Source: an uncultured Bacteroidales bacterium
GTDB lineage: Bacteria; Bacteroidota; Bacteroidia; Bacteroidales; JAGOPY01
Direction: 5' to 3'
Assembly: GCA_964489545.1 (NCBI GenBank)
Contig: CAZAZE010000001.1
Span: 337,412 to 401,411, forward strand
Length of the DNA stretch: 64,000 bases
Shown here: in pieces, positions 1 through 64,000 of the stretch
Layout of the letters: each line of letters begins with the position of its first letter
Numbering within the stretch: position 1 is the stretch's first letter
Program-made: the position numbers and the translations under genes
The notes under the pieces: generated by a model
Told to the model about the DNA's origin: nothing
Seen by the model: the letters and a program-made list of their open reading frames with translations, nothing else
Databases searched by the model: none

Positions 1-1
1 G

Positions 2-388
2 CTGGCCAGCTACATCAGCCCGAAAGCCCACATCGGCCAGGGATGCCTGGTGGGCGAGAACTGCTTGGTGGGTGCCGGCTGCGCCCTGCAGCCCCTGGTG
101 AAAGTAGGAAATAACGTGGTCATACGGGAGAACGTGTTCATCGGAAGCGGGTCAGAGGTGAAAGACCATTGTTACATTTCCGGGGCTGCCGCAATCGCCG
201 GGAATGTGATTGTTGGCCCGGCCTCCTTCATCGGGATCAATGCAACGGTGAAAGACAAACTCACCATCGGGAGGGAGTGCATCATCGGGGCCGGAGTGAC
301 ATTGCTGCACGACGCCAATGACCGGGAAGTCTATATGGACAACTCCGCACGGAAACTTCCGTTCACCAGCGAAAGGATAAAGATTTGA
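2..388 (+). CDS. Hexapeptide-repeat (left-handed beta-helix) sugar O-acyltransferase, C-terminal part; 5' end lies outside the window
   Basis: The frame is open from the window edge. It shows a repeated [LIV]-G-x4 pattern (IGQGCLVGENCLVGAGC, IGSGSEV, IAGNVIVGPASFIGINATV) typical of NeuD/PglD-type acetyltransferases. Stop at 386-388. Confidence 0.75.
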   Translation: MASYISPKAHIGQGCLVGENCLVGAGCALQPLVKVGNNVVIRENVFIGSGSEVKDHCYISGAAAIAGNVIVGPASFIGINATVKDKLTIGRECIIGAGVTLLHDANDREVYMDNSARKLPFTSERIKI

Positions 389-494
389 CAATAAAGCAAT
401 TTCTAATCCTGCCTGTCAGCCCTATCTGCACCAGGGGTGGAGATCAGATAAGTACACCCCATTCCTTTCGCAATTAACGGTCCACCATGAAGCT

Positions 495-1124
495 TTATCT
501 GAAAATTTCCTTTTCCAGATACTTTCCAAGAAGAAAACCAGCGGTATAATAGGCTTTCTCATACTTGTCCTTAGTCAGGTCGCCTCCCCGGGCGCCATAG
601 TTTACCGGGCACCTGATCAGGGCAATTTCATTATCAGGCTTTGCTGTTTTTGTAATCTGAACATCCAAAATAACATAAACGTCGCTCCACCATTCCATCA
701 GGTGCCGTGTGTAGACAATCAACGTGTATTCGGCCCCTGGATCATTGGAACCAATGGCAATGCCTGATTTTATGAGCCCTTCATTCATCCCGGCATTGAA
801 TATGGGTTGAAAATTCGCCCGGGCATCATTCCAGGTGCTGAACCATTGGTCGCCCTTGCCCGGTTCTTCAACATTCCATTCACTGATGCGGGTGGCGATA
901 TAAACCGAATCAGGATGTTCTGCAACCCCCATCTTCTCTATATGAGGCATGATAATTACATTTAAGATCTTTTGGTTTTTCAGGGGAGAAAGGTCCCCGA
1001 AAACTTCATAATTACGCTTGGTGCCGGACCGGATATTCCGGTTGTCGGGCGTTTGCTGTGCGTAAACCTGACACGTGCCGATCATCAGAATAAGAACAGC
1101 ACTGAGGATAGGCAGACTTCTCAT
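495..1124 (-). CDS. Hypothetical secreted protein (N-terminal signal peptide)
   Basis: 209-aa ORF with a hydrophobic N-terminus (MRSLPILSAVLILMIGTCQVYAQQ). I recognise no family motif. Confidence 0.55.
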   Translation of the reverse strand: MRSLPILSAVLILMIGTCQVYAQQTPDNRNIRSGTKRNYEVFGDLSPLKNQKILNVIIMPHIEKMGVAEHPDSVYIATRISEWNVEEPGKGDQWFSTWNDARANFQPIFNAGMNEGLIKSGIAIGSNDPGAEYTLIVYTRHLMEWWSDVYVILDVQITKTAKPDNEIALIRCPVNYGARGGDLTKDKYEKAYYTAGFLLGKYLEKEIFR

Positions 1125-1297
1125 AAGAATGGATTTGACTAAAGATACGAAAAAGAATGATGAAAATTAAGCAACCGAACTGCTTGCCGGCAATATTCGG
1201 ATCAGGTGTAAGCCTGCCCGAACTTTGAACATATAAAATTACAACTTATTATCTCCTGGAAACTCTATTGTACAATTGTCCGATTTTTAGGGGGGCA

Positions 1298-3061
1298 TCA
1301 ATCTTTGATGCACCTCACTGAATAGCCAGTCTGCTGACGGATTGCACCCAAATTGACAGAAGGGCTGTTGTATGATAATTCAACTGCAAAAGCTGAATAA
1401 TTTGCAATTGATATTGTGGTCGACCAGAAATTACCACTATATCCTAAGGCTTCAAATTCATACCAATCATTGCGATAACCACCCGGCAATGCTGAAAAAC
1501 CATCGGAGTTGGATGCATAAGTATTAGGGCTATGCCATAAACCCGTTCCCTCTTCAAGTGTGCCGATTTGTTTCATCTTTCCTCCGGCGATATGTGTCCC
1601 ACCCAAATACGAAATTAGCGATTGCCACTCCTCATTATTGGGCACATGCCATCCGACTGGACAGATGTTACGTACATCTGTGCAAGCAAAATAATTATAG
1701 AGCCGGCCATAAGTTATGGCGTTGGCTTCATCATTTGCATAATTAACATATGCACCAGTGAAAAGTCCCCACCAGCCAGCCTGATCAGTGACATTTGGAA
1801 TTTGTTCTCCATTGTTGTAATGGGTCACATTAAGGTTTTTATTCAACCATATCTGGTTTCCGATTTGAATTGGTTGGTAAATATTACCATCAACATCTGC
1901 CACTATTTCGAGCGCAGTGGTAAAACTATGTTCATCCCCGTAGGCTGTGCCAACACTATTCGTTGCATATGCTTTTACATAATAAGTTTTGTTGACGGCC
2001 AGTCCGGAAAGGATCTGTGAAAATATGCCTAAACCAGTGCCCATTGCAAGCTTTTCACCAGATTGTTCCGGATTAATTGACGTACCCCAGAACACGCCAC
2101 GTTCAATTACATTCGCCCCGCCATCACCCGTCACTATACCACCCAGCCTGGCAGTGCTTTCTATAATATCTTCTGGCTTTGATGTGATTACAATGGGTTT
2201 TGTGATATTCTGTCCCTCAGCGTATATCATATTTATCACTTCAATATCACCTTGAGATAGTTTGTCTTTATATCCTACTGGATTACCATCTTTTTTTGTA
2301 TATGTTGGTTTGTGAATATTAATCGCAAAATAATTATAACTTGGATAGATCATTATTGAATTAGTGTCAAGTGGGATTGTCATATATTGAGTTGATATTT
2401 TGGAATATTGACTCCAATATTTAGGTTTTATATTCAGCCAGTTAACATTTAAATAATTATTTCTATCTGTCCTGCTATGTTCATGGATTAGCCCTAAAGC
2501 ATGGCATATTTCGTGGATTACGGTTGGGGTTTTTGCTTCATTGGATATTTTTATCGCCTGCAGTCCACCTTTCATTCCAAGGTATGAAGAACAACTTAAT
2601 ATTTCTCCTGTTGGAATAAAAAGTATATAGTTGGCCTGATTCTGATCAATACGTTCCATGAACAATACATTTGTTTTGTCTTGAATTTGCGCTATGGCCT
2701 CATCTATCCTGGAGGGATCAGGAAAATCGTCATCGAATTCGTAATATACGGTATTATTTGGCCATTTTTGAGAACCAAGCGGTAATCCTGCCCCTCTTGT
2801 AGTATCAGAATGAAATAATTGATAATCAGTTAAAATTATGTCTCCTTGAAAGATATATTCATCATTTATCTTCTCACATGTTAGGGAATCACCGTTAATA
2901 ATAAATGTAACAACCTCCCCATCCAAGCCCGGATACGCTTCTGGAACATGGTAAACGATATCGTGAGCCTGATTGGTATTTTCATCTTTGTTACAGCTTT
3001 GGATGGAAACGAAAAAACCAAAAAAAACTATTGACAAGGCTAAATTTATTGGCTTATTCAT
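1298..3061 (-). CDS. Secreted astacin-family (M12A) zinc metalloprotease fused to a C-terminal FISUMP (Fibrobacter succinogenes major paralogous) domain
   Basis: Extended astacin zinc motif HEICHALGLIHEHSRTDR (HExxHxxGxxHE). Signal/lipoprotein-like N-terminus (FVSIQSC). C-terminal ...GWHVPNNEEWQSLISYLGG...FSALPGGYR...SVRCIKD is typical of FISUMP domains. The gene is visibly AT-rich compared with its neighbours. Confidence 0.8.
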   Translation of the reverse strand: MNKPINLALSIVFFGFFVSIQSCNKDENTNQAHDIVYHVPEAYPGLDGEVVTFIINGDSLTCEKINDEYIFQGDIILTDYQLFHSDTTRGAGLPLGSQKWPNNTVYYEFDDDFPDPSRIDEAIAQIQDKTNVLFMERIDQNQANYILFIPTGEILSCSSYLGMKGGLQAIKISNEAKTPTVIHEICHALGLIHEHSRTDRNNYLNVNWLNIKPKYWSQYSKISTQYMTIPLDTNSIMIYPSYNYFAINIHKPTYTKKDGNPVGYKDKLSQGDIEVINMIYAEGQNITKPIVITSKPEDIIESTARLGGIVTGDGGANVIERGVFWGTSINPEQSGEKLAMGTGLGIFSQILSGLAVNKTYYVKAYATNSVGTAYGDEHSFTTALEIVADVDGNIYQPIQIGNQIWLNKNLNVTHYNNGEQIPNVTDQAGWWGLFTGAYVNYANDEANAITYGRLYNYFACTDVRNICPVGWHVPNNEEWQSLISYLGGTHIAGGKMKQIGTLEEGTGLWHSPNTYASNSDGFSALPGGYRNDWYEFEALGYSGNFWSTTISIANYSAFAVELSYNSPSVNLGAIRQQTGYSVRCIKD

Positions 3062-3156
3062 AAGACCCGGCTTTGGTTAATAGATTCAAAGATAAGAAAT
3101 AAGGTGTTGTAATTAAGTCCCTTATTTTGTGCCAGGAGGTAATATATTTGAAATGT

Positions 3157-3206
3157 ATTCGAACCATTGCCCCTCCCGCCTTTGGCGGGATGCGCTTAAC
3201 CAACTG
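3157..3206 (-). pseudogene. tRNA-like fragment B (D-loop to T-loop only; anticodon arm replaced by a tight hairpin)
   Basis: The minus strand reads CAGTTGGTTAAGCGCATCCCGCCAAAGGCGGGAGGGGCAATGGTTCGAAT. It has D-loop and T-loop consensus, but no acceptor stem and no 3' T-stem. It ends exactly after TTCGAAT. Confidence 0.4.
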
Positions 3207-3209
3207 TTC

Positions 3210-3241
3210 AAAAAAAACCTCTCCCTGAATGGGGAGAGGTT
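3210..3241 (-). terminator. Rho-independent terminator after tRNA-Val
   Basis: The minus strand reads ACCTCTCCCCATTCAGGGAGAGGT followed by T8. Confidence 0.75.
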
Positions 3242-3257
3242 TGGCTAGGGGCCTCTG

Positions 3258-3332
3258 TGGGTTGTACTGGATTCGAACCAGTGACCCCATGCCTGTCAAG
3301 CATGTGCTCTAAACCAACTGAGCTAACAACCC
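3258..3332 (-). tRNA. tRNA-Val (anticodon GAC)
   Basis: Minus strand GGGTTGTTAGCTCAGTTGGTTTAGAGCACATGCTTGACAGGCATGGGGTCACTGGTTCGAATCCAGTACAACCCA. Full cloverleaf, with anticodon loop TTGACAG. Confidence 0.93.
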
Positions 3333-3344
3333 GTATTTAAAGAA

Positions 3345-3408
3345 CTCATTCGAACCAGTGACCCTCCCGACAAGTCGGGATGCTCTAAACCAACTGAGCT
3401 AACAACCC
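3345..3408 (-). pseudogene. tRNA-Val-like fragment A (5' two-thirds of a tRNA, truncated after the T-loop)
   Basis: The first 28 nt are identical to the adjacent tRNA-Val (GGGTTGTTAGCTCAGTTGGTTTAGAGCA). The anticodon arm is TCCCGACTTGTCGGGA, a 6-nt loop or tetraloop. The sequence diverges right after GGTTCGAAT, with no 3' T-stem or acceptor strand. Confidence 0.5.
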
Positions 3409-3413
3409 GAGGT

Positions 3414-3450
3414 CAGGGACGATTGAACAGGGACGATGGACGATGGACCA
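3414..3450. repeat. Short tandem repeat (CAGGGACGAT x2; GGACGAT x3)
   Basis: Direct reading gives cagggacgat tgaa cagggacgat ggacgat ggacca. Confidence 0.8.
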
Positions 3451-3511
3451 TTGATCCTTGCTGGTCGTCATTTTGGTTTGCAAAAGTAATATTTTTTCTT
3501 TCCTATTTCCA

Positions 3512-3519
3512 TATCTTTG
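3512..3519 (+). promoter_or_regulatory. Bacteroidota -7 promoter box (TATCTTTG) upstream of the DPP-IV gene
   Basis: Matches the TAnnTTTG consensus, 19 nt upstream of the ATG at 3538. Confidence 0.45.
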
Positions 3520-3537
3520 GCGCAAAAATTATCATCG

Positions 3538-5718
3538 ATGAAAAAAGCCTTCTTTCTCATCCTTACCGCGATGCTCCTGCACCAGGCCCCGGCCTTCACG
3601 CAGGTCAATGAGATCACCCTGAACGATGTCTTCGCCAGCCGCAAGTTCTTCCCCAAAGGAGTCTATGGCCTGAACCCGATGAAGGACGGGCTCACCTACT
3701 GCGTCCTGGAAGGCGACTCGCTGAATGCATACAACTATGAGTCCGGCGCGTTTGTCAGAAACCTCGTCGACCGCAACCAGCTGGTCCCCGAAGGCGATAC
3801 CGCCGCCATCCCTCTGGGCGACTTCACTTTCAGCGCAGATGAGAAAAAGCTCCTCATTGCCACCGAAACGGAATACATTTACCGCTATTCCTCGGCTTCG
3901 GAATTTTATATCTGGGACATAGAAAAGAAAAAGCTCACCCGCCTTTCCACCGGCGGCAAACAGCGGCTGGCGGATTTCTCACCCGACGGCAGCAAGGTGG
4001 CTTTTGTGCGCGACAACAACCTCTTCCTGGCCGATTTCACCAATAATACCGAATACCAGATCACCCTTGACGGCAAGCAGAACGAGATCATTAACGGGAC
4101 CACCGACTGGGTCTATGAGGAAGAGTTCGCTATCACCAAAGGCTTCGAATGGTCGCCCGACGGAAAACGCATCGCCTATTACCGCTTCGACGAAAGCCAG
4201 GTGAAGGAATTCTCGATGATGGAATGGGGCGCGCTGTACCCGGAGGTGACCCGGTTCAAATACCCCAAGGCCGGGGAGGACAATTCACAAGTGAACGTAT
4301 TTATATACGACGTGGGCGCCCAGCAGAGCACCCCGGTCGACCTGGGCATGGAATCCGACCAGTACATCCCCCGCATCCGGTGGACCAAAAACCCGGATAA
4401 GCTGGCCGTCATCCGCCTGAACCGCTTGCAGAACCTCTTCGACATCCTGATCGCCGATGCCGCCACGGGCCGGACTTCCATGATTTACCGTGAAGACAAC
4501 CCCTACTACATTGAAGATAGCCACTTCGATCACGTGATCTTCATCGACGGAAACCGCTACCTCACCACCAGCGAACGATCCGGCTATTACCATATATACC
4601 TCAATTTCATTGACCTTTCATCGAAAGGCGTGCAGCTCACCAAAGGGGAATGGGACGTGACCGACATTCATGGCTATGATGCCGCCAACGGGTTGATCTG
4701 GTTCAGCGCCGCCACCTCCTCCCCCATCAACCGGGAGCTCTGGACGGTCGACCTGAAGGGCGAAATGAAACAGGTCAGCCGGGAAACCGGGACCCACAGG
4801 CCGCAGTTCAGCACAACCTACAAGTACTACATCAACAATTACAGCGACGCGGCCACCCCGCCGGTCCACACCGTAAACAAGCCCAACGGCAAGGTAATCC
4901 GCACACTTGAAGACAACCAGGCGCTGCGCGACCGGATGGCTGAATATGGCTTTTCGCAGAAGGAATTCTTCACCTTCACCACTTCTGAAGGGGTGCTGCT
5001 TTATGGTTGGAGGATCCTGCCGCCAGACTTCGACGCGGCGAAGAAATACCCGGTACTGATGACCGTCTACGGCGGCCCGGGCTCGCAAACGGTTCAAAAC
5101 AGCTACAGTGCAGGAGATTTTGCCTGGTACCAGATGCTGGCCCGCAAAGGGTACATCATCGCTTCGGTCGATAACCGCGGTACCGGTGCTCGAGGACAGG
5201 AGTTCAAGAAGATGACCTACCTGCAGCTCGGCAAGTATGAGACGATCGACCAGATCGAAGCGGCCAAGTATTTCGCCGCACAGCCTTACGTCGACCCGGC
5301 GCGCATCGGCATCTGGGGCTGGAGCTACGGCGGGTTCATGTCGACCCTCTGCATCACCAAAGGAGCGGATGTATTCAGCACCGCCATTGCCGTGGCCCCG
5401 GTGACCAACTGGCGGTATTACGACAACATTTACACCGAACGTTTCATGCGTACCCCGGCGGAAAATCCCGGCGGATACGACGACAACTCACCCATCAACC
5501 ATGTCGACAAGCTCAAGGGCAATTACCTGGTCATCCACGGCACCGCCGACGACAATGTGCACGTTCAGAACACTATGGATCTTATCTCGGCCCTCAACAA
5601 AGCCGGCAAGCAGTATGAGATGTTCCTCTACCCGAACAAGAACCACGGCATTTACGGCGGCAACACCCGGCTGCATCTTTATACGATGATGACGGAATAT
5701 TTGCTGGATAAACTGTAA
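3538..5718 (+). CDS. Dipeptidyl-peptidase IV (S9B family serine peptidase)
   Basis: N-terminal beta-propeller DPP-IV region and a C-terminal alpha/beta hydrolase with the GWSYGG nucleophile elbow. Signal peptide MKKAFFLILTAMLL. The start is moved to the internal ATG 3538, because the ORF-track start at 3517 overlaps the promoter box. Confidence 0.88.
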   Translation: MKKAFFLILTAMLLHQAPAFTQVNEITLNDVFASRKFFPKGVYGLNPMKDGLTYCVLEGDSLNAYNYESGAFVRNLVDRNQLVPEGDTAAIPLGDFTFSADEKKLLIATETEYIYRYSSASEFYIWDIEKKKLTRLSTGGKQRLADFSPDGSKVAFVRDNNLFLADFTNNTEYQITLDGKQNEIINGTTDWVYEEEFAITKGFEWSPDGKRIAYYRFDESQVKEFSMMEWGALYPEVTRFKYPKAGEDNSQVNVFIYDVGAQQSTPVDLGMESDQYIPRIRWTKNPDKLAVIRLNRLQNLFDILIADAATGRTSMIYREDNPYYIEDSHFDHVIFIDGNRYLTTSERSGYYHIYLNFIDLSSKGVQLTKGEWDVTDIHGYDAANGLIWFSAATSSPINRELWTVDLKGEMKQVSRETGTHRPQFSTTYKYYINNYSDAATPPVHTVNKPNGKVIRTLEDNQALRDRMAEYGFSQKEFFTFTTSEGVLLYGWRILPPDFDAAKKYPVLMTVYGGPGSQTVQNSYSAGDFAWYQMLARKGYIIASVDNRGTGARGQEFKKMTYLQLGKYETIDQIEAAKYFAAQPYVDPARIGIWGWSYGGFMSTLCITKGADVFSTAIAVAPVTNWRYYDNIYTERFMRTPAENPGGYDDNSPINHVDKLKGNYLVIHGTADDNVHVQNTMDLISALNKAGKQYEMFLYPNKNHGIYGGNTRLHLYTMMTEYLLDKL

Positions 5719-5797
5719 GCCACCCCAAAAACACCAATCATCCATTGAGAAATGAAGAAAAAATTGCACATTGTAGTTTGTAAATTGTAATTTTTTG

Positions 5798-5805
5798 TAC
5801 TTTTG
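5798..5805 (+). promoter_or_regulatory. Bacteroidota -7 promoter box (TACTTTTG) with an upstream TTTG (-33-like), driving rpsU
   Basis: TAnnTTTG match. A TTTG sits at 5777-5780, about 17 nt upstream. Confidence 0.5.
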
Positions 5806-5852
5806 CACTCCAATTTGAGTATTAACAATTTAAAGAAAGCGAGTAACAGCGT

Positions 5853-6047
5853 ATGATCATCGTACCGGTTAAAGAAGGCGAAAGCATCGACAGGGCCCTG
5901 AAGAAATACAAAAGGAAATTCGAGAAGACTGGCGTCATCAAGGAATTAAGGGAACGCCAGCAGTTCACCAAGCCCAGCATCATCAAGCGCAACCAGCGCC
6001 TGAAAGCCATCTACATACAGCAGCTCAGGGCCGAAAGCGACATGTAA
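5853..6047 (+). CDS. rpsU: 30S ribosomal protein S21
   Basis: 64-aa basic protein, MIIVPVKEGESIDRALKKYKRKFEKTGV..., a typical S21. Confidence 0.93.
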   Translation: MIIVPVKEGESIDRALKKYKRKFEKTGVIKELRERQQFTKPSIIKRNQRLKAIYIQQLRAESDM

Positions 6048-6144
6048 CCTTTCGTTTTCCGCAAATTTTTTCGTAAGAAGAAATTTCATTTCAGGTATTT
6101 TTTTATTATATTTGATATGAAGTTTCTTCTTATTTTTTTGGGGG

Positions 6145-7032
6145 ATGATGAAGGTTCGCTTTCTGGATTATATCACTTACGAAAAACGCTACGCTCCACA
6201 CACCATCACTGCTTACCGGTCAGATCTTGACCAGTTTTCCGCATTCGTTTCCGAACAATACGGCATAGATGATATAAATAAGGTAGACCACGCGATGATC
6301 CGCAGCTGGGTTGTCAGCCTGATGGAAGCCGGTGTGAAGCCCCGGACGGTCAACCGCAAGATCACAACACTCAAATCCTATTACAAATTCATGATCCGGG
6401 AAGGCCTGATGGCCGAAAACCCGGCCGCACGCGTCAGTTCCCCGAAGGTTTCCACGCGCCTGCCCGCGTTTGTCGAAGAGGCGTCTATGGAGGATCTGTT
6501 CCAGAATGTGGATTTCGGCCAGGGATATTCAGCGGCGCGCGACCGGCTGATCATGGAACTTTTTTATATGACCGGTATGCGCCTGTCGGAATTGATCCAT
6601 CTGCGGGAAGGCGACATCGACCTGGGCGCCGGGGTGATGAAAGTCACCGGCAAGCGCAATAAACAGCGCCTCATCCCGTTTAACGGAAAAATGTCGGCCA
6701 TGATCAGCGACTACCTTAATATCCGGCAGTCGGCCTTCCCGGGATCGGGACAGGGTTCCTGGTTGTTGCTGACCGGCAAGGGGGAAAAGTTATATCCCCG
6801 GATGGTGTACCGCCTGGTCCGCCACTACCTTTCTCAGGTTACGACGATCAGTCGCCGCAGCCCGCATGTGATCCGGCACACCTTCGCCACCCATATGCTC
6901 AACCATGGCGCCGACCTGAACGCCATCAAGGAGATCCTTGGCCATGCCAGTCTGGCGGCCACGCAGGTTTATACGCACAACACCATCGAGAAACTCAAGT
7001 CTATATATCAATCTGCCCACCCCAGGGCATAA
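6145..7032 (+). CDS. xerC: Tyrosine recombinase, XerC-like
   Basis: Phage-integrase fold with the R...HxxR...Y catalytic pattern (HVIRHTFATH, LGHASLAATQVYTH). Sits in the conserved rpsU-xer-hpf context of Bacteroidota. Confidence 0.8.
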   Translation: MMKVRFLDYITYEKRYAPHTITAYRSDLDQFSAFVSEQYGIDDINKVDHAMIRSWVVSLMEAGVKPRTVNRKITTLKSYYKFMIREGLMAENPAARVSSPKVSTRLPAFVEEASMEDLFQNVDFGQGYSAARDRLIMELFYMTGMRLSELIHLREGDIDLGAGVMKVTGKRNKQRLIPFNGKMSAMISDYLNIRQSAFPGSGQGSWLLLTGKGEKLYPRMVYRLVRHYLSQVTTISRRSPHVIRHTFATHMLNHGADLNAIKEILGHASLAATQVYTHNTIEKLKSIYQSAHPRA

Positions 7033-7038
7033 CTAAAC

Positions 7039-7356
7039 ATGGAGGATTTACATATGAGAGTCAACATCAATGCAGTTCATTTCAAAGCCGACAAGAAACT
7101 GGTGGCTTTTATCAACGAGAAGCTGGAGAAACTCACGCAGGTTTTCGACGGCGTGATCGACAGCGAGGTTTCTTTAAAGGTGGACAATACAGATGCCAGG
7201 GAGAACAAGATCGCGGAGATCAGGGTGGCCATACCGGGCAACAACCTATATGTAAAGAAGCAGAGCGCCACTTTTGAGGAGTCGGCCGACGAGGCGGTGG
7301 AGGCGTTGCGCAGGCAGCTGAAACGCTACAAAGACAAGGCACGTGGAAATTATTAA
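7039..7356 (+). CDS. hpf: Ribosome hibernation promoting factor / RaiA family (short HPF)
   Basis: About 100 aa with the sigma-54-modulation/S30EA pattern (VNINAVHFKADKKLVAFINEKLEKL...VKKQSATFEESADEAVEAL). The start may instead be ATG 7054. Confidence 0.82.
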   Translation: MEDLHMRVNINAVHFKADKKLVAFINEKLEKLTQVFDGVIDSEVSLKVDNTDARENKIAEIRVAIPGNNLYVKKQSATFEESADEAVEALRRQLKRYKDKARGNY

Positions 7357-7415
7357 TAAATTTATGGAATAAATGGGATATTTGTTTTGCTAATTCAACA
7401 ATAATTTATATTTTT

Positions 7416-7446
7416 GCAGACCTTTTTCGAAAGGTCTGCTTTTTTA
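7416..7446 (+). terminator. Rho-independent terminator after hpf
   Basis: GCAGACCTTT-ttcg-AAAGGTCTGC followed by T7. Confidence 0.75.
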
Positions 7447-7461
7447 TGTTCTTTACATATT

Positions 7462-7535
7462 GCCGATGTAGCTCAGCTGGCCAGAGCAGCTGATTTGTAA
7501 TCAGCCGGTCGGCGGTTCGAATCCGTCCATCGGCT
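7462..7535 (+). tRNA. tRNA-Thr (anticodon TGT)
   Basis: Cloverleaf with anticodon arm GCTGA-TTTGTAA-TCAGC and T-loop GGTTCGAATCC. Confidence 0.95.
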
Positions 7536-7568
7536 CTTGCATGGCAACCACGTAAGCTATTTCAATTC

Positions 7569-7650
7569 GGGGAGATTCCAGAGCGGTCAAATGGGGCAGA
7601 CTGTAAATCTGTTGGCGCGGCCTTCGGAGGTTCGAATCCTCCTCTCCCCA
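7569..7650 (+). tRNA. tRNA-Tyr (anticodon GTA), long variable arm
   Basis: GGGGAGA acceptor paired with TCTCCCC. Anticodon loop CTGTAAA. Variable arm GGCGCGGCCTTC. Confidence 0.95.
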
Positions 7651-7675
7651 CAAAAACGCACACGCACGCCCATCC

Positions 7676-7748
7676 GCGGAAGTAGCTCATTTGGTAGAGC
7701 GACAGCCTTCCAAGCTGTAGGTAGCGGGTTCGAGACCCGTCTTCCGCT
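7676..7748 (+). tRNA. tRNA-Gly (anticodon TCC)
   Basis: GCGGAAG acceptor paired with CTTCCGC. Anticodon arm ACAGC-CTTCCAA-GCTGT. Confidence 0.95.
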
Positions 7749-7753
7749 CATCA

Positions 7754-7825
7754 GCCTTTGTAGCTCAGGGGTAGAGCACTTCCTTGGTAAGGAAGGGGTC
7801 ATGAGTTCAATTCTCATCAAAGGCT
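7754..7825 (+). tRNA. tRNA-Thr (anticodon GGT)
   Basis: GCCTTTG acceptor paired with CAAAGGC. Anticodon arm CTTCC-TTGGTAA-GGAAG. Confidence 0.95.
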
Positions 7826-7881
7826 CAAAAGATTTTATAAGGTAAAAACAACAAACATTAATTTTTTAAACATTATTCGAT

Positions 7882-9069
<1,188 letters not shown>

Positions 9070-9128
9070 TGTTGTGGGTTATACGTCCCGGCCGCACCGG
9101 TTGCGGCCGGGGCCAAACCTGCCTGCAT

Positions 9129-9201
9129 ACGGGTGTAGCTCAATTGGCAGAGTAGTGGTCTCCAAAACCATTGGCTGTAGGTTCGAGTCCTACCACCCGT
9201 G
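9129..9201 (+). tRNA. tRNA-Trp (anticodon CCA)
   Basis: ACGGGTG acceptor paired with CACCCGT. Anticodon loop CTCCAAA. Lies between tuf and secE, as is usual. Confidence 0.93.
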
Positions 9202-9218
9202 CAAAACGCATAAGTTAA

Positions 9219-9416
9219 ATGGCAAAGTTCAGAATCCAAGAGTACTTCAGAGAAAGTTACGACGAACTTAAACACAAAACATCCTGGCCCACTTGGAGTG
9301 AGCTGCAAAGTAGCGCTATCGTGGTATCAGTCGCTTCCCTGATCATCGCCTTAGTGGTATTCGTTATGGATAAATCCTTAGGTACATTGTTGGAACAGTT
9401 TTACAAACTATTCTAA
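9219..9416 (+). CDS. secE: Preprotein translocase subunit SecE
   Basis: 65 aa with a single C-terminal TM helix (SAIVVSVASLIIALVVFVMD). Position is tRNA-Trp-secE-nusG. Confidence 0.88.
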   Translation: MAKFRIQEYFRESYDELKHKTSWPTWSELQSSAIVVSVASLIIALVVFVMDKSLGTLLEQFYKLF

Positions 9417-9482
9417 CGATGCGGGCGCTGCTGAATTTAAACTTAACCTGAATTATTAATTTTTTCATCCCAGGGGATCATT

Positions 9483-10025
9483 ATGGGCGAACAGGTCAAA
9501 AAATGGTATGTGGTCCGGGCAGTGAGCGGTAAGGAAAAGAAGGTGAAGGAGTATATCGAGAGTGAAATCAACCGTCTCGGCCTGCAGGATTTCGTATCAC
9601 AGGTACTTATTCCCCAGGAAAAGATCTACCAGGTCCGGAAAGGAAAGAAGATCAGCAAGGAACGGAATTATTTTCCCGGATATGTCCTGATCGAGGCTGC
9701 CCTGGTGGGAGAAATACCGCACATCATCCGGAATATTCCGAATGTGCTGGGATTTCTCGGAACCGGCAACGAGCCCAGCCCCATCCGCCCCGCAGAAGTC
9801 AAACGCATCCTCGGCAAAGTGGATGAGTTGGCGGAACAGGGCGAAGGGGTCAACATTCCTTTCATCGTGGGCGAAACCGTCAAGGTGATCGACGGGCCGT
9901 TCAACAGTTTCTCCGGCGTGATCGAAGAGATCAACGAGGAAAAGAAGAAGCTGAAAGTGATGGTCAAGATCTTCGGACGGAAAACCCCGCTGGAACTGAG
10001 TTTCATGCAGGTGGAAAAAGAATGA
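9483..10025 (+). CDS. nusG: Transcription termination/antitermination factor NusG
   Basis: NGN domain (KWYVVRAVSGKEKKV) plus a KOW motif (GETVKVIDGPFNSFSGVIEEI). Confidence 0.96.
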   Translation: MGEQVKKWYVVRAVSGKEKKVKEYIESEINRLGLQDFVSQVLIPQEKIYQVRKGKKISKERNYFPGYVLIEAALVGEIPHIIRNIPNVLGFLGTGNEPSPIRPAEVKRILGKVDELAEQGEGVNIPFIVGETVKVIDGPFNSFSGVIEEINEEKKKLKVMVKIFGRKTPLELSFMQVEKE

Positions 10026-10072
10026 CAGCCAGGTTAACCTGTTAATTATTAACATTTCAATCTTTTATTAGC

Positions 10073-10519
10073 ATGGCAAAAGAAGTTGCTGGATTGATCA
10101 AACTGCAAATCAAGGGCGGGGCGGCAAATCCTTCACCACCGGTGGGGCCGGCACTGGGTTCCAAAGGCGTGAACATTATGGAATTCTGTAAGCAGTTCAA
10201 CGCGAGGACCCAGGACCAGGCAGGCAAACTGCTCCCGGTCATCATTACGGTATACAGGGACAAGAGCTTTGACTTTGTGATCAAACGCCCTCCTGTTGCA
10301 GTTCAGCTAATGGAAGCGGCCAAGGTCACCAAAGGATCATCCGAGCCCAACCGCAACAAGGTCGGATCGGTTACCTGGGACCAGGTTAAGTTGATCGCAG
10401 AAGACAAAATGGCGGATTTGAACTGCTTTACGCTCGAATCGGCCGTTTCGATGGTTGCCGGCACGGCCAGAAGCATGGGCCTGACCATCAAAGGCGCTGC
10501 TCCGATCGCTGAAGCCTGA
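10073..10519 (+). CDS. rplK: 50S ribosomal protein L11
   Basis: [34 protein letters not shown] is the L11 signature. Confidence 0.97.
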
Positions 10520-10565
10520 CCGCCGCTCCGAATATTTCAGAATATAATTAATACGAGGTAAAACA

Positions 10566-11261
10566 ATGGCTAAAACAACCAAAAAACAAAAGGAAGCCCT
10601 CGCAAAGTTTGATAAGACCAAATCCTACGGGCTGAATGAGGCGGTAGAAGTCGTGAAAGGGATTACTTATACCCGCTTTGATGCTTCCGTTGACCTCGAT
10701 GTCCGGCTTGGCGTTGACCCCAGAAAGGCCAACCAGATGGTGCGCGGCACCGTTACCCTTCCCCACGGGACCGGTAAGACCGTCCGCGTACTCGCCCTGG
10801 TCACCCCCGATAAGGAGGATGAAGCCAAGGCAGCCGGCGCTGACTATGTAGGACTTGAAGAATATATCGACAAGATCAAGCAGGGATGGACCGACATTGA
10901 CGTCGTGATCACCATGCCCCAGGTAATGCCCAAGATCGGCCCCCTCGGAAAGATCCTCGGCCCCCGCGGACTCATGCCGAACCCCAAAACGGGAACGGTA
11001 ACCATGGAAGTCGCCAAGGCCATCAACGAGGTTAAAGCCGGTAAGATCGACTTTAAGGTTGATAAATACGGCATTATCCACGCTTCGATCGGGAAGGTTT
11101 CCTTTGGCAACGACCAGCTGGTCGACAACGCCAAGGAACTGCTGCAGACGATCCTCAAACTGAAGCCGTCGGCAGCCAAAGGTACCTATATGAAAAGCGT
11201 GTACATCTCCAGTACGATGAGCCCGGGTATTCAGATTGAGCCCAAATCCATCACAGTGTAA
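10566..11261 (+). CDS. rplA: 50S ribosomal protein L1
   Basis: 231 aa, [24 protein letters not shown]..., in conserved order. Confidence 0.97.
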
Positions 11262-11282
11262 TAACCAGAAATAAAAAGAGTC

Positions 11283-11804
11283 ATGACAAGAGAAGAAAAA
11301 AATCAGCTGATCGACTCATTGGCGGAAACACTGAAAAGCAGCGACACGATCTACGTAACAGATATTTCGGATCTGAATTCGAGCAATTCCACCCGCCTGC
11401 GTTCCCTTTGCTCAAAAAGGAACGTACACCTGCAGGTGGTCAAGAACACGATCCTGAAGAAAGCTATGGAGCGGTCGGAAAAGAACTTTGAAGATCTTTT
11501 CCCGATCCTGAACGGTCCTACTTCCGTAATGATTTCGGACTCCGGCAATGCCCCGGCAAAACTCATCAAGGAATTCAGAAGAACCTCCGACAGACCAATC
11601 CTCAAGGGTGCGTACATCCAGGAGATGGTCTTCATCGGGGATAATCAGCTGGATATCCTGATCGCACTTAAGTCAAAGAACGAGCTGATCGCAGACGTCA
11701 TCGCACTGCTGCAGTCGCCCGTCAGAAACGTTATGTCGGGCCTGCAATCCGGCGGCCATAAGCTTTCAGGCATCCTGAAAACCTTATCCGAGAAGGAGGC
11801 ATAA
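11283..11804 (+). CDS. rplJ: 50S ribosomal protein L10
   Basis: 173 aa, positioned between rplA and rplL, with the typical L10 N-terminus. Confidence 0.93.
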
Positions 11805-11850
11805 CAATTTTTTAATTCACAAATTTCGAAAACATTTAAAATTCAATAAA

Positions 11851-12237
11851 ATGGCAGATTTAAAAGCGTTCGCAGAACAGTTGGTTAACTTAACCGTAAA
11901 GGAAGTCAACGAGTTGGCACAGATCCTGAAAGACGAATATGGTATTGAACCGGCAGCAGCAGCCGCAGTGGTAGCCGCTCCGGGAGCCGCCGCAGGTGGA
12001 GATGCACCGGCAGCCGCTGAAGAGAAGACCACATTCGACGTTATCCTGAAACACCCCGGACAGGCAAAGCTGGCCGTGGTCAAGCTCGTCAAGGAACTCA
12101 CCAGCCTTGGCCTGAAGGAAGCCAAGGAACTGGTCGACGCCGCACCGAAACCACTCAAGGAAGGCGCATCCAAGGACGAAGCAGAAGCACTCAAGAAGCA
12201 GCTTGAAGAAGCAGGCGCTGAAGTTGAAGTTAAGTAA
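11851..12237 (+). CDS. rplL: 50S ribosomal protein L7/L12
   Basis: Ala/Pro-rich hinge followed by the C-terminal [19 protein letters not shown]...EAGAEVEVK. Confidence 0.97.
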
Positions 12238-12248
12238 ATCTGATGAAC

Positions 12249-12274
12249 CGGCTAATCACCTTAGCCGTTCTTTT
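12249..12274 (+). terminator. rplL-rpoB intergenic attenuator/terminator hairpin
   Basis: CGGCTAA-tcacc-TTAGCCG followed by TTCTTTT, at the classical attenuator position between rplL and rpoB. Confidence 0.55.
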
Positions 12275-12385
12275 ACCGGGCCTGGTCCCCGATCACATCG
12301 GGGTCAGGCTCGTCCCCTTTAACATCAATGGTCAATTCTTAATGTGCTAAACCGTTCTCCCGGGAGGACATAAAACCTTAAAACC

Positions 12386-15300
12386 TTGTCATCGAATAAA
12401 GCTGAAAGATTCAATTTCGGATCATCAAAAGTACAGGCAGAATACCCGGATTTCCTTGAAATCCAGCTCCAATCCTTCAAAGACTTCTTCCAACTGGAAA
12501 CCAACCCCGAAGACCGGGTCAATGAAGGCCTCTATAAAGTTTTCAGCGAGAATTTCCCCATCACCGACGCCAGGAACAACTTCGTCCTGGAATTCCTGGA
12601 TTACTTCGTCGACCCGCCAAGGTACTCGATCGAGGAATGCATGGAACGTGGGCTGACCTATTCAGTTCCGCTGAAAGCCAAACTGAAGCTGTACTGCACG
12701 GATCCCGAGCATGAAGACTTTGAAACGATCATCCAGGACGTTTACCTGGGCATGATCCCGTATATGACCCCAAAAGGGACATTCATCATCAACGGGGCGG
12801 AACGCGTTGTGGTCTCACAGCTCCACCGCTCTCCCGGGGTATTTTTCGGCACGAGCATACACGCCAACGGAACCCAGCTGTTCAGCGCCAGGATCATCCC
12901 CTTCAAGGGCTCCTGGATCGAGTTCACGACCGACATCAACAATGTCATGTATGCCTATATCGACCGGAAGAAAAAATTACCGGTCACCACCCTGCTGCGC
13001 GCCATCGGTTATGAAACCGACAAGGATATCCTCGAGATATTCTCCCTGGCCGAAGAGGTGAAGGTGAACAAGACCAACATGAAGAAAGTCGTCGGCCGCA
13101 AGCTCGCCGCCCGTGTCGTTCGCGCATGGGTGGAAGACTTTGTGGACGAAGATACCGGTGAGGTAGTCTCCATCGAACGCACCGAGGTGCTGATCGAAAG
13201 GGAAACCATCATCGAAAAAGAGCATGCCGACCTGATGCTCGAATCCGGTGTGGATACGATCCTGCTGCATAAGGAGGATATCAACACCCTGGAATACGCC
13301 ATCATTTTCAACACCCTTCAGAAAGACACCGCCAACTCAGAGAAAGAGGCTGTTGAATACATCTACCGCCAGCTCCGCAACGCGGAACCTCCGGACGAAG
13401 AGACCGCCAGGGGCATCATCGAGAAGCTGTTCTTCTCGGAGAAACGGTACGACCTGGGTGACGTTGGCCGGTACCGGATCAACACCAAACTGGGGCTCAG
13501 CGTCGACGATAACGTGAAGGTCCTTACCAAGGAAGACATTATCTCCATTATCAGGTACCTGGTAGAACTGTCAAATTCCAAAACGGAAGTCGACGATATC
13601 GATCACCTCAGCAACCGTCGTGTCCGCACGGTCGGCGAGCAGCTGTACGCCCAGTTTGGCGTCGGCCTGGCCCGAATGGCCCGTACGATCAGGGAACGCA
13701 TGAATGTCAGGGACAACGAGGTGTTCACCCCGATGGACCTCATCAATGCCAAGACGCTTTCGTCGGTGATCAACTCCTTTTTCGGCACCAACCAGCTGTC
13801 GCAATTCATGGATCAGACCAACCCATTGTCGGAGCTGACGCACAAGCGCAGGATCTCGGCCCTGGGCCCCGGCGGTCTTTCGCGGGAGCGCGCGGGCTTC
13901 GAGGTCCGCGACGTTCATTACACGCACTACGGCCGCCTGTGCACCATTGAAACCCCGGAAGGTCCCAACATCGGTCTGATTTCGTCACTTTGCGTTTTTG
14001 CCAAGGTGAACTCCCTGGGCTTCATTGAAACACCCTATAAAAAGGTAGAAGAAGGGCAGGTGATGCTCAACGAGCCCCCGATCTTTCTTAGCGCCGAAGA
14101 AGAAGAAAAGAAGGTCATCGCTCAGGCCAGCGCCCCGCTGAAAGCTGACGGTAATTTTGTCCGTGACCGGGTAAAAGTCCGGTACCAGGCCGACTACCCG
14201 ATCGTAGAGCCCCATGGCGTGGACCTGATGGACACCGCACCGAACCAGATCGCCTCTATCGCCGCTTCACTCATCCCCTTCCTGGAACATGACGACGCCA
14301 ACCGCGCCCTCATGGGATCGAACATGATGCGCCAGGCGGTGCCCCTGCTCGAACCCGAGGTGCCGATCGTAGGGACCGGCATCGAAGGAGATGTGGTGCG
14401 CGACTCCCGCGTGCTCATCCATGCCGAAGGCGATGGCTTTGTCGAATTTGTAGACGCCCGCGAGATCGTCATCCGCTATACCCGAGATGAGAACGAACGC
14501 CTGGTCAGTTTTGACGACGATATCAAGAAATACCAGCTTACCAAATTCCTCCGCACCAACCAGAACACCTGCGTTAACCTTCGTCCTCTGGTAAAAAAGG
14601 GCGATAAGGTGACCAAAGGCCAGGCGCTGTGCGAAGGCTACGCCACCCGCAACGGAGAACTGGCCCTCGGCCGGAACCTCATGGTGGCATTCATGCCCTG
14701 GAAAGGCTACAACTTCGAAGACGCCGTTGTGATCAATGAAAAAGTGGTCAAGGAAGACCTGTTTACCTCCATCCACATTGAAGAGTTCACCCTGGAAGTA
14801 CGCGACACCAAAAGAGGTATCGAGGAACTCACCAACGACATCCCGAACGTCAGCGCCGAAGCCACAAAAGATCTTGATGAGAACGGGCTGATCCGGATTG
14901 GCGCGGAAGTGAAAGAGGGAGACATCCTGATCGGGAAAATCACACCCAAAGGCGAAAGCGATCCGACGCCGGAGGAAAAACTGCTGCGCGCCATTTTCGG
15001 TGACAAAGCCGGCGACGTCAAGAACGCCTCTCTTAAGGCCCCACCCGCCATGAAAGGCGTGGTCGTCGAGAACAAGCTCTTCAGCCGCGTGATTAAAGAC
15101 CGCAAGTCAAGGGTCAAGGAAAAAGATGTGCTCAAAGAGCTGGACGATCAGATGCATAAAGAGTCCAACGAACTCAAAGCCAAGCTGGTCGATAAACTGA
15201 TGATCCTCGTCAGCGGGAAAACCTCCCAGGGAGTTTATAACAATTTCAAGGAAGAGGTGGTTCCAAAGAAGGCCAAGTTCACGCAGAAAATGCTGATGGC

Positions 15301-16192
15301 ACTGGATTACGGCAACATCAACCCCAACCGCTGGACGCTGGAGAAGGACAAGAACGACCTGATCAAGGTGCTCATCAACAATTACAACATCAAGCTGAAG
15401 GAGCTGCAGGGCCGGTACAACCGCATGAAATTCCAGGCCACCGTGGGCGATGACCTGCCCAATGGCATTGTGCAGATGGCCAAGGTATACGTGGCCCGCA
15501 AGCGCAAGCTCCAGGTCGGCGATAAAATGTCAGGGCGTCACGGAAACAAAGGTATCGTGGCCAAGATCGTCCGCCAGGAAGATATGCCGTTCCTGGAAGA
15601 CGGAACGCCGGTCGATATCGTCCTCAACCCGCTGGGTGTGCCGAGCCGTATGAACCTGGGCCAGATCTACGAAACGGTTCTGGGCTGGGCCGGCCATAAA
15701 CTCGGCATGACGTTCGCCACACCGATCTTTGACGGCGCCAGCTACGAGCAGATCAACGAGCTCATGCAAAAAGCCGGATTGCCCAAAGACGGGAAAGTGT
15801 ACCTGTATGACGGTGAAACCGGGGTTCGTTTCCATCAGCCCACCACGGTCGGTTTCATCTACATGCTGAAACTGCACCATATGGTCGAGGACAAGATCCA
15901 CGCCCGCTCCATCGGACCTTACTCCCTCATCACCCAGCAGCCGCTGGGCGGAAAGGCGCAGTTCGGGGGGCAGCGTTTCGGGGAAATGGAAGTCTGGGCC
16001 CTGGAAGCCTTCGGCGCATCCAACATCCTGCAGGAGATCCTTACCGTCAAATCCGACGATGTGCAGGGAAGGGCCAAAACGTACGAAACCATCGTCAAAG
16101 GGGAAAATATGCCCAAATCGAGCATTCCCGAATCGTTCAACGTTCTGGTGCATGAACTGCGGGGCCTCGGGCTTGAAGTGAGTTTTGAATAA
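12386..16192 (+). CDS. rpoB: DNA-directed RNA polymerase subunit beta
   Basis: 1268 aa with full-length RpoB signatures. TTG is the only possible start: there is an in-frame TAA at 12371 and no ATG before the conserved MSSNK...[10 protein letters not shown]-terminus. Confidence 0.98.
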
Positions 16193-16212
16193 CAATCTAA
16201 TCACAATTATAA

Positions 16213-19200
16213 ATGGCTTTCAGAAGAGATTCAAGTATTACAGGTGATTTTTCTACCATAACCATCAGCCTGGCGTCGCCGGAATCGGTCCTGGAGCGCT
16301 CTTTCGGAGAAGTGCTCAAGCCGGAAACGATCAACTACCGGACCTATAAGCCGGAGCGGGATGGTCTTTTCTGTGAACGAATCTTCGGGCCGGTCAAAGA
16401 TTACGAATGCCACTGCGGAAAATACAAAAGGATCCGCTACAAAGGCATTATCTGCGACCGCTGCGGCGTTGAAGTCACAGAGAAAAAAGTCAGGAGGGAG
16501 CGTACCGGGCACATCCAGCTGGTGGTTCCGGTGGCCCACATTTGGTTCTTCCGCTCGCTGCCGAATAAAATCGGCGCCTTGCTCGGCCTTCCTTCCAAAA
16601 AGATGGACTCTATCATCTATTATGAAAGATATGTGGTCATCCAGCCCGGGGTGAAAGAAAAAGACGGCATCAAAGAACTTGATTTCCTTACGGAAGAGGA
16701 GTATTTTGACATTGTCGACGCCCTCCCGGACAACCAGCACCTTGACGACAGCGACCCGAACAAATTCATTGCCAAGATGGGTGCCGAGGCGCTGCAGATG
16801 CTGCTGCAAAAGATCGACCTCGACCAGGTTTCTTTCGACCTGCGTCACAAAGCCAACACGGAAACTTCACAGCAGCGCAAGCAGGAAGCCTTGAAACGGC
16901 TCCAGGTTTTTGAAGCCTTCCGCGATGCCCGTACCCGCGCCGAAAACAGGCCGGAGTGGATGATCCTGAAGATCATCCCGGTGATTCCGCCCGAACTGCG
17001 TCCGCTGGTCCCGCTCGACGGTGGCCGTTTTGCCACTTCCGACCTGAATGACCTCTACCGCCGGGTGATCATCCGGAATAACCGCCTGAAAAGACTTATC
17101 GAGATCAAGGCGCCGGACGTGATCATGCGCAATGAAAAGCGCATGCTCCAGGAAGCGGTGGATTCCCTGCTCGACAATTCCCGCAAGGTGAGCGCAGTCA
17201 AAACCGAATCCAACCGTCCGCTGAAATCGCTCAGCGACAGTCTCAAAGGCAAACAGGGCCGTTTCCGGCAGAACCTGCTGGGAAAACGCGTCGACTACTC
17301 CGGCCGTTCGGTCATCGTGGTCGGCCCCGAACTGAAGCTGAACGAATGTGGCCTCCCGAAAGACATGGCTGCGGAACTCTTTAAACCGTTCATCATCCGC
17401 AAACTCCTGGAGCGGGGGATCGTCAAGACGGTTAAATCCGCCAAGAAAATCGTTGACCGGAAAGACGCGGTGGTCTGGGATATCCTGGAGAACATCCTCA
17501 AAGGGCATCCTGTGCTCCTCAACCGTGCTCCTACCCTTCACCGGCTGGGTATCCAGGCTTTCCAGCCCAAACTGATCGAAGGTAAGGCCATCCAGCTCCA
17601 CCCGCTCGTGTGTACGGCGTTCAACGCCGACTTCGACGGTGACCAGATGGCAGTCCATGTACCGCTGGGCAACGCCGCGATCCTGGAAGCACAGATCCTG
17701 ATGCTCGCTTCGCACAACATCCTGAATCCCGCCAACGGCGCGCCGATCACCGTTCCTTCTCAGGACATGGTTCTCGGTCTTTATTATATGACCAAAGGCA
17801 GGAAAACCACACCGGAATTTCCAGTTAAAGGAGAGGGAAAACGTTTCTATTCTCCTGAAGAAGTCATTATCGCACACAATGAAGGCAAGCTTGACCTGCA
17901 TGCTGTCATTCAGGTGAAAGTCGATGACATCCTCAATGGCAAACCTGTCACGCATATGGTGGAGACCACAACGGGGCGGGTCCTGTTCAACCAGGTCGTG
18001 CCCGGTGAAATGGGCTTCATTAACCAGCTCCTCACCAAGAAAGCGCTTCGCGACATCATCGGCGACATCCTGAAGAATACCGGCACCAAGAAAACAGCCG
18101 ATTTCCTCGACAACATCAAGTACCTGGGATTCAACATGGCGTTCAAAGGCGGCCTGTCGTTCAACCTGGGTGATGTCATCATCCCGACCGTCAAGGAATC
18201 GTTCATCGAAGAAGCCAACCAGGAAGTGGAGGAAGTCCTCAGCAATTACAACATGGGCTTCATCACCAATAATGAGCGATATAACCAGATCATCGACATC
18301 TGGACGCACACCAACTCCAAGCTCACCCAGCAGGTGATGAAGGAATTGTCGCAGGACAAGGGCGGGTTCAACCCGATCTTCATGATGCTGGACTCCGGGG
18401 CCAGGGGTTCCAAGGAACAGATCCGCCAGTTGTCGGGCATGCGCGGCCTGATGGCCAAACCGCAGAAATCCGGAGCCACCGGCGGTGAGATCATCGAAAA
18501 CCCGATCCTTTCGAACTTCAAGGAAGGCCTTTCGGTACTCGAATACTTCATCTCCACGCACGGTGCCCGCAAGGGTCTTGCCGATACGGCGCTCAAGACC
18601 GCCGACGCAGGCTACCTGACCCGCCGTCTGGTCGACGTGGCCCAGGATGTGATCATCCAGGAAGTCGACTGCGGAACGCTGCGCGGGATCACCATCTCGG
18701 CGCTCAAAAAGAACGAGGAGGTCGTGGAATCGTTGTACGACCGCATCCTCGGCCGGGTAACACTGCACGACATCTTCCACCCGAACACCGGGGAACTGAT
18801 CGCGCGGGCGGGACAGGAACTGACCGAAGATAAATGCAGGGTCATCGAAGAATCGCCGATCGAGGCTGTTGAGATCCGTTCGGTGCTGACCTGCGAATCC
18901 AAACATGGCGTCTGCGCCCTCTGCTATGGCAGAAACCTCGCGACGGGCAAAATGGTCCAGGACGGCGAGGCCGTCGGGGTCATCGCCGCCCAGTCGATCG
19001 GTGAGCCGGGAACCCAGCTGACCCTGCGGACCTTCCACGTCGGGGGTACCGCTTCCAACGTGGCCATCATTTCCAAAATCGAAGCCAAATATGAAGGCGT
19101 CCTGGAAATCGATGAGCTGCGGGCTGTTTCCTATACCAACCGTGAAGGCAAATCTTTCGATGTGGTCATCGGCCGTTCCGCCGAAATGAGGATCGTCGAT

Positions 19201-20520
19201 AAGAATACACGCATCATCCTGGCATCAGGCCATATTCCTTACGGAGCGCACCTGTATTTCAGGGAAAATACCGAAGTGAAAAAAGGCGATCTCATCAGCG
19301 ACTGGGATCCGTTCAACGCGGTCATCCTCGCTGAAGTCAACGGCGCCATACAGTACGAGAACATCGTCGAAGGCAAGACCTACCGTATCGAATCCGACGA
19401 ACAGACCGGATACGTGGACAAGGTGGTGATCGAACCCCGCCAGAAGCTGAAGAACCCGACGATCAACATCGTCTCTTCAACCGGAGAGATCCTTAAGGCG
19501 TACGATATCCCGGTCGGCGCACGCATTGTCGTGGAAGACGGCCAGGAGATCAAAGCGGGCGAACCGATGGTCAAAATCCCCAGGGCGATCGGCAAAACCG
19601 GTGACATCACCGGCGGTCTGCCCAGGGTTACGGAACTCTTCGAAGCCCGTAACCCGTCGGAACCCGCCATTGTTGCGGAAATCGACGGCGTTGTGACCAT
19701 CAGCAAAAAACTGAAAAGAGGCAACCGTGAGGTGGTGATCACTTCAAAGACCGGAGAAGAAAAGCGGTACCTCATTCCGACAACCAAACAGATCCTGGCC
19801 CAGGAAAACGACTACATCCGGGCCGGAACTCCGCTGTCGGAAGGGGAAATCTCCCCGTCGGACATTCTCGCGATCAAGGGCCCCATGAAAGTCCAGGAAT
19901 ATATCGTGAATGAAGTGCAGGAAGTGTACCGTCTGCAGGGCGTGAAGATCAACGACAAGCATTTCGAAGTGATCGTCAGGCAGATGATGCGAAAGGTTGA
20001 AGTCGACGATCCCGGCGATACGCGATTCCTTGAGGGAGAACTGATCAATAAGATCGAATTCCAGGATGAGAACGACGACATCTTCGGCAAGAAGGTGGTC
20101 ATCGATCCGGGCGACTCTGCAGTGTACCGTCCGGGCCAGATTGTCAGCGCCAGGAAACTCCGCGATGAGAACTCCATGCTCAAGCGTAAGGATAAACGCC
20201 TGATTGAAGCCAGGGACGCCAGGCCGGCCACCGGGCGTCAGGTAATCCAGGGGATTACCCGGGCTTCTTTGCAGACCAACAGCTGGATTTCCGCGGCATC
20301 GTTCCAGGAAACGACCAAAGTGCTGACCCAGGCGGCCATCCAGGCCAAGTCGGATGAACTGAGGGGCCTGAAGGAGAATGTGATCGTAGGTCATAAGATC
20401 CCCGCCGGCACCGGGCTCAGGAAATACGACGATATCATCGTGGGTTCGCGCGAAGAATATGAAGAGATCATGATGAGCAAGGAAGAGTTCGACGAGCAAC
20501 CCACCGAAATCGATTCATAA
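16213..20520 (+). CDS. rpoC: DNA-directed RNA polymerase subunit beta'
   Basis: 1435 aa with the zinc finger [20 protein letters not shown] and the catalytic NADFDGD. Confidence 0.98.
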
Positions 20521-20538
20521 TCAATAAATAAAATAAGG

Positions 20539-20856
20539 ATGAGCGATAACAAGCCCAAAAACCAGATTAACATCGAGCTGAGCGAGGAGCAGGCCGAAGG
20601 TATCTACGCGAACCTGGCCATGATCACGCATTCTCATTCGGAATTCATCATTGATTTTATCAAGATGATGCCCGGAATGCCCAAGGCGAAGGTTAAATCG
20701 AGGATCATCCTCACGCCCCAGCATGCCAAGCGTTTGCTCAGGGCGCTGAAGGAAAACATCGGGAAATATGAAAGCACCTACGGGCAGATCGAAACACCCG
20801 AAGGTTCCGAAGGGCTTCCGCCCTTCCACCTTGGGGGGCCGACCGCCCAGGCTTAA
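20539..20856 (+). CDS. DUF3467 domain protein (conserved downstream of rpoC in Bacteroidota)
   Basis: 105 aa, NIELSEEQAEGIYANLAMITHSHSEFIIDFI. Position immediately after rpoC. Confidence 0.8.
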   Translation: MSDNKPKNQINIELSEEQAEGIYANLAMITHSHSEFIIDFIKMMPGMPKAKVKSRIILTPQHAKRLLRALKENIGKYESTYGQIETPEGSEGLPPFHLGGPTAQA

Positions 20857-20862
20857 AATACA

Positions 20863-20898
20863 AGAGGCTGCCTTTTTCAAGACAGCCTCTTTTTTTTA
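20863..20898 (+). terminator. Rho-independent terminator closing the rpoBC-DUF3467 unit
   Basis: AGAGGCTG...CAGCCTCT followed by T8. It lies between convergent genes. Confidence 0.75.
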
Positions 20899-20912
20899 TC
20901 ATTCCCTGACTT

Positions 20913-22937
20913 TCAGAATATCATCCGGAACATCTCTTCCCCCTCAAGGACCATGGGTTCCAGGCTCTCTACGAGTTTTTTATACTTTTTGTACGTCTCC
21001 CTCGGCTGCCTTTCGCCGTTGATGTACATGGCTTTGCCGTCGAGTTCCACGACGTACTTCTTCCCTCTGACCGTCAGACCGTCATCCCTCAGTTCCTGAC
21101 GGATGATCCGCTCCGCGCTTTTCACGGCCGGGGCCGCCGGCGGGGATTGTTCCGTCCAGTGCCATACTTCAGGAGCGCCCGGCGGGGCCACGATTACGCG
21201 CATCTCGTCCATCTTCCGCTGCATCTCGTGATGCTGTTTTGCCACTTCCCGGTGCATTTTGTCTGCCTCCTGCCACTGAAATTCATAATCCCTGTACAAG
21301 CGGGGCGCTTCTTCCGCCCATTTTACCGCATCGTCGAAATACTCATACCGGAATTCCGGAAGATCAATGATACCGGGTGCATGACGCTTCGGATCAAAGC
21401 CATAAAACTGGAAGCCCCCTTCGGTGACGATCGTGGTGTCAAGATCACCGGGCAGGACAATCGTGTTGCCCCGGCTGATCACCCGGACAGAATCGCCTTC
21501 CTTGATCACGATCACCTTGCGCAGGCTGTCCAGCGATTCGGCGTTCTTCTTCAATACGATCACCTCTTTTTCGATCATTTCCTTATCCCGTTCATAATCA
21601 CCGATCCGGTCTTCCAGCGTTTCCACCAGAATCTCCAGCGTCTCCTGGTCGCCCTCTTTAATGGTATCGGTGTAAACCCGCACGGTGACTTTTCCCGAAC
21701 CGGATCTGGCTTCAAGCGTATCCGGACCGGTTACACCTGATGACGGGTTCAAGACTGGGGCCGCTATGCCCGTTTCAGCCGGAGGGTCGATAAATGACAT
21801 GGGCAGCAGGTTGGTTTCATTCTCAAACGACTCACCGCCGCTCAGGTCGTAAGCGGTCGGGATACGAACGCCGGCGGATTCATCGGCGGCGCCGGCATTC
21901 AGCACATTGGCCGATATGCCCGTGATCAGGCCGGCCAGCAGAAAACAGGCGACGAGGCCTTCCATGAAGCCTTTGCGGGCCTGTTCGGGATGGATTAACC
22001 GGGTGATCCGGTGCAGTAATTTTTTCCTGGGGCCAGTGATGGCCGGGACCAGGGAAACGGATGGAGCATTTTTCTCTTCCATGGCAGTTAAAGCTTTGAT
22101 ATAGTTAATTCGATCTTTTGAAACACTTAATGCGATATCGTCGCAGATATGCTCTCTTTCCTGCCGGATCTGTCCGGAAAGCCACCAGGTGACGGGGTGA
22201 TAGAAAAAGACCACTTCCACAAACGACTGGAGCAGGTTCAACAGGTAATCACGCCGGCGGATGTGCGCCAGTTCATGGAGCAGGATGGCTTCGATCATCT
22301 GGACCGGGATGCCCGACAGCATCCCCAGGGGCAGGAGGATCACAGGGCGCAGGTAGCCGGCCGTAACCGGAACACTGACCAGTGTGGATTCCGCCAGCCT
22401 GACCGCCTGGTCCAGGCCGATGCGGTGGGAAAGGTCACGCACTCTTTCGTTCCAAGCCCGGTCGGCCTCTTTCAGGCGATAATGCCGGATCCGGTGCAGG
22501 AACAGCATCGAACCCGTAAATTTCATGAAGAAAATTGTGAACCCTGACAGCCAGAGCAGGAACATCCAATGCGTACTTCCATCCAGGAATGATCGAAGGG
22601 AATCGAACCATACCGACCGGTCGCCAGCGGGTGCCAGGCCGGTTGCCTGAGGCTGCAATCCAGGGGCTGGCACAATATCCCCCTGACCTGCAGAAACCAT
22701 CGCAACGGGCGTCTGAGCGCTATAGACAACGGTAAAGGTAGCCAGAAAAAAGACCGGGATCAAGGCCATTAATGAGTACAGGACCGCGTAACGGATCGTC
22801 GGATCCTTCCTCCGCAGCAACATCATCAGGATGGCGGAAACCAGGAACAGGATCATGCCCTGCCACAAAGAATGAAGGAGGGTCCATCCGAATGCCCGGA
22901 TAAATTCAGAAGAAAGGAAAGAAACCAGGCTATTCAT
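20913..22937 (-). CDS. BlaR1/MecR1-like M56 family membrane metalloprotease (signal-transducing anti-repressor) with an unrecognised C-terminal domain
   Basis: N-terminal TM segments, zinc motif HELAHIRRRDY, and a 4-bp overlap (ATGA) with the upstream BlaI-family gene. I see no penicillin-binding (SxxK) sensor. Confidence 0.82.
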   Translation of the reverse strand: MNSLVSFLSSEFIRAFGWTLLHSLWQGMILFLVSAILMMLLRRKDPTIRYAVLYSLMALIPVFFLATFTVVYSAQTPVAMVSAGQGDIVPAPGLQPQATGLAPAGDRSVWFDSLRSFLDGSTHWMFLLWLSGFTIFFMKFTGSMLFLHRIRHYRLKEADRAWNERVRDLSHRIGLDQAVRLAESTLVSVPVTAGYLRPVILLPLGMLSGIPVQMIEAILLHELAHIRRRDYLLNLLQSFVEVVFFYHPVTWWLSGQIRQEREHICDDIALSVSKDRINYIKALTAMEEKNAPSVSLVPAITGPRKKLLHRITRLIHPEQARKGFMEGLVACFLLAGLITGISANVLNAGAADESAGVRIPTAYDLSGGESFENETNLLPMSFIDPPAETGIAAPVLNPSSGVTGPDTLEARSGSGKVTVRVYTDTIKEGDQETLEILVETLEDRIGDYERDKEMIEKEVIVLKKNAESLDSLRKVIVIKEGDSVRVISRGNTIVLPGDLDTTIVTEGGFQFYGFDPKRHAPGIIDLPEFRYEYFDDAVKWAEEAPRLYRDYEFQWQEADKMHREVAKQHHEMQRKMDEMRVIVAPPGAPEVWHWTEQSPPAAPAVKSAERIIRQELRDDGLTVRGKKYVVELDGKAMYINGERQPRETYKKYKKLVESLEPMVLEGEEMFRMIF

Positions 22938-23314
22938 GACTGTTCCTCCTCCAGTTTTCTGATGAGCTCCTTAATTTCCCTGAGTTCCTCTTCTGAGGTA
23001 CGGTGATTGCCCAGGGCCTGCATGACCAGCTTGGAGGCCGAACCGCTGAAAGCGGTCTTCAGCAAACGGTCCATCAGTGTGATCTGCATCTCCTCCTGCT
23101 TCAGTAAGGGGCGATAAATATGTGTGCGGCCATCCATGGTGCGGTCAACCATCCCCTTTTCAAACATGATCTGCATCAACTTAAGGGTGGTCGTATAGCC
23201 CGTGTTTTTTCGCACACTGAGCCGATCGTTCACAAATCGGACGGTCGACGGGCCGCGCTCCCATAATATGGCCAGGATCTCCAGTTCTGAATCCGTAGGT
23301 TTGTTCGGTTTCAT
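22934..23314 (-). CDS. BlaI/MecI/CopY family transcriptional repressor
   Basis: 126 aa with a winged-helix N-terminus, SELEILAILWERGPSTVRFVNDRL...GYTTTLKLMQIMFEKG. Confidence 0.88.
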   Translation of the reverse strand: MKPNKPTDSELEILAILWERGPSTVRFVNDRLSVRKNTGYTTTLKLMQIMFEKGMVDRTMDGRTHIYRPLLKQEEMQITLMDRLLKTAFSGSASKLVMQALGNHRTSEEELREIKELIRKLEEEQS

Positions 23315-23326
23315 GTAATCTTATAT

Positions 23327-23342
23327 TACGAATGATTTCGTA
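23327..23342. promoter_or_regulatory. Candidate BlaI-family operator 1 (TACGAA-N4-TTCGTA palindrome)
   Basis: TACGAATGATTTCGTA lies 13 nt upstream of the repressor start codon. Confidence 0.5.
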
Positions 23343-23383
23343 AACAAAGATATTAGAATCCAAAACCTGAAGTCAAGCATATA

Positions 23384-23399
23384 TACGAATAATTTCGTA
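23384..23399. promoter_or_regulatory. Candidate BlaI-family operator 2 (TACGAA-N4-TTCGTA palindrome)
   Basis: TACGAATAATTTCGTA is a second copy with the same half-sites, 57 nt from the first. Confidence 0.5.
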
Positions 23400-23408
23400 A
23401 AAAATGTT

Positions 23409-23444
23409 AAAAAAGAAGGGATCCCTTGGTGGACAAGGGATCCC
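23409..23444 (-). terminator. Rho-independent terminator of the lipoprotein gene 23470-23949
   Basis: The minus strand reads GGGATCCCTT-gtccacc-AAGGGATCCC followed by TTCTTTTTT. Confidence 0.7.
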
Positions 23445-23469
23445 GGTGAAGATTGAAGGGAATGGGTAT

Positions 23470-23949
23470 TTACTTGGAAAAATTGGCTGAAAAGCTGCCT
23501 TCGCTGATCGTCACCATAACACCTGATGTATTTTTTGCCGTAAATTCAAAGGTACCGGACACTTTGCCGGAAGTAAGTTCCGTGATGGTGCAGGTTCCGG
23601 AGCCTTGCCCGAGGAACGTGGAGTACGTGTCGGTGGTAGCCAGGCCTGCAGTCCATCGGCCGCTGTTCTCGGCGGTCATCGAACCGCCCAGGGTGTAAGT
23701 ACCGGTGCTGGAAACGTTCACCAAAGTGATGTTGCATTGTTTTGCGTTGCTATCGCTACCTGTAACACTGATCACGCCATTCGAGTTAACGGCCTGAACG
23801 GTAAGTGAGGCCGACCAATCCTGGCCATCCGCCTTCAGGGTAAGATTTCCTGCGGATCCGACCGGGCCGCCATCATCATCTTTAGAACAGGATGTAAAGG
23901 TCATCGCGAAGGCGATCATGAACAAATAAAAAACAGTTGTTTTTTTCAT
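23470..23949 (-). CDS. Hypothetical lipoprotein
   Basis: Lipobox (AMTFTSC), Gly/Ser/Thr-rich, predicted beta-rich, 159 aa. Confidence 0.6.
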   Translation of the reverse strand: MKKTTVFYLFMIAFAMTFTSCSKDDDGGPVGSAGNLTLKADGQDWSASLTVQAVNSNGVISVTGSDSNAKQCNITLVNVSSTGTYTLGGSMTAENSGRWTAGLATTDTYSTFLGQGSGTCTITELTSGKVSGTFEFTAKNTSGVMVTISEGSFSANFSK

Positions 23950-24042
23950 CTTTTGCGTTTTTTAGATGGTTAATTATTTAGATCAAATCTAAAAAACCCG
24001 TTCCGGCCGGTGAAATTATTTAACAAAAAATTAAGAAAATAG

Positions 24043-26232
24043 TCAGAGTTTCACGGCACGGGTTACCCCGCTGATCCGGGAAATGCGTTGCAGCAGATCG
24101 TTCAGCGAATGATTGCTGTGCACGGAAAGCTTGATGATGCCGTTGAATATACCTTTGGCAACGCTGATTTTAACCGAGATCATATTGACTTTAAGGTCGC
24201 GGGAGATGATCTGGGAAATCTCATTCATGATCCCGATCCGGTCTGTGCCGGTCACCTGGATTGAAGCGCGGAAGACGCTTTCATCCTCCATTCCCTTCCA
24301 TTGGACCTCAATTTTTCGATATCCGTAACGGTTCAGCAACTGATCCGCATTAGGGCAGTCGCGCCGGTGAATGGTGATGCCTTTGGAAATGGTCACGAAC
24401 CCGAATACCGGGTCGCCCGGAGCGGGATTGCAGCATTTGGCCAGCCGGTAATTCACCTTTTTCAGGGTCCGGTCGATCAGCAGCACATCGTCCTGGTCCT
24501 GTTCGGCCAGTCTGGCGGAGGAGGTCCTGCCTTCCCGCGAAGGTGCGGGCCGTGCGGGCTCCTCTTCCCTGACGGGCTCGGATGTGAGGAACCTTTTGAT
24601 CTCGATAAGGTCCAGCTTCTGCTGGTAGATCATCCCGTACAGTTCCAGGGATGAAGACAGCTTGTATTTCCTGATGAGCTTGTCGATGTTTTCATCCACA
24701 AACGGGATCTTCCAGTTTCGGAACTTCCGCCTGAGGATTTCATTTCCCTTTTCCGCCTCAATGAATTGTTCCTCCTTCAGGGCCCTTTTAATCTTGTTCT
24801 TCGCCTTGGTGGTCACCACAAAATTCAGCCAGTCCATTTTGGGCCGCTGGTTCTTGGAAGTGATGATCTCCACTTTATCTCCGTTATGAAGGGCCTGTTT
24901 CAGGGGAACGATCTTATTGTTCACCTTGGCCCCGGTGCATGAATAGCCCACGTTGGTGTGCACTTCAAAGGCAAAATCCAGGATCGTGGCTCCAAGATCC
25001 AGTTCTTTCAGGTCGCCCGTAGGGGTGAAGACGAATACCTTGTTTTCTTTTTGCTTTCTCTGTACGGTTTCCGTATCATCAAATGCGATCTGTTCGGGGT
25101 GCTCGATGATATCCCGGACCTGGAGCAGCCATTTGTCGGTATCTTCCTTTGAGCCGAACCCTTTGTAGCGCCAGTGCGCCGCCTGGCCCTTCTCCGCGAT
25201 CTCATCCATGCGCGCCGTGCGGATCTGCACCTCCACCCATCGGTTATTGGGGCCGTTCACCGTCGTGTGCAGCGATTCATATCCCGATGCCTTGGGGGTC
25301 GATATCCAGTCGCGGAGCCGTTTGGGATTGGGCGTATAGATATTGGTGACGATGGAATAGGCCCTCCAGCAATCTGATTTCTCATTTTCGGCCGTCGAGT
25401 TGAGGATGATCCGGATGGCAAAAAGGTCAAATACCTGATCGAATTCCACATCCTGCGCCTTCATCTTATTCCAGATGGAAGGGATGGATTTCGGCCGGCC
25501 TTTGATCTCAAAGCTGAAGCCCTGCCGGAACAATTCACGCTGGATCGGGGCGATGAATTCATTGATGAAGGCATTGCGTTTGGATTCCGTATCGCGTATG
25601 CTCTGGGCAATCTTCTGGTAGATATCGGGGTGGGAGAACTTCATGGAAAGATCTTCCAGTTCCTTCTTTACGCGATAGAGGCCCAGGCGGTGTGCAATAG
25701 GGCTGTACAGGTGGTTGACTTCGCTGATATACCGGTTCTGGTATTCCCCGGGCAGCTTATCGATCATGCGCATATCCCGGAGCCGGTGGGCCAGTTTGAG
25801 CAGGATCACCCGGATATCGTCGACAACGGCCAGGAAGAGTTTCCTGAAGGTATCAGACTGAAGGGACACCTTGTTTGTCGGCAATTCACTGATCCGGGCA
25901 TAGCTGTTGACCAGGCTGAAAATAGCCGGGCCGAACTCTTTTCTTACCAAGTCGGCGTCGGCGAAGCGCATGGTGACCACATCGTGGAGGACGGCGGCCA
26001 CAGCCGCCTGGATTCCCAGCCCCATCTCCTCGATGGCGATTCGTGCGAAGGACAGGGCATGCACGATCATCAGCTCACCGGAGAGGTGCCTGGCTTCGCC
26101 GTAAGCACTGGAGGCATATGCAATGGCTTTACTCAGCAACTGGAGGTCAGCATCTTTGCCCAACCCCTGTGCCGCAGCCATCAGCGCCTCTTTCCTGGCG
26201 TTGATTATCTGCAGGTCGCTATCCGTGATCAT
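24043..26232 (-). CDS. Bifunctional (p)ppGpp synthetase/hydrolase, RelA/SpoT homolog
   Basis: 729 aa with an HD hydrolase region (VLHDVV), a RelA/SpoT synthetase core (YESLHTTV), and TGS and ACT-like C-terminal parts. Confidence 0.93.
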   Translation of the reverse strand: MITDSDLQIINARKEALMAAAQGLGKDADLQLLSKAIAYASSAYGEARHLSGELMIVHALSFARIAIEEMGLGIQAAVAAVLHDVVTMRFADADLVRKEFGPAIFSLVNSYARISELPTNKVSLQSDTFRKLFLAVVDDIRVILLKLAHRLRDMRMIDKLPGEYQNRYISEVNHLYSPIAHRLGLYRVKKELEDLSMKFSHPDIYQKIAQSIRDTESKRNAFINEFIAPIQRELFRQGFSFEIKGRPKSIPSIWNKMKAQDVEFDQVFDLFAIRIILNSTAENEKSDCWRAYSIVTNIYTPNPKRLRDWISTPKASGYESLHTTVNGPNNRWVEVQIRTARMDEIAEKGQAAHWRYKGFGSKEDTDKWLLQVRDIIEHPEQIAFDDTETVQRKQKENKVFVFTPTGDLKELDLGATILDFAFEVHTNVGYSCTGAKVNNKIVPLKQALHNGDKVEIITSKNQRPKMDWLNFVVTTKAKNKIKRALKEEQFIEAEKGNEILRRKFRNWKIPFVDENIDKLIRKYKLSSSLELYGMIYQQKLDLIEIKRFLTSEPVREEEPARPAPSREGRTSSARLAEQDQDDVLLIDRTLKKVNYRLAKCCNPAPGDPVFGFVTISKGITIHRRDCPNADQLLNRYGYRKIEVQWKGMEDESVFRASIQVTGTDRIGIMNEISQIISRDLKVNMISVKISVAKGIFNGIIKLSVHSNHSLNDLLQRISRISGVTRAVKL

Positions 26233-26249
26233 AAGGTCCGGCGCCCGGT

Positions 26250-27266
26250 TCAGAAGCTGTCCTTGTCGTTGTCCTTAATCCCTTTCTTGGGTTTGGAGGA
26301 GGGAGGCTCCGCGATGGAGTCGCGCATCTTGGTATCCGCCTTGATGTTCTGGTAGCGTTGATAATCCATGATGCCCAGATTACCCATACGGAAGGCTTCG
26401 GCGATGGATTTCGGGATCTCGGCCTCGGCCTGGATGAGATTGGCCCGCGACTCTTCGGCTTTTGCCCGCATTTCCTGTTCCCGGGCGACGGCCATGGCGC
26501 GGCGCTCCTCTGCCCGTGCCTGGGCAATGTTCTTGTCGGCGTTGGCCTGGTCCATCTGCAGCAGCGCACCGATGTTCTTGCCCACATCGATGTCTGCGAT
26601 GTCAATGGACAGGATTTCGAAAGCGGTCCCGGAGTCAAGCCCTTTGTCGAGCACCAGTTTGGAGATGCTGTCGGGGTTTTCCAGTACGAGCTTATGTGAC
26701 TGTGCAGAGCCGATGGAAGAAACGATCCCCTCTCCTACCCTGGCCAGCACGGTTTCTTCACCGGCGCCGCCGACGAGTTGCTTGATGTTGGCACGCACGG
26801 TAACCCTGGCTTTGGCGATCAGCTGGATCCCGTCCTTGGCGACGGCCGTAACGGGCGGTGTATCGATCACTTTCGGATTGACCGACATTTTCACGGCTTC
26901 CAGCACATCCCGGCCCGCGAGGTCAATGGCGGTCGCCGTCTGGAAGTCGAGGTTCATATTGGCTTTATCGGCAGAGATCAGGGCATTGACCACCCGGGTT
27001 ACGTTGCCACCGGCCAGAAAGTGCGCTTCCAATGCATTGCGGTTAAGTGAAAGTCCTGCTTTGGTCGCGGCGATCAGGCTGTTGACGATGATCGTCACCG
27101 GCACTTTTCTCCAGCGCATGATGACCAGCTGCAACAGTGAGATCCGCACCCCTGAGACCAGCGCCTTGAACCAGATCCCTACGGGAATGAAGTAAAAAAT
27201 CAACCAGATGGCGAAAATCGCGCCCAGCCCGATGGCTACAATAACAAATACCTGTGAGTTACCCAT
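26250..27266 (-). CDS. floA: Flotillin-like protein FloA (UPF0365/YqfA family, SPFH domain)
   Basis: 338 aa. The N-terminal TM helix plus [30 protein letters not shown] is characteristic of FloA. It is followed by an nfeD gene. Confidence 0.85.
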
Positions 27267-27271
27267 GAGTT

Positions 27272-27739
27272 CTATTCTTTTCGTTTAACATATATTTTAT
27301 TGTGATCGACCTTTTCAACCTCTATCGTGGTTTGCTGGTCGATGAAATCTCCATTGGTCCGGACCTCAAAAAATTCGCCGTTGATCAGGGCTTTCCCCAT
27401 CGGCGCAAGACGAGAGACGGTTTTACCCTCATCCCCGACCTTTATCTTCTGTGCGTCGACCACATTGACCTTGCTGTCAATATTGGTCGACAGCATCAGC
27501 CTCTTCCAGGTCCTTCCCCTGAGCGAGAGAACCAGCGTAAGGACCGTCAGCAGGAATGTTCCGGCCAGCACCAGGTGCCCTGCCAGCATGCCGTAAACGG
27601 CGTAGGTTTGCCAGACGCCGACCGCAATGAGGATAAACCCGATAACGCCCGCAATGCCGACACCGGGAATGACGAGGATTTCCAGGACCAGGAATAAAAG
27701 GCCCAGGACGATGAACGTTGCGATGAGCAACCAATGCAT
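27272..27739 (-). CDS. NfeD family membrane protein
   Basis: Three N-terminal TM helices plus a C-terminal OB-like domain ([27 protein letters not shown]). Partner of floA. Confidence 0.8.
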
Positions 27740-27742
27740 AGG

Positions 27743-28015
27743 TTATATGATTTTAACGGTTAATTCCCGGTCGGTCATCTCATCCGAGGCGGTCTTCAAT
27801 TCTTCCAATGATCCGGTCATGATGCCGCATCTGCCATTGTAATGCGCTATCAGCGCGCATTGCTCGGCCTGTAGTGCGTCATGGTTACAGACTTCAATCA
27901 GGCTTTCAATGACATGTTCGAACGTATTGACGTCATCGTTGAAAAGGATCAGTTCCCTGTTTTCCGGAGGGGTCTCCAGGGGCTTGCCTGACGGCTTGAG
28001 TTTTTCCTTCACCAT
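27743..28015 (-). CDS. clpS: ATP-dependent Clp protease adaptor ClpS
   Basis: 90 aa, LILFNDDVNTFEHVIESLIEVCNHDALQAEQCALIAH. Confidence 0.9.
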   Translation of the reverse strand: MVKEKLKPSGKPLETPPENRELILFNDDVNTFEHVIESLIEVCNHDALQAEQCALIAHYNGRCGIMTGSLEELKTASDEMTDRELTVKII

Positions 28016-28122
28016 TTCTGTCCTGCTTATTCAGAATAAAATTAATTAAAATTCGGATATGGGCGCCGGGAAGCGAAATTAATAAAAAAAAGCCATTTTT
28101 GCAGCATGGAAATCCAAAACCA

Positions 28123-28761
28123 ATGGATGATTTTCAGCGATTTATCCTGAGCCTGGAGAAAGGTTTAAAACAGCCCCTCCCCGGCCTGGAAGCCCAATTG
28201 CGCATGGCCGGCCTGCGGAGGATTATCCGGGAAGGCCGCATGGAAGCCCCGGATGACGCGCGTAAAGCCGCGGTTTTGGTCCTGTTCTATCCTTCAGGGC
28301 CAGACGTCATGCTGGTTTTTATGAAACGGAACGAATACCCGGGCGTGCACAGCGGGCAGGTATCTTTCCCCGGCGGCGGCATGGAACCTCAGGATCCGGA
28401 TATGGAGCAAACGGCGCTGCGTGAAACCCAGGAAGAACTGGGTGTCCGGGCCTCAACAGTCAGGGTCATCGGAAGGCTCAGCGAGCTGTACATTCCTCCA
28501 AGTAACTTCCTGGTCACTCCGGTAGTGGGTTATGCCACGAAGCGGCCAGAATTCCGCCCCGATCCAGGGGAAGTCGCCGGGATCATAGAGGTCAGGCTGA
28601 GTGATCTTTTGCGTTCGGGAACGATTCAGCAAAAAGAGATCGAACTATTCCCCTCGGCAAGAATAGAAGTACCCTGCTTTTTTGTGAACGACACCATTAT
28701 CTGGGGTGCAACGGCTATGATGCTCAGCGAACTGATCGCCGTGGTCAGGGAATTATCCTGA
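28123..28761 (+). CDS. NUDIX hydrolase (CoA pyrophosphatase-like)
   Basis: Nudix box GGGMEPQDPDMEQTALRETQEELG. The ORF-track TTG start at 28099 is replaced by the in-frame ATG 28123. Confidence 0.8.
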   Translation: MDDFQRFILSLEKGLKQPLPGLEAQLRMAGLRRIIREGRMEAPDDARKAAVLVLFYPSGPDVMLVFMKRNEYPGVHSGQVSFPGGGMEPQDPDMEQTALRETQEELGVRASTVRVIGRLSELYIPPSNFLVTPVVGYATKRPEFRPDPGEVAGIIEVRLSDLLRSGTIQQKEIELFPSARIEVPCFFVNDTIIWGATAMMLSELIAVVRELS

Positions 28762-29161
28762 TCTCGTGGGTCAGTTCTGCACCATGGCGCAACAGCGCAC
28801 TGACACCGCAATAACGGTCTTGTGACAGGCTGACTGCCTTTTCTACTTTTTCCGGATCGATGTCCTGGCCTTTCAGTTCATAGATCATATGGATCTTGTG
28901 GTAATACTTCGGATGCTCTTCCGTCAGTTCGCCTTCAACCGAAACGTTGAAATATTCCGGCTCAATCCTCATTTTCTTCAGGATGGAGATCACGTCCATG
29001 CCGGTGCACCCGGCAAGTGATACCAGCGTCAGCGGTTTCGGCCTCGGGCCCTGGTTCTGTCCGCCAACTGCCGGATCAGCGTCCAGCATCATCTTAAAAC
29101 CATTCATATCGGCCTCAAAAGCCATATCGCTCTTCCAGAGGCAATCTATCTTAGTTTTCAT
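28745..29161 (-). CDS. OsmC family peroxiredoxin-like protein
   Basis: 138 aa with two conserved Cys contexts (LAGCTGMD, DRYCGVS). Confidence 0.8.
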   Translation of the reverse strand: MKTKIDCLWKSDMAFEADMNGFKMMLDADPAVGGQNQGPRPKPLTLVSLAGCTGMDVISILKKMRIEPEYFNVSVEGELTEEHPKYYHKIHMIYELKGQDIDPEKVEKAVSLSQDRYCGVSALLRHGAELTHEIRIIP

Positions 29162-29222
29162 AGGGTCATTTTTTTTTGCAAAGATACGAAACAGCTGAAA
29201 AACTGATTAGTCCGGGGAGCGG

Positions 29223-30275
29223 TCAATTGAACCAGAACCCGTTGGGGATGATACCGGCACGGAAAGAATCTAATAGCGCGCCGTCAGCAGGGTCAAAGCG
29301 GTAAATCATACCGTTCTGGACATAATCCAGGGGATCCGCCGCATAAATGAGGCCTGTTTTTTCATCAAATCCGAGCCCGTAGAAATATATATCCGAAGGG
29401 ATCAGCGGCATGTTGCTCAGTGACGGGTTATCAACTGATACGCTGAAAATACCTCCGGGATGGAAATAGTACAGCACATCCCCCGTTTCATTGGCAATGA
29501 GTTGCTCGGGGTGAAGGTCGGCAGCAGGAAACTGCAGCGAATGCAAAATTTCCAGGGAAACCGGATCGATGCAGTATAGCGCGCCCTGTGTATCCGTATC
29601 CGGGTTTGGAAAACCGTTATACCCCAGCCCGGAGCACAACACCCATACCCTGCCTGACTTGTCCGCCACAATCCCGGCCGGTCGGTCGGCCAATGTGAGC
29701 GTTACCACTTCATCATTCCCCGGATCCACCACCGAAATCCTATTATCAGATCCCCATGCCCCTGTATTCATGACAAAGAGCCGCCCGGAAGCGATGAGCA
29801 TTTCATCGGGCCCGGCCCCGGTCGGAATATCACCGGTCTTGCTGAACGTGTTGACGTCAATTTTCGCGATAATATTGTCCCAGGATGAGACATAGGCGGT
29901 TTCCTCATAAAAAACGATGTACCTCGGGCTGTTCACCTGGTCGATCGAAGCTACGGACTTAAAATCCTGCATATTGACCACCTCGACTCGGTTGCTGTTG
30001 TTGACAGCAATCCAGGCCAGATCACGGTACACGGCGATTGATTGGACAATGTTTCCCAGGGGCCGCCCATTGGCCTGTTCAAACAGATCGGAGGTGACCG
30101 TGCCGCTGTCACGGTCAAACGCCATCACCGTTCCGGAACCATTCTGGAAAGGTCCTTCGTTGATGATAAAAACGCTGTTCTTCCACTGGCTGTCCGGCTG
30201 AGCACTGTCTTTGTCACATGAGAATAAGAACGCGGCTGTAGCCGCAATGAGAATCAAATTTGAAATGTAACGCAT
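29223..30275 (-). CDS. Surface lipoprotein, YncE-like beta-propeller; candidate B12-capture partner of BtuB (BtuG-like by context)
   Basis: Lipobox (AFLFSC) and repeated blade-like segments. It is co-directional with, and 6 nt downstream of, the riboswitch-controlled TonB-dependent receptor. Confidence 0.6.
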   Translation of the reverse strand: MRYISNLILIAATAAFLFSCDKDSAQPDSQWKNSVFIINEGPFQNGSGTVMAFDRDSGTVTSDLFEQANGRPLGNIVQSIAVYRDLAWIAVNNSNRVEVVNMQDFKSVASIDQVNSPRYIVFYEETAYVSSWDNIIAKIDVNTFSKTGDIPTGAGPDEMLIASGRLFVMNTGAWGSDNRISVVDPGNDEVVTLTLADRPAGIVADKSGRVWVLCSGLGYNGFPNPDTDTQGALYCIDPVSLEILHSLQFPAADLHPEQLIANETGDVLYYFHPGGIFSVSVDNPSLSNMPLIPSDIYFYGLGFDEKTGLIYAADPLDYVQNGMIYRFDPADGALLDSFRAGIIPNGFWFN

Positions 30276-30281
30276 GAAATA

Positions 30282-32270
30282 CTAGTGTTTAGGGTTTAGA
30301 GTTTGGTGCTTAGTGTTTAATGACTGCTGACTGCTGACTGCTGACTGCTGACTGCTGACTGCTGACTGCTGACTGCCCACAGCCACCCGCAGTGTCACCA
30401 GGAAGTTGAACCCGGGCATGGGACGGTATGGGACAACCTGATAATCCATATTGAATATGTTATTTAAATTCATCTGGACGGTCAAAGGCAGGGAATGGCG
30501 CAGGGCCCATGTTTTTGATGCCACAACATCCATAAGAAAGTATCCCGGTAATGAATCCGCATTGTCTTTTGAAGTATAGATCAGACCGGTAAAATTGCCC
30601 CTGAGGAACAGCTCAAATCCCCTGAATGATATTCCTGGACGTACCGACGCCCGATGTATCGGCGTGTATATCAGCTGCTTATGATAGGATTCATCAAACT
30701 CAAACTGCTTCAGCTGGTTGGTCGACCGGGTGAAGGAATAATTGCCGTTGAAGCTTACACCCAGCCGGCCGAACTGCTGCTCATAACCGGTGCTGAGCTC
30801 TATACCCCGCGATAAGACCTTTTGTGCGTTTTCCACGGACCAAAAACTGGCCCCGGGAAGCCAGAGGATCCATCCGTCGACCAGGGAGGTATAGGCTGTC
30901 GCATCAAAACTAAGCCTGACATCCTTCAATGAGGGTTTAAGTGTCACGCCTGCTTCGAAATTCCAGCTCTTCTCCGGCTCGAGTCCGGGATTTCCACCGG
31001 GGACCCAGAAGCGTTCATTCAGTGTCGGGGCCCTGAAATTTCGGGATACGCTCAGGCGTCCGGAAAGGAATTTCCACAGCGGGCCCTGAAAGCCAGCGGA
31101 GAAGAGGAAAGGCGGACGGTAACCAGTCACGAATTCCTGCCGGCCGTTCAGGCTGAATTGCCATTTGAACGGCGTGAAATCATGGCTGAAAGACGCATAC
31201 AGGCTGATCGACTGCTGATCTTCCGCCTGGGCGTAGAAATCCAGGTCGGCAAACTCATAAGTGTACTGTACACCGGCCAGCAAAACGGAACGGGGCGAAA
31301 ATTCCAGGCTGTTCTCTGCGGATGCGGCAGCAGTCTGGCTCCTGATCACGGAGTATACTTCTCCGGAAGGATCCGTATACCGCGTAAATTCATTGAAATA
31401 GGCTATCCGGGCCTCCTGAACCGACTTACGGTTATAGTTCTTCCACGACAGCATGCCGCGCCAGGAGCGGTCGATCTGGCTGGCTTCCGATTCATTCTGG
31501 GTCAGGGTCGGGGGAATATCGCGCCCGGCATACTGAAACCACAGGCTGGCCATCAGGTACTGCTGGCCGGATAATTTAAGAGACAGGTCCTGCAAAAAAC
31601 CGCCGCGTGAAACCGAAGCATGATCCAGCTTATCACGGTTTCCATATAAATCATTATAGGAAAAATCATTCTGTGACCCGTTCAGTGACCAGGCCGTTCT
31701 CGAAAACAATTTTTCACCGGACCATTCCGCGCTCCCTTCGAGGGCAAAGGTGCGAAAACTGCCTGCAGAGAAAGCTGCGGTGATTTTAGCGGCTGAAGGA
31801 CCGAAGACCGGACGGGTGGAAAGGTGCAGGCTGCCGCCGATGGCACCGCTGCCGAATATCGGGCTGGCTCCGCCGTAAAGCAGGGATATATCCTTAAAAA
31901 AGCCGCCCTGTATCAGGGAAAGGTCGACATAACCGATATTGGGCGGGGAAACTCTGATGCCGTTCCAGAACAGGCTGGTATGGTTGGCCGAGGTGCCCCG
32001 AAGAGAAAACGTGGCCAGCGTTCCCTGTCCGTAGTTTCTCACATAAGCCCCGGTGAGGCCGGTCAGTAATTCTGATAAGGTGGCGGCAGGGATCCGCATC
32101 CGGTCCAGGCTGTCGAACGAAACTGACTGTTGCCCTTTGGCATAACGGTTGATCCTTGAAGAAGTGATGTGAACATCCGGGAGCGACAATACCGTATCGG
32201 GCGCGCTATCCTGGCCGCTTGCCGCGACCGCAGCCAGAACCATCAACCATGTCATCAATTTTCCACGCAT
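30282..32270 (-). CDS. btuB: TonB-dependent outer-membrane receptor, vitamin B12 transporter BtuB-like
   Basis: Plug and 22-strand barrel features (TonB box region DTVLSLPDVHITSS; YGGASPIFGSGAIGG). Preceded by a cobalamin riboswitch. The start is set at ATG 32270 (MRGKLMTWLMVLAAVAASG signal peptide). The last 34 codons are repeat-encoded. Confidence 0.88.
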   Translation of the reverse strand: MRGKLMTWLMVLAAVAASGQDSAPDTVLSLPDVHITSSRINRYAKGQQSVSFDSLDRMRIPAATLSELLTGLTGAYVRNYGQGTLATFSLRGTSANHTSLFWNGIRVSPPNIGYVDLSLIQGGFFKDISLLYGGASPIFGSGAIGGSLHLSTRPVFGPSAAKITAAFSAGSFRTFALEGSAEWSGEKLFSRTAWSLNGSQNDFSYNDLYGNRDKLDHASVSRGGFLQDLSLKLSGQQYLMASLWFQYAGRDIPPTLTQNESEASQIDRSWRGMLSWKNYNRKSVQEARIAYFNEFTRYTDPSGEVYSVIRSQTAAASAENSLEFSPRSVLLAGVQYTYEFADLDFYAQAEDQQSISLYASFSHDFTPFKWQFSLNGRQEFVTGYRPPFLFSAGFQGPLWKFLSGRLSVSRNFRAPTLNERFWVPGGNPGLEPEKSWNFEAGVTLKPSLKDVRLSFDATAYTSLVDGWILWLPGASFWSVENAQKVLSRGIELSTGYEQQFGRLGVSFNGNYSFTRSTNQLKQFEFDESYHKQLIYTPIHRASVRPGISFRGFELFLRGNFTGLIYTSKDNADSLPGYFLMDVVASKTWALRHSLPLTVQMNLNNIFNMDYQVVPYRPMPGFNFLVTLRVAVGSQQSAVSSQQSAVSSQQSLNTKHQTLNPKH
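30285..30376. repeat. Composite tandem heptamer array: 5 degenerate GTGTTTA units (30285-30319) plus 8 perfect TGACTGC units (30321-30376)
   Basis: Read directly from the sequence. It fills the btuB / propeller-gene junction and is translated as the btuB C-terminal tail. Confidence 0.95.
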
Positions 32271-32351
32271 GCGCTCAGATGCTCGATTATTTCCGGGGAA
32301 GTGCGATGAAAGACAGAGAAAGCCATTCAACCCGGCCTCTTACCCGGAAGC

Positions 32352-32566
32352 CTGTTTTTGATCACCAATGGCAGGTTTTCTGACTTGACCTGTCTGCCGG
32401 CGGCCTTCCCGTTCTGCGCATCGCTGAGCGGAACAGTGGCAAAGGGTGCCGGAGAACTTGGCCCGGAAGGGCCAGGGCTTACAGCAGCGGGTACTGTCCG
32501 GGATTCACACCCGGTTCCCTATTATGTCGTGTTCCATGAAACGGTTCACGACCACCATTGATCCGG
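32352..32566 (-). promoter_or_regulatory. Cobalamin (adenosylcobalamin/B12) riboswitch
   Basis: The minus strand contains AGGGAACCGGGTGTGAATCCCGGACAGTACCCGCTGCTGTAAGC, GCCACTG...GGGAAGGC, and the B12 box AAGTCAGAAAACCTGCC, in the canonical order and spacing. Confidence 0.88.
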
Positions 32567-32574
32567 CAAAGTTA
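32567..32574 (-). promoter_or_regulatory. Bacteroidota -7 promoter box (TAACTTTG) for the riboswitch-btuB transcript
   Basis: Reverse complement of caaagtta, placed just 5' of the riboswitch P1 region. Confidence 0.5.
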
Positions 32575-32704
32575 AAGATCGGCGGATTAGAAAAACCGGC
32601 AGGGATAATTTTTTATTAACCGGGTGTTGAACGGATTTTTTTTAAATTTATGCCCTCATAATAAAAGGCGGACCAGATCCGTTGTTTCTAAAGATCATTG
32701 CCCG

Positions 32705-32884
32705 ATGAAAAAATTTATCCGACTGCTGATCCTCCTGCTGGTGATTGGTTCCCTTACCGGGATAGCAAGTTCATGTTCCCTTCTGAGCGAAACCCATTCT
32801 CAGAAGTTAGCCCCTTACAAGCAGAAGAATCCCCTTCCGAAGAAGTACATCATCAACAACGGGTACAAGCCAATTGCTAAATAA
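32705..32884 (+). CDS. Small hypothetical lipoprotein (59 aa)
   Basis: MKKFIRLLILLLVIGSLTGIASSC is a signal peptide with a lipobox. The internal ATG of ORF 32624-32884 was chosen as the start. Confidence 0.4.
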   Translation: MKKFIRLLILLLVIGSLTGIASSCSLLSETHSQKLAPYKQKNPLPKKYIINNGYKPIAK

Positions 32885-32919
32885 ATCACTATTCCGGCCA
32901 GATTCAGGCCTGACCAGGA

Positions 32920-34551
32920 TCACTCTTCATCCATAAAAGGATACCGGAAATCCACGGGCGGATTGAAATTCTCCTTGATGGTCCGCGGCGACACCCAGCG
33001 CAACAGGTTCAGGTAGGACCCTGATTTGTCATTGGTTCCGGAAGCCCGGGCCCCGCCGAAAGGCTGCTGGCCGACCACCGCACCGGTGGGTTTATCATTG
33101 ATATAGAAATTCCCGGCCGCGTTCACCAGTCTTTTGGTGGTTTCGTCGATGATATACCGGTCCTGCGCGAAAATGGCCCCGGTGAGCGCATAGGGAGAGG
33201 TCTTATCGAGGATGTCGAGCGTCTGGAAATATTGGTCATCTTCATAAACGTAAATGGTCAGGATGGGCCCGAACAACTCTTCGCACATGGTGACATATTT
33301 CGGGTTCCGGGTAAGGATCACGGTGGGTTCGATGAAATAACCGACCGATTTGTCGTACTTGCCCCCGGCAATGATTTCGACATCCGGATCTTTCCGGGCC
33401 CGGTCGATATAACCGGCCAGCTTGTCAAAGGCGGCCTCGTCGATCACCGCGTTGATAAAATTCCGGAAATCCTCCACTCCGCCCATTTTCATCCCTTTCA
33501 GGTCGTCAAGCATCAGGTCCCTGATCTCCTGCCAGAGGCTTTTCGGGATATAGGCACGGGACGCGGCGGAGCATTTCTGCCCCTGGTACTCGAACGCGCC
33601 CCGGGAGAGCGCGGTGACCACCGGACGGATCTTCGCCGAAGGGTGGACCATGACAAAATCCTTCCCGCCGGTCTCACCGACGATCTTCGGGAAGGTATTG
33701 TGCAGGGCGACATTCTCCCCGATCGCCTTCCATATCTTATTGAACACTTCGCTGGAGCCGGTAAAATGCACCCCGACGAATTCCGGGTGTGTCGACATGA
33801 TCTTTCCACCCACGGGCCCGTCGACCATGATCATGTTGATCACGCCCGGGGGCAGGCCGGCCTCCCTGAATATCTCCATCAGGACATTTGCGGAATAAAT
33901 CTGGGTATTGGCCGGTTTCCAGACCACTACATTTCCCATCAGCGCCGGGGCCGAAGGAAGGTTTCCCGCGATGGATGTAAAATTAAAGGGGGTCACCGCA
34001 TAGACGAAGCCTTCCAGCGGGCGCCACTCCATTTTGTTCCATGTGCCATGCGATGAAATCGGCTGATCCATATAGATCTGCGTCATGTAATGGACGTTGA
34101 ACCTCAGAAAATCGGCCATTTCGCAGGCGGCGTCGATTTCCGCCTGGTAGGCGTTCTTCGACTGTCCCAGCATGGTGGCCGCATTGAGTTTGGCGCGGAA
34201 GGGACCGCTGATAAGGTCGGCGGCCTTGAGGAAGATGGCGGCGCGCTGATCCCAGGTGAGCGCCTGCCATTTCGGCCGGATGGCCAGCGCGGCGTTGATG
34301 GCCTGGTGCACGTGATCGCCCGTTCCTTTGTGATAATATCCCAGGGTGTGGCGGTGGTCGTGCGGCGGGCTCATGCGGATGAGCTCGCCGGTGCGCACCT
34401 CCTCCCCGCCAATAAACATGGGCACTTCAATTTCCCGCGAACGAAGGTCGGCCAGGGCTGCCTTGAGTGCAGCGCGCTCGGGTGTTCCGGGGGCATAAGT
34501 CAGCACCGGCTCATTGAAGGGAGCGGGGGCTTTGTAAAATCCTTTTGACAT
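32920..34551 (-). CDS. pruA: L-glutamate gamma-semialdehyde (1-pyrroline-5-carboxylate) dehydrogenase
   Basis: Aldehyde dehydrogenase fold with catalytic GQKCSAASR and ETGGKD. The N-terminus MSKGFYKAPAPFNEPVLTYAPG is typical of PruA. Start set at ATG 34551. Confidence 0.88.
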   Translation of the reverse strand: MSKGFYKAPAPFNEPVLTYAPGTPERAALKAALADLRSREIEVPMFIGGEEVRTGELIRMSPPHDHRHTLGYYHKGTGDHVHQAINAALAIRPKWQALTWDQRAAIFLKAADLISGPFRAKLNAATMLGQSKNAYQAEIDAACEMADFLRFNVHYMTQIYMDQPISSHGTWNKMEWRPLEGFVYAVTPFNFTSIAGNLPSAPALMGNVVVWKPANTQIYSANVLMEIFREAGLPPGVINMIMVDGPVGGKIMSTHPEFVGVHFTGSSEVFNKIWKAIGENVALHNTFPKIVGETGGKDFVMVHPSAKIRPVVTALSRGAFEYQGQKCSAASRAYIPKSLWQEIRDLMLDDLKGMKMGGVEDFRNFINAVIDEAAFDKLAGYIDRARKDPDVEIIAGGKYDKSVGYFIEPTVILTRNPKYVTMCEELFGPILTIYVYEDDQYFQTLDILDKTSPYALTGAIFAQDRYIIDETTKRLVNAAGNFYINDKPTGAVVGQQPFGGARASGTNDKSGSYLNLLRWVSPRTIKENFNPPVDFRYPFMDEE

Positions 34552-34680
34552 GGTATAATCGTTTGAAGATGATGCTGCAAAGGTACGATTTTTATTTGGA
34601 ATCATTCTAAATTTCATTCGACCCTTCTGTTCAAATGCTTATCAGAGTAGCAATTACTAGGTTTTATCGATTTTTTTCAT

Positions 34681-34688
34681 TATCTTTG
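34681..34688 (+). promoter_or_regulatory. Bacteroidota -7 promoter box (TATCTTTG)
   Basis: TAnnTTTG match in the AT-rich divergent spacer between pruA and the KamA-like gene. Confidence 0.4.
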
Positions 34689-34760
34689 TAAAATAACGCT
34701 AACTAGTTCATTATGAATACTATATATAAATTCCTATAAATTCCTAAAGCTTAGATTGTT

Positions 34761-37037
34761 ATGAGAGAAACACCCGATCGGCACGATACGATGGAGCAAA
34801 GTCCGGAAAAACCGTTGCAGGTTCTTGATTACCGGGACGTTTTGCCGGAAGAAGGATTGTTGGAGCAGGACCGTATCGCCATCAGCGTCACTTCCAGAAA
34901 ACTATTACACCAGATCCTGTCGGAGAACCCGGATCTGGACAAGATCCTGCACTCCGCCCCCGATATCACGGCGGTCATTTCATCGATCCGGGAGTGGATG
35001 ATGAGGATCATCGGAAACAATTCACTGGCTGCAAATTTTTACGAAGCGAAGATATACGGCAAAAAGGCGATCAGAAAAATGTCACCGACGGAATTAGCCG
35101 CCATTCGTATCCTTGACTACCTGGATCATTCCGGAAAACGTATTCCTGACCTGAACCGCAGGGGCGAACTGACCGAGAACCATCCGTTCAAGCTGCTCTG
35201 GCTGGCCCGCAACTATGGCCGCAGCGGAGCCCGGCCCGCTTTCTTCCAGGACATGCTGATGCTGTTCCGTCAGCTCCGGGGCGTGACCGAAATGAAAAAA
35301 CCTGACCTGCAGGAGCTGAACCGCTGGATGGACCGGCATCCTTCAGGGCTGGATCCCGACATCATCCGGATGCACCAGAAAAATAAAGAGCGCATTCTGA
35401 ACCTGATCATCAACAAGATCGACCAGGGAAGCTGGGCCGATAACCGGTATTATTTCCCGGACGGGGCCAGCCAACAGGAAAAGAAAGCCCTGGCCCTGCA
35501 GTGGTGGAACGAACGCCTGTTTCACCTGCGCTTTGCCGCACGCGACGCCGACACCCTCAACGAAATGCTCGACGGATCGCTGGATGCCGCGACCATGGCG
35601 CTGCTGCGCGAAGGCACCGAACAGGGAATCCCCATTTTTGTCAACCCCTACTATCTTTCCCTGCTGCTGATCAACCCGCCGGCGCATCTGACCGGCTGCG
35701 ACCAGCCCATACGCGACTATATCTTTTACAGCAAGGAGCTGCTCCATGAATTCGGCAGCATCGTGGCCTGGGAAAAAGAAGACGAGGTGGAACCGGGCAA
35801 GCCCAATGCGGCCGGATGGATACTGCCCAATAACTTCAACCTGCACCGCCGGTATCCAGATGTGGCCATTCTGATCCCAGACACCGTCGGCCGCTCCTGT
35901 GGCGGGCTCTGCGTCTCCTGCCAGCGGATGTACGACTTCCAGCGGGGCAACCTTAATTTCGAGCTCGACCGGCTGAAACCCCGCGAAACCTGGTGGGAAA
36001 AGCTGGAGGATCTCATGGAATACTTCGAGAACGACTCCCGGCTGTGCGACATCCTGATCACCGGCGGCGACGCCCTCATGAGCGCCAACAAATCGCTCCG
36101 CCTCATCCTGGACGCAGTCTACCGCATGGCCATGAGAAAAAGGAAAGCCAACCAGGACCGCAAACCCGGCGAAAAATACGCCGGGATCAAAAGAGTGCGG
36201 CTCGGCACCCGGCTTCCGGTGTACATCCCCATGCGCATCACCGACGAACTGGTGGAAATCCTGGCGGAATTCCGGCAGAAAGCCCGGCAGGCGGGCATCC
36301 GCCAGCTGGTCATCCAGACGCACTTTGAATCTGCACTGGAAGTAACCCCCGAGGCCAGGGAAGGAATCCGGAAATTGCTGTCGGCCGGCTGGATGGTCAC
36401 CAACCAGCAGGTGTTCACCGCTTCCGCCTCCCGCCGCGGACATACCGCAAAACTACGGAAGGTGCTGAGCGAAATCGGGGTCCTTCCCTACTATACCTTC
36501 ACCGTCAAAGGCTACATGGAAAATTACCGGAACTTCGCCCCCAACGCGCGGAGCGTCCAGGAACAAATAGAGGAAAAATCGTTTGGGAAGATACCCGACG
36601 AATACCTCGAACAACTGAAAACCCTGCCCGAAGATCCCACGCACATGGTTCGCAATATCCGAAAGATCATGCATGGCGCGGAATTGCCATTCCTGGCAAC
36701 CGACCGGAATATGCTGAACCTGCCGGGCGTCGGAAAAAGCATGACGTTCCGGACCATTGGCATCACACGGCATGGCCGCAGGATACTGGAATTCGACCAT
36801 GATGAAACACGGAGCCACAGCCCGGTTGTGGAACGCATGGGCAAAGTGACCATTATCGAATCAAAACCGATCTTTGAATACCTGCGGCAGCTGGGAGAGA
36901 TGGGCGAAGAGCCCGCAGATTACGCCGGAATTTATGATTATTCCATAGGATTCTCGGAAAAAAGGCTTCCGGTTTACAAATATCCCAGGAGCGAAGAAGA
37001 GGTCACGGAAGAGATCACCAACTTCCAGCTGCCGTGA
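34761..37037 (+). CDS. KamA (lysine 2,3-aminomutase) family radical SAM protein, long form
   Basis: Radical SAM cluster motif CGGLCVSCQRMY (CxxxCxxC) starts at residue 380. It is preceded by HRRYPDVAILIPDTVGRSC, as in KamA enzymes. 758 aa. Confidence 0.75.
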   Translation: MRETPDRHDTMEQSPEKPLQVLDYRDVLPEEGLLEQDRIAISVTSRKLLHQILSENPDLDKILHSAPDITAVISSIREWMMRIIGNNSLAANFYEAKIYGKKAIRKMSPTELAAIRILDYLDHSGKRIPDLNRRGELTENHPFKLLWLARNYGRSGARPAFFQDMLMLFRQLRGVTEMKKPDLQELNRWMDRHPSGLDPDIIRMHQKNKERILNLIINKIDQGSWADNRYYFPDGASQQEKKALALQWWNERLFHLRFAARDADTLNEMLDGSLDAATMALLREGTEQGIPIFVNPYYLSLLLINPPAHLTGCDQPIRDYIFYSKELLHEFGSIVAWEKEDEVEPGKPNAAGWILPNNFNLHRRYPDVAILIPDTVGRSCGGLCVSCQRMYDFQRGNLNFELDRLKPRETWWEKLEDLMEYFENDSRLCDILITGGDALMSANKSLRLILDAVYRMAMRKRKANQDRKPGEKYAGIKRVRLGTRLPVYIPMRITDELVEILAEFRQKARQAGIRQLVIQTHFESALEVTPEAREGIRKLLSAGWMVTNQQVFTASASRRGHTAKLRKVLSEIGVLPYYTFTVKGYMENYRNFAPNARSVQEQIEEKSFGKIPDEYLEQLKTLPEDPTHMVRNIRKIMHGAELPFLATDRNMLNLPGVGKSMTFRTIGITRHGRRILEFDHDETRSHSPVVERMGKVTIIESKPIFEYLRQLGEMGEEPADYAGIYDYSIGFSEKRLPVYKYPRSEEEVTEEITNFQLP

Positions 37038-37052
37038 TGCCCGGAAAAGGAA

Positions 37053-37799
37053 CTACTTCAATTCCCCCTTGTGGTATTTTTCCGTTCGGGTGAGTCTCCC
37101 CTGCTCATCATAATACGACCATGCGCCCTGTTTCACGCCGTTTTCGTAGGATCCAACCAGGCGCAGCGTACCATCTTCATAAAACTCCTGGTACACTCCG
37201 TGCAGATTGTCTTCCATGTATGTCTTTTCTGACTGGATGTTCCCGTTGACGCGGAAGGTCAGGGCGGGGCCGTTGAGTTTTCCGTCACGGTAATGATTTT
37301 CAGCTATTTTATTCGATTTGGTGTTATACCATACCGCAACACTGTCGCGCAGGCCATCCTTAAACCAGGCTTCTTCCTGCAGGATCCCGCCATCGTAATA
37401 AATCCGGGTCCGGCCATGGAGCTTATCTCCCCGGTATTCCTTCTCCCATAACGGTTTTCCCATTCTGCCGTACTGACGGCTCATCCCATCCAGCAGGTTG
37501 TCACGGTAAAAAGCCTGGCTGCTGATGGCCCCTTTGCTGTCTATTTCAAGGAACAAACCGTTCCTGAGGCCATTCCGGTATTCCTCGACGCGCATTACAA
37601 TGCCCGTGGGATACCAGGTAATCCAGGTGCCCTCCTTCTTCCCGTTAAAATAATGTCCTTCCGACACCAGGTCTCCGATGGTGTCGCGGGAAAAAACCCG
37701 TACCCCATGATCCTGGGCTGGAAGTTGCAGATTAAAAAATATGAATAGCGCAATGAATAAGAAAAAAGTTCTCATCTGGCAAGAAATCTTTAGGTTCAT
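37053..37799 (-). CDS. MORN-repeat-variant / YwqK-like repeat protein (secreted)
   Basis: Repeated G-x-W-x-x-(Y/W)-Y-x-x-G motifs (GTWITWYPTG, GAWSYYDEQG). Signal peptide. 4-bp overlap with rimO. Confidence 0.7.
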   Translation of the reverse strand: MNLKISCQMRTFFLFIALFIFFNLQLPAQDHGVRVFSRDTIGDLVSEGHYFNGKKEGTWITWYPTGIVMRVEEYRNGLRNGLFLEIDSKGAISSQAFYRDNLLDGMSRQYGRMGKPLWEKEYRGDKLHGRTRIYYDGGILQEEAWFKDGLRDSVAVWYNTKSNKIAENHYRDGKLNGPALTFRVNGNIQSEKTYMEDNLHGVYQEFYEDGTLRLVGSYENGVKQGAWSYYDEQGRLTRTEKYHKGELK

Positions 37800-39103
37800 G
37801 AAGGAACAACCGTTCCGAACAAATCGAAATAATCCGCCTTTTCGACCCTGACCCTGCAGAAATCCCCCGGCTTCAGGCTTCCGGCGCCCGAAATGAGGAT
37901 CTCATTGTCGACTTCGGGAGAATCAAATTCGGATCTCCCGATCATGTATTCCCCTTCTGCCCGGTCGATGATCACTTTCAGCACCGTCCCGACCTTCTCC
38001 TGGTTTTTTTCCAGGGAGATTGCCTGCTGGATTTCCATGATCTCTTCCATCCGCGACCGCTTCACCGCTTCCGGAACCACATCATGCAGGTAATAAGCTG
38101 CCGTTTTTTCTTCCGGGGAATAAGTAAACACCCCCAAACGATCGAAGCGCTGCCGTTGGACAAAGGCTTTGAGCTCTTCGAAATGTTCTTCCGTTTCGTA
38201 CGGAAAACCTGTGATGAGTGTAGTCCGGATGGCGATCCCGGGTACTTTTTCCCGGAACCGGTCCAGCAGTTTCAAGGTTTTTTCGGTGGTGATGCCCCGG
38301 TTCATGGAACGCAACATCATATCGCTGATGTGCTGAAGTGGGATGTCGATGTATTTGCAGATTTTTTCCTGGCGCCGCATCACGTCGAGCAGATCTTCGG
38401 GAAAATCGGTGGGATAGGCGTAGTGAAGCCGGATCCATTCGATGCCGGGAATTTCGCACAGGGCATCCAGCAGCGGCCCCAGCCTTCTCTCGCGGTAAAG
38501 GTCCATCCCGTAATAAGTGAGATCCTGGGCGATGAGGATGAGTTCCCTGACGCCCCGGGCGGCCAGGTGGGTGGCCTCGTGCACCAGGTCCTCCAGCGGG
38601 CGCGAGACGTGTTTGCCACGGATCAGCGGGATAGCGCAGAAGGAGCATTTCTTGTTGCAGCCTTCCGAAATTTTCAGATAGGCATAATGCCCGGGCGTGG
38701 TCAGCAGCCGTTCCCCGATCAGCTCTTTCCGATAGTCAACGCCCAGGTCCTTCAGAATGACCGGCAGGTCGTTCACCCCGTAAAACCCATCGACTTCCAG
38801 CAGTTCGGCTTCGAGTTCCTTACGGTAGCGCTGGGAGAGGCAGCCCATGACGTACACTTTCCCTACCAGGCCATCTTTCTTGGCCTGGGCGTAGCGCAGG
38901 ATGGTGTCGATGGATTCTTCCTTGGCGTCGCTGATGAAACCGCAGGTATTCACCACTACTACTTCAGAGGGTTCGTCGGATTCATGCACCACATCTACCC
39001 GGGCCGCTTTAAGCTGGCCCATCAGCACCTCCGAATCGACAATGTTTTTGGAACACCCGAGCGTAACGATATTGACTTTATGCCTTGCCTGCTTCGTCTT
39101 CAC
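37796..39103 (-). CDS. rimO: Ribosomal protein S12 methylthiotransferase RimO
   Basis: MTTase N-domain (VNIVTLGCSKNIVDSE), radical SAM CNKKCSFC, and a TRAM C-terminus. GTG start. Confidence 0.92.
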   Translation of the reverse strand: MKTKQARHKVNIVTLGCSKNIVDSEVLMGQLKAARVDVVHESDEPSEVVVVNTCGFISDAKEESIDTILRYAQAKKDGLVGKVYVMGCLSQRYRKELEAELLEVDGFYGVNDLPVILKDLGVDYRKELIGERLLTTPGHYAYLKISEGCNKKCSFCAIPLIRGKHVSRPLEDLVHEATHLAARGVRELILIAQDLTYYGMDLYRERRLGPLLDALCEIPGIEWIRLHYAYPTDFPEDLLDVMRRQEKICKYIDIPLQHISDMMLRSMNRGITTEKTLKLLDRFREKVPGIAIRTTLITGFPYETEEHFEELKAFVQRQRFDRLGVFTYSPEEKTAAYYLHDVVPEAVKRSRMEEIMEIQQAISLEKNQEKVGTVLKVIIDRAEGEYMIGRSEFDSPEVDNEILISGAGSLKPGDFCRVRVEKADYFDLFGTVVPS

Positions 39104-39117
39104 AGTAGAAAAAGAAA

Positions 39118-39156
39118 AGTTCCCGAACTTAAACCTTAAACCCTAAAACTTAAACC
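39118..39156 (-). repeat. 39-nt dispersed element, copy 1 (reverse orientation): GGTTTAAGTTTTAGGGTTTAAGGTTTAAGTTCGGGAACT
   Basis: Differs at only 2-3 positions from the copies at 41517-41555 and 49694-49732. The ftsY stop codon TAA (39150-39152) lies inside it. Confidence 0.9.
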
Positions 39157-40106
39157 TCCCCAAAGAGGCTGTCCACAAACTCATACCGGTCGAACACCTG
39201 GAGGTCGCCGATCTTTTCGCCGATTCCGATATATTTTACGGGAATCTTAAACTGGTCGGAGATCCCGATGGCGACGCCGCCTTTGGCCGTACCGTCGAGC
39301 TTGGTGAGGGCCAGTGCGTTGACTTCTGTCGCGGCGGTGAATTGCCGGGCCTGTTCGATGGCATTCTGGCCCGTGCTGGCGTCGAGTACGAGGAGCACTT
39401 CATGGGGCGCTTCGGGAATCACTTTCTGGATCACCCGTTTGATCTTGGCCAGTTCGTTCATCAGGTTGATCTTATTGTGGAGCCGTCCTGCGGTGTCGAT
39501 GATCACCACGTCGTAGCCCTGGCTGTGGGCCGCTTTCACTGTATCGAAGGCCACTGCCGCCGGATCGGCGTTCATGCCCTGGGCGATGATAGGCACCCCG
39601 GCGCGTTCGGCCCAGATGGTCAGCTGGTCAACCGCTGCGGCGCGAAAGGTGTCGGCAGCGCCGACCAGCACCGACTTGCCGGCGTTCCTGAACTGATGCG
39701 CCAGTTTGCCGATGGTTGTGGTTTTACCGACGCCGTTCACGCCGACCACCATGATCACATAGGGCCTGGGAAGCGCTTCGGAAGCGAAGTCAAACCGCTC
39801 GCCGGTCTCGTTCTCCTGCAGCAGCGCCGCAATCTCTTCCTTGAGGATGCGGTTCAACTCTTCCGTTCCGATGAACTTATCACGGGCCACCCTTTGCTGG
39901 ATCCGTTCGATGATCTTCAGGGTGGTCTCCACCCCTACGTCGCTGGTGACGAGGATCTCTTCCAGGTTATCCAGCACTTCCTCATCCACGCGCGATTTTC
40001 CGACCAGGGCGCGCGAGATCCTCGAGAAAACGCTTTGGCGGGTTTTATCCAGCCCTTTATCAAGGCTTTCTTTTTTTTCTTTGGAGAAAAACGAAAACAG
40101 GCCCAT
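39150..40106 (-). CDS. ftsY: Signal recognition particle receptor FtsY
   Basis: SRP54-type GTPase motifs GVNGVGKTTT, DTAGR and TKLDG. Confidence 0.95.
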   Translation of the reverse strand: MGLFSFFSKEKKESLDKGLDKTRQSVFSRISRALVGKSRVDEEVLDNLEEILVTSDVGVETTLKIIERIQQRVARDKFIGTEELNRILKEEIAALLQENETGERFDFASEALPRPYVIMVVGVNGVGKTTTIGKLAHQFRNAGKSVLVGAADTFRAAAVDQLTIWAERAGVPIIAQGMNADPAAVAFDTVKAAHSQGYDVVIIDTAGRLHNKINLMNELAKIKRVIQKVIPEAPHEVLLVLDASTGQNAIEQARQFTAATEVNALALTKLDGTAKGGVAIGISDQFKIPVKYIGIGEKIGDLQVFDRYEFVDSLFGEV

Positions 40107-40180
40107 AGCTTTAAAAATATTAATACAAAAAAAGCTCTTCCGGACCGGAAAAGCTTTTTCTGACCGAGTTCATTGCAAGG

Positions 40181-40333
40181 TTATTTCTTTTCAACGAGAT
40201 TCTTGACCTGGTCGTTCGGGAGAATGGTTTCTTTGAACACATAGGCGCCCGTCTTGGGTGATTTCACCATGCGGATCAGCTTGGTGTACTCCTTGCCCTG
40301 GGTTTGCAGGGTTGCGATAACTTTCTTTGCCAT
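40181..40333 (-). CDS. DUF4295 family small protein (50 aa)
   Basis: Not in the ORF track (<60 aa). My own translation is MAKKVIATLQTQGKEYTKLIRMVKSPKTGAYVFKETILPNDQVKNLVEKK. It sits in the conserved rpmG-DUF4295-ftsY position. Confidence 0.8.
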   Translation of the reverse strand: MAKKVIATLQTQGKEYTKLIRMVKSPKTGAYVFKETILPNDQVKNLVEKK

Positions 40334-40342
40334 ATCTGAGCA

Positions 40343-40531
40343 CTATTTAATTTCTTTATGAACGGTGACGCGCTTGAGGATCGGGTTGAACTTCTTGAGT
40401 TCAAGCCGTTCCGGCGTATTTTTCTTATTCTTGGTGGTGACGTACCTGGAGGTTCCGGGCATGCCGCTGGCTTTATGCTCCGTGCATTCCATGATCACCT
40501 GTATCCTCTGGTCTTTCGTTTTTTTCGCCAT
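40343..40531 (-). CDS. rpmG: 50S ribosomal protein L33
   Basis: 62 aa, [20 protein letters not shown]...[22 protein letters not shown]. Confidence 0.93.
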
Positions 40532-40560
40532 TACTCAATACGCTTTTAAATTTCGGGCTG

Positions 40561-40568
40561 CAAAGATA
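40561..40568 (-). promoter_or_regulatory. Bacteroidota -7 promoter box (TATCTTTG) for rpmG
   Basis: Reverse complement of caaagata, about 30 nt upstream of the rpmG start. Confidence 0.45.
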
Positions 40569-40617
40569 TTACAATTATTCAAAATAACCTATAACTTTAT
40601 CAAAATTTCCCGTCCGG

Positions 40618-41523
40618 ATGAACTGGGAGCCGTATATCAAGGGATTCAAATCATTCCTGAAGCTGGAAAAGTCGCTTTCCGACAATTCGGTGCAAGCCTA
40701 TGCACGCGACGTGGAAAAGCTTTCCCGCTTCATAAAGGAAGCCCATCCCGGCCTCGGGATCCGCGATATCCGCCTGGCTCACCTGCAGGAATTCATCAAA
40801 TGGATCAACCTGCAGGGGATGAATGCCCGGTCGCAGGCGCGGATCATCTCCGGCACCCGGGCTTTCTTCAAGTACCTGGTCCTGGAAAACATCGTCAGTT
40901 CGAGTCCGGCTGAAATGCTTGAGTTGCCCAGGACAGGCCGGGTGCTGCCCGACACCTTGCGGGTGGATGAGATCGAAAAGATGTTTTCGGTCATCGATCT
41001 GAGCACGCCGGAAGGAGAGCGCAACAAGGCGATGCTGGAATTCCTGTATGGCTGCGGCCTGCGCGTGAGCGAGCTGACCAACCTGAGGCTATCCGATATC
41101 CGGCGCCAGGAAGGCTTCATCTCGGTCATCGGCAAAGGGAACAAGCAGCGGCTGGTCCCCATCGGCGGCCGCGCCCTGAAGCAATTTGATATTTACCGTG
41201 AACGCATCCGCAGCCATATTACGCCCCAGAAGGGGCAGGAAGATTTTATTTTCCTGAACAGCCGGGGGAAGAAACTCTCCAGGGTGATGGTTTTCTACAT
41301 CATCAAACAACTTGCCGAGAAAGCGGGGATCCGCAAGACGATCAGCCCCCACACGGTGCGCCATTCATTTGCCACGCATCTGATCGAGGGAGGCGCCGAC
41401 CTGCGCGCCGTGCAGGAAATGCTCGGTCACGCTTCGATCACCACAACCGAGATCTATACCCACCTCGACCGCGACTACCTTAGGAGCAATATCCTGGAAT
41501 TCCACCCCAGAGGGAAGGTTTAA
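40618..41523 (+). CDS. xerD: Tyrosine recombinase XerD
   Basis: SAM-like N-domain plus catalytic HTVRHSFATHLIEGGADLRAVQEMLGHASITTTEIYTH. Confidence 0.88.
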   Translation: MNWEPYIKGFKSFLKLEKSLSDNSVQAYARDVEKLSRFIKEAHPGLGIRDIRLAHLQEFIKWINLQGMNARSQARIISGTRAFFKYLVLENIVSSSPAEMLELPRTGRVLPDTLRVDEIEKMFSVIDLSTPEGERNKAMLEFLYGCGLRVSELTNLRLSDIRRQEGFISVIGKGNKQRLVPIGGRALKQFDIYRERIRSHITPQKGQEDFIFLNSRGKKLSRVMVFYIIKQLAEKAGIRKTISPHTVRHSFATHLIEGGADLRAVQEMLGHASITTTEIYTHLDRDYLRSNILEFHPRGKV

Positions 41524-41609
41524 GTTTTGAGGGTTAAGGTTTAAGTTCGGGAACTTATAATTTAGAACTCCAACTTAAACCTTAAACCTTAAACCTTAAA
41601 CCTTAAAGT
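41517..41609. repeat. 39-nt dispersed element copy 2 (41517-41555) plus an inverted (CTTAAAC)4-5 arm (41564-41609); candidate bidirectional terminator
   Basis: GGTTTAAGTTTTGAGGGTTAAGGTTTAAGTTCGGGAACT, then a loop, then AGAACTCCAACTTAAACCTTAAACCTTAAACCTTAAACCTTAAAG. Both convergent stop codons are embedded in the element. Confidence 0.9.
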
Positions 41610-42061
41610 TCTTCGATGTCGCCTTTCTCATTGATCAGGACGCCCCAGTTTACGGCTACCAGGTCGCCATCCTGGAAGAAAAAGTCGATCATGGCGTCGT
41701 CGTAAGAAACCCTGCGTTCTCCGCTGGTTTCCATTTCGATTTCGGCCACTTCGAATCCTTTGGCCGTCATCAGGGCGATGATGTCCTGCTCAGTCATGTC
41801 GAAGACGTCCTTGCCGTACATTTTCGCTTCAGGGTTTTCGGTTTCAATGCAGGAAACCACCGATTTCTCCCTGCCTTCAAAAAATACGGTCACACCCAGT
41901 TCCCAGTAATACAGGACCACGGTGTTAAATCCGTCATCATCCTCGATATTTTCGACGTCTTCGGGCTGGCCGAGGATGGAGATGACTTTTTCAGATGTTT
42001 CCCCGAAATGGATTTCCCCATAGCCTTTTTTGGGGACGATGTCAAGGGTTAAGGCACTCAT
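41603..42061 (-). CDS. Hypothetical cytoplasmic acidic protein (152 aa)
   Basis: ORF with gene-like composition. No motif recognised. Confidence 0.55.
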   Translation of the reverse strand: MSALTLDIVPKKGYGEIHFGETSEKVISILGQPEDVENIEDDDGFNTVVLYYWELGVTVFFEGREKSVVSCIETENPEAKMYGKDVFDMTEQDIIALMTAKGFEVAEIEMETSGERRVSYDDAMIDFFFQDGDLVAVNWGVLINEKGDIEEL

Positions 42062-42067
42062 AAATAA

Positions 42068-42880
42068 TCATTTAAATGGTGAATCCGGTTCTTTGGCCAT
42101 ATGGTTGTACACCATACGGTCCATCATGAACGGAAAAATCTTATTCAATAACACGGTCATTTTCCCCTGGAGGGTCATGACCAGCAATTTCTTTCGTTTT
42201 TCAATGCCGCAGGCGATCCGGCGGGCCACTTCTTCGGCGGTCATCATGCGGTGCTCATCGCGCGGGGACTCCCCCTGCTGAGAGCCGTCGGCCGCCAGGG
42301 CGGTGTTCCGGATATTGGAAGCCGTGAACCCGGGGCAGGCGATCATCACATGCAATCCGGTTTTCAGGTTTTCGATCCGCAGCGTTTCGAGGAATCCCTG
42401 CATGGCAAATTTCGATGCGGAATATCCCGTGCGGCCGGGAAGTCCCTTAAAGCCGGCTATGGACGAGACGCCGACCACCGATCCGTTCGACCGGAGCAGG
42501 TACGGAAGGGCGAACTTTGTGCAGTAGACCGTTCCCCAGAAATTGACATCCATCAGGCTGCGGATGACCTGGAGGTCGACCGTTTCGAACAGCGCCCGCA
42601 TGGAAATACCGGCATTGTTGACCAGCACGTCGATCCCCCCGAACTTTTCCACCGCGGTGTCGATCAGTTTCCTGCAATCCCCTTCCTTGCTGACATCGGC
42701 AGCGACTGTGAGCACGGATGCCTGGCGGGATTCAAGTTCCCGGGCCAGCGCGGTGAGCTTATCCTGTGAGCGGGCCGCCAGCACGAGTTTCGCACCGCGT
42801 GCCGCCATTTCCAGCGCAAGCGCCCTTCCGATTCCGGAAGAGGCTCCGGTAATGATCACCGTTTTGTCTTTCAGGCTCAT
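42068..42880 (-). CDS. SDR family oxidoreductase
   Basis: TGASSGIG cofactor motif and YSASK catalytic motif. Start set at ATG 42880 (MSLKDKTVIITG). Confidence 0.85.
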   Translation of the reverse strand: MSLKDKTVIITGASSGIGRALALEMAARGAKLVLAARSQDKLTALARELESRQASVLTVAADVSKEGDCRKLIDTAVEKFGGIDVLVNNAGISMRALFETVDLQVIRSLMDVNFWGTVYCTKFALPYLLRSNGSVVGVSSIAGFKGLPGRTGYSASKFAMQGFLETLRIENLKTGLHVMIACPGFTASNIRNTALAADGSQQGESPRDEHRMMTAEEVARRIACGIEKRKKLLVMTLQGKMTVLLNKIFPFMMDRMVYNHMAKEPDSPFK

Positions 42881-42983
42881 ATTGTCCTCGCAATGATAGA
42901 GTATTTTTTTTGAATATGTGCGCAGTGTTTTGTTAAGAAATTTAAAATTCGCGGAAAATGCGGAAATAAAATCAAAAAAGATG

Positions 42984-42991
42984 TAATTTTG
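42984..42991 (+). promoter_or_regulatory. Bacteroidota -7 promoter box (TAATTTTG) for tRNA-Met
   Basis: TAnnTTTG match 13 nt upstream of the tRNA 5' end. Confidence 0.5.
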
Positions 42992-43004
42992 CACCCCACA
43001 AAAA

Positions 43005-43078
43005 GGCGAGGTAGCTCAGGTGGTTAGAGCGTCGGATTCATAACCCGAAGGTCACGAGTTCAATTCTCGTCCTCGCTA
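43005..43078 (+). tRNA. tRNA with CAT anticodon (elongator Met, or Ile2 if lysidine-modified)
   Basis: GGCGAGG acceptor paired with CCTCGCT, anticodon loop TTCATAA, T-loop GTTCAATTC. Met and Ile2 cannot be distinguished by eye. Confidence 0.9.
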
Positions 43079-43084
43079 CAACGG

Positions 43085-43119
43085 TGCCCCAAGACCTAAT
43101 GGTTTCGGGGCATTTTTTT
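43085..43119 (+). terminator. Rho-independent terminator after tRNA-CAT
   Basis: TGCCCC...GGGGCA followed by T7. Confidence 0.6.
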
Positions 43120-43138
43120 CGCCGAATCACAGGCCGCT

Positions 43139-45094
43139 TTATACCGGAATCGTAAACCGGAATTCGGCTCCTTTACCCGGTTCTGATCTTATGTTCATGC
43201 TGCCGTTGAGGAAGTCAACCCTGGACCGCATGCTGGATAAGCCCATGGACTTCGAATGCAGCATTTCTTCCGGATCAAAGCCTTTTCCATCATCGGCATA
43301 GAAGATCTCCAGTTGGCCTGGCTGTATGTCCACATGAAAATCTATCCTTGATGCGCCGGCGTGTTTCAGGGTGTTGTTCACCAGCTCCTGCACGATCCTG
43401 AAGATCATGATCTCCCGGTTTTCAGGCAGGCGGCCGGCATGCTCCGGGATTTCGGCATATACCTTCAGTTCCCCCGCTTCCTGCAGCCCTTCAAATAAGT
43501 CTGCCAATGCCTCAAACAGCCCCAGCTTTGTCAGCAGGCCGGGCATCATGTTGTGCGAGATCTTGCGGACATCGCTGGACGCCTGTTCCAGGAGACGGGA
43601 CGCCTTATCAACAATGGACCGTGCGGAGGGGCTGGTTTCGCCCAGTACCGAAAATTGCATGCGGGTGGCCGAAAGCAGGACCCCCAGCCCGTCGTGAAGC
43701 TCCAGCGCAATCCTTTTGCGTTCCTCTTCCTGCCCTTCCACCAATGATCTTGCTGCCATCAGTTTCTTCTCTTCTTCGAGCTGCCGGATCTTCTGGGCGG
43801 CGATGATCCGATCCTTGACCGCACGCTGCCGGTAATACAGGAATGCGAAGATGATCAGCGCGATCAGTCCCAGTCCTGTAAAGAGATAGGCGTTGTTCTG
43901 CTTGGTCTTTCGAAGGTTGTCCCGCTCCAGCCTGAGGATCTCGGCCTGCTTGATCTCATTCTGGTATTTCATCTCCAGATCGGCCATTTTCTCCTGCTTG
44001 TCGAGGCTGAAGATGATGTCCTCCAGGCTGTCGGCCACCACATAACTTTCCAGGGCCCTTTTGTAGTCCGATTTCCTGACAAAGACGAGGAACTTGTTCT
44101 TATGCGCCAGCATCTCCAGTTCCCTGTTTTTGTTAATGGTTGTTATGGCCAGGCAGGAGTCGAGAAGCCTGATTGCCTGTTCGTAATTTCCATTTCTCAG
44201 ATCCACCAAAGCCAGGTTATTCAATGTCTGTGAAAATTCATACACATTGCCCTGTTGTCCATAGATCCTGTTTGCCGCGGAATAATAATGATACGAACTA
44301 TCCATGTCGTTCAGGGCAAAGTACACGTTCCCAAAACTATTCAGCGCATCGGCAAGGAATTTCCTGGAATCCAGGGATTCAAAAATCGCCCTTGCGATCC
44401 GTAACTCTGCCAGTGCCGAATCATACTGCTGCCTTTCATATTTGACGAGCCCCATGTTCAAGTGGGCCAGCCCCACCAGGTCGGGGCGGTATTTTTCGTT
44501 GATGGGGATGCTGAGGGCCAGGTAATGCGCGGCGCGATCCAGGTCAAGATAGTCCTGGTACAGGATTCCGATATTGACATATCCCATACCAAGGGTTTGT
44601 TCATAGCCATTCCGCTCCGCAATGGTGACCAGGCGGATGAAGATCGCCAGGGCAGAATCGTATTGCGCCATTTTTTTATACATGACCCCGATCCCATTGA
44701 GCGCTTTGACCATGCCGGCTGAATCTCCCATATCATTATACAACCGGTAACTTTCCTTGTATAGGATGATGCCGGCATCAGGCCCGACGCCGTAAAACAA
44801 CGCATTGCCCTTAATATAGGTGATCTCGGCAAGCTTTTCCTGGTCTTTAATCGCCGTTGCGATGGAAATGGCGCTGTCGCTATACCGGGCGGAGGAATCA
44901 TAGAACGCTTCCGCCAGGTAAGCCTTCGAGAGCTCCATGAAAGCCTCCAGCCTGACCCGATCGTCATCCTCCGTGACCGTAAGCTGCCGGAGGCTGTCCG
45001 GATTGAAAGTTGTCTGGCTGTAAGAAACAGATTCCACCTGCACGAGCAGGAAAATTGCCATGCAGAAAATCAGAAAAAATCGAGCCCGGCGCAT
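43139..45094 (-). CDS. TPR-repeat sensor histidine kinase (HisKA_3/NarL-type kinase core)
   Basis: Signal/TM segment, about 350 aa of TPR-like repeats, a TM helix, a coiled coil, an H-box (RIALELHDGLG), and an HATPase_c C-terminus. Confidence 0.85.
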   Translation of the reverse strand: MRRARFFLIFCMAIFLLVQVESVSYSQTTFNPDSLRQLTVTEDDDRVRLEAFMELSKAYLAEAFYDSSARYSDSAISIATAIKDQEKLAEITYIKGNALFYGVGPDAGIILYKESYRLYNDMGDSAGMVKALNGIGVMYKKMAQYDSALAIFIRLVTIAERNGYEQTLGMGYVNIGILYQDYLDLDRAAHYLALSIPINEKYRPDLVGLAHLNMGLVKYERQQYDSALAELRIARAIFESLDSRKFLADALNSFGNVYFALNDMDSSYHYYSAANRIYGQQGNVYEFSQTLNNLALVDLRNGNYEQAIRLLDSCLAITTINKNRELEMLAHKNKFLVFVRKSDYKRALESYVVADSLEDIIFSLDKQEKMADLEMKYQNEIKQAEILRLERDNLRKTKQNNAYLFTGLGLIALIIFAFLYYRQRAVKDRIIAAQKIRQLEEEKKLMAARSLVEGQEEERKRIALELHDGLGVLLSATRMQFSVLGETSPSARSIVDKASRLLEQASSDVRKISHNMMPGLLTKLGLFEALADLFEGLQEAGELKVYAEIPEHAGRLPENREIMIFRIVQELVNNTLKHAGASRIDFHVDIQPGQLEIFYADDGKGFDPEEMLHSKSMGLSSMRSRVDFLNGSMNIRSEPGKGAEFRFTIPV

Positions 45095-45097
45095 GGG

Positions 45098-45490
45098 TTA
45101 AACGGCTTCGCCCCCGGTTTTGGCCGAATTCTCCCTGGCGGTATTTAAAACAGCCACCACCACAATATTAGGCCTTCCTGAAATGGTATAAGACGAATCA
45201 ACCGAAGGATAAGTCTTTACCGTTCGGTAATTTCGTTCTACCTTAAACTCATCATACTCGAATTTCACCAGGGTCTTTGACTTTGGATTCACTATTTTGA
45301 AGAATTGACATGCTTCATTGAATTTCTGTGCATCATCATCTTTATCGAATACATCAAACCTGCCCGGTCGGGCATCAATTCCGGCATCAAGGTTAATGCG
45401 ATGGATGACGCTGAGAAAGTTCTCTGAGTCGTCCCAGAATATTTCCTGGACTACTGTGCCATCGGAAGTGATCAATGATTTTTCAGCCAT
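45098..45490 (-). CDS. Hypothetical protein (130 aa), co-oriented 3 nt upstream of the kinase
   Basis: ORF only. Lower GC than its neighbours. No motif recognised. Confidence 0.5.
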   Translation of the reverse strand: MAEKSLITSDGTVVQEIFWDDSENFLSVIHRINLDAGIDARPGRFDVFDKDDDAQKFNEACQFFKIVNPKSKTLVKFEYDEFKVERNYRTVKTYPSVDSSYTISGRPNIVVVAVLNTARENSAKTGGEAV

Positions 45491-45738
45491 GATATTGGAT
45501 TTAAAGGGTTAATACAGAATATCCGGAATAGATGCATATAAAACCTGGCAAATGAACCAATCCCGAAAATCATCCGAAATTTACGCTAATTTTCAGTGAA
45601 AATCAATACAATGCCCTTTACTTTTTGATTTTTTTCAAGGAAATAATGTCACCTGTATGTATCTGGTATTAATTTAGCCGGCCCCAACCATCATGGAAAA
45701 ACTGAGCATCCGGAAGAGAATGACCGGATGGACCAAAA

Positions 45739-46839
45739 ATGAGCTACCGGATAAAAAAGTCCCTTGCACTGATTCTTTTTCTGGCCTGGCAGATACTTTC
45801 CGCCCAGGTTCCGCCAGGCTATTACAACAGCGCCACCGGCCTGTCCGGCACGGCCCTGAAAGCGGCTCTGCATGAGATCATCGACGATCACACTTCGATT
45901 TCCTATGGCGCCGTGACCGAAGCGCTGAAGGTCACCGACCAGGACACCGCCAACGCCAGCAACGTCATTTGCCTCTATACCGGATGGTCTTACGCAAAAT
46001 CTGCCTTTGGCAGTCTGGGGAACGAATGGAACCGGGAACATGTCTGGTCCAGCTCCCATGGCGACTTTGAAAATAAACTGCCGGAATATTCCGACCTTCA
46101 TCACCTCAGGCCCTGCGATGCCTCGGTCAATTCCGCCAAGGGGAATAGGGACTTCTCCAAAGGAACAACGCAATACATCGACGGATCAGGGCCTACGGAT
46201 TGTTATACCGCCCCCTATATCTGGGAACCCAGGGATTCGGACAAAGGCGACGTGGCCCGGATGATGTTCTACATGGCGGTACGCTATGAAGGCGATAACG
46301 GGGAGATGAACCTGGAACTGGTCAGCTATATGAACTCCTCCCCTGCCAGTCAGCCCCTGTATGGCAACCTCGACACCCTGATCAAATGGCACAATATCGA
46401 CCCGGTGAATGACTGGGAGCGCAATCGCAACAATATCATCTACAATGTTTACCAGGGCAACCGAAACCCGTTCATCGACCACCCGGAATACGTCGGGCAG
46501 ATATGGGGCGGCGAACCGGTCAGCCATGCTTCCGATTTCTCGGCCAACGACATCACCCTTTCCTGGAGCGAGCCCACGGGCGGCATCCTGCCCGACGGAT
46601 ACCTTATCCGCTGCAGCACAACCGGTTATGAAGCGATCGCTGATCCCGCCGATGGCGTTCCCGTGCTCACCGACGGCTGGAATAAAAACGTAAGCTACGG
46701 ATCCGGGCAATATGTTTTTAAAGGAGCTGTCCCTGGAAACACTTATTACTTCAAGATATTCCCTTACAAAGGCAGCGGAGAGGCCATCAATTACAAGGTC
46801 GAAGGCAGTGTTCAACAGGTAATGGTGGAAGTACTATGA
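45739..46839 (+). CDS. Secreted endonuclease I family nuclease with a C-terminal FN3-like domain
   Basis: Signal peptide. Endonuclease_1 motifs NREHVWSSSHG and HHLRPCDASVNSAKGNRDF...NPFIDHPEY. C-terminal module ending YYFKIFPYKGSGEAINYK. Confidence 0.85.
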   Translation: MSYRIKKSLALILFLAWQILSAQVPPGYYNSATGLSGTALKAALHEIIDDHTSISYGAVTEALKVTDQDTANASNVICLYTGWSYAKSAFGSLGNEWNREHVWSSSHGDFENKLPEYSDLHHLRPCDASVNSAKGNRDFSKGTTQYIDGSGPTDCYTAPYIWEPRDSDKGDVARMMFYMAVRYEGDNGEMNLELVSYMNSSPASQPLYGNLDTLIKWHNIDPVNDWERNRNNIIYNVYQGNRNPFIDHPEYVGQIWGGEPVSHASDFSANDITLSWSEPTGGILPDGYLIRCSTTGYEAIADPADGVPVLTDGWNKNVSYGSGQYVFKGAVPGNTYYFKIFPYKGSGEAINYKVEGSVQQVMVEVL

Positions 46840-48788
46840 AAGGACGTATGATTCATAGGAAACTGGTCATGGGGTTGCTCCTGGCGCTGGCATGGGGAAC
46901 ACTGTGGGGGCAGGAGGTGTACACTGAGCACTTTGACGTTGCGGGCTCATGGATTACCACCAATCCTGCGGCGTACCTACCCACCGCTTACACCAACAGC
47001 GCCTTGCCCATCAACGACCAGTTCTCCAGCAATGAAGCGCTCAGGGATGCGACCAATTTCAGGAGCGCCCCCTACGCCTGGCGGGTCAGGAATACGGCCA
47101 ACCGGTATTTTCGTTATGAATGCACGGAAACCGTCACCGGATTTGAAGTGTACCTGGCCCGGTGGGACAACGATCCCGTGCCCGTGGTGCATGTCCGCTA
47201 CAGCGTAAACTCCGGAGTTTCCTATACGAACGTCGACACCATTACCGGGAACGATTTGTCAGCCGACCTCAGCTTCGAGCGCTACTCCTTCAACTTTGCC
47301 ACACCGGTTGCGCCTGCCGCCGGACAGAAAATCTTTATCGAATTCCTGACCGTTTCCGGGGAAAGAATGCTTTATGATGATTTTCAACTTGAATATGATG
47401 ACGTCCAGGTCGATAATCCCGGAAATTTCGATGCGGTGACTTATTCCCAGGCCCAGGTCAACCTCAGCTGGACGAACAATGAAGCGTCGAATCCGGTCAT
47501 GATCGCATACAACACCGATTACTCCTTTGGCACTCCTTCCGGCGTTTACCAGGCCGGAGACCCGATCGGAACGGCCACGGTCATCTATGTCGGCACTCAG
47601 GAAGACTTCAGCCATACCGGCCTGTCGGCGGGAAGCCTGTATTTCTACAAAGCCTGGTCCGTGACCGGCGCTTATGATTATTCCGTCGGTGTGGTCGACA
47701 GTGCGTACGCCATGTTCCCGGAACCTTCGGCGCATCCGGCCGGCCTGAGCGCGGCGATCAACAACGGGCCCACCACCGTCACGGTTTCCTGGACGGATTC
47801 AGACGCCACCAAATACCTGCTCAAAGGCAGTTCCGGCGGATACGCTTCCATTGCGGTTCCGGCCGATGGCGTAGCTGAAGCAGATGCCTTCCTGGTCAAA
47901 AATGTCAACGCGAGCATCCAGCAACACCAGTTCACCGGCCTGCTGCCCGAAACCCAGTATTTCTTCAAGATATTCCCGTACAACGGAATATCCACGACCA
48001 TCGACTACAAAACCGACGGGACCGTACCTTCCGCTTCGGCCACAACTCCGGCGTTCAGCCTGCCGCTGATCATCTCCGAGGTGGCCGACCCGGCCGATTC
48101 CGCCAATGCGAAATTCGTGGAACTGACCAATATCGGGACACAGGCGATCGATTTCTCCGCCACGCCCGTTTACCTGTGCCGGCAAACCGACGGAGGGAAC
48201 TGGGGTTCGGTGGCGCTCACGGGCACGCTGGCCCCGGGCGCTGCGCACGTGGTGGCTTACCAGTCGGCCCGCTTCTTCAACGCTTTTGGATTCTATGCCA
48301 CTCAGAATTCAGGCAACATTTCCGGCAACGGTGACGACGGCTATTTTCTTTTTTACGGCGGGAACCAGGCCAGCGGCATACTGTTTGACGCCTTCGGAGT
48401 GATCGACACCGACGGTTCGGGAAGCGGCTGGGAGTACACCGACCGGAAAGCGGTCAGAAAGCGTAATGTCATGGCGCCGGGCCCGGTGTGGCAGGCTGCC
48501 GAATGGGTGATCTCGCCCGGCGCCACCGGCGTCGCCGCGATGACCCCTGGCTTACATAATGGCAGTATGACCTGGGCGGGGCTTTCTTCCTCAAACTGGA
48601 ATGAAAAAGGCGCCAACTGGAACAGCCCCTACGGCTTCATCCCGGACGCCAGCAGCATCGTCACCATCCCCAATGCCCCGATCCACCCGGCTTTGACAAC
48701 AACTACCGTCGTCCACCAAATCATCCTGGAAAACGGAGCCACACTCAGCATCCAGTCTCCCGCCGCCCTGATCATCCTCGGGGATTGA
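46836..48788 (+). CDS. Secreted multi-FN3 / lamin-tail-domain (LTD) protein
   Basis: 4-bp overlap with the nuclease gene. Carries two FN3-like modules: one (YFFKIFPYNGISTTIDYK) is paralogous to the nuclease C-terminus, the other (SLYFYKAWSV) is more divergent. LTD signature LIISEVADPADSANAKFVELTNIGTQAIDFS. Confidence 0.75.
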   Translation: MKGRMIHRKLVMGLLLALAWGTLWGQEVYTEHFDVAGSWITTNPAAYLPTAYTNSALPINDQFSSNEALRDATNFRSAPYAWRVRNTANRYFRYECTETVTGFEVYLARWDNDPVPVVHVRYSVNSGVSYTNVDTITGNDLSADLSFERYSFNFATPVAPAAGQKIFIEFLTVSGERMLYDDFQLEYDDVQVDNPGNFDAVTYSQAQVNLSWTNNEASNPVMIAYNTDYSFGTPSGVYQAGDPIGTATVIYVGTQEDFSHTGLSAGSLYFYKAWSVTGAYDYSVGVVDSAYAMFPEPSAHPAGLSAAINNGPTTVTVSWTDSDATKYLLKGSSGGYASIAVPADGVAEADAFLVKNVNASIQQHQFTGLLPETQYFFKIFPYNGISTTIDYKTDGTVPSASATTPAFSLPLIISEVADPADSANAKFVELTNIGTQAIDFSATPVYLCRQTDGGNWGSVALTGTLAPGAAHVVAYQSARFFNAFGFYATQNSGNISGNGDDGYFLFYGGNQASGILFDAFGVIDTDGSGSGWEYTDRKAVRKRNVMAPGPVWQAAEWVISPGATGVAAMTPGLHNGSMTWAGLSSSNWNEKGANWNSPYGFIPDASSIVTIPNAPIHPALTTTTVVHQIILENGATLSIQSPAALIILGD

Positions 48789-48808
48789 CCTTCCCTTCAA
48801 ATTTTTCC

Positions 48809-48816
48809 TAACTTTG
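48809..48816 (+). promoter_or_regulatory. Bacteroidota -7 promoter box (TAACTTTG)
   Basis: TAnnTTTG match 18 nt upstream of ATG 48834. Confidence 0.45.
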
Positions 48817-48833
48817 TACAAAGTTCTACCGCC

Positions 48834-49694
48834 ATGCCAGGGATTAAACCCACCATCATCGCCTTGCTTATCCTGATCACCGGCACACTGAAATCCCAGG
48901 TCCCGGATTTCTGCCTGACCCGGGATGAATACCGGCTGTACACCCTGATCAATGATTTTCGGGAAAAGCAGGGCCTTCCAGTCGTACCGGTCTCCCGCGC
49001 ACTCTGTTACGTGGCCAAGATCCACGCCCGCGACCTGTATCACAATAACCCCGACACCTCATTCTGCAGCCTGAACAGCTGGTCGGACAAAGGCGAATGG
49101 ACTGCGTGCTGTCATTCCCGCTTCACGCCCAATCCTTCCTGCATCGTCAACAAGCCGAAAGAACTTGCCGGGTACGCCGGCGAAGGGCATGAGCTGGTTT
49201 ACTGGGACAGCCAGGGCAATCACCCGGACACGGCCATGCGTTTCTGGACGAGCATCGCGCAGGCCCGGGAAGTTTTGCTCAATCAGAACAAATGGAGCTA
49301 TTTCAACTGGCGGGCGATGGGCGTCGGCCTGTACCAGGGATATGCCTGCGTGTGGTTCGGAGAAGTGCCGGACACACTTTCCGAGCCTACCTTGTGCGCC
49401 AATGCGGCGGGTTCAGATTTCCTGGTGCTGCCGATGAAAGGAGCGGACATGAAAGGCGTAATTACGGCACCTGAAGGCAGACACTACCTCATCTTCGGAA
49501 GTTTCAACTCATTGGAGGATGCGCAAAAAGTCGCGGAGAAATACCGCAAGGACGGGTTCTACCAGGCTAAGGTTATTGTTAAAGAAAATACGTACAGAGT
49601 GTCCCTTTCCGATCACGCCACGCAGGAAGAAGCTTTGAACGCACGGAAAATGCTTGGCACGGAATACAAAGAAGCCTGGATAACAAAATACTAG
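48834..49694 (+). CDS. CAP (SCP/PR-1-like) domain plus SPOR domain protein
   Basis: N-terminal signal. CAP-like region (LINDFREKQGLPVVPVSRALCYVAKIHARDL). C-terminal SPOR (YLIFGSFNSLEDAQKVAEKYRKDGFYQAKV...YRVSL). Confidence 0.7.
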   Translation: MPGIKPTIIALLILITGTLKSQVPDFCLTRDEYRLYTLINDFREKQGLPVVPVSRALCYVAKIHARDLYHNNPDTSFCSLNSWSDKGEWTACCHSRFTPNPSCIVNKPKELAGYAGEGHELVYWDSQGNHPDTAMRFWTSIAQAREVLLNQNKWSYFNWRAMGVGLYQGYACVWFGEVPDTLSEPTLCANAAGSDFLVLPMKGADMKGVITAPEGRHYLIFGSFNSLEDAQKVAEKYRKDGFYQAKVIVKENTYRVSLSDHATQEEALNARKMLGTEYKEAWITKY

Positions 49695-49783
49695 GTTTAA
49701 GTTTTGAGGTTTAAGGTTTAAGTTGGGGAACTTAAAACCAATGAACTTCAACTTAAACCTTAAACCTTAAACCTCAAAACTTC
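49694..49783. repeat. 39-nt dispersed element copy 3 (49694-49732) plus an inverted copy (49743-49783); candidate bidirectional terminator
   Basis: GGTTTAAGTTTTGAGGTTTAAGGTTTAAGTTGGGGAACT ... GAACTTCAACTTAAACCTTAAACCTTAAACCTCAAAACTTC. The right arm encodes the last residues (VLRFKV) and the stop of sucD. Confidence 0.9.
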
Positions 49784-50638
49784 ATGCATGCGTTTGCCGA
49801 TGTCGGCGGGTGAATCCACCACGTGAATTCCACATTCTCTCAGGATGGCTTTTTTAGCCTGGGCGGTGTCTTCCTTGCCGCCGATGATGGCGCCGGCGTG
49901 GCCCATGGTGCGGCCTTTTGGCGCTGTTGCACCGGCGATGAATGCGACGACGGGCTTGGTGCCGTTCTCTTTCAGCCAGTAGGCCGCTTCGGCCTCCATC
50001 GTCCCGCCGATCTCGCCGATCATCACGATCCCGGCGGTGTCAGGGTCTTTGGTGAATAGCCGCACGGCGTCGAGCGTGGTGGTGCCGATGATCGGATCGC
50101 CGCCGATGCCGATGGCGGTCGACTGCCCGAGCCCGGTCTTGGTGAGTTGGTCCACCGCCTCGTAGGTGAGGGTCCCCGAGCGGGAAACGATGCCGATGGG
50201 CCCCGGGGTGTGAATGAACCCGGGCATAATGCCGACCTTGGCTTCGCCCGGGGTGATCACGCCGGGGCAATTCGGACCGACCAGCCGGGCATTCCGGCAG
50301 TGCAGGTATTCTTTCACGATGATCATGTCAGACACAGGGATCCCTTCGGTGATGCACACGATCACCTTGATGCCGGCGTCAGCGGCTTCCATGATGGCGT
50401 CGGCCGCAAAGGAAGGCGGGACAAAGATCACGGAAACATCCGCGCCCTCTTTCTCCACCGCTGAACTGACCGTGTCGAATACCGGGCGGTCGAGATGGAA
50501 CGTGCCGCCTTTGCCGGGGGTCACCCCGCCGATCACGTTGGTGCCATACTCTATCATCTGGCTGGCGTGGAAGGTGCCTTCCTTGCCGGTAAATCCCTGG
50601 ACAAGCACGCGGGAATGTTTGTTGACTAAAACGCTCAT
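49760..50638 (-). CDS. sucD: Succinate--CoA ligase (ADP-forming) subunit alpha
   Basis: SRSGTLTYE, the phospho-His loop GHAGAI, and the CoA-binding N-terminus [14 protein letters not shown]. Confidence 0.95.
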
Positions 50639-50647
50639 GGCTTGCGA

Positions 50648-50675
50648 GTGTTTAGTGGTTTGTGTTTAGTGTTTA
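50648..50675. repeat. Tandem heptamer array (GTGTTTA x3 plus one variant), equal to TAAACAC on the sucD coding strand
   Basis: gtgttta gtggttt gtgttta gtgttta, ending 9 nt upstream of the sucD start codon. Confidence 0.9.
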
Positions 50676-50774
50676 ATTTTGAATTGACTCCTACCACTTT
50701 ACTCCTTGCACAGTTGTGGGAGGGGGCTGACGGGCAAATGTAAAGAATTTTACCCATCCCCGCCCAGTTTTCGC

Positions 50775-50782
50775 TAACTTTG
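50775..50782 (+). promoter_or_regulatory. Bacteroidota -7 promoter box (TAACTTTG) for mnmE
   Basis: TAnnTTTG match 23 nt upstream of ATG 50805. Confidence 0.5.
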
Positions 50783-50804
50783 TCATGACCACAAGCCCGA
50801 ACCC

Positions 50805-52232
50805 ATGATCTACTCATCCGAAAACCAGACCATATGCGCCATCGCGACGCCGCCGGGCCACGGCGCCATCGCCATCATCCGGGTCAGCGGACCCGAAGCG
50901 CTGCGGATCTGTGAAGCGGTTTTTGTTCCCCGTAAAGCCGGGAAAAACATCACGGAAGCCGCGACGCACACCATCCATTTCGGGACGGTCGAGCACGGCG
51001 AAGAGCTCATCGACGAGGTGCTGGTCAGCGTATTCCGGGAGCCGCACTCTTACACGGGCGAAAACGCCGTGGAGATCTCCTGCCACGGTTCGTCGTACAT
51101 CCAGCAAAAGATCGTCGAACTGCTCATCAGCCAGGGCGCCCGGCACGCGAAGCCGGGGGAATTCACGATGCGCGCCTTCCAGCACGGCAAATTCGACCTG
51201 GCGCAGGCCGAGGCGGTGGCCGACCTGATTGCCGCAGAATCCAAATCGGCCCACGACCTGGCCCTGGACCAGATGCGCGGCGGCTATTCCCGGAAGATCA
51301 GCGCACTGCGCGCCCAGTTGCTCGATTTCGCCTCGCTGATCGAACTGGAACTGGATTTCAGCCAGGAAGACGTGGAATTCGCCGACCGGCCCGCCCTGAT
51401 CAGGCTGCTGGAGGAGATCAAACCGGAGATCGTTCAGCTGGTTTCTTCCTTCTCCTACGGCAACGTGCTCAAGACCGGGATACCCGTGGCGATCGCCGGG
51501 CGGCCGAATGTCGGGAAATCGACCCTGCTCAATGCCATCCTCAACGAAGAGCGGGCCATCGTTTCGGAGATCCCCGGCACCACGCGCGATACCATTGAAG
51601 ACACGATCATCGTCAGCAATTTCGCCTTCCGGTTCATCGACACTGCCGGCCTTCGTCATTCCACCGACAAAATCGAGAACCTGGGCATCGAGAGAACCCA
51701 CGAGAAGATCCGGCAGGCGGCGATTGTTTTGTATGTGTTTGATGTTCGTGATGCCGAAGGCGAAAGGTTCCTGAACCAGTTCCAGGTTCCAGGTTCCAGG
51801 TTCCAGGATATTGATGAAGACCGCCAACTTCCGGCTGCTGACGACACGAAATTCATTTTCATTGGGAATAAATCCGATCTGCTCGAGGAGACGCCTGCCC
51901 ATTTAAAAGAACTTTTAGAAAAGCAATGCATTTTTATTTCCGCGAAACGCAAGGAGAATATCAACCTGGTCCTGGACCGGCTGGTGGAGACCGTCAGCGG
52001 GATGAACATACAGGACCGGACGGTGGTTTCCAATGTCCGGCATTTTGAAGCGCTCACAGAGGCCGGCAAAGCGGTTGACGCAGTGCTAAGCGGGCTGCAG
52101 GCCGGCCTGAGCGGCGACCTGCTCACGGTCGATCTTCGCAGCGCCCTGTTCCACCTGGGCACCATCACCGGGGAGATCACGACCGATGAGATCCTGGGGA
52201 ATATTTTCGGGAGGTTCTGTATCGGAAAGTAG
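50805..52232 (+). CDS. mnmE: tRNA modification GTPase MnmE (TrmE)
   Basis: G1 GRPNVGKSTL, G3 DTAG, G4 NKSD, and the C-terminal FCIGK tetrapeptide. Contains an in-frame heptamer-repeat insert between G3 and G4. Confidence 0.95.
   Translation: MIYSSENQTICAIATPPGHGAIAIIRVSGPEALRICEAVFVPRKAGKNITEAATHTIHFGTVEHGEELIDEVLVSVFREPHSYTGENAVEISCHGSSYIQQKIVELLISQGARHAKPGEFTMRAFQHGKFDLAQAEAVADLIAAESKSAHDLALDQMRGGYSRKISALRAQLLDFASLIELELDFSQEDVEFADRPALIRLLEEIKPEIVQLVSSFSYGNVLKTGIPVAIAGRPNVGKSTLLNAILNEERAIVSEIPGTTRDTIEDTIIVSNFAFRFIDTAGLRHSTDKIENLGIERTHEKIRQAAIVLYVFDVRDAEGERFLNQFQVPGSRFQDIDEDRQLPAADDTKFIFIGNKSDLLEETPAHLKELLEKQCIFISAKRKENINLVLDRLVETVSGMNIQDRTVVSNVRHFEALTEAGKAVDAVLSGLQAGLSGDLLTVDLRSALFHLGTITGEITTDEILGNIFGRFCIGK
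51778..51807 (+). repeat. Intragenic tandem heptamer array (AGTTCCA, then GGTTCCA x3, then GG) inside mnmE
   Basis: Read directly from the sequence. It encodes QFQVPGSRFQ and is preceded by the palindrome GGTTCCTGAACC. Confidence 0.9.
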
Positions 52233-52287
52233 GACTGTAGGACGGTAAGACGGTAAGACGGTAGGACGGTAAGACGGTAGGACGGGG
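52232..52287. repeat. Tandem octamer array (RGACGGTA x7), starting at the last base of the mnmE stop codon
   Basis: ggactgta ggacggta agacggta agacggta ggacggta agacggta ggacgggg, followed by GCATTAAAA. Confidence 0.92.
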
Positions 52288-52472
52288 GGCATTAAAATGA
52301 TTGGACTCTTGTGCCGGAGGCGCAATTTAAAATAGCACTCTACGTCCGTGCGGGTGAAAGTCCCCCATGCAACAGAATCGATTTAGATCACAGATAAATA
52401 GTAATTGTCAGGAGCTTTAGAAGACGGTATTCTCTGATTAAAAGTTCAAAAAAGTGCACTGTTAAAGATCAA

Positions 52473-53330
52473 CTATTTCGTAAGCAATTTTGGCGAAAAG
52501 AGCTGCTTTCGGTTTACTATTGTGACTGCTATCGCAACAACCCAAAGGGCAGCGGCGAAGGTCAGAATGAAAGTCAACAAGGAATAACCTGTCAGGCCTT
52601 GGGGTTGAAAGATCAGCATGCTCGCCGAGAGGCTCGCATGCATAAGCATTGCGATCAATAAACTCCCTCCGGTACGTTCATAGACCCAGACCATAAGCAA
52701 CCTGTATGCTGGAAGCCATGAAAATAGCTGGACCGGCAGCAATAAACACAAGGGGACTTCACCGTTTGGATCACTCATCCAATAAATTACCATAAAATGC
52801 CATGCACCCCACAGAATGCCCACGATGAGTGCTGTTTTGAAAATATTGTGCCGTAATCTCAAGGTAGGGACGGCAAATCCTGTCCACCCGAGTTCCTCCA
52901 GCAGTCCGCCACCTATAAGACCGTAGGATAAACCAAAAATCAGAAGGGACACTTTATCGCTGCTGACCATGATCCCGGGCAGGTATTTCTCATCAGTCAG
53001 CGAAAGTGCAAGCGACACGCCGGTAAAAAGGATCGGGGCGGTCAGGAGTGCCACGGCATACCAGCGAACGTTGACACGCCACCTGGAAATTCTTGATCCC
53101 AGGTTACGGAATCCATCTTTACCATATTTTACGGCAATCATAAGAACGCCTGAGATGCTGGGCCCGGCGAATAGCGCGAGCATCACAGGCAGTAAGAGTT
53201 TTTCAGCTTGCTCTGCGGTACCGGGTACCCCGCCCGGGCCCCCTACGATGAGCAGAATGCCCCCAAATGAAATGCAGAATGTCAAAGCATAATAAGAGAA
53301 CACCGAATGTCTTGTTAGAAAATGACTCAT
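52473..53330 (-). CDS. CPBP family (CAAX/Abi-like) intramembrane protease
   Basis: Polytopic membrane protein with an EExxx motif (LLEELGWTGF) and His-containing helices (WGAWHF, MLMHASL). Confidence 0.6.
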   Translation of the reverse strand: MSHFLTRHSVFSYYALTFCISFGGILLIVGGPGGVPGTAEQAEKLLLPVMLALFAGPSISGVLMIAVKYGKDGFRNLGSRISRWRVNVRWYAVALLTAPILFTGVSLALSLTDEKYLPGIMVSSDKVSLLIFGLSYGLIGGGLLEELGWTGFAVPTLRLRHNIFKTALIVGILWGAWHFMVIYWMSDPNGEVPLCLLLPVQLFSWLPAYRLLMVWVYERTGGSLLIAMLMHASLSASMLIFQPQGLTGYSLLTFILTFAAALWVVAIAVTIVNRKQLFSPKLLTK

Positions 53331-53344
53331 AGGACGATGGGTAT

Positions 53345-54526
53345 TTACCGGGACTCCATAGCTTTTATGATTTTCTCCCTTAGGTCCCGGGTTTCTTTGA
53401 CATCTTCTCCTTCCTCAATGCCTGCCGCGATCGCCAGGTCGGCGTATTTCAGGGCGTCTTCCAGGCGGCCGGATTTATAAAGCAGGGCCGCGTATGTATC
53501 GATAAACATCCAGATGGGTTCGGCCTCGATGACCTTCGCCATCCAGGATGTCGCTTTATTAAGAATTTCCGGGTCATCCACGTTTTCATAAATGGCCCAG
53601 CAGTTGTTGTTGATGTTCATCGTGTGCTGATACCCGGTGCTGCCAATGAATTCCTCAAGCGTTCGGGCAAGAGCGGTCCAGTTCTTCTTCTGGGTGTAGT
53701 AGATGGTCAGGATATTGTTGCGCTCCAGTTCCGGATCATCAACCATCCCGCACAGATCAATCGCTTTTTGAAGGTACGTCCCGGTGGTGTCCTTGATCAG
53801 CGCCGTCGCCAGGTACCTGTACATCAAACTCTGGATAAAATAAGATACTTCCTCCTTCCCATACCGCCTGGCGTATTCCTCCCTGTTGCTCAGGACATGG
53901 TCCTGCATATTCCCGGGGCTGAACCGAAGGATGACCGACCAGTTCACCTCTGAAAAAAGATCATCCTGGCCTGCGAGATAATCGGTCACTGTAGAGTCAT
54001 CGGGACGGTTATTATACCCCTTGACGAATGATTGCCTGTAAAATTCCGGCCAGGGCAGATCCAGCTCCCTGGAATCGAAATCAAAGACCCGTTCCGCCTT
54101 GATGTCCAGTAGTTTCTGCAGATCGGAGATGTAATCGGCATTGTCATCGTTGTACCCGCTGATCTTCCCGACCAGCTGGCCCTTTGGATTAAAGACCATG
54201 GTGGTCGGGTAAGCCCAGACCCTGAATTTCATGCTCAGCACAACCCCAAGTGAATCTTCAAAATCAATCCTGAGCGGGACAAAGTTCGTGTTGATGAATG
54301 ACGCAACGGCAGAATCGCAAAAGGTTTCCTTTTCCATCACCTTGCACCACCCGCACCATTCGGTATAGGCGTCGACAATAATGTATTTATTCTCCAGCGC
54401 GGCGCGTGCATTGGCCTGCTCCCAGGACCCGTCAAAAAATTCCACCTTTTGGGAAATAGCCTGAAAGGACAGGGTGGCCGAGGCAAGGAAGAGAAGCATG
54501 TATTTCATATTCCGCATTTTTCTCAA
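53345..54526 (-). CDS. Secreted thioredoxin-fold protein with a C-terminal TPR-like domain
   Basis: Signal peptide and the CxxC active site in AYTEWCGWCKVME. The helical C-terminal half is TPR-like. Confidence 0.7.
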   Translation of the reverse strand: MRKMRNMKYMLLFLASATLSFQAISQKVEFFDGSWEQANARAALENKYIIVDAYTEWCGWCKVMEKETFCDSAVASFINTNFVPLRIDFEDSLGVVLSMKFRVWAYPTTMVFNPKGQLVGKISGYNDDNADYISDLQKLLDIKAERVFDFDSRELDLPWPEFYRQSFVKGYNNRPDDSTVTDYLAGQDDLFSEVNWSVILRFSPGNMQDHVLSNREEYARRYGKEEVSYFIQSLMYRYLATALIKDTTGTYLQKAIDLCGMVDDPELERNNILTIYYTQKKNWTALARTLEEFIGSTGYQHTMNINNNCWAIYENVDDPEILNKATSWMAKVIEAEPIWMFIDTYAALLYKSGRLEDALKYADLAIAAGIEEGEDVKETRDLREKIIKAMESR

Positions 54527-54564
54527 AGATACGGAATAGAAAAGGTAAAGTAAAGTATATCAGG

Positions 54565-55080
54565 CTATTTCCTTACCGTCACGCTGATCTGGCACAGGCG
54601 GTCGTCCATCATCATATTAACATACCCTTCGGCCCGCTCCGCTGCCATCATGCCCCGGTTCTTCATCGTCTGCTTCTTGGTTTTGAAACCCTTCGCCTGC
54701 AGCTCTGCTTCGTATTTATCGATGATATCCAGCGTAACGCCCTGGTAATACATATCATACGTTATAGCATCCGGATTATGGGTGATGGACATGTGATGAA
54801 TGGTGCCATAGGTGAACTCAGGAAATTCAGCGGGGATCTCTTCTGACCATTCCGCGCCTTCGGTGATGGTCACCTTGTTGCTACCGGGATCGGCGACCAT
54901 CGCACCGGCCCCGCCTTCTGCCTGGCCGGATGGAGCAACGGCAACTGTATCCGTCACTCCCGCACCAGCCGGTTTATCTCCGGTATTTTTGCAGGAGGTG
55001 ACCAGGATCGTCCCTATGGAAACGAGCAGTATAATAACTGATGTAACTGATTTTAAACTGTTTGCTTTCATTTTGATCAT
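54565..55080 (-). CDS. Hypothetical lipoprotein
   Basis: Lipobox (ILVTSC), 171 aa. No family motif recognised. Confidence 0.55.
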   Translation of the reverse strand: MIKMKANSLKSVTSVIILLVSIGTILVTSCKNTGDKPAGAGVTDTVAVAPSGQAEGGAGAMVADPGSNKVTITEGAEWSEEIPAEFPEFTYGTIHHMSITHNPDAITYDMYYQGVTLDIIDKYEAELQAKGFKTKKQTMKNRGMMAAERAEGYVNMMMDDRLCQISVTVRK

Positions 55081-55206
55081 TTTTTTCAGGCGACAAAGTT
55101 AAACGATTTGCCGGAACCGCCCCGTGCCATCTGCAACTTGATCCGGGCGACATACCGCGAATGATGTTAAATATGGCTAATTTAGCGGGATCAAAACATA
55201 ATAATC

Positions 55207-55896
55207 ATGTCACGAATCATCATCACGGGTGCCAACGGCGGCCTGGGCCTGTCGGTCACCGAAAAACTGGCCGGCGCAGGCCATGCGATCCTGGCTGTGA
55301 CCGGAGAAGGCGGGGCCGGCACCATCAGCGCCGGGGATAATGTCCGCGTTGTGGAAGCGGATCTGCTCGACGAAGGAAAAACCATCGCCTTTATCAAAAA
55401 CGAGATCGACCGGGATCCGGGCATCGAAGCCGCGGTGCTGCTGGTCGGGGGGTTCGCGATGGGCAAACTGGCCGGCACGCCGAAGCAGGAGCTGGAACGG
55501 ATGATCAACCTGAACTTTTACTCGGCCTACCATGTGGTCCGGGCCCTCCTGCCCCACTTCCTGGGCCGCCCGGAAGGCGGTGCGTTTATCCTGGTCGGCG
55601 CCCGTCCGGGGCTGGATGCCGCTGCGGGGAAAGACTTTTTCGCCTATTCGATGAGCAAGGCGATGGTGTTCAAACTGGCGGAATTCATCAACACCGAAGG
55701 GAAGGGGAAGAATGTGACCGCCACGGTCGTGGTGCCCTCGGTCATCGACACCGAAGCGAACCGCAAGGCCATGCCGGATGCCGATTTTTCATCGTGGATC
55801 CAACCGGGCGACATCGCCTCGGCCATTGACTTCTGCCTGACCCCGGAAGGACGAACGATCCGAGAGCACATCATCAAAATGTACAACAGGGCCTAG
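55207..55896 (+). CDS. SDR family NAD(P)-dependent oxidoreductase
   Basis: ITGANGGLG cofactor motif and YSMSK catalytic motif. Confidence 0.85.
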   Translation: MSRIIITGANGGLGLSVTEKLAGAGHAILAVTGEGGAGTISAGDNVRVVEADLLDEGKTIAFIKNEIDRDPGIEAAVLLVGGFAMGKLAGTPKQELERMINLNFYSAYHVVRALLPHFLGRPEGGAFILVGARPGLDAAAGKDFFAYSMSKAMVFKLAEFINTEGKGKNVTATVVVPSVIDTEANRKAMPDADFSSWIQPGDIASAIDFCLTPEGRTIREHIIKMYNRA

Positions 55897-55908
55897 CCGG
55901 AGGATCTC

Positions 55909-57072
55909 ATGCCCCGGATCTTCAGATTCCATCCTAACTTTCAGTCGGGCAAGGTGATGCTGATCTCGTTCGGCCACCTGGTGCACGATACGTATACTTC
56001 GTTTTTATCGCCGGTCCTCCCCCTGCTGATCGAGAAATTCGGCCTGAGCTATTCCATGGCCAGTTTCCTGAGCATGCTGCAACGCCTGCCCAACCTGGCC
56101 AATCCTTTCCTGGGCCTGCTGGCCGACCGCATGGGCATGCGCTGGCTGGTGATCCTCAGCCCGGCTTTGACCGCCATAGCCATGAGCCTGATCGGCATTG
56201 CGCCGGGCATTACCGTCCTGGCGATCCTGCTGCTCATCACCGGGGTCAGCTCCACGCTGTTCCACGTACCTACGCCGGTGATGGTCCGGAACGTTTCCGG
56301 CGACGAGATCGGGCGCGGCATGAGCTGGTACATGTTTGGCGGAGAGGTGGCCCGTACCGTCGGGCCGATGATGGTGCTTGGGGCGGTGTCACTCTGGGGG
56401 CTGGAAGGAACCTGGAAGCTGATTCCTTTCGGGCTGGCCTCATCGCTCCTGCTCTATTTCAAACTCCGGAAGATCCCCATGGCGCCCGGGGCCGCGGACA
56501 AGGCCGGGATCCGCAACCTAAGGGAGACCTTCCGGCACAGTATGCCTTTCTTCATCCTGATGACCGGAATGACTTTTTTCCGGTCCATTATGCGGGCGGC
56601 GCTGAGCACTTTTCTTCCTACCTATATGATGCTGAAGGGAGAAAGCCTGTGGACGGGCGGGGTCTTCCTGAGCGTGCTGGAGCTGGCGGGCGCTGCCGGA
56701 ACCCTTTTCTGGGGCTATTATTCCGACCGGATCGGCCGGAGGAAGGCCTTGCTGATCATCGTGTACGCGGCCCCGGTCCTGATGTTCCTCTTCTCCCTGA
56801 TGGACGGCTGGGCCGCCCTGCCCGTGCTGGCCCTGCTGGGCTTCTTCCTGCTGGGCACCACCCCGATCCTGCTTGCACTGACGCAGGACTACGGCGTCGA
56901 ACGGCCGGCATTCTTCAACAGCATGTTCCTGACGGTGAGCTTCGCCAGCGAGATGGCTTCGCTGATGATCGCCGGGGCGCTGGCCGATTGGATCGGGCTG
57001 GAGATGACGTTTCACCTCTCCGGGGTGCTGGCCCTGGGCGCCATCCCCTTTGTGTTCATGCTGAAAAAATGA
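55909..57072 (+). CDS. MFS transporter
   Basis: About 12 predicted TM helices and the MFS loop motif GLLADRMGMRW. The start may be the internal Met at 55957. Confidence 0.8.
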   Translation: MPRIFRFHPNFQSGKVMLISFGHLVHDTYTSFLSPVLPLLIEKFGLSYSMASFLSMLQRLPNLANPFLGLLADRMGMRWLVILSPALTAIAMSLIGIAPGITVLAILLLITGVSSTLFHVPTPVMVRNVSGDEIGRGMSWYMFGGEVARTVGPMMVLGAVSLWGLEGTWKLIPFGLASSLLLYFKLRKIPMAPGAADKAGIRNLRETFRHSMPFFILMTGMTFFRSIMRAALSTFLPTYMMLKGESLWTGGVFLSVLELAGAAGTLFWGYYSDRIGRRKALLIIVYAAPVLMFLFSLMDGWAALPVLALLGFFLLGTTPILLALTQDYGVERPAFFNSMFLTVSFASEMASLMIAGALADWIGLEMTFHLSGVLALGAIPFVFMLKK

Positions 57073-57125
57073 GGCCGGAGACCACGATGTCTCCTGATTA
57101 CGCGCGACTCAGGCAAAGATTAGAA

Positions 57126-58097
57126 TCAGTCCAAAAGATATCGGTTATACCTGGCCAGAGAGGCCGGCAGCGGTGTATATCCCATTGGGGCGAGCTTATT
57201 CTGACCGGTCGTGATCATAAAATTAAGGAAATCCAGTAAAAGTGGATTTTCAGGCTTCTCTGGTGCGACCAGGTAAAGGTTCCGGCTGAGTTTGTGCGGA
57301 TAGGTGTTCATGCAGATGCTTTGCAGGAAATCATCCAATTGAGTACAGATCTGCTCCCGGTCTTCAATATCGCGGCTCATATTCAGGTCGAGCGGCAGAA
57401 ATTCCAGGTCTTCCAGTTTCTGGCCTGTATTCAGGTCGAAGGCTTCGTTCACGTTGCAAAAGCCCAGTCCGAGCGTATCCAGGCACACGGCCCGGATCAT
57501 TTCATTTTCGCCTACGACGGCCACCCCGGTGATTTCCCCGGGTTCCAAGAAGAGGAACCGGGCCACCACTTCGCCTACTCCCGAAGGATCGGCGCGATAA
57601 TAATGGTGCAGGTCTATCGCCCCCCGATTCCTGAGAAAAGCATCCCATGTTTTCATCTCCCGGGAAGTATAAATATTCTGCAGATCGCTGATTGTCAGCC
57701 CCTGTAACATAATCTGGCTGCGAAGCGGGTTATGACGGTTAAAAACGAACACTACGCCAGTTTTGGCGACAGGGATGGCAAAAAGGTCTTCCTCATCCGG
57801 TTTCAACGGGCGAGAGATCATGGCCACATCGCAGCGCCGATCATAAAGCATCTGAAGTGCGGAATCATGGCTCATGGGAATCACTGAAATTTCTGCGCCG
57901 GGTCTACTTCTTGCAAAATCTTCCGCACAGGCCTGGATGAAAGGTGCGAGGGCGTATGCGCCGCAGATAGTGATTTTGGGTTGGCCCTGGCTGGGAGGAT
58001 CGGCTGAAGCTCCTTTATCGGCCTGTTCGCCGCAACTGATCAGTATTGGGAGCAGAAAGATGAGCGCGATTCCAACGGATGGGCGATGGGGGTGCAT
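57126..58097 (-). CDS. PstS-like periplasmic substrate-binding lipoprotein (type 2 PBP fold)
   Basis: Lipobox (PILISC). ITICGAYALAPFI resembles PBP_like_2 proteins. Assignment is tentative. Confidence 0.5.
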   Translation of the reverse strand: MHPHRPSVGIALIFLLPILISCGEQADKGASADPPSQGQPKITICGAYALAPFIQACAEDFARSRPGAEISVIPMSHDSALQMLYDRRCDVAMISRPLKPDEEDLFAIPVAKTGVVFVFNRHNPLRSQIMLQGLTISDLQNIYTSREMKTWDAFLRNRGAIDLHHYYRADPSGVGEVVARFLFLEPGEITGVAVVGENEMIRAVCLDTLGLGFCNVNEAFDLNTGQKLEDLEFLPLDLNMSRDIEDREQICTQLDDFLQSICMNTYPHKLSRNLYLVAPEKPENPLLLDFLNFMITTGQNKLAPMGYTPLPASLARYNRYLLD

Positions 58098-58126
58098 GGG
58101 GATTTTTGTTCGAATTTAAAAAAAAT

Positions 58127-58155
58127 AACCTTGCAAGGGTTAAAACCCTTGCAGG
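58127..58155. repeat. REP-like hairpin, left
   Basis: ACCTTGCAAGGGTT / AACCCTTGCAGGT arms form a 12-13 bp stem with one bulge. Confidence 0.85.
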
Positions 58156-58202
58156 TCACCGGGTATATTTTCAATTTTTCCGGATTAATAGGAAAAAAGC
58201 CT

Positions 58203-58820
58203 ATGAAAGAATTAAATGCCTCATTAGTACCAGGTGGCTTCTACCATGTCTATAACAGGGCAAACGGGGATGAAGTCCTTTTCAGAAATTCCGGGAATTA
58301 CAAATATTTCCTGGAAAGCTATTATTCCTATATCAATCCGATAGCGCAGACCATATCATATTGTCTGATGCCTAATCATTTCCACTTCCTTATCCAAATA
58401 AGATCCGACCAGCACCTTATGGAAAATCTGGATAAAGAATGGATTCTCAGGAAGTCAAACTCCGTTTATGATTACGACAGAAAACTGAGCAAACTGCCGA
58501 GTCAGCAATTCTCGAACCTGTTCAATTCATATGCTTTATCATTTAATAAACAGCATAAAAGAAAAGGCAGCCTCTTCATCCGAAACTATAAAAGAATAAA
58601 GGTAAATACGGACACGTATCTTAGAGACTTGATTCTGTATATCCATTTAAACCCAGTTAAGGCAAATTATGCTCAATCTCCCGGGGATTGGGAATTCAGT
58701 TCATATGCCTCAATAATCAATAATAATGGTTCGTATGTGAATAAGGATATGTTAATTGACTTTTTTGAGGATATGAATAACTTTATCTTTGTCCACCAAA
58801 AAGCCCTGCAAGGGTTATAA
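58203..58820 (+). CDS. REP-associated tyrosine transposase (RAYT; IS200/IS605-like Y1 HUH transposase family)
   Basis: HUH motif in PNHFHFLI. Catalytic Tyr region YIHLNPVKANYAQSPGDWEFSSY. Start set at ATG 58203, because the ORF-track N-terminal extension merely translates the hairpin. Confidence 0.82.
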   Translation: MKELNASLVPGGFYHVYNRANGDEVLFRNSGNYKYFLESYYSYINPIAQTISYCLMPNHFHFLIQIRSDQHLMENLDKEWILRKSNSVYDYDRKLSKLPSQQFSNLFNSYALSFNKQHKRKGSLFIRNYKRIKVNTDTYLRDLILYIHLNPVKANYAQSPGDWEFSSYASIINNNGSYVNKDMLIDFFEDMNNFIFVHQKALQGL

Positions 58821-58833
58821 CCCTTGCAAGGTT
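58805..58833. repeat. REP-like hairpin, right (inverted copy)
   Basis: CCTGCAAGGGTTATAACCCTTGCAAGGTT. The RAYT stop codon TAA lies in its loop. Confidence 0.85.
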
Positions 58834-58846
58834 GAAATCTAACCCC

Positions 58847-60277
58847 ATGGACCGAGAAATCCTCAGCACCAACCGAAAAGCACTGAAAATCAACCTGAAT
58901 CCCAGTGTGTACGGTAGTTTCGCTGAAATAGGCGGCGGGCAGGAAGTCGCCAGGCACTTTTTCCAGGCCGGAGGCGCATCCGGCACCATCGCCAAAACCA
59001 TCTCAGCTTACGATAAAGCCTTCAGCGATGCGCTATATGAATGCAGCGAAACCGTACGTTATGTTTCCGAAGAACGGCTCAATGAAATGCTTGCCGCAGA
59101 ATACGAAGAACTCTCTTCAATCCTCGGTCAGTCGAGGGGTGGAAACACGCTGTTCTTCTCCTTCGCCAATACAGTGGAAACGCTCAATTACCAGAAAACC
59201 AACCGCGGGCATGGCTGGATCGGCATGCGTTTCCAACTCAGGCCCGAAACCCCGCCCAACCAGGTCATCCTTCATGTCAACCTCCTGGAAAACGACGGCC
59301 TGATGCAACAGGCGACACTGGGAATCCTGGGCGTTAATCTGATCTTTGCCTGTTTCATCTATTACGAATTCCCCAGCCAGTTCCTGCGCTCCCTGCTGGA
59401 TAATCTCTCCACCGACCGGCTGGAGATCACCATGATCCGGATGTCGGGACCCGACCTGGCGTATGTCGATAACCGCCTGCTGAGCGTTCAGCTCGTTAAA
59501 AACGGGATGACCAAAGCCATCATGTTCGACCGGCATGGAAATGTCAGGCAACCCTACGACATGCTGTACAAGAAAAATGTACTGGCTTTCCGGGGTAGCT
59601 TCCGGCCCGTAACCTACACCATGCTGGATATGCTCAGGACCAGTTACCGTATTTTTAAAAAAGACGAGGATTACGAAAAAGACAACACGATTTCCCTGTG
59701 TGAGATCACCCTCAATAACCTGATGCAGGAAGGGGATCTTGATGAGCGGGATTTCCTGGACCGGGTAGACTTGCTGAATGGAATGGGACAAAACGTGATG
59801 GTGTCCACCTTCCGGGAGTACTACAAACTGGTGGTCTATTTTTCGCAGTTCAGGATCCGAAAACTCAGGATCGTGATCGGGATCCCCACACTGATGAATT
59901 TCCTGGAGAAGAAATATTACACCGACCTGCGCGGCGGCATCCTGGAGGCCATGGGGAAATTCTTCATCGACAACATGAAACTGTATGTTTATCCCACCAT
60001 CTCTTCAGTATCCATCGATGATCCGACCAAAGGCGAAGAGCTCATTACCTCGGGAAATATCCTGCTGGCCGACGACATTCGCGACCTTTACCAGTACCTT
60101 ATCAAGAACAAGATGATCATTGATATTACCAATGTGAAGAAAGAATGGCTTTGGATCAACTCCCAGATTGTCATCAGCATGATCCGGGACGGAGTCCCTG
60201 GCTGGGAAGAAATGGTACCGAAGTATATTTCCGAAGAGATCAGGAAAAAGAAACTTTTCGGATATAAAGGCGATTAG
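58847..60277 (+). CDS. Conserved hypothetical protein (476 aa), function unknown
   Basis: Long ORF with gene-like composition and the N-terminal motif YGSFAEIGGGQEVARHFFQAGGASGTIAKTISAYD. Start set at ATG 58847, downstream of the hairpin. Confidence 0.65.
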   Translation: MDREILSTNRKALKINLNPSVYGSFAEIGGGQEVARHFFQAGGASGTIAKTISAYDKAFSDALYECSETVRYVSEERLNEMLAAEYEELSSILGQSRGGNTLFFSFANTVETLNYQKTNRGHGWIGMRFQLRPETPPNQVILHVNLLENDGLMQQATLGILGVNLIFACFIYYEFPSQFLRSLLDNLSTDRLEITMIRMSGPDLAYVDNRLLSVQLVKNGMTKAIMFDRHGNVRQPYDMLYKKNVLAFRGSFRPVTYTMLDMLRTSYRIFKKDEDYEKDNTISLCEITLNNLMQEGDLDERDFLDRVDLLNGMGQNVMVSTFREYYKLVVYFSQFRIRKLRIVIGIPTLMNFLEKKYYTDLRGGILEAMGKFFIDNMKLYVYPTISSVSIDDPTKGEELITSGNILLADDIRDLYQYLIKNKMIIDITNVKKEWLWINSQIVISMIRDGVPGWEEMVPKYISEEIRKKKLFGYKGD

Positions 60278-60288
60278 GCGGTCGATTG

Positions 60289-60315
60289 GCAGCAGTCAGC
60301 AGCCAGCAGTCAGCG
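60289..60315. repeat. Degenerate tandem heptamer array (GCAGTCA/CAGCAGT type)
   Basis: gcagcagtcagcagccagcagtcagcg begins 12 nt after the upstream stop. It is the same unit as the btuB-tail array (reverse complement of TGACTGC) and is followed by TTCATTAAA. Confidence 0.8.
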
Positions 60316-60373
60316 TTCATTAAATGACATTTCAATTTCAAGCTCAATCTAAACTATCAACTTTAAACTTAAC

Positions 60374-60401
60374 TTTGATCTTTGAACTTTGAACCTTGAA
60401 C
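60374..60401. repeat. Tandem heptamer array (TTTGATC, TTTGAAC x2, CTTGAAC), ending 4 nt before the rarA ATG
   Basis: Read directly from the sequence. Confidence 0.85.
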
Positions 60402-60405
60402 TGCA

Positions 60406-61671
60406 ATGTCCGTTCCTCTTGCAGAAATATTGCGGCCGAAGGGCCTGGATGATTTCCTGGGCCAGGAGCACCTGGTGGGAACGCATTCCATTCTCCGGAA
60501 AGTCATCGAATCGGGCAGGATCCCGTCGATGATCTTCTGGGGGCCGCCGGGCGTCGGGAAAACCACGCTGGCCCATATCATCAGCGGTCAGCTGGGCGTT
60601 CCTTTCTTCACGCTCAGCGCTGTCAGTTCAGGTGTTAAGGAGGTGCGCAGCGTCATCGAACAGGCCGGTGATTCTCCCACGGGGGCCATACTTTTCATCG
60701 ATGAAATCCACCGATTCAGCAAATCCCAGCAGGATTCGCTGCTGGGGGCCGTGGAAAAGGGCGTGATCACCCTGATCGGCGCCACTACTGAGAACCCGTC
60801 CTTTGAGGTCATCTCTCCCCTGCTGTCGCGCTGCCAGGTTTATATCCTGAAATCACTGGGCAAGGATGATCTGCTGAAATTACTCGCCAGTGCCATTTCA
60901 TACCTGGAAACACTGCACCAGAAAAAAATCAAACTGCAAGAGGATGAGGCCCTGCTGCGGATCTCCGGCGGGGATGCGCGCAAACTCCTTAATGCGCTTG
61001 AGCTTATCGTCAATACGGATATAAAGAACGATCCGATCGTCATCACCAACGAAAAAGCGCTGAGCATCATCCAGGAAAAACTGGCGATCTATGACAAGGG
61101 CGGCGAGATGCACTACGACGTGATCTCGGCCTTCATCAAATCGCTGCGCGGCAGCGATCCCAACGGGGCGGTCTACTGGCTGGCCCGGATGATCGAAGGC
61201 GGCGAGGACCCGCTCTTCATCGCGCGCCGGATGGTGATCCTGGCTTCGGAAGATATCGGAAACGCCAATCCCAACGCACTGCTGCTGGCCAATACCTGCT
61301 TCGACGCCATCCACAAGATCGGTATGCCCGAAGGCCGGATCATCCTGTCGCAAACGGCCGTCTACCTGGCCACTTCACCCAAGAGCAACGCATCGTACAT
61401 GGCGATCGAGGCGGCCATTGAAGAAACCCACCGGACGGGGGACCTGCCGGTGCCGCTGGCCATCCGCAACGCCCCGACAAGGCTGATGAAGGAGATCGGC
61501 TATGGGAAGAATTATCATTATGCCCATTCTTATGAAGGAAACTTCATTGAAATGGAATTCCTTCCTGATAAAATCAAAGGGAAAAAATTCTATGAACCAG
61601 GCAAAAACCGTAAGGAGGAAGAAATCCGGGCCTGGCTGAAGGCCAGGTGGAAGGAGAAATATGGCTATTAG
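60406..61671 (+). CDS. rarA: Replication-associated recombination protein A (MgsA/RarA AAA+ ATPase)
   Basis: Walker A GPPGVGKTT, Walker B ILFIDEIHRF, and the MgsA C-terminal domain (YDVISAFIKSLRGSDPNGAVYWLARM). Confidence 0.93.
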   Translation: MSVPLAEILRPKGLDDFLGQEHLVGTHSILRKVIESGRIPSMIFWGPPGVGKTTLAHIISGQLGVPFFTLSAVSSGVKEVRSVIEQAGDSPTGAILFIDEIHRFSKSQQDSLLGAVEKGVITLIGATTENPSFEVISPLLSRCQVYILKSLGKDDLLKLLASAISYLETLHQKKIKLQEDEALLRISGGDARKLLNALELIVNTDIKNDPIVITNEKALSIIQEKLAIYDKGGEMHYDVISAFIKSLRGSDPNGAVYWLARMIEGGEDPLFIARRMVILASEDIGNANPNALLLANTCFDAIHKIGMPEGRIILSQTAVYLATSPKSNASYMAIEAAIEETHRTGDLPVPLAIRNAPTRLMKEIGYGKNYHYAHSYEGNFIEMEFLPDKIKGKKFYEPGKNRKEEEIRAWLKARWKEKYGY

Positions 61672-61672
61672 C

Positions 61673-61707
61673 TTAAGGTTTAAGGTTTAAGGTTTAAGGT
61701 TTAAGTT
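61673..61707. repeat. Tandem heptamer array (TTAAGGT x4 plus TTAAGTT), starting 2 nt after the rarA stop
   Basis: Read directly from the sequence. It is the same unit as in the 39-nt dispersed element. Confidence 0.95.
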
Positions 61708-61732
61708 TAATTTTACACTAAGCCCTGAGCCC

Positions 61733-61774
61733 TAAACACTAAACACTAAACACTAAACACTAAACACTAAACAA
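61733..61774. repeat. Tandem heptamer array (TAAACAC x5 plus TAAACAA), ending 6 nt before the kdsA ATG
   Basis: Read directly from the sequence. Confidence 0.95.
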
Positions 61775-61780
61775 CATAAC

Positions 61781-62599
61781 ATGTTTGTTTTGCAAAACAT
61801 CCCCCGCCTGCATCACCATTCTTCGGGCAATTTTTTCCTCATCGCCGGCCCGTGCGTGGTTGAAAATGATACAACGCCCTTTCTCATTGCAGAGCAAGTG
61901 AAGGGTATCTGCGATAAATATCAGATCCCATACATCTTTAAGGCCTCCTTCAGGAAAGCCAACCGCACCCGGCTCGATTCATTCAGCGGGATAGGCGACA
62001 TCAAGGCCCTGGGCATCATCCGGCAGGTGGGTGAAAAATTTGCCATCCCCACGCTTACCGATATCCACACCGAAACGGATGCCGTGCGGGCGGCGGAATA
62101 CGCCGATGTGCTCCAGATCCCGGCCTTCCTCTGCCGGCAGACCGAATTGCTGGTCGCCGCCGCAAAAACCGGAAAAACAGTGAACATCAAGAAAGGCCAG
62201 TTCGTTTCACCCGAATCGATGAAATTCGCTGTCGACAAAGTCACTCAGTCGGGCAACCACAACGTGATCCTCACCGAACGAGGCACAACCTTCGGGTTTA
62301 ACGACCTGGTGGTCGATTTCCGGGGTATCCCCGTGATGAAAAGCCTTGGCGTCCCGGTTGTTTTGGATGTCACGCATTCCCTCCAGATCCCCAACCGCCC
62401 GGCCGGCACCTCCGGCGGGCATCCACAGTTCATCGAAACCCTCGCCAAAGCCGGAATTGCCGCCGGCGCCGACGGCATCTTCCTGGAAACCCACCCGGAT
62501 CCCGCATCGGCCAAATCAGACGGAGAAAACATGCTGCGGTTGGACTTCCTGGGACCATTGCTTGAAAAATTGGTCCGCGTGCGGAAAGCCATTTCCTGA
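61781..62599 (+). CDS. kdsA: 3-deoxy-8-phosphooctulonate (KDO-8-P) synthase
   Basis: 272 aa with FLIAGPCVVEN, KASFRKANRT, LQIPAFLCRQTELL and VLDVTHS motifs. Confidence 0.94.
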   Translation: MFVLQNIPRLHHHSSGNFFLIAGPCVVENDTTPFLIAEQVKGICDKYQIPYIFKASFRKANRTRLDSFSGIGDIKALGIIRQVGEKFAIPTLTDIHTETDAVRAAEYADVLQIPAFLCRQTELLVAAAKTGKTVNIKKGQFVSPESMKFAVDKVTQSGNHNVILTERGTTFGFNDLVVDFRGIPVMKSLGVPVVLDVTHSLQIPNRPAGTSGGHPQFIETLAKAGIAAGADGIFLETHPDPASAKSDGENMLRLDFLGPLLEKLVRVRKAIS

Positions 62600-62707
62600 G
62601 TCTTTAAAAAAAGAGTTAATGAAATGTTAAATCACCGGCACTTTGCCGAAGTGACCCGTTTTATATTTAATTTTACTATATCCTTATTAACCAATAAAGT
62701 TTAAAAC

Positions 62708-63130
62708 ATGCCAAGACTCCTCATGATCATTCCCGTGATCCTGCTGGTCGGCTCCTGTAAAACTGCACAATTCACCCATCCCGATGATGATTCCGGCCGG
62801 AAGATCATCATTGGCGAGGGCGGCGGGTTTACAGGCCAGACGACCAAGGTGATCCTTCTTGAAAACGGTCAGTATTTCTCCCAGACCGTTTATCCGCAGG
62901 GCACCACCGCCATCGGCACCCTTAAGCGAAAAGACACCAGAGAAATTTTTGAAAGATTCGACGAGTTGAATTTTACAGAGATCGATTTTCAGCATCCCGG
63001 CAATATGACCTACTTCATCGGTCATCAGTCTGAGGGCGCTTACCATGAAGTAAAGTGGGGCGATTCTTCATTTCCTCCGCCTGAGAAGATCACCTCTTTC
63101 TACCAGTTCTTCAGAAGTAAAGTAAAGTAA
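62708..63130 (+). CDS. Hypothetical lipoprotein
   Basis: Lipobox (LLVGSC), 140 aa. Confidence 0.55.
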   Translation: MPRLLMIIPVILLVGSCKTAQFTHPDDDSGRKIIIGEGGGFTGQTTKVILLENGQYFSQTVYPQGTTAIGTLKRKDTREIFERFDELNFTEIDFQHPGNMTYFIGHQSEGAYHEVKWGDSSFPPPEKITSFYQFFRSKVK

Positions 63131-63142
63131 ACCTTCATCATT

Positions 63143-64000
63143 ATGAAAAGATATCTACACCTTGCATTAGCACTGATCATCGTGCTCCTGCCCTTCGCTG
63201 CTGTCAATGCGCAGCAAAACCCATTCAAGGCCAAAGAAAAGGCGAAACTTACCGGCACGCCACCATTGCCTGGTCCGATGACGGCCACTCCTTATTCCGC
63301 TTTTACATCGCGACAGGCACCCGGGCAGATGCTGGCCGGGCCACCCGCCCAGGTCAATCTCGCCTCACTCACCCTCAATAAACTGGGCATGGCGCAGCAG
63401 AGATTCAATGATAACGGCCAGCTGATTTTCCTGGAGGGATCCGTTCCCGGCGCCATCAACCTGATTTCATCGGGCAGAGAATCGCTGGAATCAGCCTGTT
63501 ATCAATACCTTGAAGCCATCAAGCCGGCCCTGGGCATCAGGGAACCGGCTCAGGAATTCAAAGTGAAGACGGCGACGACCGACGAACTGGGGATGGACCA
63601 CGTGAAAATGCAGCAGGTTCACCAGGGTGTACCGGTGTGGTGCGCCGAAGTGGTGCTGCACAGCAGGAATAACGTTATCGACCTGTTCAATGGAAATTAT
63701 TATCCGACACCGGATGTTTCAACCGTTCCCACGGTCACCCGGGAAGCTGCTGTTAGCATTGCAACTGCGCAGATAGCATCTCAGACTCATTTCCGGGCAC
63801 TTTCCGTTGAGGAAAAAGAACTGCTCGGGTACGAACAGCCGCAGGCCTCGCTGGTTATCTACCACAAAGACCGCAACCCGCTCCAACCCAGGCTGGCCTG
63901 GCATGTCGCGATCCGTCCCAATTTCGCCCAGGAGTGGTATTGTTTTGTCGATGCTGCAGACGGAAGCGTCATTCATTTTTACAACAACACGCGTCACGAC
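63143..64000 (+). CDS. Secreted M4 (thermolysin-like) metalloprotease precursor, N-terminal pre-pro region only (runs off the window)
   Basis: Not in the ORF track because no stop is reached. The frame is open from ATG 63143 to the window end. Signal peptide MKRYLHLALALIIVLLPFAAVNA. FTP-type propeptide motif DELGMDHVKMQQVHQGVPVWCAEVVLH followed by a PepSY-like segment. Confidence 0.6.
   Translation, partial: MKRYLHLALALIIVLLPFAAVNAQQNPFKAKEKAKLTGTPPLPGPMTATPYSAFTSRQAPGQMLAGPPAQVNLASLTLNKLGMAQQRFNDNGQLIFLEGSVPGAINLISSGRESLESACYQYLEAIKPALGIREPAQEFKVKTATTDELGMDHVKMQQVHQGVPVWCAEVVLHSRNNVIDLFNGNYYPTPDVSTVPTVTREAAVSIATAQIASQTHFRALSVEEKELLGYEQPQASLVIYHKDRNPLQPRLAWHVAIRPNFAQEWYCFVDAADGSVIHFYNNTRHD

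Follow-up and report, generated by a model that had tools for sequence, protein, structure and literature searches.

About one-fifth of the intergenic gaps in the window, the 64-kb stretch of DNA from an uncultured Bacteroidales bacterium analyzed here, are filled by slippage-prone tandem repeats of 7 to 8 bases. With TRF, at a score of at least 40, 13 arrays of period 7 or 8 were found versus 0 in 50 dinucleotide-preserving shuffles. Although spacers account for 8.5% of the window, 12 of the 13 arrays fall within a spacer or overlap one; the arrays are far beyond chance and intergenic, which counts in favor of the slippage explanation given below. Among the 37 spacers of at least 25 nt, 8 show strong lag-7/8 periodicity, all of them confined to 30-62 kb and none in the ribosomal/rpoBC half. 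An earlier sequence-only reading had placed the arrays, their units, their distances to start and stop codons and a CATTAAA junction correctly, and overstated their reach in assigning them to gene boundaries across the window. They are not assembly artefacts: at least 10 SRA runs yield Logan unitigs identical to the imperfect arrays at every base.

The arrays, which that reading could assign to no described element class, are heptanucleotide (in a few cases octanucleotide) simple-sequence repeats (SSRs) of the LSSR/STRR type, an already described class (Mrazek 2007, cited by both PMC4679880 and PMC4692102) with members in cyanobacteria, Xanthomonas and Beggiatoaceae. Heptamers are the over-represented SSR class ascribed to polymerase slippage (PMC4679880, PMC4692102). 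Their polarity is also published, and is the same as in the window: in Xanthomonas and Nostoc, the coding strand is the G-rich one where an array follows a stop by 0-50 bp or overlaps it, and the non-coding strand is the G-rich one where an array immediately precedes an ORF (Rehm 2015, PMC4692102). Heptamer arrays a few nucleotides upstream of starts are likewise published, for Beggiatoaceae and some Bacteroidetes (MacGregor 2015, PMC4679880). Here, at least eight new repeat units are set in bipartite spacers running from stop through G/T-rich array and G-poor array to start; arrays at these boundaries are unusually modular, and supply stop codons or C-terminal tails to adjoining genes. In 1.43 Mb of other Bacteroidota loci, TRF likewise reports period 7 more often than any other class (44 arrays), at a density about 6-fold lower.

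The explanation we favor, and to which we give an even chance, is that slippage-driven repeats colonize the spacers of one uncultured Bacteroidales lineage and are filtered by transcript-level selection. Replication slippage would generate and homogenize the arrays, template switching (quasi-palindrome correction) would make inverted partners and keep them matched, and deletion bias would remove all other spacer DNA, so that arrays would come to abut coding sequence and even supply its stop codon. Selection on the transcript would set which strand goes where: near starts, essentially only the G-poor A/C-rich strand would be tolerated, being unstructured, mostly free of start codons and suited to Bacteroidota initiation without Shine-Dalgarno pairing, and the complementary G/T-rich strand would then fall after 3' ends. 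A passage of PMC6847099 describes initiation in Bacteroidia as tuned by mRNA structure, not Shine-Dalgarno pairing. If this explanation is true, the arrays are spacer filler that the cell tolerates and has in part exapted, as leader pads and as hairpins between convergent genes, and no dedicated signaling system.

Pfam assigns the flanking genes to a DUF5074 beta-propeller, a TonB receptor, FtsY, XerD-like, SPOR, SucD, MnmE, RarA, KdsA and RpoB, in agreement with the names given in the earlier reading. The first array unit holds the stop codon of xerD, SPOR, ftsY and mnmE. After mnmE, a period-8 module of (GTAGGACG/GTAAGACG)x7.1 (52229-52296, plus strand; TRF 52229-52285) has the TAG in its first unit and continues into G6 and CATTAAA (52290-52296); after rarA, (TTAAGGT)x5.6 (61673-61710, plus strand) begins 1 nt past the TAG, and a Logan unitig (L001) breaks within it. 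A perfect (GCAGTCA)x8 followed by CATTAAA lies at 30316-30376 on the minus strand (TRF 30321-30376, TGACTGC x8). The same composite, 91% complementary over 35 nt, recurs on the plus strand at 60290-60324 as CAGCAGT (= GCAGTCA) x3.6 plus CATTAAA (TRF 60290-60314), 12 nt after the stop of ORF 58832-60277. Because this unit is stop-free in all frames, the TonB-receptor ORF reads through (GCAGTCA)8 as a tail, running about 30 codons beyond the barrel end (the barrel profile stops at residue 625 of 682). The proposal that the arrays act as frame-independent stop modules fails for the same reason, since a stop is missing from about half of the 3' units: GCAGTCA/CAGCAGT as read on the coding strand is stop-free in all frames, as are TTCCAGG, AGTTGGC, GTTCAAA, TTGGACAG and TTTACAG in relatives. 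One array, (GTTCCAG)x4.1 at 51779-51807 (plus strand), lies in frame inside mnmE and encodes QFQVPGSRFQ within a variable loop preceding the NKSD motif; at that codon, sister species B carries (GGGTTCC)x3.7 instead.

Between convergent genes, the arrays form hairpin elements of about 90 nt. The one between the xerD-like gene and a 152-aa ORF (41516-41609; TRF 41574-41607, imperfect partner arm 41516-41547) consists of a G/T-rich arm (AGGTTTA, AGTTTTG, AGGGTTA, AGGTTTA), AAGTTCGGGAACTT with a loop, and an arm of (TAAACCT)x4.9. Both stops lie inside the arms, which are complementary at 30 of 33 positions; predicted folds reach -44 and -39 kcal/mol (z -5.4 and -4.4). Its paralog between SPOR and sucD (49693-49783; TRF 49693-49722 and 49752-49782) is 93% identical and homologous over its full length, imperfect units and loop included, with a predicted fold at z of about -6.2. 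Its arms hold the SPOR TAG and the end of sucD, whose last four codons and TAA stop are array-encoded (RFKV*). A half copy, 87-93% identical to 41512-41563 and 49693-49733, follows ftsY (39110-39157, minus strand, AGGTTTA-type; TRF 39128-39157), with the TAA in its first unit, then AAGTTCGGGAACTT and a T-rich tail.

On the 5' side, 3-9 nt separate the end of a G-poor array from the ATG of rarA, kdsA, sucD and DUF5074; at rpoB, the array ends at the TTG. A degenerate (TAAACAC)x5.3 (30283-30319, minus strand; TRF: TAGTGTT x5.3) ends 7 nt upstream of the DUF5074 ATG (30275), within a btuB-type operon and downstream of a cobalamin riboswitch; the RNA of 30270-30385 on that strand is predicted to be less structured than shuffles (z +1.27). 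In the sucD 5' UTR, (TAAACAC)x4.1 (50647-50675, minus strand) ends 8-9 nt before the ATG, with a -7 promoter box TACATTTG at 50742-50735. The perfect, G-free (CTAAACA)x6 at 61732-61773 (plus strand) ends 7 nt before the kdsA ATG, in a leader with 0% G at positions -40 to -1. Finally, (AACTTTG)x6.6 (60359-60402, plus strand) stops 3 nt short of the rarA ATG; a perfect Bacteroidota -7 box TAACTTTG lies within this array (60370-60377), so that the array's unit looks like a multiplied -7 core. The data are consistent with the earlier idea that these may be unstructured C/A-rich leaders: they are G-poor (8% versus 17% G), and their predicted folding is weaker than that of shuffles or other genes (mean -6.0 versus -8.8 kcal/mol), a difference that is not significant (p = 0.10, n = 5).

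All 11 skewed arrays in the window fit the polarity (7 post-stop G>C, 4 pre-start C>G), the other 2 being neutral. Beyond the window, stop-adjacent arrays (within 15 nt) are 21 G>C versus 6 C>G, duplicate loci included, and arrays in convergent spacers fit in 11 cases and fail in 3. Start-side polarity there is not significant (6 C>G versus 5 G>C within 15 nt), and arrays in background tandem spacers fit in 10 cases versus 8 that do not. Polarity thus holds in convergent spacers, where a start codon can exert no selection, and it holds around tRNA genes too (L100, L103), so the leader argument cannot be the whole story. Bacteroidota leaders in the background set are themselves low in G (11.9% G versus 16.1% C at -30 to -1, n = 736).

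Whole units are gained and lost between strains. The sucD-side arm of 49693-49783 has three AGGTTTA units here and two in two same-species samples, an exact 7-nt gap past the sucD stop that does not alter the protein; it is the sole intraspecific change seen. Species B strains differ in CTGTCCAA units (11.4 versus 15.4) and in ATTCWAG units (4.4 versus 8.4), with identical flanks. The copy-number variation in the earlier suggestion of slippage-prone arrays is thereby shown. Across sister species, arrays are kept at the same gene boundaries while their units turn over: CTAAACA or TTTTAAA before kdsA, AACTTTG or TTTAAAA before rarA and TTAAGGT or TTCCAGG after it, AGGTTTA or TGAAACT after xerD, and GGACGGTA, TTGGACAG or GTTAAGG plus palindrome after mnmE. 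In three species, the sucD 5' UTR carries its array downstream of a conserved TAnnTTTG promoter box. The window has TAAACAC there, species B ATTAAGA/ATTAAAC and species C AATTTAA, each array downstream of the box in its TAYATTTG form. Inverted copies of one imperfect array at both spacer ends also change in concert: the hairpin arms of species B and C differ at four positions, all four mirrored on the opposite arm.

Two further observations count against the favored explanation. Array persistence over about 25% MnmE divergence is long for neutral SSRs, and independent slippage does not predict dispersed composites: the two (GCAGTCA)n + CATTAAA occurrences, and the imperfections and non-repeat palindrome AAGTTSGGGAAYTT common to three window copies, at least four unrelated metagenome contigs and species C. 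A less likely alternative is that the arrays are dedicated gene-punctuation modules, selected for periodic "array-ness" and not for the exact unit, which would fit their retention at orthologous boundaries despite unit turnover. The 3' module (G/T-rich heptad array, AAGTTSGGGAAYTT or CATTAAA, A/T-rich tail) would mark transcript ends as a terminator, processing site, 3'-end protection or platform for a putative protein whose domains (cold-shock, S1 or RRM type) each read about 7 nt; the 5' module would be a putative Shine-Dalgarno-independent ribosome landing pad made of a G-free array. The composite of array and AAGTTSGGGAAYTT indeed recurs in six contigs/organisms, where it follows a tRNA or comes 0-10 nt behind the stops of unrelated genes, and CATTAAA is rare in the window (4 versus 8.7 expected) yet follows a 3' array immediately in three of the four cases. 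In species C, the array directly behind the stop is the same for the two convergent genes, and a canonical bidirectional terminator lies between the arms, so that each mRNA would carry the array and not its complement. C-to-T changes in the palindrome retain G-U pairs (L096, L100), and the mirrored arm differences would also fit, but template switching alone, without selection, can yield the latter. The palindrome stem, however, has 5 bp with one G-C pair, and a U-tract follows about half of the copies; a terminator scan gave no signal above shuffles, and the window hairpins are AU-rich without U-tract, contrary to the earlier proposal of hairpin terminators. The ftsY module lies only 7 nt before a same-direction gene with no promoter box between, a position that sits poorly with a terminator. 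Species B lacks any spacer between sucD and SPOR, making the module dispensable, and only 8 of the 37 spacers carry arrays.

A small non-autonomous mobile or copy-pasted palindromic family (REPIN/BIME- or MITE-like) with heptamer-array arms, spread by a transposase encoded elsewhere or by recombination, is unlikely. Such elements would give the polarity for free, as a palindrome with its G-arm first is the same in either orientation; but lone half-elements obey it too (50647, 52229 and 39128 in the window; 8335 in L093), which an orientation-blind palindrome does not predict. The homologous hairpin elements, the ftsY half copy and the "empty" sucD/SPOR junction of species B are consistent with spread, as are a different multi-array composite, present three times with one and the same unique tail in a distant Bacteroidales MAG (L005), and BIME-like tandem and inverted module clusters after stops (L100, L101). 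Logan unitigs break in every long array, so those 31-mers are multi-copy in the genome. The exact junction 21-mer is found in four unrelated contigs, yet these are the only matches in 241 million metagenome records. What stands of the MITE/REP-type suggestion is the dispersal of imperfect copies: neither full element has a target-site duplication (flanks GGGA...AAAG and TACT...CATG), and no transposase or Y1 (RAYT) domain was found in the 64 kb. Moreover, most arrays (TAAACAC, GGACGGTA, AACTTTG, TTAAGGT/CTAAACA pairs) are not palindromic composites, and slippage better explains unit-by-unit variation.

That promoter or leader copy number is selected to switch or tune the adjacent gene, as in phase-variation or "rheostat" contingency loci, is very improbable: whole-unit variation and the multiplied -7 core of rarA would suit it, but the adjacent genes are housekeeping (sucD, kdsA, rarA, ftsY, mnmE, xerD) and not surface or contingency genes, most arrays are post-stop or lie between convergent genes, positions at which spacing plays no evident part in regulation, the one intraspecific change falls after a stop, and Rehm 2015 (PMC4692102) was equally negative for Xanthomonas and Nostoc.

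Two further plus-strand loci, at about 2-3 copies each, are weak taken alone: (TAAAACCT)x2.1 at 12371-12387 (TRF), running into the rpoB TTG start, and about three copies of a degenerate GGGACGAT/GGACGAT at 3414-3450 (TRF), adjoining a duplicated 29-nt tRNA-Val fragment.

Short tandem arrays are a real and statistically solid feature of the window. TRF, run over its whole length, returned 40 rows, the strong ones nearly all of period 7. At a TRF score of at least 40 there are 13 arrays of period 7 or 8, compared with none in 50 dinucleotide-preserving shuffles, and 12 of the 13 lie in or overlap spacers, which make up 8.5% of the window. Period-7 arrays occupy 30283-30319, 30321-30376 (which reads (GCAGTCA)8), 39128-39157, 41574-41607 (with an imperfect partner arm at 41516-41547 found by repeat comparison), 49693-49722 and 49752-49782, 50647-50675, 51779-51807 (inside mnmE), 60290-60314 and 60359-60402, and 61673-61710 and 61732-61773; a period-8 array occupies 52229-52285. 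At least eight unrelated units are involved, most of them without G-tracts (AGGTTTA, TAAACAC, GCAGTCA, AACTTTG and others). The sequence-only reading, which saw gene boundaries across the window as built from such arrays, was right about their existence and spacer bias but too broad about their reach: only 8 of the 37 spacers of at least 25 nt are periodic, all within 30-62 kb, and among these 37 the ribosomal-protein/rpoBC half of the window has no periodic spacer.

The arrays are not assembly artefacts, because independent Logan unitigs from at least 10 sequencing runs reproduce the imperfect arrays exactly. Unitigs retrieved for window proteins stop inside each array longer than ~31 nt, and those of the window organism (ends of L001, L082-L091 and L104-L114) all terminate within a heptamer array. 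The organism is present in SRA runs SRR12489243, SRR27676599, SRR27603622/3, SRR21707644/70, SRR35272826/7, SRR6924042 and SRR24314926. It is precisely the gene boundaries at which short-read (k=31) assemblies of the lineage will fragment, and MAGs may give unreliable copy numbers for perfect arrays; arrays that break assemblies and shift called stop codons thereby affect MAG annotation. The organism itself belongs to the Bacteroidota, as judged from its rplKAJL-rpoBC layout with a full-length rpoC, its TAnnTTTG promoter boxes and its protein relatives (best RarA match 74%, to Bacteroidales MAGs).

Arrays recur in three layouts, around genes whose names and stop or start distances, as first read from the sequence, were borne out by a further sequence reading and by Pfam annotation of the neighbours. 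In tandem pairs (rarA to kdsA; ORF 58832-60277 to rarA; TonB receptor to DUF5074), a G/T-containing array follows the stop, and a G-poor A/C/T array lies between it and the next start. In convergent pairs each stop opens an array, and the two are reverse complements of one another, giving hairpin-capable elements of ~90 nt at 41516-41609 (xerD-like gene and a 152-aa ORF) and 49693-49783 (SPOR gene and sucD), for which the RNA of either strand has a predicted folding energy of -36 to -44 kcal/mol (z -4.4 to -6.2). In divergent pairs a G-poor array lies in the leader (sucD). At the 3' side, the stop codon falls within the first array unit of the xerD-like gene, the SPOR gene, ftsY and mnmE, and the SucD C-terminus reads ...EVL-RFKV, the array supplying the last four codons and the stop. 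The motif CATTAAA, which the sequence-only reading had seen after three arrays, indeed directly follows a 3' array in three of its only four window copies (8.7 expected). At the 5' side, the ATG of rarA, kdsA, sucD and the DUF5074 gene lies 3-9 nt beyond the end of a G-poor array, and another such array runs to the TTG start of rpoB, so that start gaps span 0-9 nt overall. Leader arrays are predicted to be unstructured: the btuB-DUF5074 spacer is less folded than its shuffles (z +1.27), and start regions of array-led genes average -6.0 kcal/mol versus -8.8 for other genes, a difference that is not significant (p = 0.10, n = 5).

Arrays also enter reading frames. The TonB-receptor ORF extends ~30 codons past the barrel domain, through (GCAGTCA)8, a unit without a stop in any frame. 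The ORF has no stop at the barrel end, and its array-encoded continuation reads AVGSQQSAVSSQQSAVSSQQSLNTKHQTLNPKH; some receptor tail results at any true copy number, an odd feature in an outer-membrane barrel. Upstream of this receptor and the DUF5074 beta-propeller gene (30282-32574, minus strand) lies a cobalamin riboswitch (32353-32574, 103 bits), and the set looks like a B12-uptake operon. In mnmE, the window (GTTCCAG x4.1, 51779-51807) and a sister species, species B (GGGTTCC x3.7, L093 8854-8879), share the codon position of an in-frame array; it encodes QF(Q/R)VPGS(R/G)FQ, and the whole loop is replaced in a second sister, species C. Another in-frame case is ORF 1475-2977 of locus L102, with GTCAGCG x2.7 and GGAACCG x4.7 (L102 2509-2574).

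Array lengths vary by whole units between strains, bearing out the copy-number polymorphism that the sequence-only reading had proposed to look for. In the window species, the sucD-side arm has two AGGTTTA units in two samples (L105, L107) and three in the window, an exact 7-nt gap. Sister species were reached through SucD cluster members, which gave syntenic loci for two strains of species B (L092/L094 and L093/L095) and for species C (L096-L099); their MnmE proteins are 75-77% identical to that of the window. Sister MAGs are available as GCA_017999375.1, GCA_035400355.1, ENA ERZ2648158 and JGI 3300037048. The two species B strains carry 11.4 versus 15.4 copies of CTGTCCAA and 4.4 versus 8.4 copies of ATTCWAG, with identical flanks in both cases. 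They also differ by a block downstream of mnmE, which holds an integrase, AAA_25 and DUF6371 in one strain and a HipA/HTH toxin-antitoxin pair with the CTGTCCAA array in the other.

Between sister species, boundaries keep their arrays while the unit sequence turns over. The sucD leader is built of TAAACAC in the window, ATTAAGA/ATTAAAC in species B and AATTTAA in species C, in each case downstream of a conserved TAYATTTG box, and the mnmE 3' end of GGACGGTA, TTGGACAG and GTTAAGG plus palindrome, respectively. Other ends were recorded in the window and one sister: for species C, the rarA 3' end (TTAAGGT in the window, TTCCAGG(G) in the sister), the kdsA 5' end (CTAAACA, TTTTAAA) and the rarA 5' end (AACTTTG, TTTAAAA); for species B, the xerD 3' end (AGGTTTA, TGAAACT). 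The spacer between sucD and the SPOR gene holds the AGGTTTA hairpin in the window, is absent from species B, whose two genes share 4 nt, and spans 278 nt in species C, with GTKCAAA arms around a canonical bidirectional terminator. In the spacer between the SPOR and fn3 genes, an arm of 34 nt in species B and 31 nt in species C has an exact reverse complement 246 nt and 53 nt away, respectively, and the arms of the two species differ at four positions, all four mirrored on the opposite arm. Three sister species with the same boundaries, different units, co-varying arms and one-unit strain differences provide a comparative handle on these elements.

The polarity proposed from the sequence, G-containing arrays after stops and G-poor arrays before starts, holds for all 11 compositionally skewed arrays in the window (two more are neutral). 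Arithmetically, the rule is equivalent to each spacer beginning with a G-arm and ending with a C-arm, whichever strand is read. Outside the window it is a tendency, not a law: arrays within 15 nt of a stop are G>C in 21 cases and C>G in 6 (duplicate loci included), and arrays in convergent spacers fit in 11 cases and not in 3, but those in background tandem spacers fit in 10 and not in 8, and start-side polarity is not significant. Bacteroidota leaders are in general G-depleted (11.9% G versus 16.1% C at -30 to -1). The 80 loci from a contig search with RarA serve as background and not as orthologues, the best relative being only 74% identical; orthologous loci were those taken from SucD cluster members. 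Period 7 also leads the TRF classes across 1.43 Mb of other Bacteroidota loci, with 44 arrays as opposed to 9 of period 8 and 2 of period 6; the density there is about six-fold lower than in the window (0.03 versus 0.2 per kb), and a few lineages are equally rich. Some units recur in distant MAGs: CCTTAAA (L005), ACACTAA (L033) and TAACACC (L022). Around tRNA genes (L100, reverse complement, and L103 3340-3720), AGGTTTA/TAAACCT arrays place the C-version upstream and the G-version with palindrome downstream; since these flanks follow the same polarity, the rule is not bound to translation starts or stops in themselves.

The sequence-only reading could assign the arrays to no described class, but a heptanucleotide SSR class and its polarity had already been published (PMC4679880, PMC4692102). 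Heptamers were identified in 2007 (by Mrazek) as the over-represented SSR length in bacteria, with polymerase slippage as the cause, according to passages of these two papers (PMC4679880, PMC4692102). Rehm et al. (2015) described GGGAATC arrays in Xanthomonas and GGGGAYT arrays in Nostoc that are ~90% intergenic, flank housekeeping genes and lie nearer the 5' neighbouring ORF, whatever its orientation; their G-strand is the coding strand 0-50 bp after a stop (overlap with the stop included) or the non-coding strand just upstream of an ORF, some form inverted pairs, and the same loci carry arrays of other length and sequence in sister species, with no identified function (PMC4692102). The window arrays share the 7-nt tandem structure, intergenic position, polarity (in all 11 skewed arrays), inverted pairs, conserved loci and housekeeping neighbours. 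Those genomes, however, use a single quadruplex-capable unit with a G3-4 tract, whereas the window, in a phylum that does not use Shine-Dalgarno (SD) pairing, has its at least eight unrelated units, mostly G-tract-free, often a 3' module (array after a stop) and a 5' module (array before a start) in one spacer, and dispersed palindrome-bearing composites. A G-quadruplex explanation is rejected for most units: window units reach GG at most (AGGTTTA, GGACGGTA), GCAGTCA, TAAACAC and AACTTTG have no G-run, and only the relatives' GGGTTCC(A) qualifies for a G3-4 tract. The polarity is therefore not a G-quadruplex effect. Reported in 2015, it is extended by the present lineage to the Bacteroidota and to units unable to form G-quadruplexes.

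MacGregor (2015) described TAACTGA arrays a few nucleotides upstream of SD-less starts in marine Beggiatoaceae, some cyanobacteria and five Bacteroidetes, some after stops in reverse and a few inside ORFs, with other heptamers in the same Bacteroidetes spacers, and proposed a translation role via S1, Csp or CsrA-like proteins (PMC4679880). Forward arrays just upstream of SD-less starts are likewise present here (rarA, kdsA, sucD, DUF5074, rpoB), as are arrays after stops and within ORFs, but the earlier account gives one unit per genome and describes no bipartite stop-array/array-start layout, hairpin pairs or unit turnover at kept positions. With long simple sequence repeats (LSSR, 5-11 nt) and the cyanobacterial STRR heptanucleotides (Calothrix PCC 7601) the window shares dominant heptamers, intergenic bias, several units per genome and slippage; in the passages that treat those repeats, polarity, module structure and composites are not described and Bacteroidales are not among the repeat-rich genomes highlighted (PMC4679880, PMC4692102). 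The traits of that class are present: head-to-tail 7-nt runs beyond chance, non-coding bias and whole-unit strain polymorphism. None of the published units TAACTGA, GGGAATC, GGGGAYT, CCCCAGT, TTGGTCA and CAACAGT (the last three being the STRR units) has a tandem copy in the window, and one TTGGTCA doublet occurs in an unrelated locus, L020; the window units are thus new, which leaves the general class unaffected because unit identity does not define it. Rfam 15 at gathering threshold recovers only the cobalamin riboswitch and seven tRNAs in the window, and nothing at any array. What is new is the lineage and its units, the bipartite modular layout, the kept positions with unit turnover, the co-varying arms and a recurrent 3' composite.

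We consider the most likely reading, with about an even chance of being right, to be that these are slippage-driven SSR arrays, strand-filtered by selection on transcripts. Unit-sized polymorphisms show slippage directly. Template switching would generate the inverted partners and keep them matched, a deletion bias would compact arrays against coding sequence, and transcript selection would filter the strand, with a G-poor, mostly start-codon-free, unstructured strand tolerated beside starts. Such tolerance fits a phylum whose translation initiation, as one published study indicates, responds to mRNA structure and not to SD pairing (PMC6847099). If G-free leader arrays enhance initiation, they would offer a natural example of ribosome landing sites in SD-independent bacteria; otherwise, the lineage cleanly illustrates how spacers can be rebuilt, and even protein C-termini rewritten, by slippage, template switching and deletion bias. 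This reading does not fully account for the dispersal of the composites, for polarity in convergent spacers and at tRNAs, or for how long arrays persist, and for this reason we keep two serious rivals.

The first, possible though clearly less probable, is that the arrays are dedicated 3' and 5' punctuation modules. In its boldest form, which we regard as a long shot, heptad arrays would be a gene-punctuation code of an uncultured Bacteroidales family: a conserved 3' module (G/T-rich array plus AAGTTSGGGAAYTT or CATTAAA) would define or protect transcript 3' ends, a G-free array would be an SD-replacing ribosome landing pad, and both would be read by a protein or ribosomal component with a ~7-nt footprint. 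If true, such a code would explain why array-ness and strand are conserved despite a drifting unit, and would be the first mechanistic explanation of cross-phylum heptamer SSR polarity. Several specific functions were considered. Frame-independent stop modules, suggested by the sequence-only reading, fail because about half of the 3' units lack a stop (GCAGTCA, TTCCAGG, AGTTGGC, GTTCAAA, TTGGACAG and TTTACAG are stop-free on the coding strand). The hairpin terminators paired with them fare no better: stems at the array hairpins are long and AU-rich with no T-run, where an intrinsic terminator would need a G+C-rich stem-loop and a U-tract, and a terminator-like scan of the window gave counts not above shuffles, with only 39170-39153 touching an array. 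Rho/rut avoidance behind the stop-side polarity argues the wrong way for convergent genes. Pairing between 5' and 3' arrays (mRNA circularisation or rRNA-like processing stems), which the L100 tRNA flanks had suggested to us, is rejected as a general rule because window genes have non-complementary end units (TAAACAC and AGGTTTA for sucD, AACTTTG and TTAAGGT for rarA).

We likewise reject a promoter role for the arrays, AACTTTG excepted: AGTTTTG matches only 7/8 of the -7 box and would fire into convergent genes. In a TAnnTTTG -7 box scan, the sucD array falls in the 5' UTR, one box lies inside the rarA array and none in the rarA-kdsA or btuB-DUF5074 spacers; a sigma-70 consensus scan gave counts not above shuffles, with a model that does not suit Bacteroidota. 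The Bacteroidota -7 box in the form TAACTTTG has five copies in the window, and the one upstream of the SPOR gene (48809-48825) lies on the edge of AACTTTGTACAAAGTT (48810-48825), a perfect 16-nt palindrome. In the rarA upstream region (60370-60377), the unit AACTTTG is the core of the -7 box itself, as if a promoter element had been multiplied by slippage.

The second rival, an unlikely one, holds that the arrays are REPIN/MITE-like copy-paste elements. Several composites are dispersed, so the arrays are not just independent microsatellites. Between 41516-41560 and 49693-49737 identity is 93% and extends to the odd units AGTTTTG/AGGKTTA and to a palindrome that is not part of the repeat, AAGTTSGGGAACTT; 39110-39161 is a reverse-complement half copy of the same element. 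(GCAGTCA)n plus CATTAAA occurs after the TonB receptor and after ORF 58832-60277. The exact junction 21-mer was found in four unrelated metagenome contigs (4 matches in all in a metagenome scan, too few to support statistics on position). An AGGTTTA-type array plus AAGTTSGGGAAYTT has three copies in the window and ten over all loci compared, located without exception just after a stop or 3' end or at the edge of a spacer, among them copies after mnmE in species C and on either side of tRNA genes. Multi-array composites are not unique to this lineage, since L005, a distant sheep-rectum Bacteroidales MAG (RarA 70% identical), has three copies of another one. It consists of (GACAAAA)n, (AGACTTT/AGTCTTT)n and (CCTTAAA)n, with sites, end array included, at 14057-14156, 17416-17530, 17580-17671 and 19170-19292; the A-rich tail is identical in copies 1 and 2 and similar in copy 3, and the contig ends in a (GATTAAG)x17.6 array. 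The MITE/REP-like origin raised by the sequence-only reading is thus favoured by dispersal, but the two hairpin elements, whose arms of 33 nt are present, have no target-site duplication (flanks GGGA|..|AAAG and TACT|..|CATG), and no Y1_Tnp or other transposase domain was found among 48 scanned ORFs of the window, whose ORF-based gene map has ~50.

REP/BIME/REPIN elements of Proteobacteria are extragenic, lie after stops and between convergent genes in inverted or tandem clusters, form hairpins with complementary arms, and are thought to stabilise upstream mRNA or attenuate transcription. The window elements share the extragenic position after stops or between convergent genes, the hairpins and the complementary arms. 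REPs, however, are fixed 20-40 nt RAYT-dependent palindromes that are not known to vary by whole units, whereas the window elements are arrays of 7-nt units that do so, and no RAYT was seen among the window ORFs scanned. Phase variation, in which slippage-prone copy number would switch expression as in the rheostat of the sequence-only reading, is very improbable because the adjoining genes are housekeeping genes.

Two XerC/XerD-type tyrosine recombinase genes lie within the 64 kb: 6145-7032, beside a tRNA cluster and a ribosome hibernation factor, and 40618-41523, immediately upstream of a hairpin element. The hairpin-forming 29-nt palindrome CCTTGCAAGGGTTwwAACCCTTGCAGG is a separate repeat that is REP-like and has no relation to the heptamers; its two copies (58127-58155 and 58805-58833) are 97% complementary to each other, both score as terminator-like on the minus strand and bracket ORF 58086-58820 (no Pfam match). 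In rplL, a 27-nt repeat (x2.3, 11956-12017) encodes the Ala/Gly-rich hinge of L7/L12 and is an ordinary coding repeat unrelated to the arrays. Finally, beside a weak GGACGAT array, 29 nt of tRNA-Val (3257-3332, minus strand) occur twice at an offset of exactly 76 nt (3305-3333 and 3381-3409), which suggests a scar left by integration at the tRNA.

Follow-up and report, generated by a model that had tools for sequence, protein, structure and literature searches.

The 79-nt spacer between the convergent genes xerD and ORF152 probably consists of two head-to-head copies of a tandem-heptamer module with the unit GGTTTAA, a member of the intergenic heptanucleotide repeats (LSSR/STRR-like). The feature is neither a new kind of mobile element nor a demonstrated terminator, and its long hairpin is a consequence of placing two copies face to face, seen only where copies face each other. 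At the corresponding junctions of relatives there is this module again, or a different heptamer or octamer array, or no repeat. Between samples the array length varies in steps of 7 nt; arrays extend up to or into the final codons of adjoining genes, whose stop they supply. The most notable traits of the module are that its variant units keep a fixed order over 39 nt, that it is strictly anchored at gene boundaries and that it is retained at orthologous junctions across fairly distant relatives, beside relatives without it. The class assignment is backed by a 7-nt unit standing in tandem in at least three copies, an over-representation of period 7 in the window and its relatives, a mainly intergenic location with length polymorphism in 7-nt steps, and an orientation of the Xanthomonas type that includes convergent pairs.

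Heptamer arrays in the window

The window is the whole 64-kb stretch of DNA that was analysed. A preliminary description had the spacer between the two convergent stop codons made up entirely of repeat, and its coordinates check out. The genes, the parts of the spacer and the remaining GGTTTAA copies of the window are as follows:

40618–41523, plus strand: xerD, site-specific tyrosine recombinase; stop TAA at 41521–41523
41517–41555, plus strand: xerD-side module, GGTTTAA GTTTTGA GGGTTAA GGTTTAA GTTCGGG AACT
41556–41563: AT loop of 8 nt between the facing modules in the MFE structure, UAUAAUUU (TATAATTT)
41564–41609, read on the minus strand: ORF152-side module, ACTTTAA (GGTTTAA)4 GTTGGAG TTCT
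41603–42061, minus strand: ORF152, 152 aa, without a Pfam family; stop TAA at 41603–41605, in the outermost unit
39118–39156, minus strand: single-arm copy between the ftsY stop (GAG GTT TAA) and the rimO GTG start; no hairpin
49694–49732, plus strand: module after a SPOR-domain gene, whose stop TAG (49692–49694) overlaps the first G
49752–49782, minus strand: module after sucD, whose stop (49760–49762) lies inside the array
61673–61710, plus strand: one-armed (GGTTTAA)5.6 immediately following the rarA/mgsA stop

The second arm of the spacer was confirmed by TRF as (CTTAAAC)4.9 at 41574–41607 with 100% matches, and both stop codons are, as had been proposed, the TAA of the outermost heptamers, the final xerD codon GTT and its stop (41518–41523) lying together inside the first one. 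Folding of 41510–41615 returned the one long, imperfect and very stable hairpin with an 8-nt loop that had been predicted, with an MFE of −44 kcal/mol (z −6.6) on the plus strand and −36.4 kcal/mol (z −4.9) on the minus strand and an AU/GU-rich stem of ~40 bp; none of 200 shuffles folded as well. Since the short-read contigs from other samples that encode an identical XerD or ORF152 all break 21–25 nt into the spacer, from either side, its centre is known from the window assembly alone. The ORF152-side arm nevertheless has three GGTTTAA units in two of these contigs (L024/L025) versus four in the window, next to an identical ORF152.

The 39-mer at 41517–41555 recurs where it had been reported to, at 39118–39156 on the minus strand with three mismatches and at 49694–49732 on the plus strand with two, against no matches in 100 shuffles and a chance expectation of 0. 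What the preliminary description missed is that the copy at 39118 is one-armed and without a hairpin (fold z +0.77), and it overlooked the fourth array at 61673–61710 altogether. GGTTTAA arrays lie in the window at 39118, 41517, 41574, 49694, 49752 and 61673, those outside the xerD/ORF152 spacer being delimited by TRF at 39128–39157, 49693–49722, 49752–49782 and 61673–61710. The copy at 49694–49782 is two-armed (dG −36.6, z −7.5), and its arms are near-perfect mirror images, the variant unit GTTTTGA included. Where the arrays meet genes they mark the C-termini: FtsY ends in GEV, XerD in GKV and SucD in LRFKV, the last four residues of SucD (RFKV) being encoded by the array.

The module is dispersed and conserved rather than a product of local slippage, with 18 copies in the window and seven other contigs sharing a variant-unit order and an end motif. 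Aligned on the end motif, these copies give the consensus gene end, then GGTTTAA-type units with a GT(T/G)TT(G/A)(A/G) variant, then GG TTTAAGT(T/G)(C/G/T)GGG, then (A/T)A; the GTTTTGA variant stands second and the terminal unit is GTT[C/G]GGG(A/T)A. Judged by this alignment, it is a real higher-order element and not a set of independent slippage products. Most copies are single-armed, including the one at 61673 and most of those in other contigs, and next to a single arm come other heptamer families in place of an inverted arm. We also considered the small palindrome AAGTTC-GG-GAACTT as a protein operator or mini-terminator and rejected it, as only GTT[C/G]GGG is conserved across genomes and the second half is not.

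GGTTTAA is only one of several heptamer families that fill the spacers of this genome, the others having been overlooked in the preliminary description. TRF and a period scan found nine period-7 arrays in the window and 0–1 for any other period between 4 and 12; over 192.6 kb of window and relatives, the counts are 37 arrays of period 7 and nine of period 8 versus 0–1 for the others. At least five heptamer families occur in the window, each in either orientation. The arrays outside the GGTTTAA family are:

61732–61773, plus strand: (CTAAACA)6, the second family, which stops 7 nt short of the kdsA ATG
30283–30319 and 50647–50675: other copies of CTAAACA/TGTTTAG
30321–30376, minus strand: (GCAGTCA)8, the third family, downstream of or within the 3′ end of a TonB-dependent receptor ORF
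60290–60314, plus strand: second copy of GCAGTCA
60359: CTTTGAA array
51779: GTTCCAG array
52229–52285, plus strand: octamer array (GTAGGACG)7, with the mnmE stop codon in its first unit

Arrays in the window start at, or a few bases from, stop codons and end 4–8 nt before start codons, and they are confined to spacers or overlap only the last codons. MnmE, for example, ends in CIGK with its TAG within the first octamer, and the TonB-dependent receptor ORF is lengthened by ~31 residues. The arrays are flanked by ordinary core genes (ftsY, rimO, xerD, the SPOR-domain gene, sucD, mnmE, rarA and kdsA).

Copies in other genomes and at orthologous junctions

The non-simple part of the 39-mer (TTAAGGTTTAAGTTNGGGAACT) was used as the query in a scan of 185,579 species-representative genomes, a set of GTDB representatives to which the window's own species does not belong, with a single further match, in the MAG of an uncultured Bacteroidales (L002). 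A metagenome scan added five contigs with the module (L003–L007), and contigs carrying XerD orthologs gave further copies (L008–L011 and L013). The resulting sample is small (~190 kb) and, because the end motif served in part to find it, is biased as to which sequences are taken for copies. No module was found in 2.9 million viral contigs; sporadic plain (GGTTTAA)n repeats in 17 unrelated viral contigs are uninformative.

All of the ~22 GGTTTAA-family arrays (~16 of them non-orthologous) have their 5′ GGTTTAA end at a gene boundary and their GTTSGGG end pointing into the spacer. The boundary may be a same-strand stop codon, the 3′ end of a tRNA gene or the 5′ end of an opposite-strand tRNA gene, the last two both found in L003 and L007. 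Among all compositionally skewed arrays of the 192.6 kb, 14 have the G-rich strand directed away from the nearest gene and four have it directed towards that gene (p = 0.03). A strict model of the module as a 3′ sense tail fails on the antisense tRNA 5′ ends in L003 and L007 and on a two-armed copy in L003 (143–278) that lies upstream of a tRNA gene and not between convergent genes. The rule that replaces it is that the G-rich strand points away from the adjoining gene end. Facing copies at convergent genes are inverted because each points from its own gene end into the spacer, and they pair along their length because the unit order counted from the gene end is common to both; the hairpins of L002 and of the xerD/ORF152 and SPOR/sucD pairs follow from this placement. 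Inverted (convergent) pairs of GGTTTAA arrays number four. Copies within one genome also share variants (AGTGTTRRGG in L003; GTTCGGGTA in L008), which points to within-genome homogenisation.

Modules are retained at the ftsY, xerD, ORF152 and sucD junctions among relatives whose XerD is 71–76% identical, with similar unit counts. In L008 (XerD 71% identical), ftsY, xerD and the ORF152 ortholog each carry a module, with unit counts close to those of the window (5/5, 5/5 and 6/6); a 5-unit module occupies the orthologous ftsY–rimO place, as at 39118 in the window. There, a small gene of the 23S_rRNA_IVP family separates the xerD and ORF152 copies, each of which still adjoins its own gene. In L009–L011 (XerD 76% identical), the module after the xerD stop is cut short by the end of the contig. 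Other relatives have other units: L013 (XerD 73% identical; from the same MAG as L002) has (TTCCAAA)4(TTCCAGA)4 after the xerD stop and (TTCCAGGG)7 after the ftsY stop, with two tandem GGTTTAA modules and no inverted arm at sucD, while L014 has (TTAAAAA)4 after the ftsY stop and L017 has (TGAAACT)n before the ATG downstream of xerD. L015 and L016 (XerD 76% identical) share the convergent synteny and a 79-nt spacer that holds no repeats at all; their XerD ends in HPRGK, and their ftsY overlaps rimO. Among the relatives free of arrays at these junctions is GCA_025491015.1. The repeat-free spacer of L015 folds weakly, with non-significant z values of −1.6 and −1.0.

Alignment of 120 XerD orthologs, which are conserved to HPR[AGS] and mostly end in HPR[AGS][KR], identifies HPRGK as the native end of the protein, so that in the HPRGKV of the window only the V and the stop codon derive from the element. 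ORF152 orthologs in L008, L013, L015 and L017 end at the same position. The earlier proposal that the element delivers a stop codon stands insofar as both stops are supplied by the arrays, and is nearly trivial insofar as each unit carries TAA on both strands. A terminal KV of XerD was also tried as a footprint of the array; it is valid for P0097 (L008) and P0004 (L009–L011), and in P0099 (L012) the KV is due to chance (AAA GTA TAA, no array).

Probable origin of the arrays and possible role of the hairpin

Arrays of this kind may originate and change size through replication slippage, an origin supported by the 7-nt polymorphism, while recombination would homogenise arrays or copy them between loci, and selection on coding sequence and start regions would halt their expansion. 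In transcripts of xerD and ORF152, the long AU-rich hairpin would be expected to form, and locally it may serve as a 3′-end barrier or processing site, whether by blocking exonucleases, by being cleaved as double-stranded RNA or by impeding RNA polymerase; such a local role is probably not what the module is conserved for. Three observations count against this picture of heptanucleotide repeats placed face to face. The 39-mer is too specific for repeated slippage and therefore some copying between loci would be needed, the two-armed copy at L003 143–278 sits at a tRNA gene and not between convergent genes, and the similar unit counts of orthologous tails (XerD 71–76% identical) hint at a selected function beyond neutral filler.

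On a rival reading, the feature would be a REPIN/MITE-like mobile element, with the two-armed hairpin as the replicative unit, moved in trans by a transposase (e.g. RAYT), and single arms as its decayed remnants. This would agree with the 39-mer conserved at several loci in several genomes, with the mirrored arms at 49694–49782 that share even GTTTTGA, with the L003 copy lying elsewhere than between convergent genes, and with the genome-specific variants of L003 and L008, which suggest copying within genomes. We nonetheless consider it unlikely, and the REP/MITE-like module of the preliminary description does not survive the comparison of copies as a palindromic unit: most are single-armed, and the arms of L008 are split by a gene. 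Singlets outnumber doublets by ~13 to four in this small sample, whereas REPIN genomes hold mostly doublets (PMC3116915), and the arms of the four two-armed copies lie about 18, 19, 41 and 60 nt apart around non-homologous loops, rather than at one characteristic spacing. The consensus end motif is better kept in singlets than in the second arms of doublets, and a single arm is itself no palindrome, folding as RNA no better than shuffles (z +0.1 to +1.5) where each REP would be an imperfect palindrome. A MITE would show terminal inverted repeats around a conserved interior, and a target-site duplication; no direct duplication flanks 41517–41609 or 49694–49782. The 5′ end is always at a gene boundary, while REPINs are randomly placed outside genes; the ORFs of the 64-kb window include no transposase gene, RAYT (IS200/IS605-type Y1 transposase) included, and the viral contigs lack the module.

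That the hairpin was selected as a bidirectional transcription terminator or RNA 3′-end stabiliser for xerD and ORF152 is a rather improbable reading, even though the structure is very stable on both strands, lies exactly between the convergent stop codons and has a counterpart at a second convergent pair, SPOR/sucD; the weak fold of the repeat-free ortholog spacer also means that a repeat hairpin could add insulation. The hairpin at xerD/ORF152 lacks the G+C-rich stem-loop and U-tract of a Rho-independent terminator: its stem is AU/GU-rich, there is no U-tract beyond either arm (AAGUUCUUCG on the plus strand, CCUUCCCUCU on the minus strand), and a terminator scan makes no call there, although it does call a canonical bidirectional terminator with a 17-bp stem and T-runs at 40126–40162. 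Elsewhere, the array in L007 lies downstream of a canonical tRNA terminator, a single-armed module sits inside the ftsY–rimO operon junction, where termination would be harmful, single arms are unstructured, and L015 and L016 do without a repeat hairpin. As the purpose of the module, bidirectional termination is thus not favoured by the modelled folds and the scan. No Rfam family scored above its gathering threshold; the only matches, at a permissive threshold, were to miRNA-precursor models (24–37 bits versus thresholds of 66–230) and were rejected as spurious.

The same lack of structure in single arms would suit single-strand binding, and the arrays could be multivalent platforms for a putative single-strand nucleic-acid-binding protein acting post-transcriptionally, with GGUUUAA in 3′ trailers, CUAAACA-type units in 5′ leaders and the hairpin incidental. 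The strict orientation to gene ends, of protein and tRNA genes alike, and the preservation of position, family and unit count at orthologous junctions (XerD 71–76% identical) are consistent with such a platform, and a similar proposal has been made for TAACTGA repeats (PMC4679880). Against it, no candidate protein was identified, the arrays are patchy among close relatives, unrelated units swap at the same junction, copy number varies between strains, and one array follows a canonical terminator, where it would be little transcribed; we give this reading only a slim chance. There is a small chance that the module and the start-proximal families form an actively maintained system, either a boundary code for a putative Bacteroidales ssNA-binding protein or arrays made or copied at gene ends by a dedicated enzyme; if true, this would explain why the variant units keep a fixed order, why orientation is strict and why the module is retained at the ftsY, xerD, ORF152 and sucD junctions.

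The abundance of heptanucleotide repeats in some bacteria is a decades-old question, and few natural comparisons bear on it as cleanly as this Bacteroidales clade: conserved core-genome junctions hold a defined module, unrelated heptamers or octamers, or ordinary sequence of the same length, depending on the genome. The repeats also have practical effects, as they alter annotated C-termini (one residue added to XerD, the last four of SucD, ~31 added to the TonB-dependent receptor ORF) and all short-read assemblies examined break at the xerD/ORF152 spacer. RNA duplexes of ~40 bp at convergent genes could, moreover, affect mRNA processing.

Comparison with known repeat systems

No mention of a GGTTTAA repeat was found in the searchable literature. 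Like an intrinsic terminator, the xerD/ORF152 hairpin is stable, lies directly after a stop codon and is shared by convergent genes; unlike one, it has an AU/GU-rich stem of ~40 bp and no U-tract, and canonical terminators are present in their own right at 40126–40162 and in L007. REPs are imperfect palindromes, found mostly as doublets at fixed spacing, random in extragenic space and linked to RAYTs (Bertels & Rainey 2011, PMC3116915). The module resembles REPs and REPINs in being short, extragenic and often placed after stops, in forming hairpins in ssDNA or mRNA as inverted doublets, and in having genome-specific populations; it differs in that every REP property that could be tested here was found lacking.

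Mixed heptamer families in one spacer, as abundant intergenic direct repeats with a sporadic phylogenetic distribution, are common to the present arrays and the TAACTGA/STRR repeats. STRR heptamers were reportedly described from cyanobacteria by Mazel et al. in 1990. Both groups often have arrays a few nucleotides from start codons in fixed orientation, show indels in 7-nt steps between strains and break assemblies. The units differ, however, and the GGTTTAA family stands at stop codons, not at start codons; a hairpin formed by facing arrays and variant units conserved in order over 39 nt are not described for TAACTGA/STRR repeats. TAACTGA and mixed heptamer arrays are known from Beggiatoaceae, Cyanobacteria and five Bacteroidetes (MacGregor 2015, PMC4679880).

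According to the summaries of Mrazek 2007 given in PMC4679880 and PMC4692102, heptanucleotides are the most abundant long simple sequence repeats in many bacteria, and polymerase slippage has been proposed as the explanation. The GGGAATC repeats of Xanthomonas have their G-rich strand in sense orientation within 50 bp of, or overlapping, a stop codon, or in antisense orientation just upstream of ORFs (Rehm et al. 2015, PMC4692102); each genome holds 70–75 convergent pairs with stem-loop potential, and locations are conserved among related genomes while length and sequence vary (PMC4692102). Like these and the GGGGA(C/T)T repeats of Nostoc, the arrays described here are intergenic tandem heptamers, rare in coding regions and between divergent genes (PMC4692102), and they share with GGGAATC the stop-proximal sense or start-proximal antisense placement of the G-rich strand, the convergent pairs able to form stem-loops and the retention of repeats between the same genes of related genomes while length and sequence vary. 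GGTTTAA has no G-tract and hence no G-quadruplex, the property stressed for Xanthomonas. Unlike the Xanthomonas and Nostoc repeats, the units here make up a module of fixed higher order, which includes variant units and ends in GTT[C/G]GGG, in an uncultured Bacteroidales lineage in which several unrelated unit families coexist.

Repeat-encoded gene ends

Several genes of the window end in, or run through, tandem repeats. The open reading frame of a TonB-dependent receptor (30282-32330, minus strand) reads through one array at its 3' end and meets a stop only in the array that follows:

30321-30376, (GCAGTCA)8, read through
30283-30319, CTAAACA-type array, containing the stop

About 31 C-terminal residues of this frame are consequently repeat-encoded, and the extension is probably artificial. 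The equivalent spacer of L013, a Bacteroidales MAG contig (2011-2124), carries related but diverged arrays, (CAGTCNN)n and (CAACATT)n, and this comparison of sequences suggests that the arrays are inherited and drift in concert.

At the 3' end of sucD (49760-49782) a heptamer array encodes the final four residues and the stop; SucD ends in ...HEVLRFKV*, whereas the ortholog in the related contig L017 ends in ...KEILGN*; the sucD stop of L013 likewise lies within an array. The mnmE stop is the exact start of an octamer array, (GTAGGACG)7 (52229-52285), with the TAG belonging to the first unit and the native C-terminal CIGK retained. A heptamer array, (GTTCCAG)4 (51779-51807), is intragenic; the mnmE reading frame is preserved through it, and it codes for QFQVPGSRFQ within the variable loop immediately before the NKSD (G4) motif.

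Terminators, tRNA genes and assembly breaks

A canonical bidirectional intrinsic terminator, with a 17-bp stem preceded by an A-run and followed by a T-run, lies downstream of the rpmG-DUF4295 genes (40126-40162); its presence shows ordinary terminators to be in use in this organism. Canonical terminators also bound the tRNA-Gly/tRNA-Leu spacer of the metagenomic contig L007 (3380-3700), which is itself made up of several heptamer families in a row (GTTGAAG, AATTTTG and TTAAACC types). tRNA gene ends, as well as protein-gene ends, are anchors of arrays. The xerD/ORF152 spacer repeat is a systematic breakpoint in assemblies: all of the short-read Logan contigs encoding identical XerD or ORF152 (L001 and L018-L027, from at least eight sequencing runs) terminate 21-25 nt inside it.

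GGTTTAA repeats in viral contigs

Seventeen unrelated contigs from viruses or giant viruses (L028-L044), whose G+C content differs widely, carry plain (GGTTTAA)n arrays, the shortest with 3 units and the longest with more than 15. The GTTSGGG end motif is absent from the (GGTTTAA)n arrays of these 17 contigs, and some are mixed with other heptamers, such as (GGTATAA)n in L029.

Arrays upstream of start codons

Upstream of four start codons there are heptamer arrays poor in G, of the CTAAACA and CTTTGAA types; each runs in the sense direction and stops 4-8 nt short of the ATG:

61732-61773, before kdsA
50647-50675, before sucD
30283-30319, before a DUF5074 gene
60359-60402, before rarA

The Bacteroidetes -7 promoter pattern is TAnnTTTG, and the array before rarA contains TAACTTTG, a candidate match to it.

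Follow-up and report, generated by a model that had tools for sequence, protein, structure and literature searches.

Probable gene-trailer modules of tandem heptamers at the convergent ends of sucD and a SPOR-domain gene in an uncultured Bacteroidales bacterium

The sucD gene, which codes for the alpha subunit of succinate--CoA ligase, converges in the window (the whole stretch of 64,000 nucleotides that was analysed, from a sludge bacterium) with a gene for a SPOR-domain protein, and repeats in opposite orientation lie at the two gene ends. This feature is probably composed of two copies of a lineage-specific gene-trailer module, one for each of the convergent genes, with a stem-loop role that would be incidental. 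The original prediction spoke of an inverted pair of the element and of insertion; the pair is not one inserted element, each convergent gene having its own module in sense orientation. One module would trail the SPOR gene and the other sucD, and because these genes converge the two copies are reverse complementary and able to pair over 24-33 bp. The coordinates of the features are collected in Table 1.

Table 1. Trailer modules, related arrays and adjoining genes in the window
Feature	Position	Strand	Basis and remarks
SPOR-domain gene, 286 aa	48834..49694	+	Pfam SPOR, residues 214-284, E 2.4e-10; TAG 49692-49694 abuts left module
Left trailer module (locus 3)	49694..49733	+	1 mismatch to 40-mer consensus; TRF period 7, 4.3 copies
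Spacer between modules, 9 nt, AAAACCAAT	49734..49742	.	Part of predicted hairpin loop
Right trailer module, sucD's own (locus 3)	49743..49783	-	Sequence, codon-register alignment with ftsY and xerD copies, TRF
Predicted stem-loop from the two modules	49699..49782	.	24 perfect bp core (49699-49722 with 49759-49782); RNA folds z -5.3, -6.8
sucD, succinate--CoA ligase alpha subunit, 292 aa	49760..50638	-	Ends ...MHEVLRFKV
sucD leader array, (TAAACAC)-like x4 on sense strand	50647..50675	-	Ends 8 nt upstream of sucD ATG (50638)
rimO/miaB-like gene	37796..39103	-	Other neighbour of module 39117-39156
Single module between ftsY and rimO/miaB-like gene (locus 1)	39117..39156	-	40-mer match
ftsY	39150..40106	-	Ends ...GAG GTT TAA within first unit of module 39117-39156
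Module behind xerD (locus 2)	41517..41556	+	xerD (40618..41523, +) ends ...AAG GTT TAA within first unit
Module behind orf152 (locus 2)	41565..41609	-	CTTTAAG (GTTTAAG)x4 TTGGAGTTC; orf152 (41603..42061, -), stop TAA within first unit
(GGTTTAA)x5 array (locus 4)	61670..61710	+	Begins one base past TAG of rarA/mgsA-like gene (60406..61671, +); without GGG tail

A strong inverted repeat is indeed present at 49693-49783, and all the coordinates and sequences originally claimed for it agree with the DNA: copy 3 of the 39-mer, here a 40-nt element, starts at 49694 on the final base of the TAG of the SPOR gene, and the inverted copy, whose reverse complement is GAAGTTTTGAGGTTTAAGGTTTAAGGTTTAAGTTGAAGTTC, overlaps sucD. 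A repeat search delimited arms of 33 nt with 88% complementarity (49693-49725 and 49749-49781), within which the 24-nt core (49699-49722 and 49759-49782) is 100% complementary. With up to two mismatches GGTTTAAGGTTTAAG has 19 matches, where 0.06 are expected, and the 40-mer with up to three mismatches has three, against an expectation of 0; the similarity of the repeats is far above chance level. The identical sequence was recovered in independent Logan assemblies of at least four runs, both DNA and RNA, so that the inverted repeat is not an assembly artefact. Folding of the surrounding region (49670-49810) as RNA, originally suggested as a check, gave -43.6 kcal/mol on the sucD strand (z -5.3) and -49.8 kcal/mol on the + strand (z -6.8), stabilities that none of 200 shuffles matched. 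A search of the whole window against Rfam 15 at gathering thresholds gave no match in the 49693-49783 region, and in E-value mode 49600-49900 matched only plant and animal miRNA-precursor hairpins, at 25-37 bits against thresholds of 66-119 bits.

The module is built from three to five tandem 7-nt units (GGTTTAA/GTTTTGA, with GTTTTAG and GTGTTAA as further variants of GGTTTAA), followed by GTTSGGGAACTT, and its tail is short and conserved, GTT-SGGG-(A)ACTT. Three 40-mers with up to two mismatches are found in the window, each immediately 3' of a gene and in sense orientation, the module beginning at the stop codon or just 5' of it. The right arms of the pairs also consist of an array plus GTTG(G/A)AGTTC, again in sense orientation behind their own genes, and TRF detected period 7 with 4.3-5.6 copies at 39128, 41574, 49693, 49752 and 61673. 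Behind the SPOR gene, four units (GTTTAAG, TTTTGAG, GTTTAAG and GTTTAAG, 49695-49722) precede the tail TTGGGGAACTT (49723-49733), an architecture that recurs in about 30 metagenome copies; behind sucD, on the minus strand, GAAG, TTTTGAG and three GTTTAAG units (49783-49752) are followed by a degenerate tail, TTGAAGTTC (49751-49743). The modules behind xerD and orf152 make up what was originally listed as the first inverted pair (fold -45.3 kcal/mol, z -5.0), and the single module at locus 1 (folded as 39085-39175) did no better than shuffles (z +0.4). The label CAP-SPOR given to the neighbour of sucD stands in its SPOR half, which is borne out by Pfam, whose search detected no CAP domain at E<=0.001. 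At locus 4, a pairing of the (GGTTTAA)5 trailer with the leader of the next gene, (CTAAACA)6, for translational coupling was considered and rejected (z -1.0, with the leader unpaired).

The identity of SucD is given by the CoA_binding, Succ_CoA_lig and Ligase_CoA Pfam domains present on all close homologues. Its N-terminus (MSVLVNK...) matches solved homologues from residue 1, with residues 1-288 aligning to 6mgg (E 6e-116) and residues 2-288 to E. coli 1jkj/2scu. The end of the protein had been predicted to be read from repeat sequence, and codons E286-V292 (49783-49763) and the TAA (49762-49760) do lie in the right arm, but only RFKV is non-homologous. The suggested alignment with orthologues placed the end of homology, for 120 orthologues and the solved structures, at ...EVL (L288), E-V-L aligning with the ...M-x-E-V-L conserved in all of them, and R289-V292 and the stop come from the module. 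The junction falls in an AAGTT microhomology inside codons 286/287. In codon register, the TAA of ftsY and xerD stands opposite GAA in sucD (the conserved Glu286) and is followed by VL(G/R)(F/V)KV and a stop; sucD, having GAA where the module gives ftsY and xerD their TAA, therefore reads VLRFKV to the second in-frame TAA. The alignment of XerD with E. coli XerD stopped short of the C-terminus.

Two origins had been proposed, an insertion that replaced the native terminus of SucD or an element recruited as coding sequence. A native tail of 1-2 residues was indeed replaced, but ...EVL was kept and only RFKV is new, and the inverted pair is not one inserted element. At 292 aa, SucD is three residues over the 289-aa mode. 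The tail after ...EVL spans 0-13 residues in its natural range, with four residues in 13 of the 120 homologues, and because its length naturally varies the effect on this core enzyme is trivial; the RFKV tail is probably selectively neutral, and the keeping of V-L across the junction would need either luck or selection.

It could also be argued that the sucD end resembles the element by coincidence, or that the element derives from sucD, for which orthologues sharing ...VLRFKV in genomes free of the repeat had been named as the telling sign. None of the 120 close SucD homologues ends in ...RFKV, which occurs in no orthologue without the repeat; the sole similar tail, ...EVLNVKV in P0001, comes from a gene in which the repeat is itself present as a diverged copy. 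The sequence that here encodes the E-V-L conserved in all orthologues, GAAGTTTTG, matches the element as well, and to that extent a coincidence would be plausible, but a 2-unit allele (L002) has 27 consecutive bases identical to the 40-mer and the GTTTTGAG unit is standard in copies behind unrelated genes, in the window as in metagenomes, and this explanation is hardly credible.

Whether relatives that lack the element have another C-terminus had been suggested as a check, and the closest GTDB species representative does (L007, 94% at the amino-acid level): its SucD ends ...KEVLS at 289 aa, no array adjoins the gene and only one arm is present at the site. In L153 sucD ends in KEMLK, its TAG directly followed by (TTCAAAG)x4, and the site carries an inverted pair of this different heptamer; L006 and L157 have (GGTCAGC)-type arrays directly after the TAG, those of L006 being non-complementary, and L154 and L156 have no arrays at the sucD site. 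A diverged GGTTTAA copy with the same sucD junction is found in L005, and in an unrelated species (L020) sucD ends independently within an (ATGAGAT)x6 array. The GGTTTAA units of the sucD arm themselves vary in number, three in the window and X1/X2 and two in L002/L004 and the RNA contigs of the digester metatranscriptomes X3/X4 (a 7-nt gap), the SucD protein being identical across the 2-unit and 3-unit alleles. Arrays thus turn over rapidly among relatives at this site.

A metagenome scan returned 66 loci, among which 27-33 matches are true copies with further in-phase heptamer units, the count depending on the strictness of flanking-unit scoring. A sense ORF of at least 100 codons ends at the array in 14 of the 27 stricter-criterion copies, and in eight of these 14 the stop is inside the array, at offsets +4, +11 or +18. 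The repeat-formed gene end is real, as was seen originally, but it is not exceptional: with ftsY, xerD and orf152 added to these eight, ends inside arrays are usual in the family. In L090, L094 and L104 the module is followed by a separate canonical GC hairpin with a T-tract. Same-family inverted partners occur at 5-7 of the 33 metagenome copies and at both module-carrying convergent pairs in the window, a frequency that may be above the expectation for independent placement, and that would then speak for a palindromic unit or for pairing being selected. In sludge DNA runs, words over the arrays have 38-63x the depth of single-copy sequence, and the arrays are points at which assemblies break.

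The high copy number and the assembly breaks would also fit a single palindromic, non-autonomous mobile element of about 90 bp (49693-49783), MITE-like or Correia/RPE-like, that had overwritten both ORF ends, as would the layout shared by loci 2 and 3 (40-mer, short spacer, GAACTYCAACTT(AAACCTT)n) and the recurrence of inverted same-family pairs in L091, L094, L110, L119, L125 and L147. Rickettsia palindromic elements and Neisseria Correia elements are palindromes of 100-150 bp that lie in frame within ORFs or have TA target duplications, and, like the module, they are dispersed repeats translated in otherwise conserved proteins without disabling them. The module, however, contributes four terminal codons and a stop only, from a microsatellite-type array. 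Inverted arms are present in the window at loci 2 and 3, but most copies (loci 1 and 4, together with 26 or more of the 33 in metagenomes) are single arms, which always follow a gene in sense orientation. Neither pair has a target-site duplication (flanks ATACT / TCATG and GGGA / TTCT), the arms are unlike in unit number and tails, relatives have other heptamers or one arm at the site and no clean empty site, and each outer end falls at the end of an ORF, a coincidence that one insertion event leaves unexplained. An origin as one mobile element is therefore very unlikely.

The module is transcribed within mRNA: sucD RNA contigs extend across the right arm and the loop and reach 49700, within the left arm, and the single ftsY-rimO module is spanned without a break by RNA contigs of 3.5 and 6.8 kb, all of these being assembled contigs of a kind that break at repeats, may contain DNA and cannot place 3' ends. 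The sucD contigs include the whole hairpin, which, together with the very stable stem-loops at both convergent pairs and the inverted pair built from another heptamer at the sucD site in L153, agrees with the possibility that the paired modules have been selected for their hairpin, which would function as a bidirectional terminator of transcription or as a stabiliser of mRNA 3' ends; the sucD overlap would then be tolerated because the stem must start near the stop codon. Depth also shifts across the pairs in RNA contigs (362 to 47 at locus 2, 78-121 vs 134-152 at locus 3), but these shifts simply reflect two different genes. The paired modules resemble intrinsic bidirectional terminators in that a stem-loop lies between convergent stops, on both transcripts. 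In contrast to the G+C-rich stem and immediate U-tract of the latter, they have a long A/U-rich stem (7 of 24 pairs are G-C) with the stop codon inside, and a U-rich stretch follows it on the sucD strand only, displaced by several bases; a consensus terminator scan gave no site at 49693-49783 or 41517-41609. Moreover, the hairpin is not kept in relatives (L007, L006, L154 and L156, as described above) and most copies of the family are unpaired, so that selection for the hairpin, although conceivable, is doubtful. On the preferred reading of two gene trailers, a single module would not be a terminator and only the paired arrangement would give a stable 3' stem-loop, which would most plausibly act on both convergent mRNAs as a barrier against 3' exonucleases or read-through; such a role would be incidental to the presence of two modules of the same family, not the reason for them.

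Among 80 GTDB Bacteroidota species loci, the specific module was found only in the window and L005, the remaining AAGTTSGGGR matches being non-repeat sequence with no heptamer array, which looks like chance; the module family is thus lineage-restricted. Heptamer arrays in general, unlike this family, are not, and period-7 arrays that abut ORF boundaries occur widely across Bacteroidota. Of the 79 period-7 arrays in the window and the 80 species loci, 68 are outside called ORFs, and in the 80 other species loci 23 of 53 intergenic ones are no more than 8 nt from an ORF boundary, against 8.7 +/- 2.4 at random. The outward strand has G>C in 18 of the boundary arrays of these species vs 6 (11 vs 5 at stops, 7 vs 1 at starts), a polarity that is suggestive only. 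Across 1.78 Mb of loci, a set that includes loci chosen for carrying the repeat, period 7 dominates the tandem repeats (174 arrays vs 44 in the next class), and it also ranks first among the periods in most of the 80 loci chosen only for sucD. The GTTSGGGACTT tail is conserved across many environmental genomes, suggesting a function or a spreading mechanism outside the favoured account.

The module could instead act at ORF boundaries as a functional signal, in RNA or DNA, of which the stop-codon overlap would be part (for example, an RNA-binding-protein site, a translation-termination or recycling context, a Rho-related insulator or an uptake-type signal). Such a signal would account for a tail that stays constant in many environmental contigs while the units vary, for the tight abutment of module and stop codon and for the boundary excess and outward G>C polarity of period-7 arrays, and TAACTGA repeats, proposed as regulator binding sites, offer a precedent (PMC4679880). 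It is nevertheless unlikely: single copies have neither covariation nor structure and no Rfam family, no candidate binding protein has been identified, close relatives have entirely different unit sequences at one and the same site and some trailer families (TTCAAAG) are without stop triplets. A stop triplet in every trailer unit was also discarded as a general rule, being true for the GGTTTAA family and false for TTCAAAG (L007, L153).

Less likely still is the broader proposal that the heptamer arrays of Bacteroidota are phylum-wide ORF-boundary elements with fixed polarity, the module being a spreading family recognised by a specific factor. The G-rich, C-poor strand would read outward from the ORF, with G-poor leader arrays just upstream of starts and C-poor trailers at or over stops, in a phylum whose ribosomes work without Shine-Dalgarno pairing. 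The factor could be an RNA-binding protein or a Rho-acting insulator against antisense or read-through transcription, and the sucD overlap would reflect a signal selected to start at the stop codon.

Several known repeat systems share part of these properties. REP sequences are imperfect palindromes with a conserved 5' GTAG, mobilised by RAYT transposases, and REP/BIME pairs can form stem-loops that stabilise upstream mRNA. Like the module, they are short, dispersed and high-copy, lie in 3' untranslated or intercistronic positions, often as inverted pairs, and are transcribed; however, each REP/BIME unit is an imperfect palindrome of 20-40 nt, whereas a single module has no significant fold (z +0.4), is made of tandem heptamers and overlaps stop codons. 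The STRR heptanucleotide repeats of cyanobacteria were reportedly described by Mazel et al. in 1990. Long simple sequence repeats (LSSR) with 5-11-nt units are found in prokaryotes (Mrazek et al. 2007, summarised in PMC4679880). In LSSR/STRR as in the module, seven nucleotides is the commonest unit length, the location is mainly intergenic and the copy number is variable, and the arrays analysed here have the attributes of heptanucleotide arrays, namely at least three head-to-tail 7-nt units, unit-number polymorphism and a mainly intergenic position at ORF boundaries. LSSR/STRR arrays, attributed to polymerase slippage, are described as plain arrays, whereas the module has an irregular unit order and a tail that are copied to several loci; because these are shared between loci, its copies are related by descent and not by independent slippage.

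Literature searches found no description of a GGTTTAA-GTTSGGGACTT module, the nearest paper (MacGregor 2015, PMC4679880) describing direct repeats of the heptamer TAACTGA in marine Beggiatoaceae, in some Cyanobacteria and in five Bacteroidetes. These repeats and the module alike consist of tandem 7-nt units, are intergenic, abut ORF boundaries and have stop triplets in three frames, so that ORFs entering them end quickly (13 BOGUAY ORFs overlap TAACTGA repeats at the stop codon; PMC4679880); both have other heptamer arrays in the same Bacteroidetes intergenic regions, are absent at the same site in relatives and break assemblies. The TAACTGA repeats are mostly just upstream of starts, with one unit sequence and without a conserved non-repeat tail, whereas the module trails genes, with another unit, the GTTSGGGACTT tail and near-identical copies of 40 nt.

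In the favoured explanation, two trailer modules for two convergent genes, the arrays would change by replication slippage, and recombination or conversion would account for their spread or turnover. The sucD copy is fused to the ORF at the AAGTT microhomology in codons 286/287, and translation continues in the module's own frame, V-L-R-F-K-V, to the second in-frame TAA. Since every unit of the family includes a stop triplet and its length, 7 nt, is not divisible by 3, whichever frame runs into the array meets a stop within 21 nt, and overlaps between ORF and array are for this reason cheap.

For sucD itself little is affected, its C-terminal tail being naturally variable and here three residues longer. 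The case provides a clean example, dated by relatives, of microsatellite-type repeats rewriting gene ends, and it shows why heptamer arrays with stops in all frames can overlie ORF ends nearly free of cost. In practice, the modules interrupt short-read assemblies and can lead to wrongly annotated gene ends in MAGs. The conserved combination of array and tail occurs in many environmental Bacteroidota, a group with unusual translation initiation, and its conservation, together with the boundary excess of period-7 arrays, hints that these arrays have some uncharacterised role at translation boundaries or arise there through a biased mutational mechanism.

The sucD gene and a SPOR-domain gene converge on an inverted repeat, which the original prediction described as a pair of 39-nt elements whose right arm encodes the C-terminus and stop codon of sucD. 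The string that it gave for 49743-49783 matches the reverse complement exactly, and the repeat is real at its coordinates, since ORF ends, repeat search, motif counts and independent assemblies concur. An inverted-repeat search delimited two 33-nt arms that are 88% complementary and share a core of 24 perfectly matched nt; in the window, the core heptamer motif has 19 matches versus 0.06 expected and the 40-mer has 3 versus 0. Identical sequence was recovered in independent assemblies from several sludge and digester runs, from DNA and RNA alike. The last seven sucD codons and the TAA lie inside the right arm. Folding of the region, which had been proposed as a check, predicts, for each strand, an uninterrupted 24-bp stem, at -43.6 kcal/mol (z -5.3) and -49.8 kcal/mol (z -6.8).

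The core of the "39-mer" is itself a tandem repeat of four 7-nt units (GTTTAAG TTTTGAG GTTTAAG GTTTAAG); the tail behind it, TT(C/G)GGGAACTT, is not repetitive. Each of the three near-identical 40-mer copies in the window lies directly 3' of a gene in sense orientation, and related copies trail other genes (see table). The pair is not one inserted element but two gene trailers, one per convergent gene; a sense-oriented trailer behind each of two such genes automatically produces an inverted repeat. The "inverted copies" are trailer modules of the convergent partner genes orf152 and sucD.

Features of the window (positions of the window; codon register of gene 3' ends in the last column)
Feature	Position	Strand	Details
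SPOR-domain ORF	48834..49694	+	TAG stop 49692-49694
40-nt element, left copy	49694-49733	+	behind SPOR gene
Right arm	49743-49783
Inverted-repeat arms	49693-49725 / 49749-49781
sucD	49760..50638	-	292 aa; ...ATG CAT GAA GTT TTG AGG TTT AAG GTT TAA; ...MHEVLRFKV*
Module copy behind sucD		sense to sucD	right-arm copy; GAAG TTTTGAG (GTTTAAG)x3 TTGAAGTTC
Module copy behind orf152		sense to orf152	right-arm type; CTTTAAG (GTTTAAG)x4 TTGGAGTTC
Module copy behind ftsY	39117-39156	-	...GGG GAG GTT TAA GTT TTA GGG TTT AAG GTT TAA; ...GEV* then VLGFKV*
Module copy behind xerD	41517-41556	+	...GGG AAG GTT TAA GTT TTG AGG GTT AAG GTT TAA; ...GKV* then VLRVKV*
Fourth locus, rarA-like gene			(GGTTTAA)x5, one base past stop
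Leader array, sucD	50647-50675
Leader array, kdsA	61732-61773
Leader array, gene starting 30275 (-)	30283-30319
Leader array, rarA	60359-60402
(TGACTGC)x8 and (TAGTGTT)x5	30321-30376
(GTTCCAG)x4.1	51779-51807		within mnmE/trmE
(GTAGGACG)x7	52229-52285		mnmE ORF end 52232
Cobalamin riboswitch	32353-32574	-	103 bits
tRNA genes (n=7)	7462-7825 (four); 9129-9201; 3258-3332; 43005-43078

In ftsY and xerD the TAA of the module is the stop codon; sucD has GAA at that position and reads on in the module frame as far as the second in-frame TAA. This GAA codes for the conserved Glu in ...M-x-E-V-L, a block present in 120/120 of the closest homologues, and SucD alignments to solved structures stop at L288, which places the join between gene and array within the microhomology AAGTT. 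On these alignments E, V and L have been kept, and R289-F290-K291-V292 are the only new residues. L008, another Bacteroidota species locus, has a native-type end, GAA GTT CTC AAA TAA. The prediction that the C-terminus and stop of SucD were taken from the repeat is thus borne out by the codon-register alignment and the end of homology at L288. Orthologues sharing the terminus without the repeat would have spoken against it, and the opposite was found: the sole other homologue ending in KV, P0001 (...EVLNVKV), comes from a gene joined at the same point to a diverged copy of the module. The interpretation given with the prediction holds only in part: terminus and stop do come from the repeat, and the change amounts to four residues in a variable tail. 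Among the 120 homologues, 0-13 residues follow the conserved block (1 in 51, 2 in 27, 3 in 18 and 4 in 13), so the length of the sucD tail is ordinary. An overlap of this kind is typical for the GGTTTAA repeat family.

Relatives carry different arrays at the same place. L007, the closest GTDB species (SucD 94% amino acid identity, ending KEVLS* with TAA), has no array on the sucD side, only one TTCAAAG unit and TCCAGGG, and a (TTCAAAG)-type array on the SPOR side. L153 (92%, KEMLK*, TAG) has (TTCAAAG)x4 straight after the TAG and its mirror image on the SPOR side, that is, an inverted pair of another heptamer with arrays abutting both stops (L153:2476-2603; TAG, (TTCAAAG)x4 ... (CTTTGAA)x4, CTA). 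In L006 and L157 (90% and 88%), sucD ends with TAG followed directly by (GGTCAGC)-type units; the SPOR side of L006 bears (GTTTTGA)n-GTTGGGGACTT, and the L157 contig stops short of the SPOR gene. L154 and L156 (91% and 90%) are without arrays. The sucD genes of these relatives share about 76-84% nucleotide identity yet their arrays differ, so array turnover is much faster than that of the genes, while the position against the stops is kept. Unit number varies even within the species, with three in the window and sequencing runs X1/X2 and two in the Logan contigs L002/L004 and the X3/X4 RNA contigs, and both alleles encode the same SucD protein. A more distant Bacteroidales locus, L020, provides an independent instance of sucD entering a heptamer array: its 300-aa product (...KAKGYGRRDET*) terminates within (ATGAGAT)x6 (L020:10893-10934).

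Public metagenome contigs were scanned for GGTTTAAGTTSGGG(N)ACTT, giving 66 loci, of which 27-33, depending on how strictly flanking units are scored, are true copies with additional in-phase heptamer units. In this family, a stop codon is followed by 3-5 units, then by GTTSGGGACTT and A/T-rich sequence. Of the 27 copies accepted under stricter scoring, 14 have a sense ORF of ≥100 codons terminating at the array, and in 8 of these 14 the array's own TAA/TGA is the stop. A separate canonical G+C hairpin with T-tract lies downstream of several copies (metagenome loci L090, L094 and L104), which places the module between stop codon and terminator and argues against its being the terminator. An inverted partner of the same family lies close to only 5-7 of the metagenome copies. 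Among the 80 GTDB Bacteroidota species loci, this specific module was found only in L005, the window's close relative. In sludge DNA runs, summed array word depth is 38-63 times single-copy depth and contigs break at arrays, so the family is high-copy in the sludge community. Short-read Logan contigs of the same species (L001-L004) stop within or just past the sucD array, e.g., 3 nt after the stop, and gene ends beside modules systematically fall at contig edges in such assemblies. In the metagenome contigs L097, L108, L118/L137 and L122, modules are chained, with GGTTTAA-GGGGACTT before or after a second type, (TTGAATK)n-TCGGGA, and more heptamer arrays, suggesting that array plus SGGG tail may be a general architecture.

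The module is transcribed, as sucD RNA contigs traverse the right arm and loop and reach the left arm. RNA contigs 3.5 and 6.8 kb long cross the solitary module that separates ftsY from rimO without a break, and its fold is not significant; a single module would thus be an intercistronic or 3'-UTR passenger, not a terminator. Arrays would grow and shrink by slippage and could spread or be replaced when other copies recombine with them or convert them. An ORF fused to an array would be rescued by the stop triplet in every GGTTTAA-family unit since, 7 being coprime with 3, any frame ends within 21 nt of array entry; the RFKV tail is probably neutral. Where same-family trailers meet at convergent genes, a very stable stem-loop would form, which most likely would shield both mRNAs from 3' exonucleases and block read-through. 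Against such a putative role, the stem is rich in A/U and has no proper U-tract, a consensus terminator scan did not call the paired modules, and close relatives lack the hairpin; the RNA evidence is at contig level.

Other arrays are also found in the window. G-poor leader arrays on the sense strand, (CTAAACA)n, (TAAACAC)n or (CTTTGAA)n, stop 3-8 nt short of start codons; their units are reverse complements of the trailer-type units TGTTTAG and TTCAAAG, so starts and stops of ORFs are flanked by the same duplex repeats, whose G-rich strand points outward. Upstream of the minus-strand gene starting at 30275, which has a signal-peptide-like start, a perfect (TGACTGC) array adjoins a degenerate (TAGTGTT) one. 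The (GTTCCAG) array, also present in Logan contigs L001-L003, is translated (QFQVPGSRFQ) in a G domain loop of MnmE/TrmE that is hypervariable among L153 and L007, and another trailer array, of period 8 instead of 7, starts at the mnmE TAG stop. The cobalamin riboswitch and tRNA genes are ordinary features unrelated to the sucD repeat.

In 1.78 Mb of Bacteroidota loci, a set partly composed of loci picked for carrying the repeat, period 7 far outnumbers every other tandem-repeat period (174 arrays versus 44 in the next class); it is also the commonest in most of the 80 loci picked for sucD alone. Of 79 period-7 arrays in the window and these 80 loci, 68 do not fall in any called ORF. Of the 53 arrays in the 80 independent loci, 23 have an ORF boundary no more than 8 nt away, versus 8.7 ± 2.4 when positions are randomised inside the same intergenic region (maximum 17 in 1000 trials), and the strand that reads away from the ORF tends to have G>C (18 arrays versus 6).

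Analogues of the module include cyanobacterial STRR repeats, REP/BIME, RPE and Correia elements. Of the features that define REP, MITEs and intrinsic terminators, tests found no significant fold in a single module, no target-site duplication beside either inverted pair and no G+C-rich stem with an adjoining U-tract. Among published cases, the TAACTGA heptamer repeats known from Beggiatoaceae, Cyanobacteria and a small number of Bacteroidetes come closest: they abut ORF boundaries, in BOGUAY overlap 13 ORFs at the stop codon, and interrupt assemblies, and the same paper notes further heptamer arrays in Bacteroidetes intergenic regions (PMC4679880). As summarised there, Mrazek et al. (2007) found that in most prokaryotic genomes long SSRs are most often built from heptanucleotides, for which polymerase slippage may be responsible. 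The literature searched and Rfam yielded no description of this particular array-plus-tail module at stop codons; the trailer module is a variant of heptanucleotide boundary arrays in a form undescribed in that literature. The significance of the sucD overlap lies chiefly in this module family and its phylum-wide context.

Follow-up and report, generated by a model that had tools for sequence, protein, structure and literature searches.

The 109-nt spacer between rarA and kdsA (61672-61780) in the window, i.e. the whole 64,000-nt stretch of Bacteroidales DNA analysed here, consists of long simple sequence repeats whose head-to-tail units run far longer than chance allows. One heptamer array (array A) lies directly behind the rarA stop codon, and a second array with another unit (array B) ends shortly before the kdsA start codon. 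With moderate confidence, which rests on modelled RNA folding and on comparison with relatives, we interpret both as slippage-driven heptamer repeats, with array B possibly acting as an unstructured platform for translation initiation on a rarA-kdsA mRNA, where its composition would matter.

Layout of the rarA-kdsA spacer

The features of the region are as follows:

60406..61671, + strand: rarA/mgsA-like AAA+ ATPase gene (ORF; Pfam PF12002 MgsA_C, E = 4e-70)
61673..61710, + strand: array A, (TTAAGGT), post-stop; 4.7 perfect copies, then the decayed end TTAAGTTTAA
61712..61732, + strand: three degenerate units TTTACAC TAAGCCC TGAGCCC, in phase with array B
61732..61773, + strand: array B, CTAAACA register (= TAAACAC), 6.0 perfect copies
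61767..61780, + strand: non-repeated core CTAAACAACATAAC directly 5' of the kdsA ATG, identical in the closest relative L204/L205
61781..62599, + strand: kdsA, encoding KDO-8-phosphate synthase (ORF; Pfam PF00793, DAHP_synth_1)

The identity of rarA is backed by its Pfam domains (MgsA_C/AAA). Its TAG stop codon (61669-61671) is followed by a single C and then by perfect TTAAGGT units at 61673-61705 (4.7 copies), which TRF carries on to 61710 (5.6 copies, 96% matches). Array B can also be written in the other register, as five perfect TAAACAC units plus TAAACAA; its end is separated from the kdsA ATG (61781) by 7 nt. It is free of G, has 29% C, contains no AUG and carries TAA in all three frames.

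A sequence-only reading of this DNA had described the spacer as two heptamer arrays, and this description holds, with (TTAAGGT)x4.7 at 61673-61705 and (TAAACAC)x6 at 61732-61773. The same reading had placed a 25-nt linker between them as a separate part, which has to be given up. The three degenerate units at 61712-61732 keep the phase of array B, and L204 has decayed TAAACAC-type units where the window has these. This piece is the decayed 5' part of array B.

Not a single period-7 array of at least 21 nt appeared in 200 block shuffles of the window, and for the two heptamers, 14-mers hit the window 11 and 20 times where about 0.2 would be expected, so the arrays are beyond chance. Neither are they an assembly artefact, since independent short-read contigs (L001-L003) match the window sequence until they break inside the arrays and the nearest relative has homologous arrays. 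Contigs encoding an identical KdsA or RarA were found only among short-read Logan assemblies, ending inside the arrays, and the protein database contained no KdsA between 87% and 100% identity. Because the arrays break short-read assemblies of this lineage, such spacers would be under-represented in metagenome-assembled genomes.

The T9SS Por_Secre_tail domain on neighbouring proteins points to a Bacteroidota host. Of the relatives with a name, a 'Bacteroidales bacterium' MAG at 82% KdsA identity comes closest.

Further arrays in the window

TRF and an exact scan detected about 15 arrays of period 7 or 8 in the window, the great majority of period 7 and nearly all at gene ends. A few units recur, and their orientation is fixed relative to the adjoining gene. 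The arrays referred to below are:

60290..60314, + strand: post-stop (CAGCAGT)x3.6 in the neighbouring spacer, 5' of rarA
60359..60402, + strand: (AACTTTG)x6.6, pre-start; 3 nt separate its end from the rarA ATG
50648..50675, - strand: TAAACAC array of 4 units, one of them decayed, ending 9 nt before the sucD ATG
30285..30319, - strand: decayed TAAACAC array of 5 units, its end 9 nt from the start codon of a DUF5074 gene
30321..30376, - strand: (GCAGTCA)x8, perfect, directly upstream of the preceding array
49693..49782, no strand assigned: inverted TTAAGGT-type pair between the convergent SPOR-domain gene and sucD (MFE -36.6, z = -6.2)
41527..41607, no strand assigned: second inverted TTAAGGT-type pair between convergent genes (MFE -40.5, z = -6.6)
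39126..39157, - strand: single TTAAGGT-type array over the stop of the gene at 39150-40106 (-), then AAGTTCGGGAACTT

The claim that TAAACAC also precedes sucD and the DUF5074 gene was borne out: both genes are on the minus strand, and together with kdsA the unit is found in sense orientation 5' of three out of three starts. The arrays at 30285..30319 and 30321..30376 repeat the two-array layout, which thus occurs three times: in the spacers 5' of rarA and of kdsA, and in the one separating the btuB-like receptor gene from the DUF5074 gene. CAGCAGT or its relative GCAGTCA follows two gene ends (60290; 30321).

TTAAGGT-type arrays abut or overlap six stop codons within the 64 kb. The sense strand of the ending gene always reads TTAAGGT, and the array always ends in TTAAGTT. 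In two convergent gene pairs facing copies lead to strong predicted hairpins. Array A is a single arm of this dispersed post-stop element, and its role at this site is not clear.

Arrays also reach into coding sequence, namely the tail of the btuB-like gene, the C-terminus of sucD and an in-frame insert in MnmE.

The spacer in related genomes

A metagenome scan with KdsA gave 80 loci (designated by L numbers), and more contigs were added via protein look-ups. The adjacency of rarA to kdsA is widely kept among the loci. In about 15 related metagenomic genomes nearly all orthologous spacers contain tandem arrays, most commonly a G-containing array at the stop and a G-poor, A/T-rich array at the ATG. 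In almost every close relative (76-87% KdsA identity) the spacer has tandem 7- or 8-mers, whose units differ:

L126: (TTCCGGR)x11 then (AATTCAAA)x4
L128: (TTCCAGAG)x6 then (TTTCAAA)x3
L133 and L135: (TTCCAGTG)x3 then ATTTCTA/ATTTCAA
L132: (TTTTRAG)x5 then (TTTCAAG/TTTCTAA)x6
L127: (TGTTGAA)x4
L202 and L203: (TTCCAAA)x3-5
L206: (TTTTGAA)x4, before kdsA

In L134 and L125 a G/C-rich palindrome replaces the first array. Some orthologous spacers shrink to 14-20 nt; that of L122 measures just 14 nt. Upstream of rarA many relatives have a CAGCAGT-like array at the stop and an A/T-rich array at the start, with CAGCAGT-related units at the matching place in L122, L202, L203, L204 and L126. Of the AACTTTG unit, L204 carries four perfect copies.

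The closest relative, L204/L205 (87% protein and 82% DNA identity to the window), has the same two units as the window, together with the core CTAAACAACATAAC-ATG. The copy numbers differ: array A has 4.7 copies in the window and 2.7 in L204, and the six perfect units of array B compare with about 13 B-type units in L204, including a 14-nt higher-order repeat. L204 and L205 themselves are 100% identical over 3.6 kb and showed no variation. Between L202 and L203 (about 91% DNA identity) both the rarA-upstream and the kdsA-upstream spacer differ by exactly 14 nt, i.e. two units. Between related genomes the arrays change by whole units.

Distant relatives (61-70%) mostly have short A/T-rich spacers without arrays. 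Since some relatives have no array at all, an array is not required for kdsA expression. Per 100 kb, the window has 9.4 perfect period-7 arrays, the close relatives have 14.6 and the distant ones 1.2; the close-relative loci were picked through kdsA, so that their density is biased towards the rarA and kdsA spacers and is no unbiased genome estimate. In L202, L203 and L206 hardly any array lies outside the spacers upstream of rarA and kdsA. Over the window and its relatives TRF reported 35 period-7 and 9 period-8 arrays, nearly always at a gene end. The abundance of period-7 arrays is lineage-specific.

TAAACAC in other genomes

In the species-representative genome set (TAAACAC)3 occurs in at least 118 stretches. 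Bacteroidota account for 77 of the 118 matches listed (counted from record titles, so that the share is indicative only), and other hosts among these matches are Gemmataceae, a Chloroflexota MAG and various Gammaproteobacteria. Ninety-five TAAACAC arrays among the matches listed had enough flanking sequence. Seventeen of these, with three or more units, lie in sense orientation at most 25 nt upstream of the ATG of a long ORF compared to 6 in antisense, and just after a stop codon 24 read GTGTTTA compared to 11 reading TAAACAC. An orientation bias does exist but it is modest, and the majority of arrays lie away from starts, with only 17 of the 95 arrays among the matches listed found at a start in sense.

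Self-structure as the cause of this bias was rejected because (TAAACAC)6 and (GTGTTTA)6 both fold to 0.0 kcal/mol. TAAACAC as a common leader word was rejected, too: in the window's 48 other leaders its fragments are no commoner than expected by chance.

Transcription of rarA and kdsA

A match to the consensus of the Bacteroidota -7 box (TAnnTTTG) may mark a promoter of rarA and kdsA:

60370..60377, + strand: TAACTTTG, consensus match to TAnnTTTG, putative rarA-kdsA promoter

The AACTTTG array encloses this box, a perfect match that stands 28 nt 5' of the rarA start codon and is kept in L204. Intergenic DNA makes up 10% of the window and holds 22 of the 36 TAnnTTTG matches, typically 13-45 nt 5' of a start codon. 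The rarA-kdsA spacer contains no such box, the nearest sequences being TAAGTTTA and TAATTTTA. Since the spacer lacks the box, a box is present upstream of rarA and the spacers of relatives can shrink to 14-20 nt, kdsA is probably co-transcribed with rarA, and the arrays would be part of intercistronic RNA instead of a 5' UTR with its own start. The proposal that TAAACAC acts as a 5' leader is thus retained as far as its position at starts and its predicted MFE of 0.0 are concerned, but for kdsA the term leader probably does not apply. Upstream of the TAAACAC array of sucD we detected a TAnnTTTG box (TACATTTG, 50735-50742, -), which by motif match would place this array within a 5' UTR of about 90 nt.

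Composition, predicted structure and initiation at kdsA

An SD-like tetramer precedes only 7 of the 51 window genes, and A peaks at -14 to -12. SD-poor upstream regions with an A peak are likewise found in Flavobacterium johnsoniae (Baez et al. 2019, PMC6847099). Array B contains no SD-like tetramer because it has no G. The kdsA start region has A at -3 and -12, C at -6 and T at -13, is predicted to be unstructured and follows an array without AUG. All four pre-start arrays of the window have a predicted MFE of 0.0; the post-stop arrays have a predicted fold of -7 to -12. For 45-mers the median fold is -2.9 in leaders (16% G) compared to -9.5 in coding sequence, and only 13 of the 51 window leaders reach an MFE of -0.5 or higher. 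The premise of SD-less, unstructured leaders in Bacteroidota, part of the sequence-only reading, agrees with these values.

The same asymmetry is seen across relatives. In the 19 spacers of at least 42 nt the first and last 21 nt contain 26% and 6% G, respectively (Wilcoxon p = 3e-4), and the mean MFE is -7.3 kcal/mol for the first half compared to -2.2 kcal/mol for the second half (p = 2e-4).

We calculated the opening cost, i.e. the predicted energy (kcal/mol) needed to open kdsA positions -18 to +12, for the native sequence and for altered versions of array B:

Native: 5.8 kcal/mol
Array B deleted: 10.9-13.9 kcal/mol
Array B replaced by its reverse complement: 9.1 kcal/mol
Array B replaced by random 42-mers of leader-like composition: 8.4 +/- 2.0 kcal/mol
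Array B replaced by random 42-mers of genome composition: 10.0 +/- 2.8 kcal/mol

Only 3-5% of the random replacements reach a value as low as the native one. The native cost of 5.8 kcal/mol is not negligible and has its source in a small hairpin within the first kdsA codons. From the opening costs and the asymmetry in composition, a G-poor unstructured stretch before the start emerges as the common denominator and no particular heptamer. This bears on the suggestion that TAAACAC is a reusable module: reuse in sense orientation is found at all three window starts, but the module is not sequence-specific, as relatives carry ATTTCAA, AATTCAAA, TTCCAAA or TTTTGAA instead.

Possible function of the arrays

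We favour the following course of events. Heptamer arrays may grow, shrink and change their unit through replication slippage followed by homogenisation. The rarA-kdsA mRNA would start at the promoter inside the array upstream of rarA, and the spacer would be transcribed as intercistronic RNA. Array B would then provide about 60 nt of unstructured RNA between the kdsA start on one side and the structured rarA 3' end and array A on the other. As this stretch is predicted to be unstructured, ribosomes without SD pairing might load there, a view based on in-silico folding and comparative composition. The requirement would concern composition and not the exact heptamer. Array B might therefore be tolerated or selected as an SD-independent initiation platform with its copy number free to drift. 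Array A would be a copy of the dispersed post-stop element, facing copies of which may form hairpins between convergent genes.

Two observations do not fit easily. Although no general leader motif, TAAACAC precedes three unlinked starts within the 64 kb, and local slippage together with a compositional filter alone does not predict such reuse. Furthermore, in L123, L124 and L127 the TGTTGAA units, which contain both G and AUG, reach right up to the start.

The main alternative, less likely but to be taken seriously, is that the arrays are neutral, microsatellite-like filler without a positive effect on kdsA, and that the lack of G before starts reflects purifying selection against harmful arrays. 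The free turnover of units between relatives, some of which are free of arrays, is in line with this, as are the arrays within coding sequence and, among the matches listed, the position of most (TAAACAC)n elsewhere away from starts. What speaks for more than filler is the presence of arrays upstream of rarA and of kdsA in nearly all members of the clade, while neighbouring operons there have none. The compositional asymmetry and the low opening cost relative to random inserts fit selection, too, although a purely negative filter could mimic both. The recurrence of TAAACAC before three starts, of TTAAGGT after six stops and of CAGCAGT after two, always in fixed orientation, would fit heptamers that serve as sites for a sequence-specific RNA-binding (S1, Csp, CsrA-like) or DNA-binding factor co-regulating these genes. 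Hypotheses of this kind have precedents in the TAACTGA repeats and in the Nostoc repeats (PMC4679880; bioRxiv 10.1101/2022.06.06.494920). Specific binding keeps some plausibility because TAAACAC occurs at several unlinked sites and yet is no common word of leaders. Nevertheless, we regard such a factor as improbable: relatives at 76-83% KdsA identity carry unrelated units in the orthologous spacers, so that the factor would have to change its specificity quickly, kdsA, sucD and the gene of the DUF5074 protein have no evident common function, and no candidate factor was found.

A regulatory hairpin between arrays A and B (terminator, attenuator or processing site), in which GGUUUA would pair with UAAAC, is very unlikely. 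In the MFE structure array A does pair, both with the decayed units and with units one and two of array B, giving -21.5 kcal/mol for the whole spacer; TAAACAC differs at only two positions from TAAACCT, the exact complement of A, and true inverted A pairs fold strongly elsewhere in the window. This fold is no better than that of shuffled sequences, however (z = -1.3; 23 of 200 shuffles fold as well), and it is not conserved in L204, whose spacer has next to no structure (-6.4 kcal/mol for its 123 nt). For these reasons we rejected the hairpin and, as a U-tract is absent as well, an intrinsic terminator in the spacer. Rfam matched nothing in the spacer; over the window it returned only tRNAs and a cobalamin riboswitch (32353-32574). 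Even less can be said for array B as a rut-like loading site for Rho that would cause polarity when kdsA is untranslated. About 60 nt of unstructured RNA with far more C than G (29% C and 0% G in array B) resemble such sites, and this is a resemblance only: the TAAACAC unit has no YC dinucleotides, and in many orthologous spacers the pre-start array is T-rich with hardly any C (ATTTTTA, AATTTAA). Least credible is a phase-variable promoter or spacing element (contingency locus). Copy number does change by whole units between relatives and a -7 box lies inside the neighbouring AACTTTG array, but the rarA-kdsA spacer has no promoter box, its arrays stand between a stop and a start instead of between promoter elements, and the gene downstream is the housekeeping gene kdsA, not a surface or restriction gene.

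If array B sets the translation of kdsA, it would represent a natural and easily mutable way of tuning in bacteria that ignore SD sequences, and a simple part for expression engineering in Bacteroidota. We also considered, as a speculative and rather doubtful extension, that the whole clade follows a spacer design defined by composition, with a G-containing, structure-prone array at the stop and a G-free, unstructured one at the next start. In that case selection would have kept the design for a long time while slippage rewrote the unit, and the copy number would be an evolvable dial for SD-independent initiation and for the decoupling of neighbouring cistrons. The reuse of one unit at unlinked starts would then call for a mechanism copying arrays or for a unit-specific factor. 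If the arrays are neutral, the spacer adds one more case of lineage-specific heptamer microsatellites.

Comparison with known repeat systems

Long simple sequence repeats with units of 5-11 nt have been surveyed by Mrazek et al. (2007); according to the summary of this survey in PMC4679880, heptanucleotides are the commonest, the abundance is sporadic and lineage-specific, slippage is the proposed origin, and coding sequence is spared by units whose length is not divisible by three. The arrays described here share the predominance of heptamers, the lineage-specific occurrence, slippage as proposed origin and the placement mostly outside coding sequence. The survey describes a statistical class and no functional element, and Bacteroidota are not among the top genomes listed in that summary.

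The STRR of heterocystous cyanobacteria have their own unit set. In Nostoc PCC 7120, contiguous TTTTGAA/TTCAAAA units lie near many starts or promoters, and deletion of the heptamers upstream of recO altered reporter output (bioRxiv 10.1101/2022.06.06.494920). Contiguous heptamers near starts are common to both systems, and L206 even carries TTTTGAA before kdsA; the phylum and the unit sets are different. Membership in STRR was rejected given the Bacteroidota host (Por_Secre_tail neighbours, TAnnTTTG boxes, Bacteroidales relative).

REP/BIME elements of enterobacteria are dispersed short elements just after stop codons, often present as inverted, hairpin-forming pairs. REPs are imperfect palindromes of about 35 nt. 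The TTAAGGT-type arrays resemble them in their post-stop position and in the inverted hairpin pairs at 41527-41607 and 49693-49782. Unlike REP/BIME they are built of tandem heptamers without palindromic units, and array A is a single arm.

Initiation regions of Bacteroidia have been described as lacking an SD sequence, with low pairing near the start, A at -3, -6, -12 and -13 and no extra AUG (PMC6847099). The kdsA start partly matches this in being SD-free and predicted to be unstructured, with A at -3 and -12 and no AUG nearby. It differs in its C at -6 and T at -13, and in that it is preceded by tandem repeats whereas the regions described there are ordinary leaders.

Heptamer repeats before starts are already known from Beggiatoaceae, cyanobacteria and some Bacteroidetes. 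TAACTGA heptamers, whose unit includes stop codons, are reported in forward orientation a few nucleotides before SD-less starts in Beggiatoaceae, cyanobacteria and five Bacteroidetes; spacers of some of these Bacteroidetes contain further, different heptamer arrays, relatives sharing the gene neighbourhood are free of repeats, and contigs end inside the repeats (MacGregor 2015, PMC4679880). A pairing of post-stop and pre-start arrays that lasts across a clade while the units change was not found described in a limited literature search that included the accessible parts of this work. In the window TRF detected no TAACTGA array; the units are TAAACAC, TTAAGGT and others, and many different units occur in one genome, which sets them apart from the TAACTGA repeats. 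The remaining properties given there are shared: the TAAACAC arrays are tandem, forward and close to an SD-less start (7 nt before kdsA, 9 nt before sucD and the DUF5074 gene), stop codons lie within the unit, a spacer may hold several heptamer arrays, contigs end in the repeats and repeat-free relatives exist. The heptamer arrays described here thus fit the TAACTGA-type kind in every tested respect but the unit.

Tandem arrays at and beyond stop codons

In four of the six TTAAGGT-type arrays in the window, the stop codon is itself part of a repeat unit. This applies e.g. for sucD, the end of which is encoded by such units:

49760-49782, minus strand: 3' end of sucD in TTAAGGT-type units, which make up its final seven codons together with the stop codon TAA (...EVLRFKV*)

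The arrays of this type terminate in TTAAGTT. At three sites (39105-39157, 41527-41560 and 49693-49735), the sequence SGGGAACTT follows the terminal TTAAGTT, resulting in a small hairpin (AAGTT-SGGG-AACTT); this is probably the "39-nt element" of the sequence-only reading. The second half of the hairpin is absent from the TTAAGGT copy behind rarA.

Two arrays of other units were detected in and behind mnmE, and a shorter one downstream of kdsA:

51779-51807, plus strand: perfect (GTTCCAG)x4.1 array, in frame within mnmE, encoding QFQVPGSRFQ
52229-52285, plus strand: (GTAGGACG/GTAAGACG)x7 array of 8-mers, beginning at the mnmE stop codon, with a higher-order period of 24 nt
63115-63131: AAGTA pentamer array at the stop of a 140-aa ORF, with the next start 11 nt on (4912-4938 in the closest relative, contig L204; 1371-1387 in L001, a short-read assembly of the same sequence as the window)

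The GTTCCAG unit (GTTCCAGT/AGTTCCAG) recurs as post-stop arrays in three related contigs (L128, L133 and L135), and an GTAAGACT array related to the 8-mer array follows the stop of a different gene in L129. The pentamer is present in 3.4 copies in both the window and L001 and in 5.4 copies in L204, where one unit has decayed.

The btuB-like receptor and its transcript

On the minus strand, the btuB-like TonB-dependent receptor has an ORF that reads through (GCAGTCA)x8 and a TAAACAC-like array (30282-30380) and reaches a stop only beyond both. Thereby a tail ending in ...LRVAVGSQQSAVSSQQSAVSSQQSLNTKHQTLNPKH is appended past the apparent normal end of the barrel; the original stop seems to have been overwritten by the repeats. 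Two features were found upstream of the receptor gene:

32353-32574, minus strand: cobalamin riboswitch (103 bits)
32567-32574, minus strand: TAACTTTG, a box of the -7 promoter type, at the 5' edge of the riboswitch

The DUF5074 lipoprotein gene, located 3' of the arrays, probably shares a B12-regulated transcript with the receptor.

A promoter-like array upstream of rarA

A two-array spacer connects rarA to the preceding gene (58847-60277, plus strand). The product of this gene, about 476 aa in length, has no Pfam match but is conserved, with orthologues in L202-L204 and L206, and its gene precedes rarA across the whole clade. The heptamer AACTTTG in this spacer (60359-60402; 2154-2185 in L204) is similar to the Bacteroidota -7 promoter box. 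One copy preceded by T (TAACTTTG, 60370-60377) lies at a promoter-typical distance from the rarA start codon and is kept in L204, and its position and conservation suggest that the tandem array may carry a promoter.

Assemblies and rarA-kdsA spacers of relatives

Short-read contigs of this lineage, including L001-L003, terminate within heptamer arrays, and many of the KdsA-encoding contigs matched in the protein database search are only 1-5 kb long. The heptamer repeats appear to fragment assemblies of the clade.

Instead of a post-stop array, the rarA-kdsA spacers of L134 (5930-5995) and L125 (1-60) contain a G/C-rich palindrome (CCCCTCCCCCAATTGGGGGAGGGG...), separated from the ATG by about 20 nt of G-poor sequence; folded whole, this spacer reaches -43.5 kcal/mol. 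In the more distant relative L153 (4935-5080), a long array of CCCTAA/CCTAAC-type hexamers, resembling telomeric repeats, lies immediately 3' of the rarA stop.
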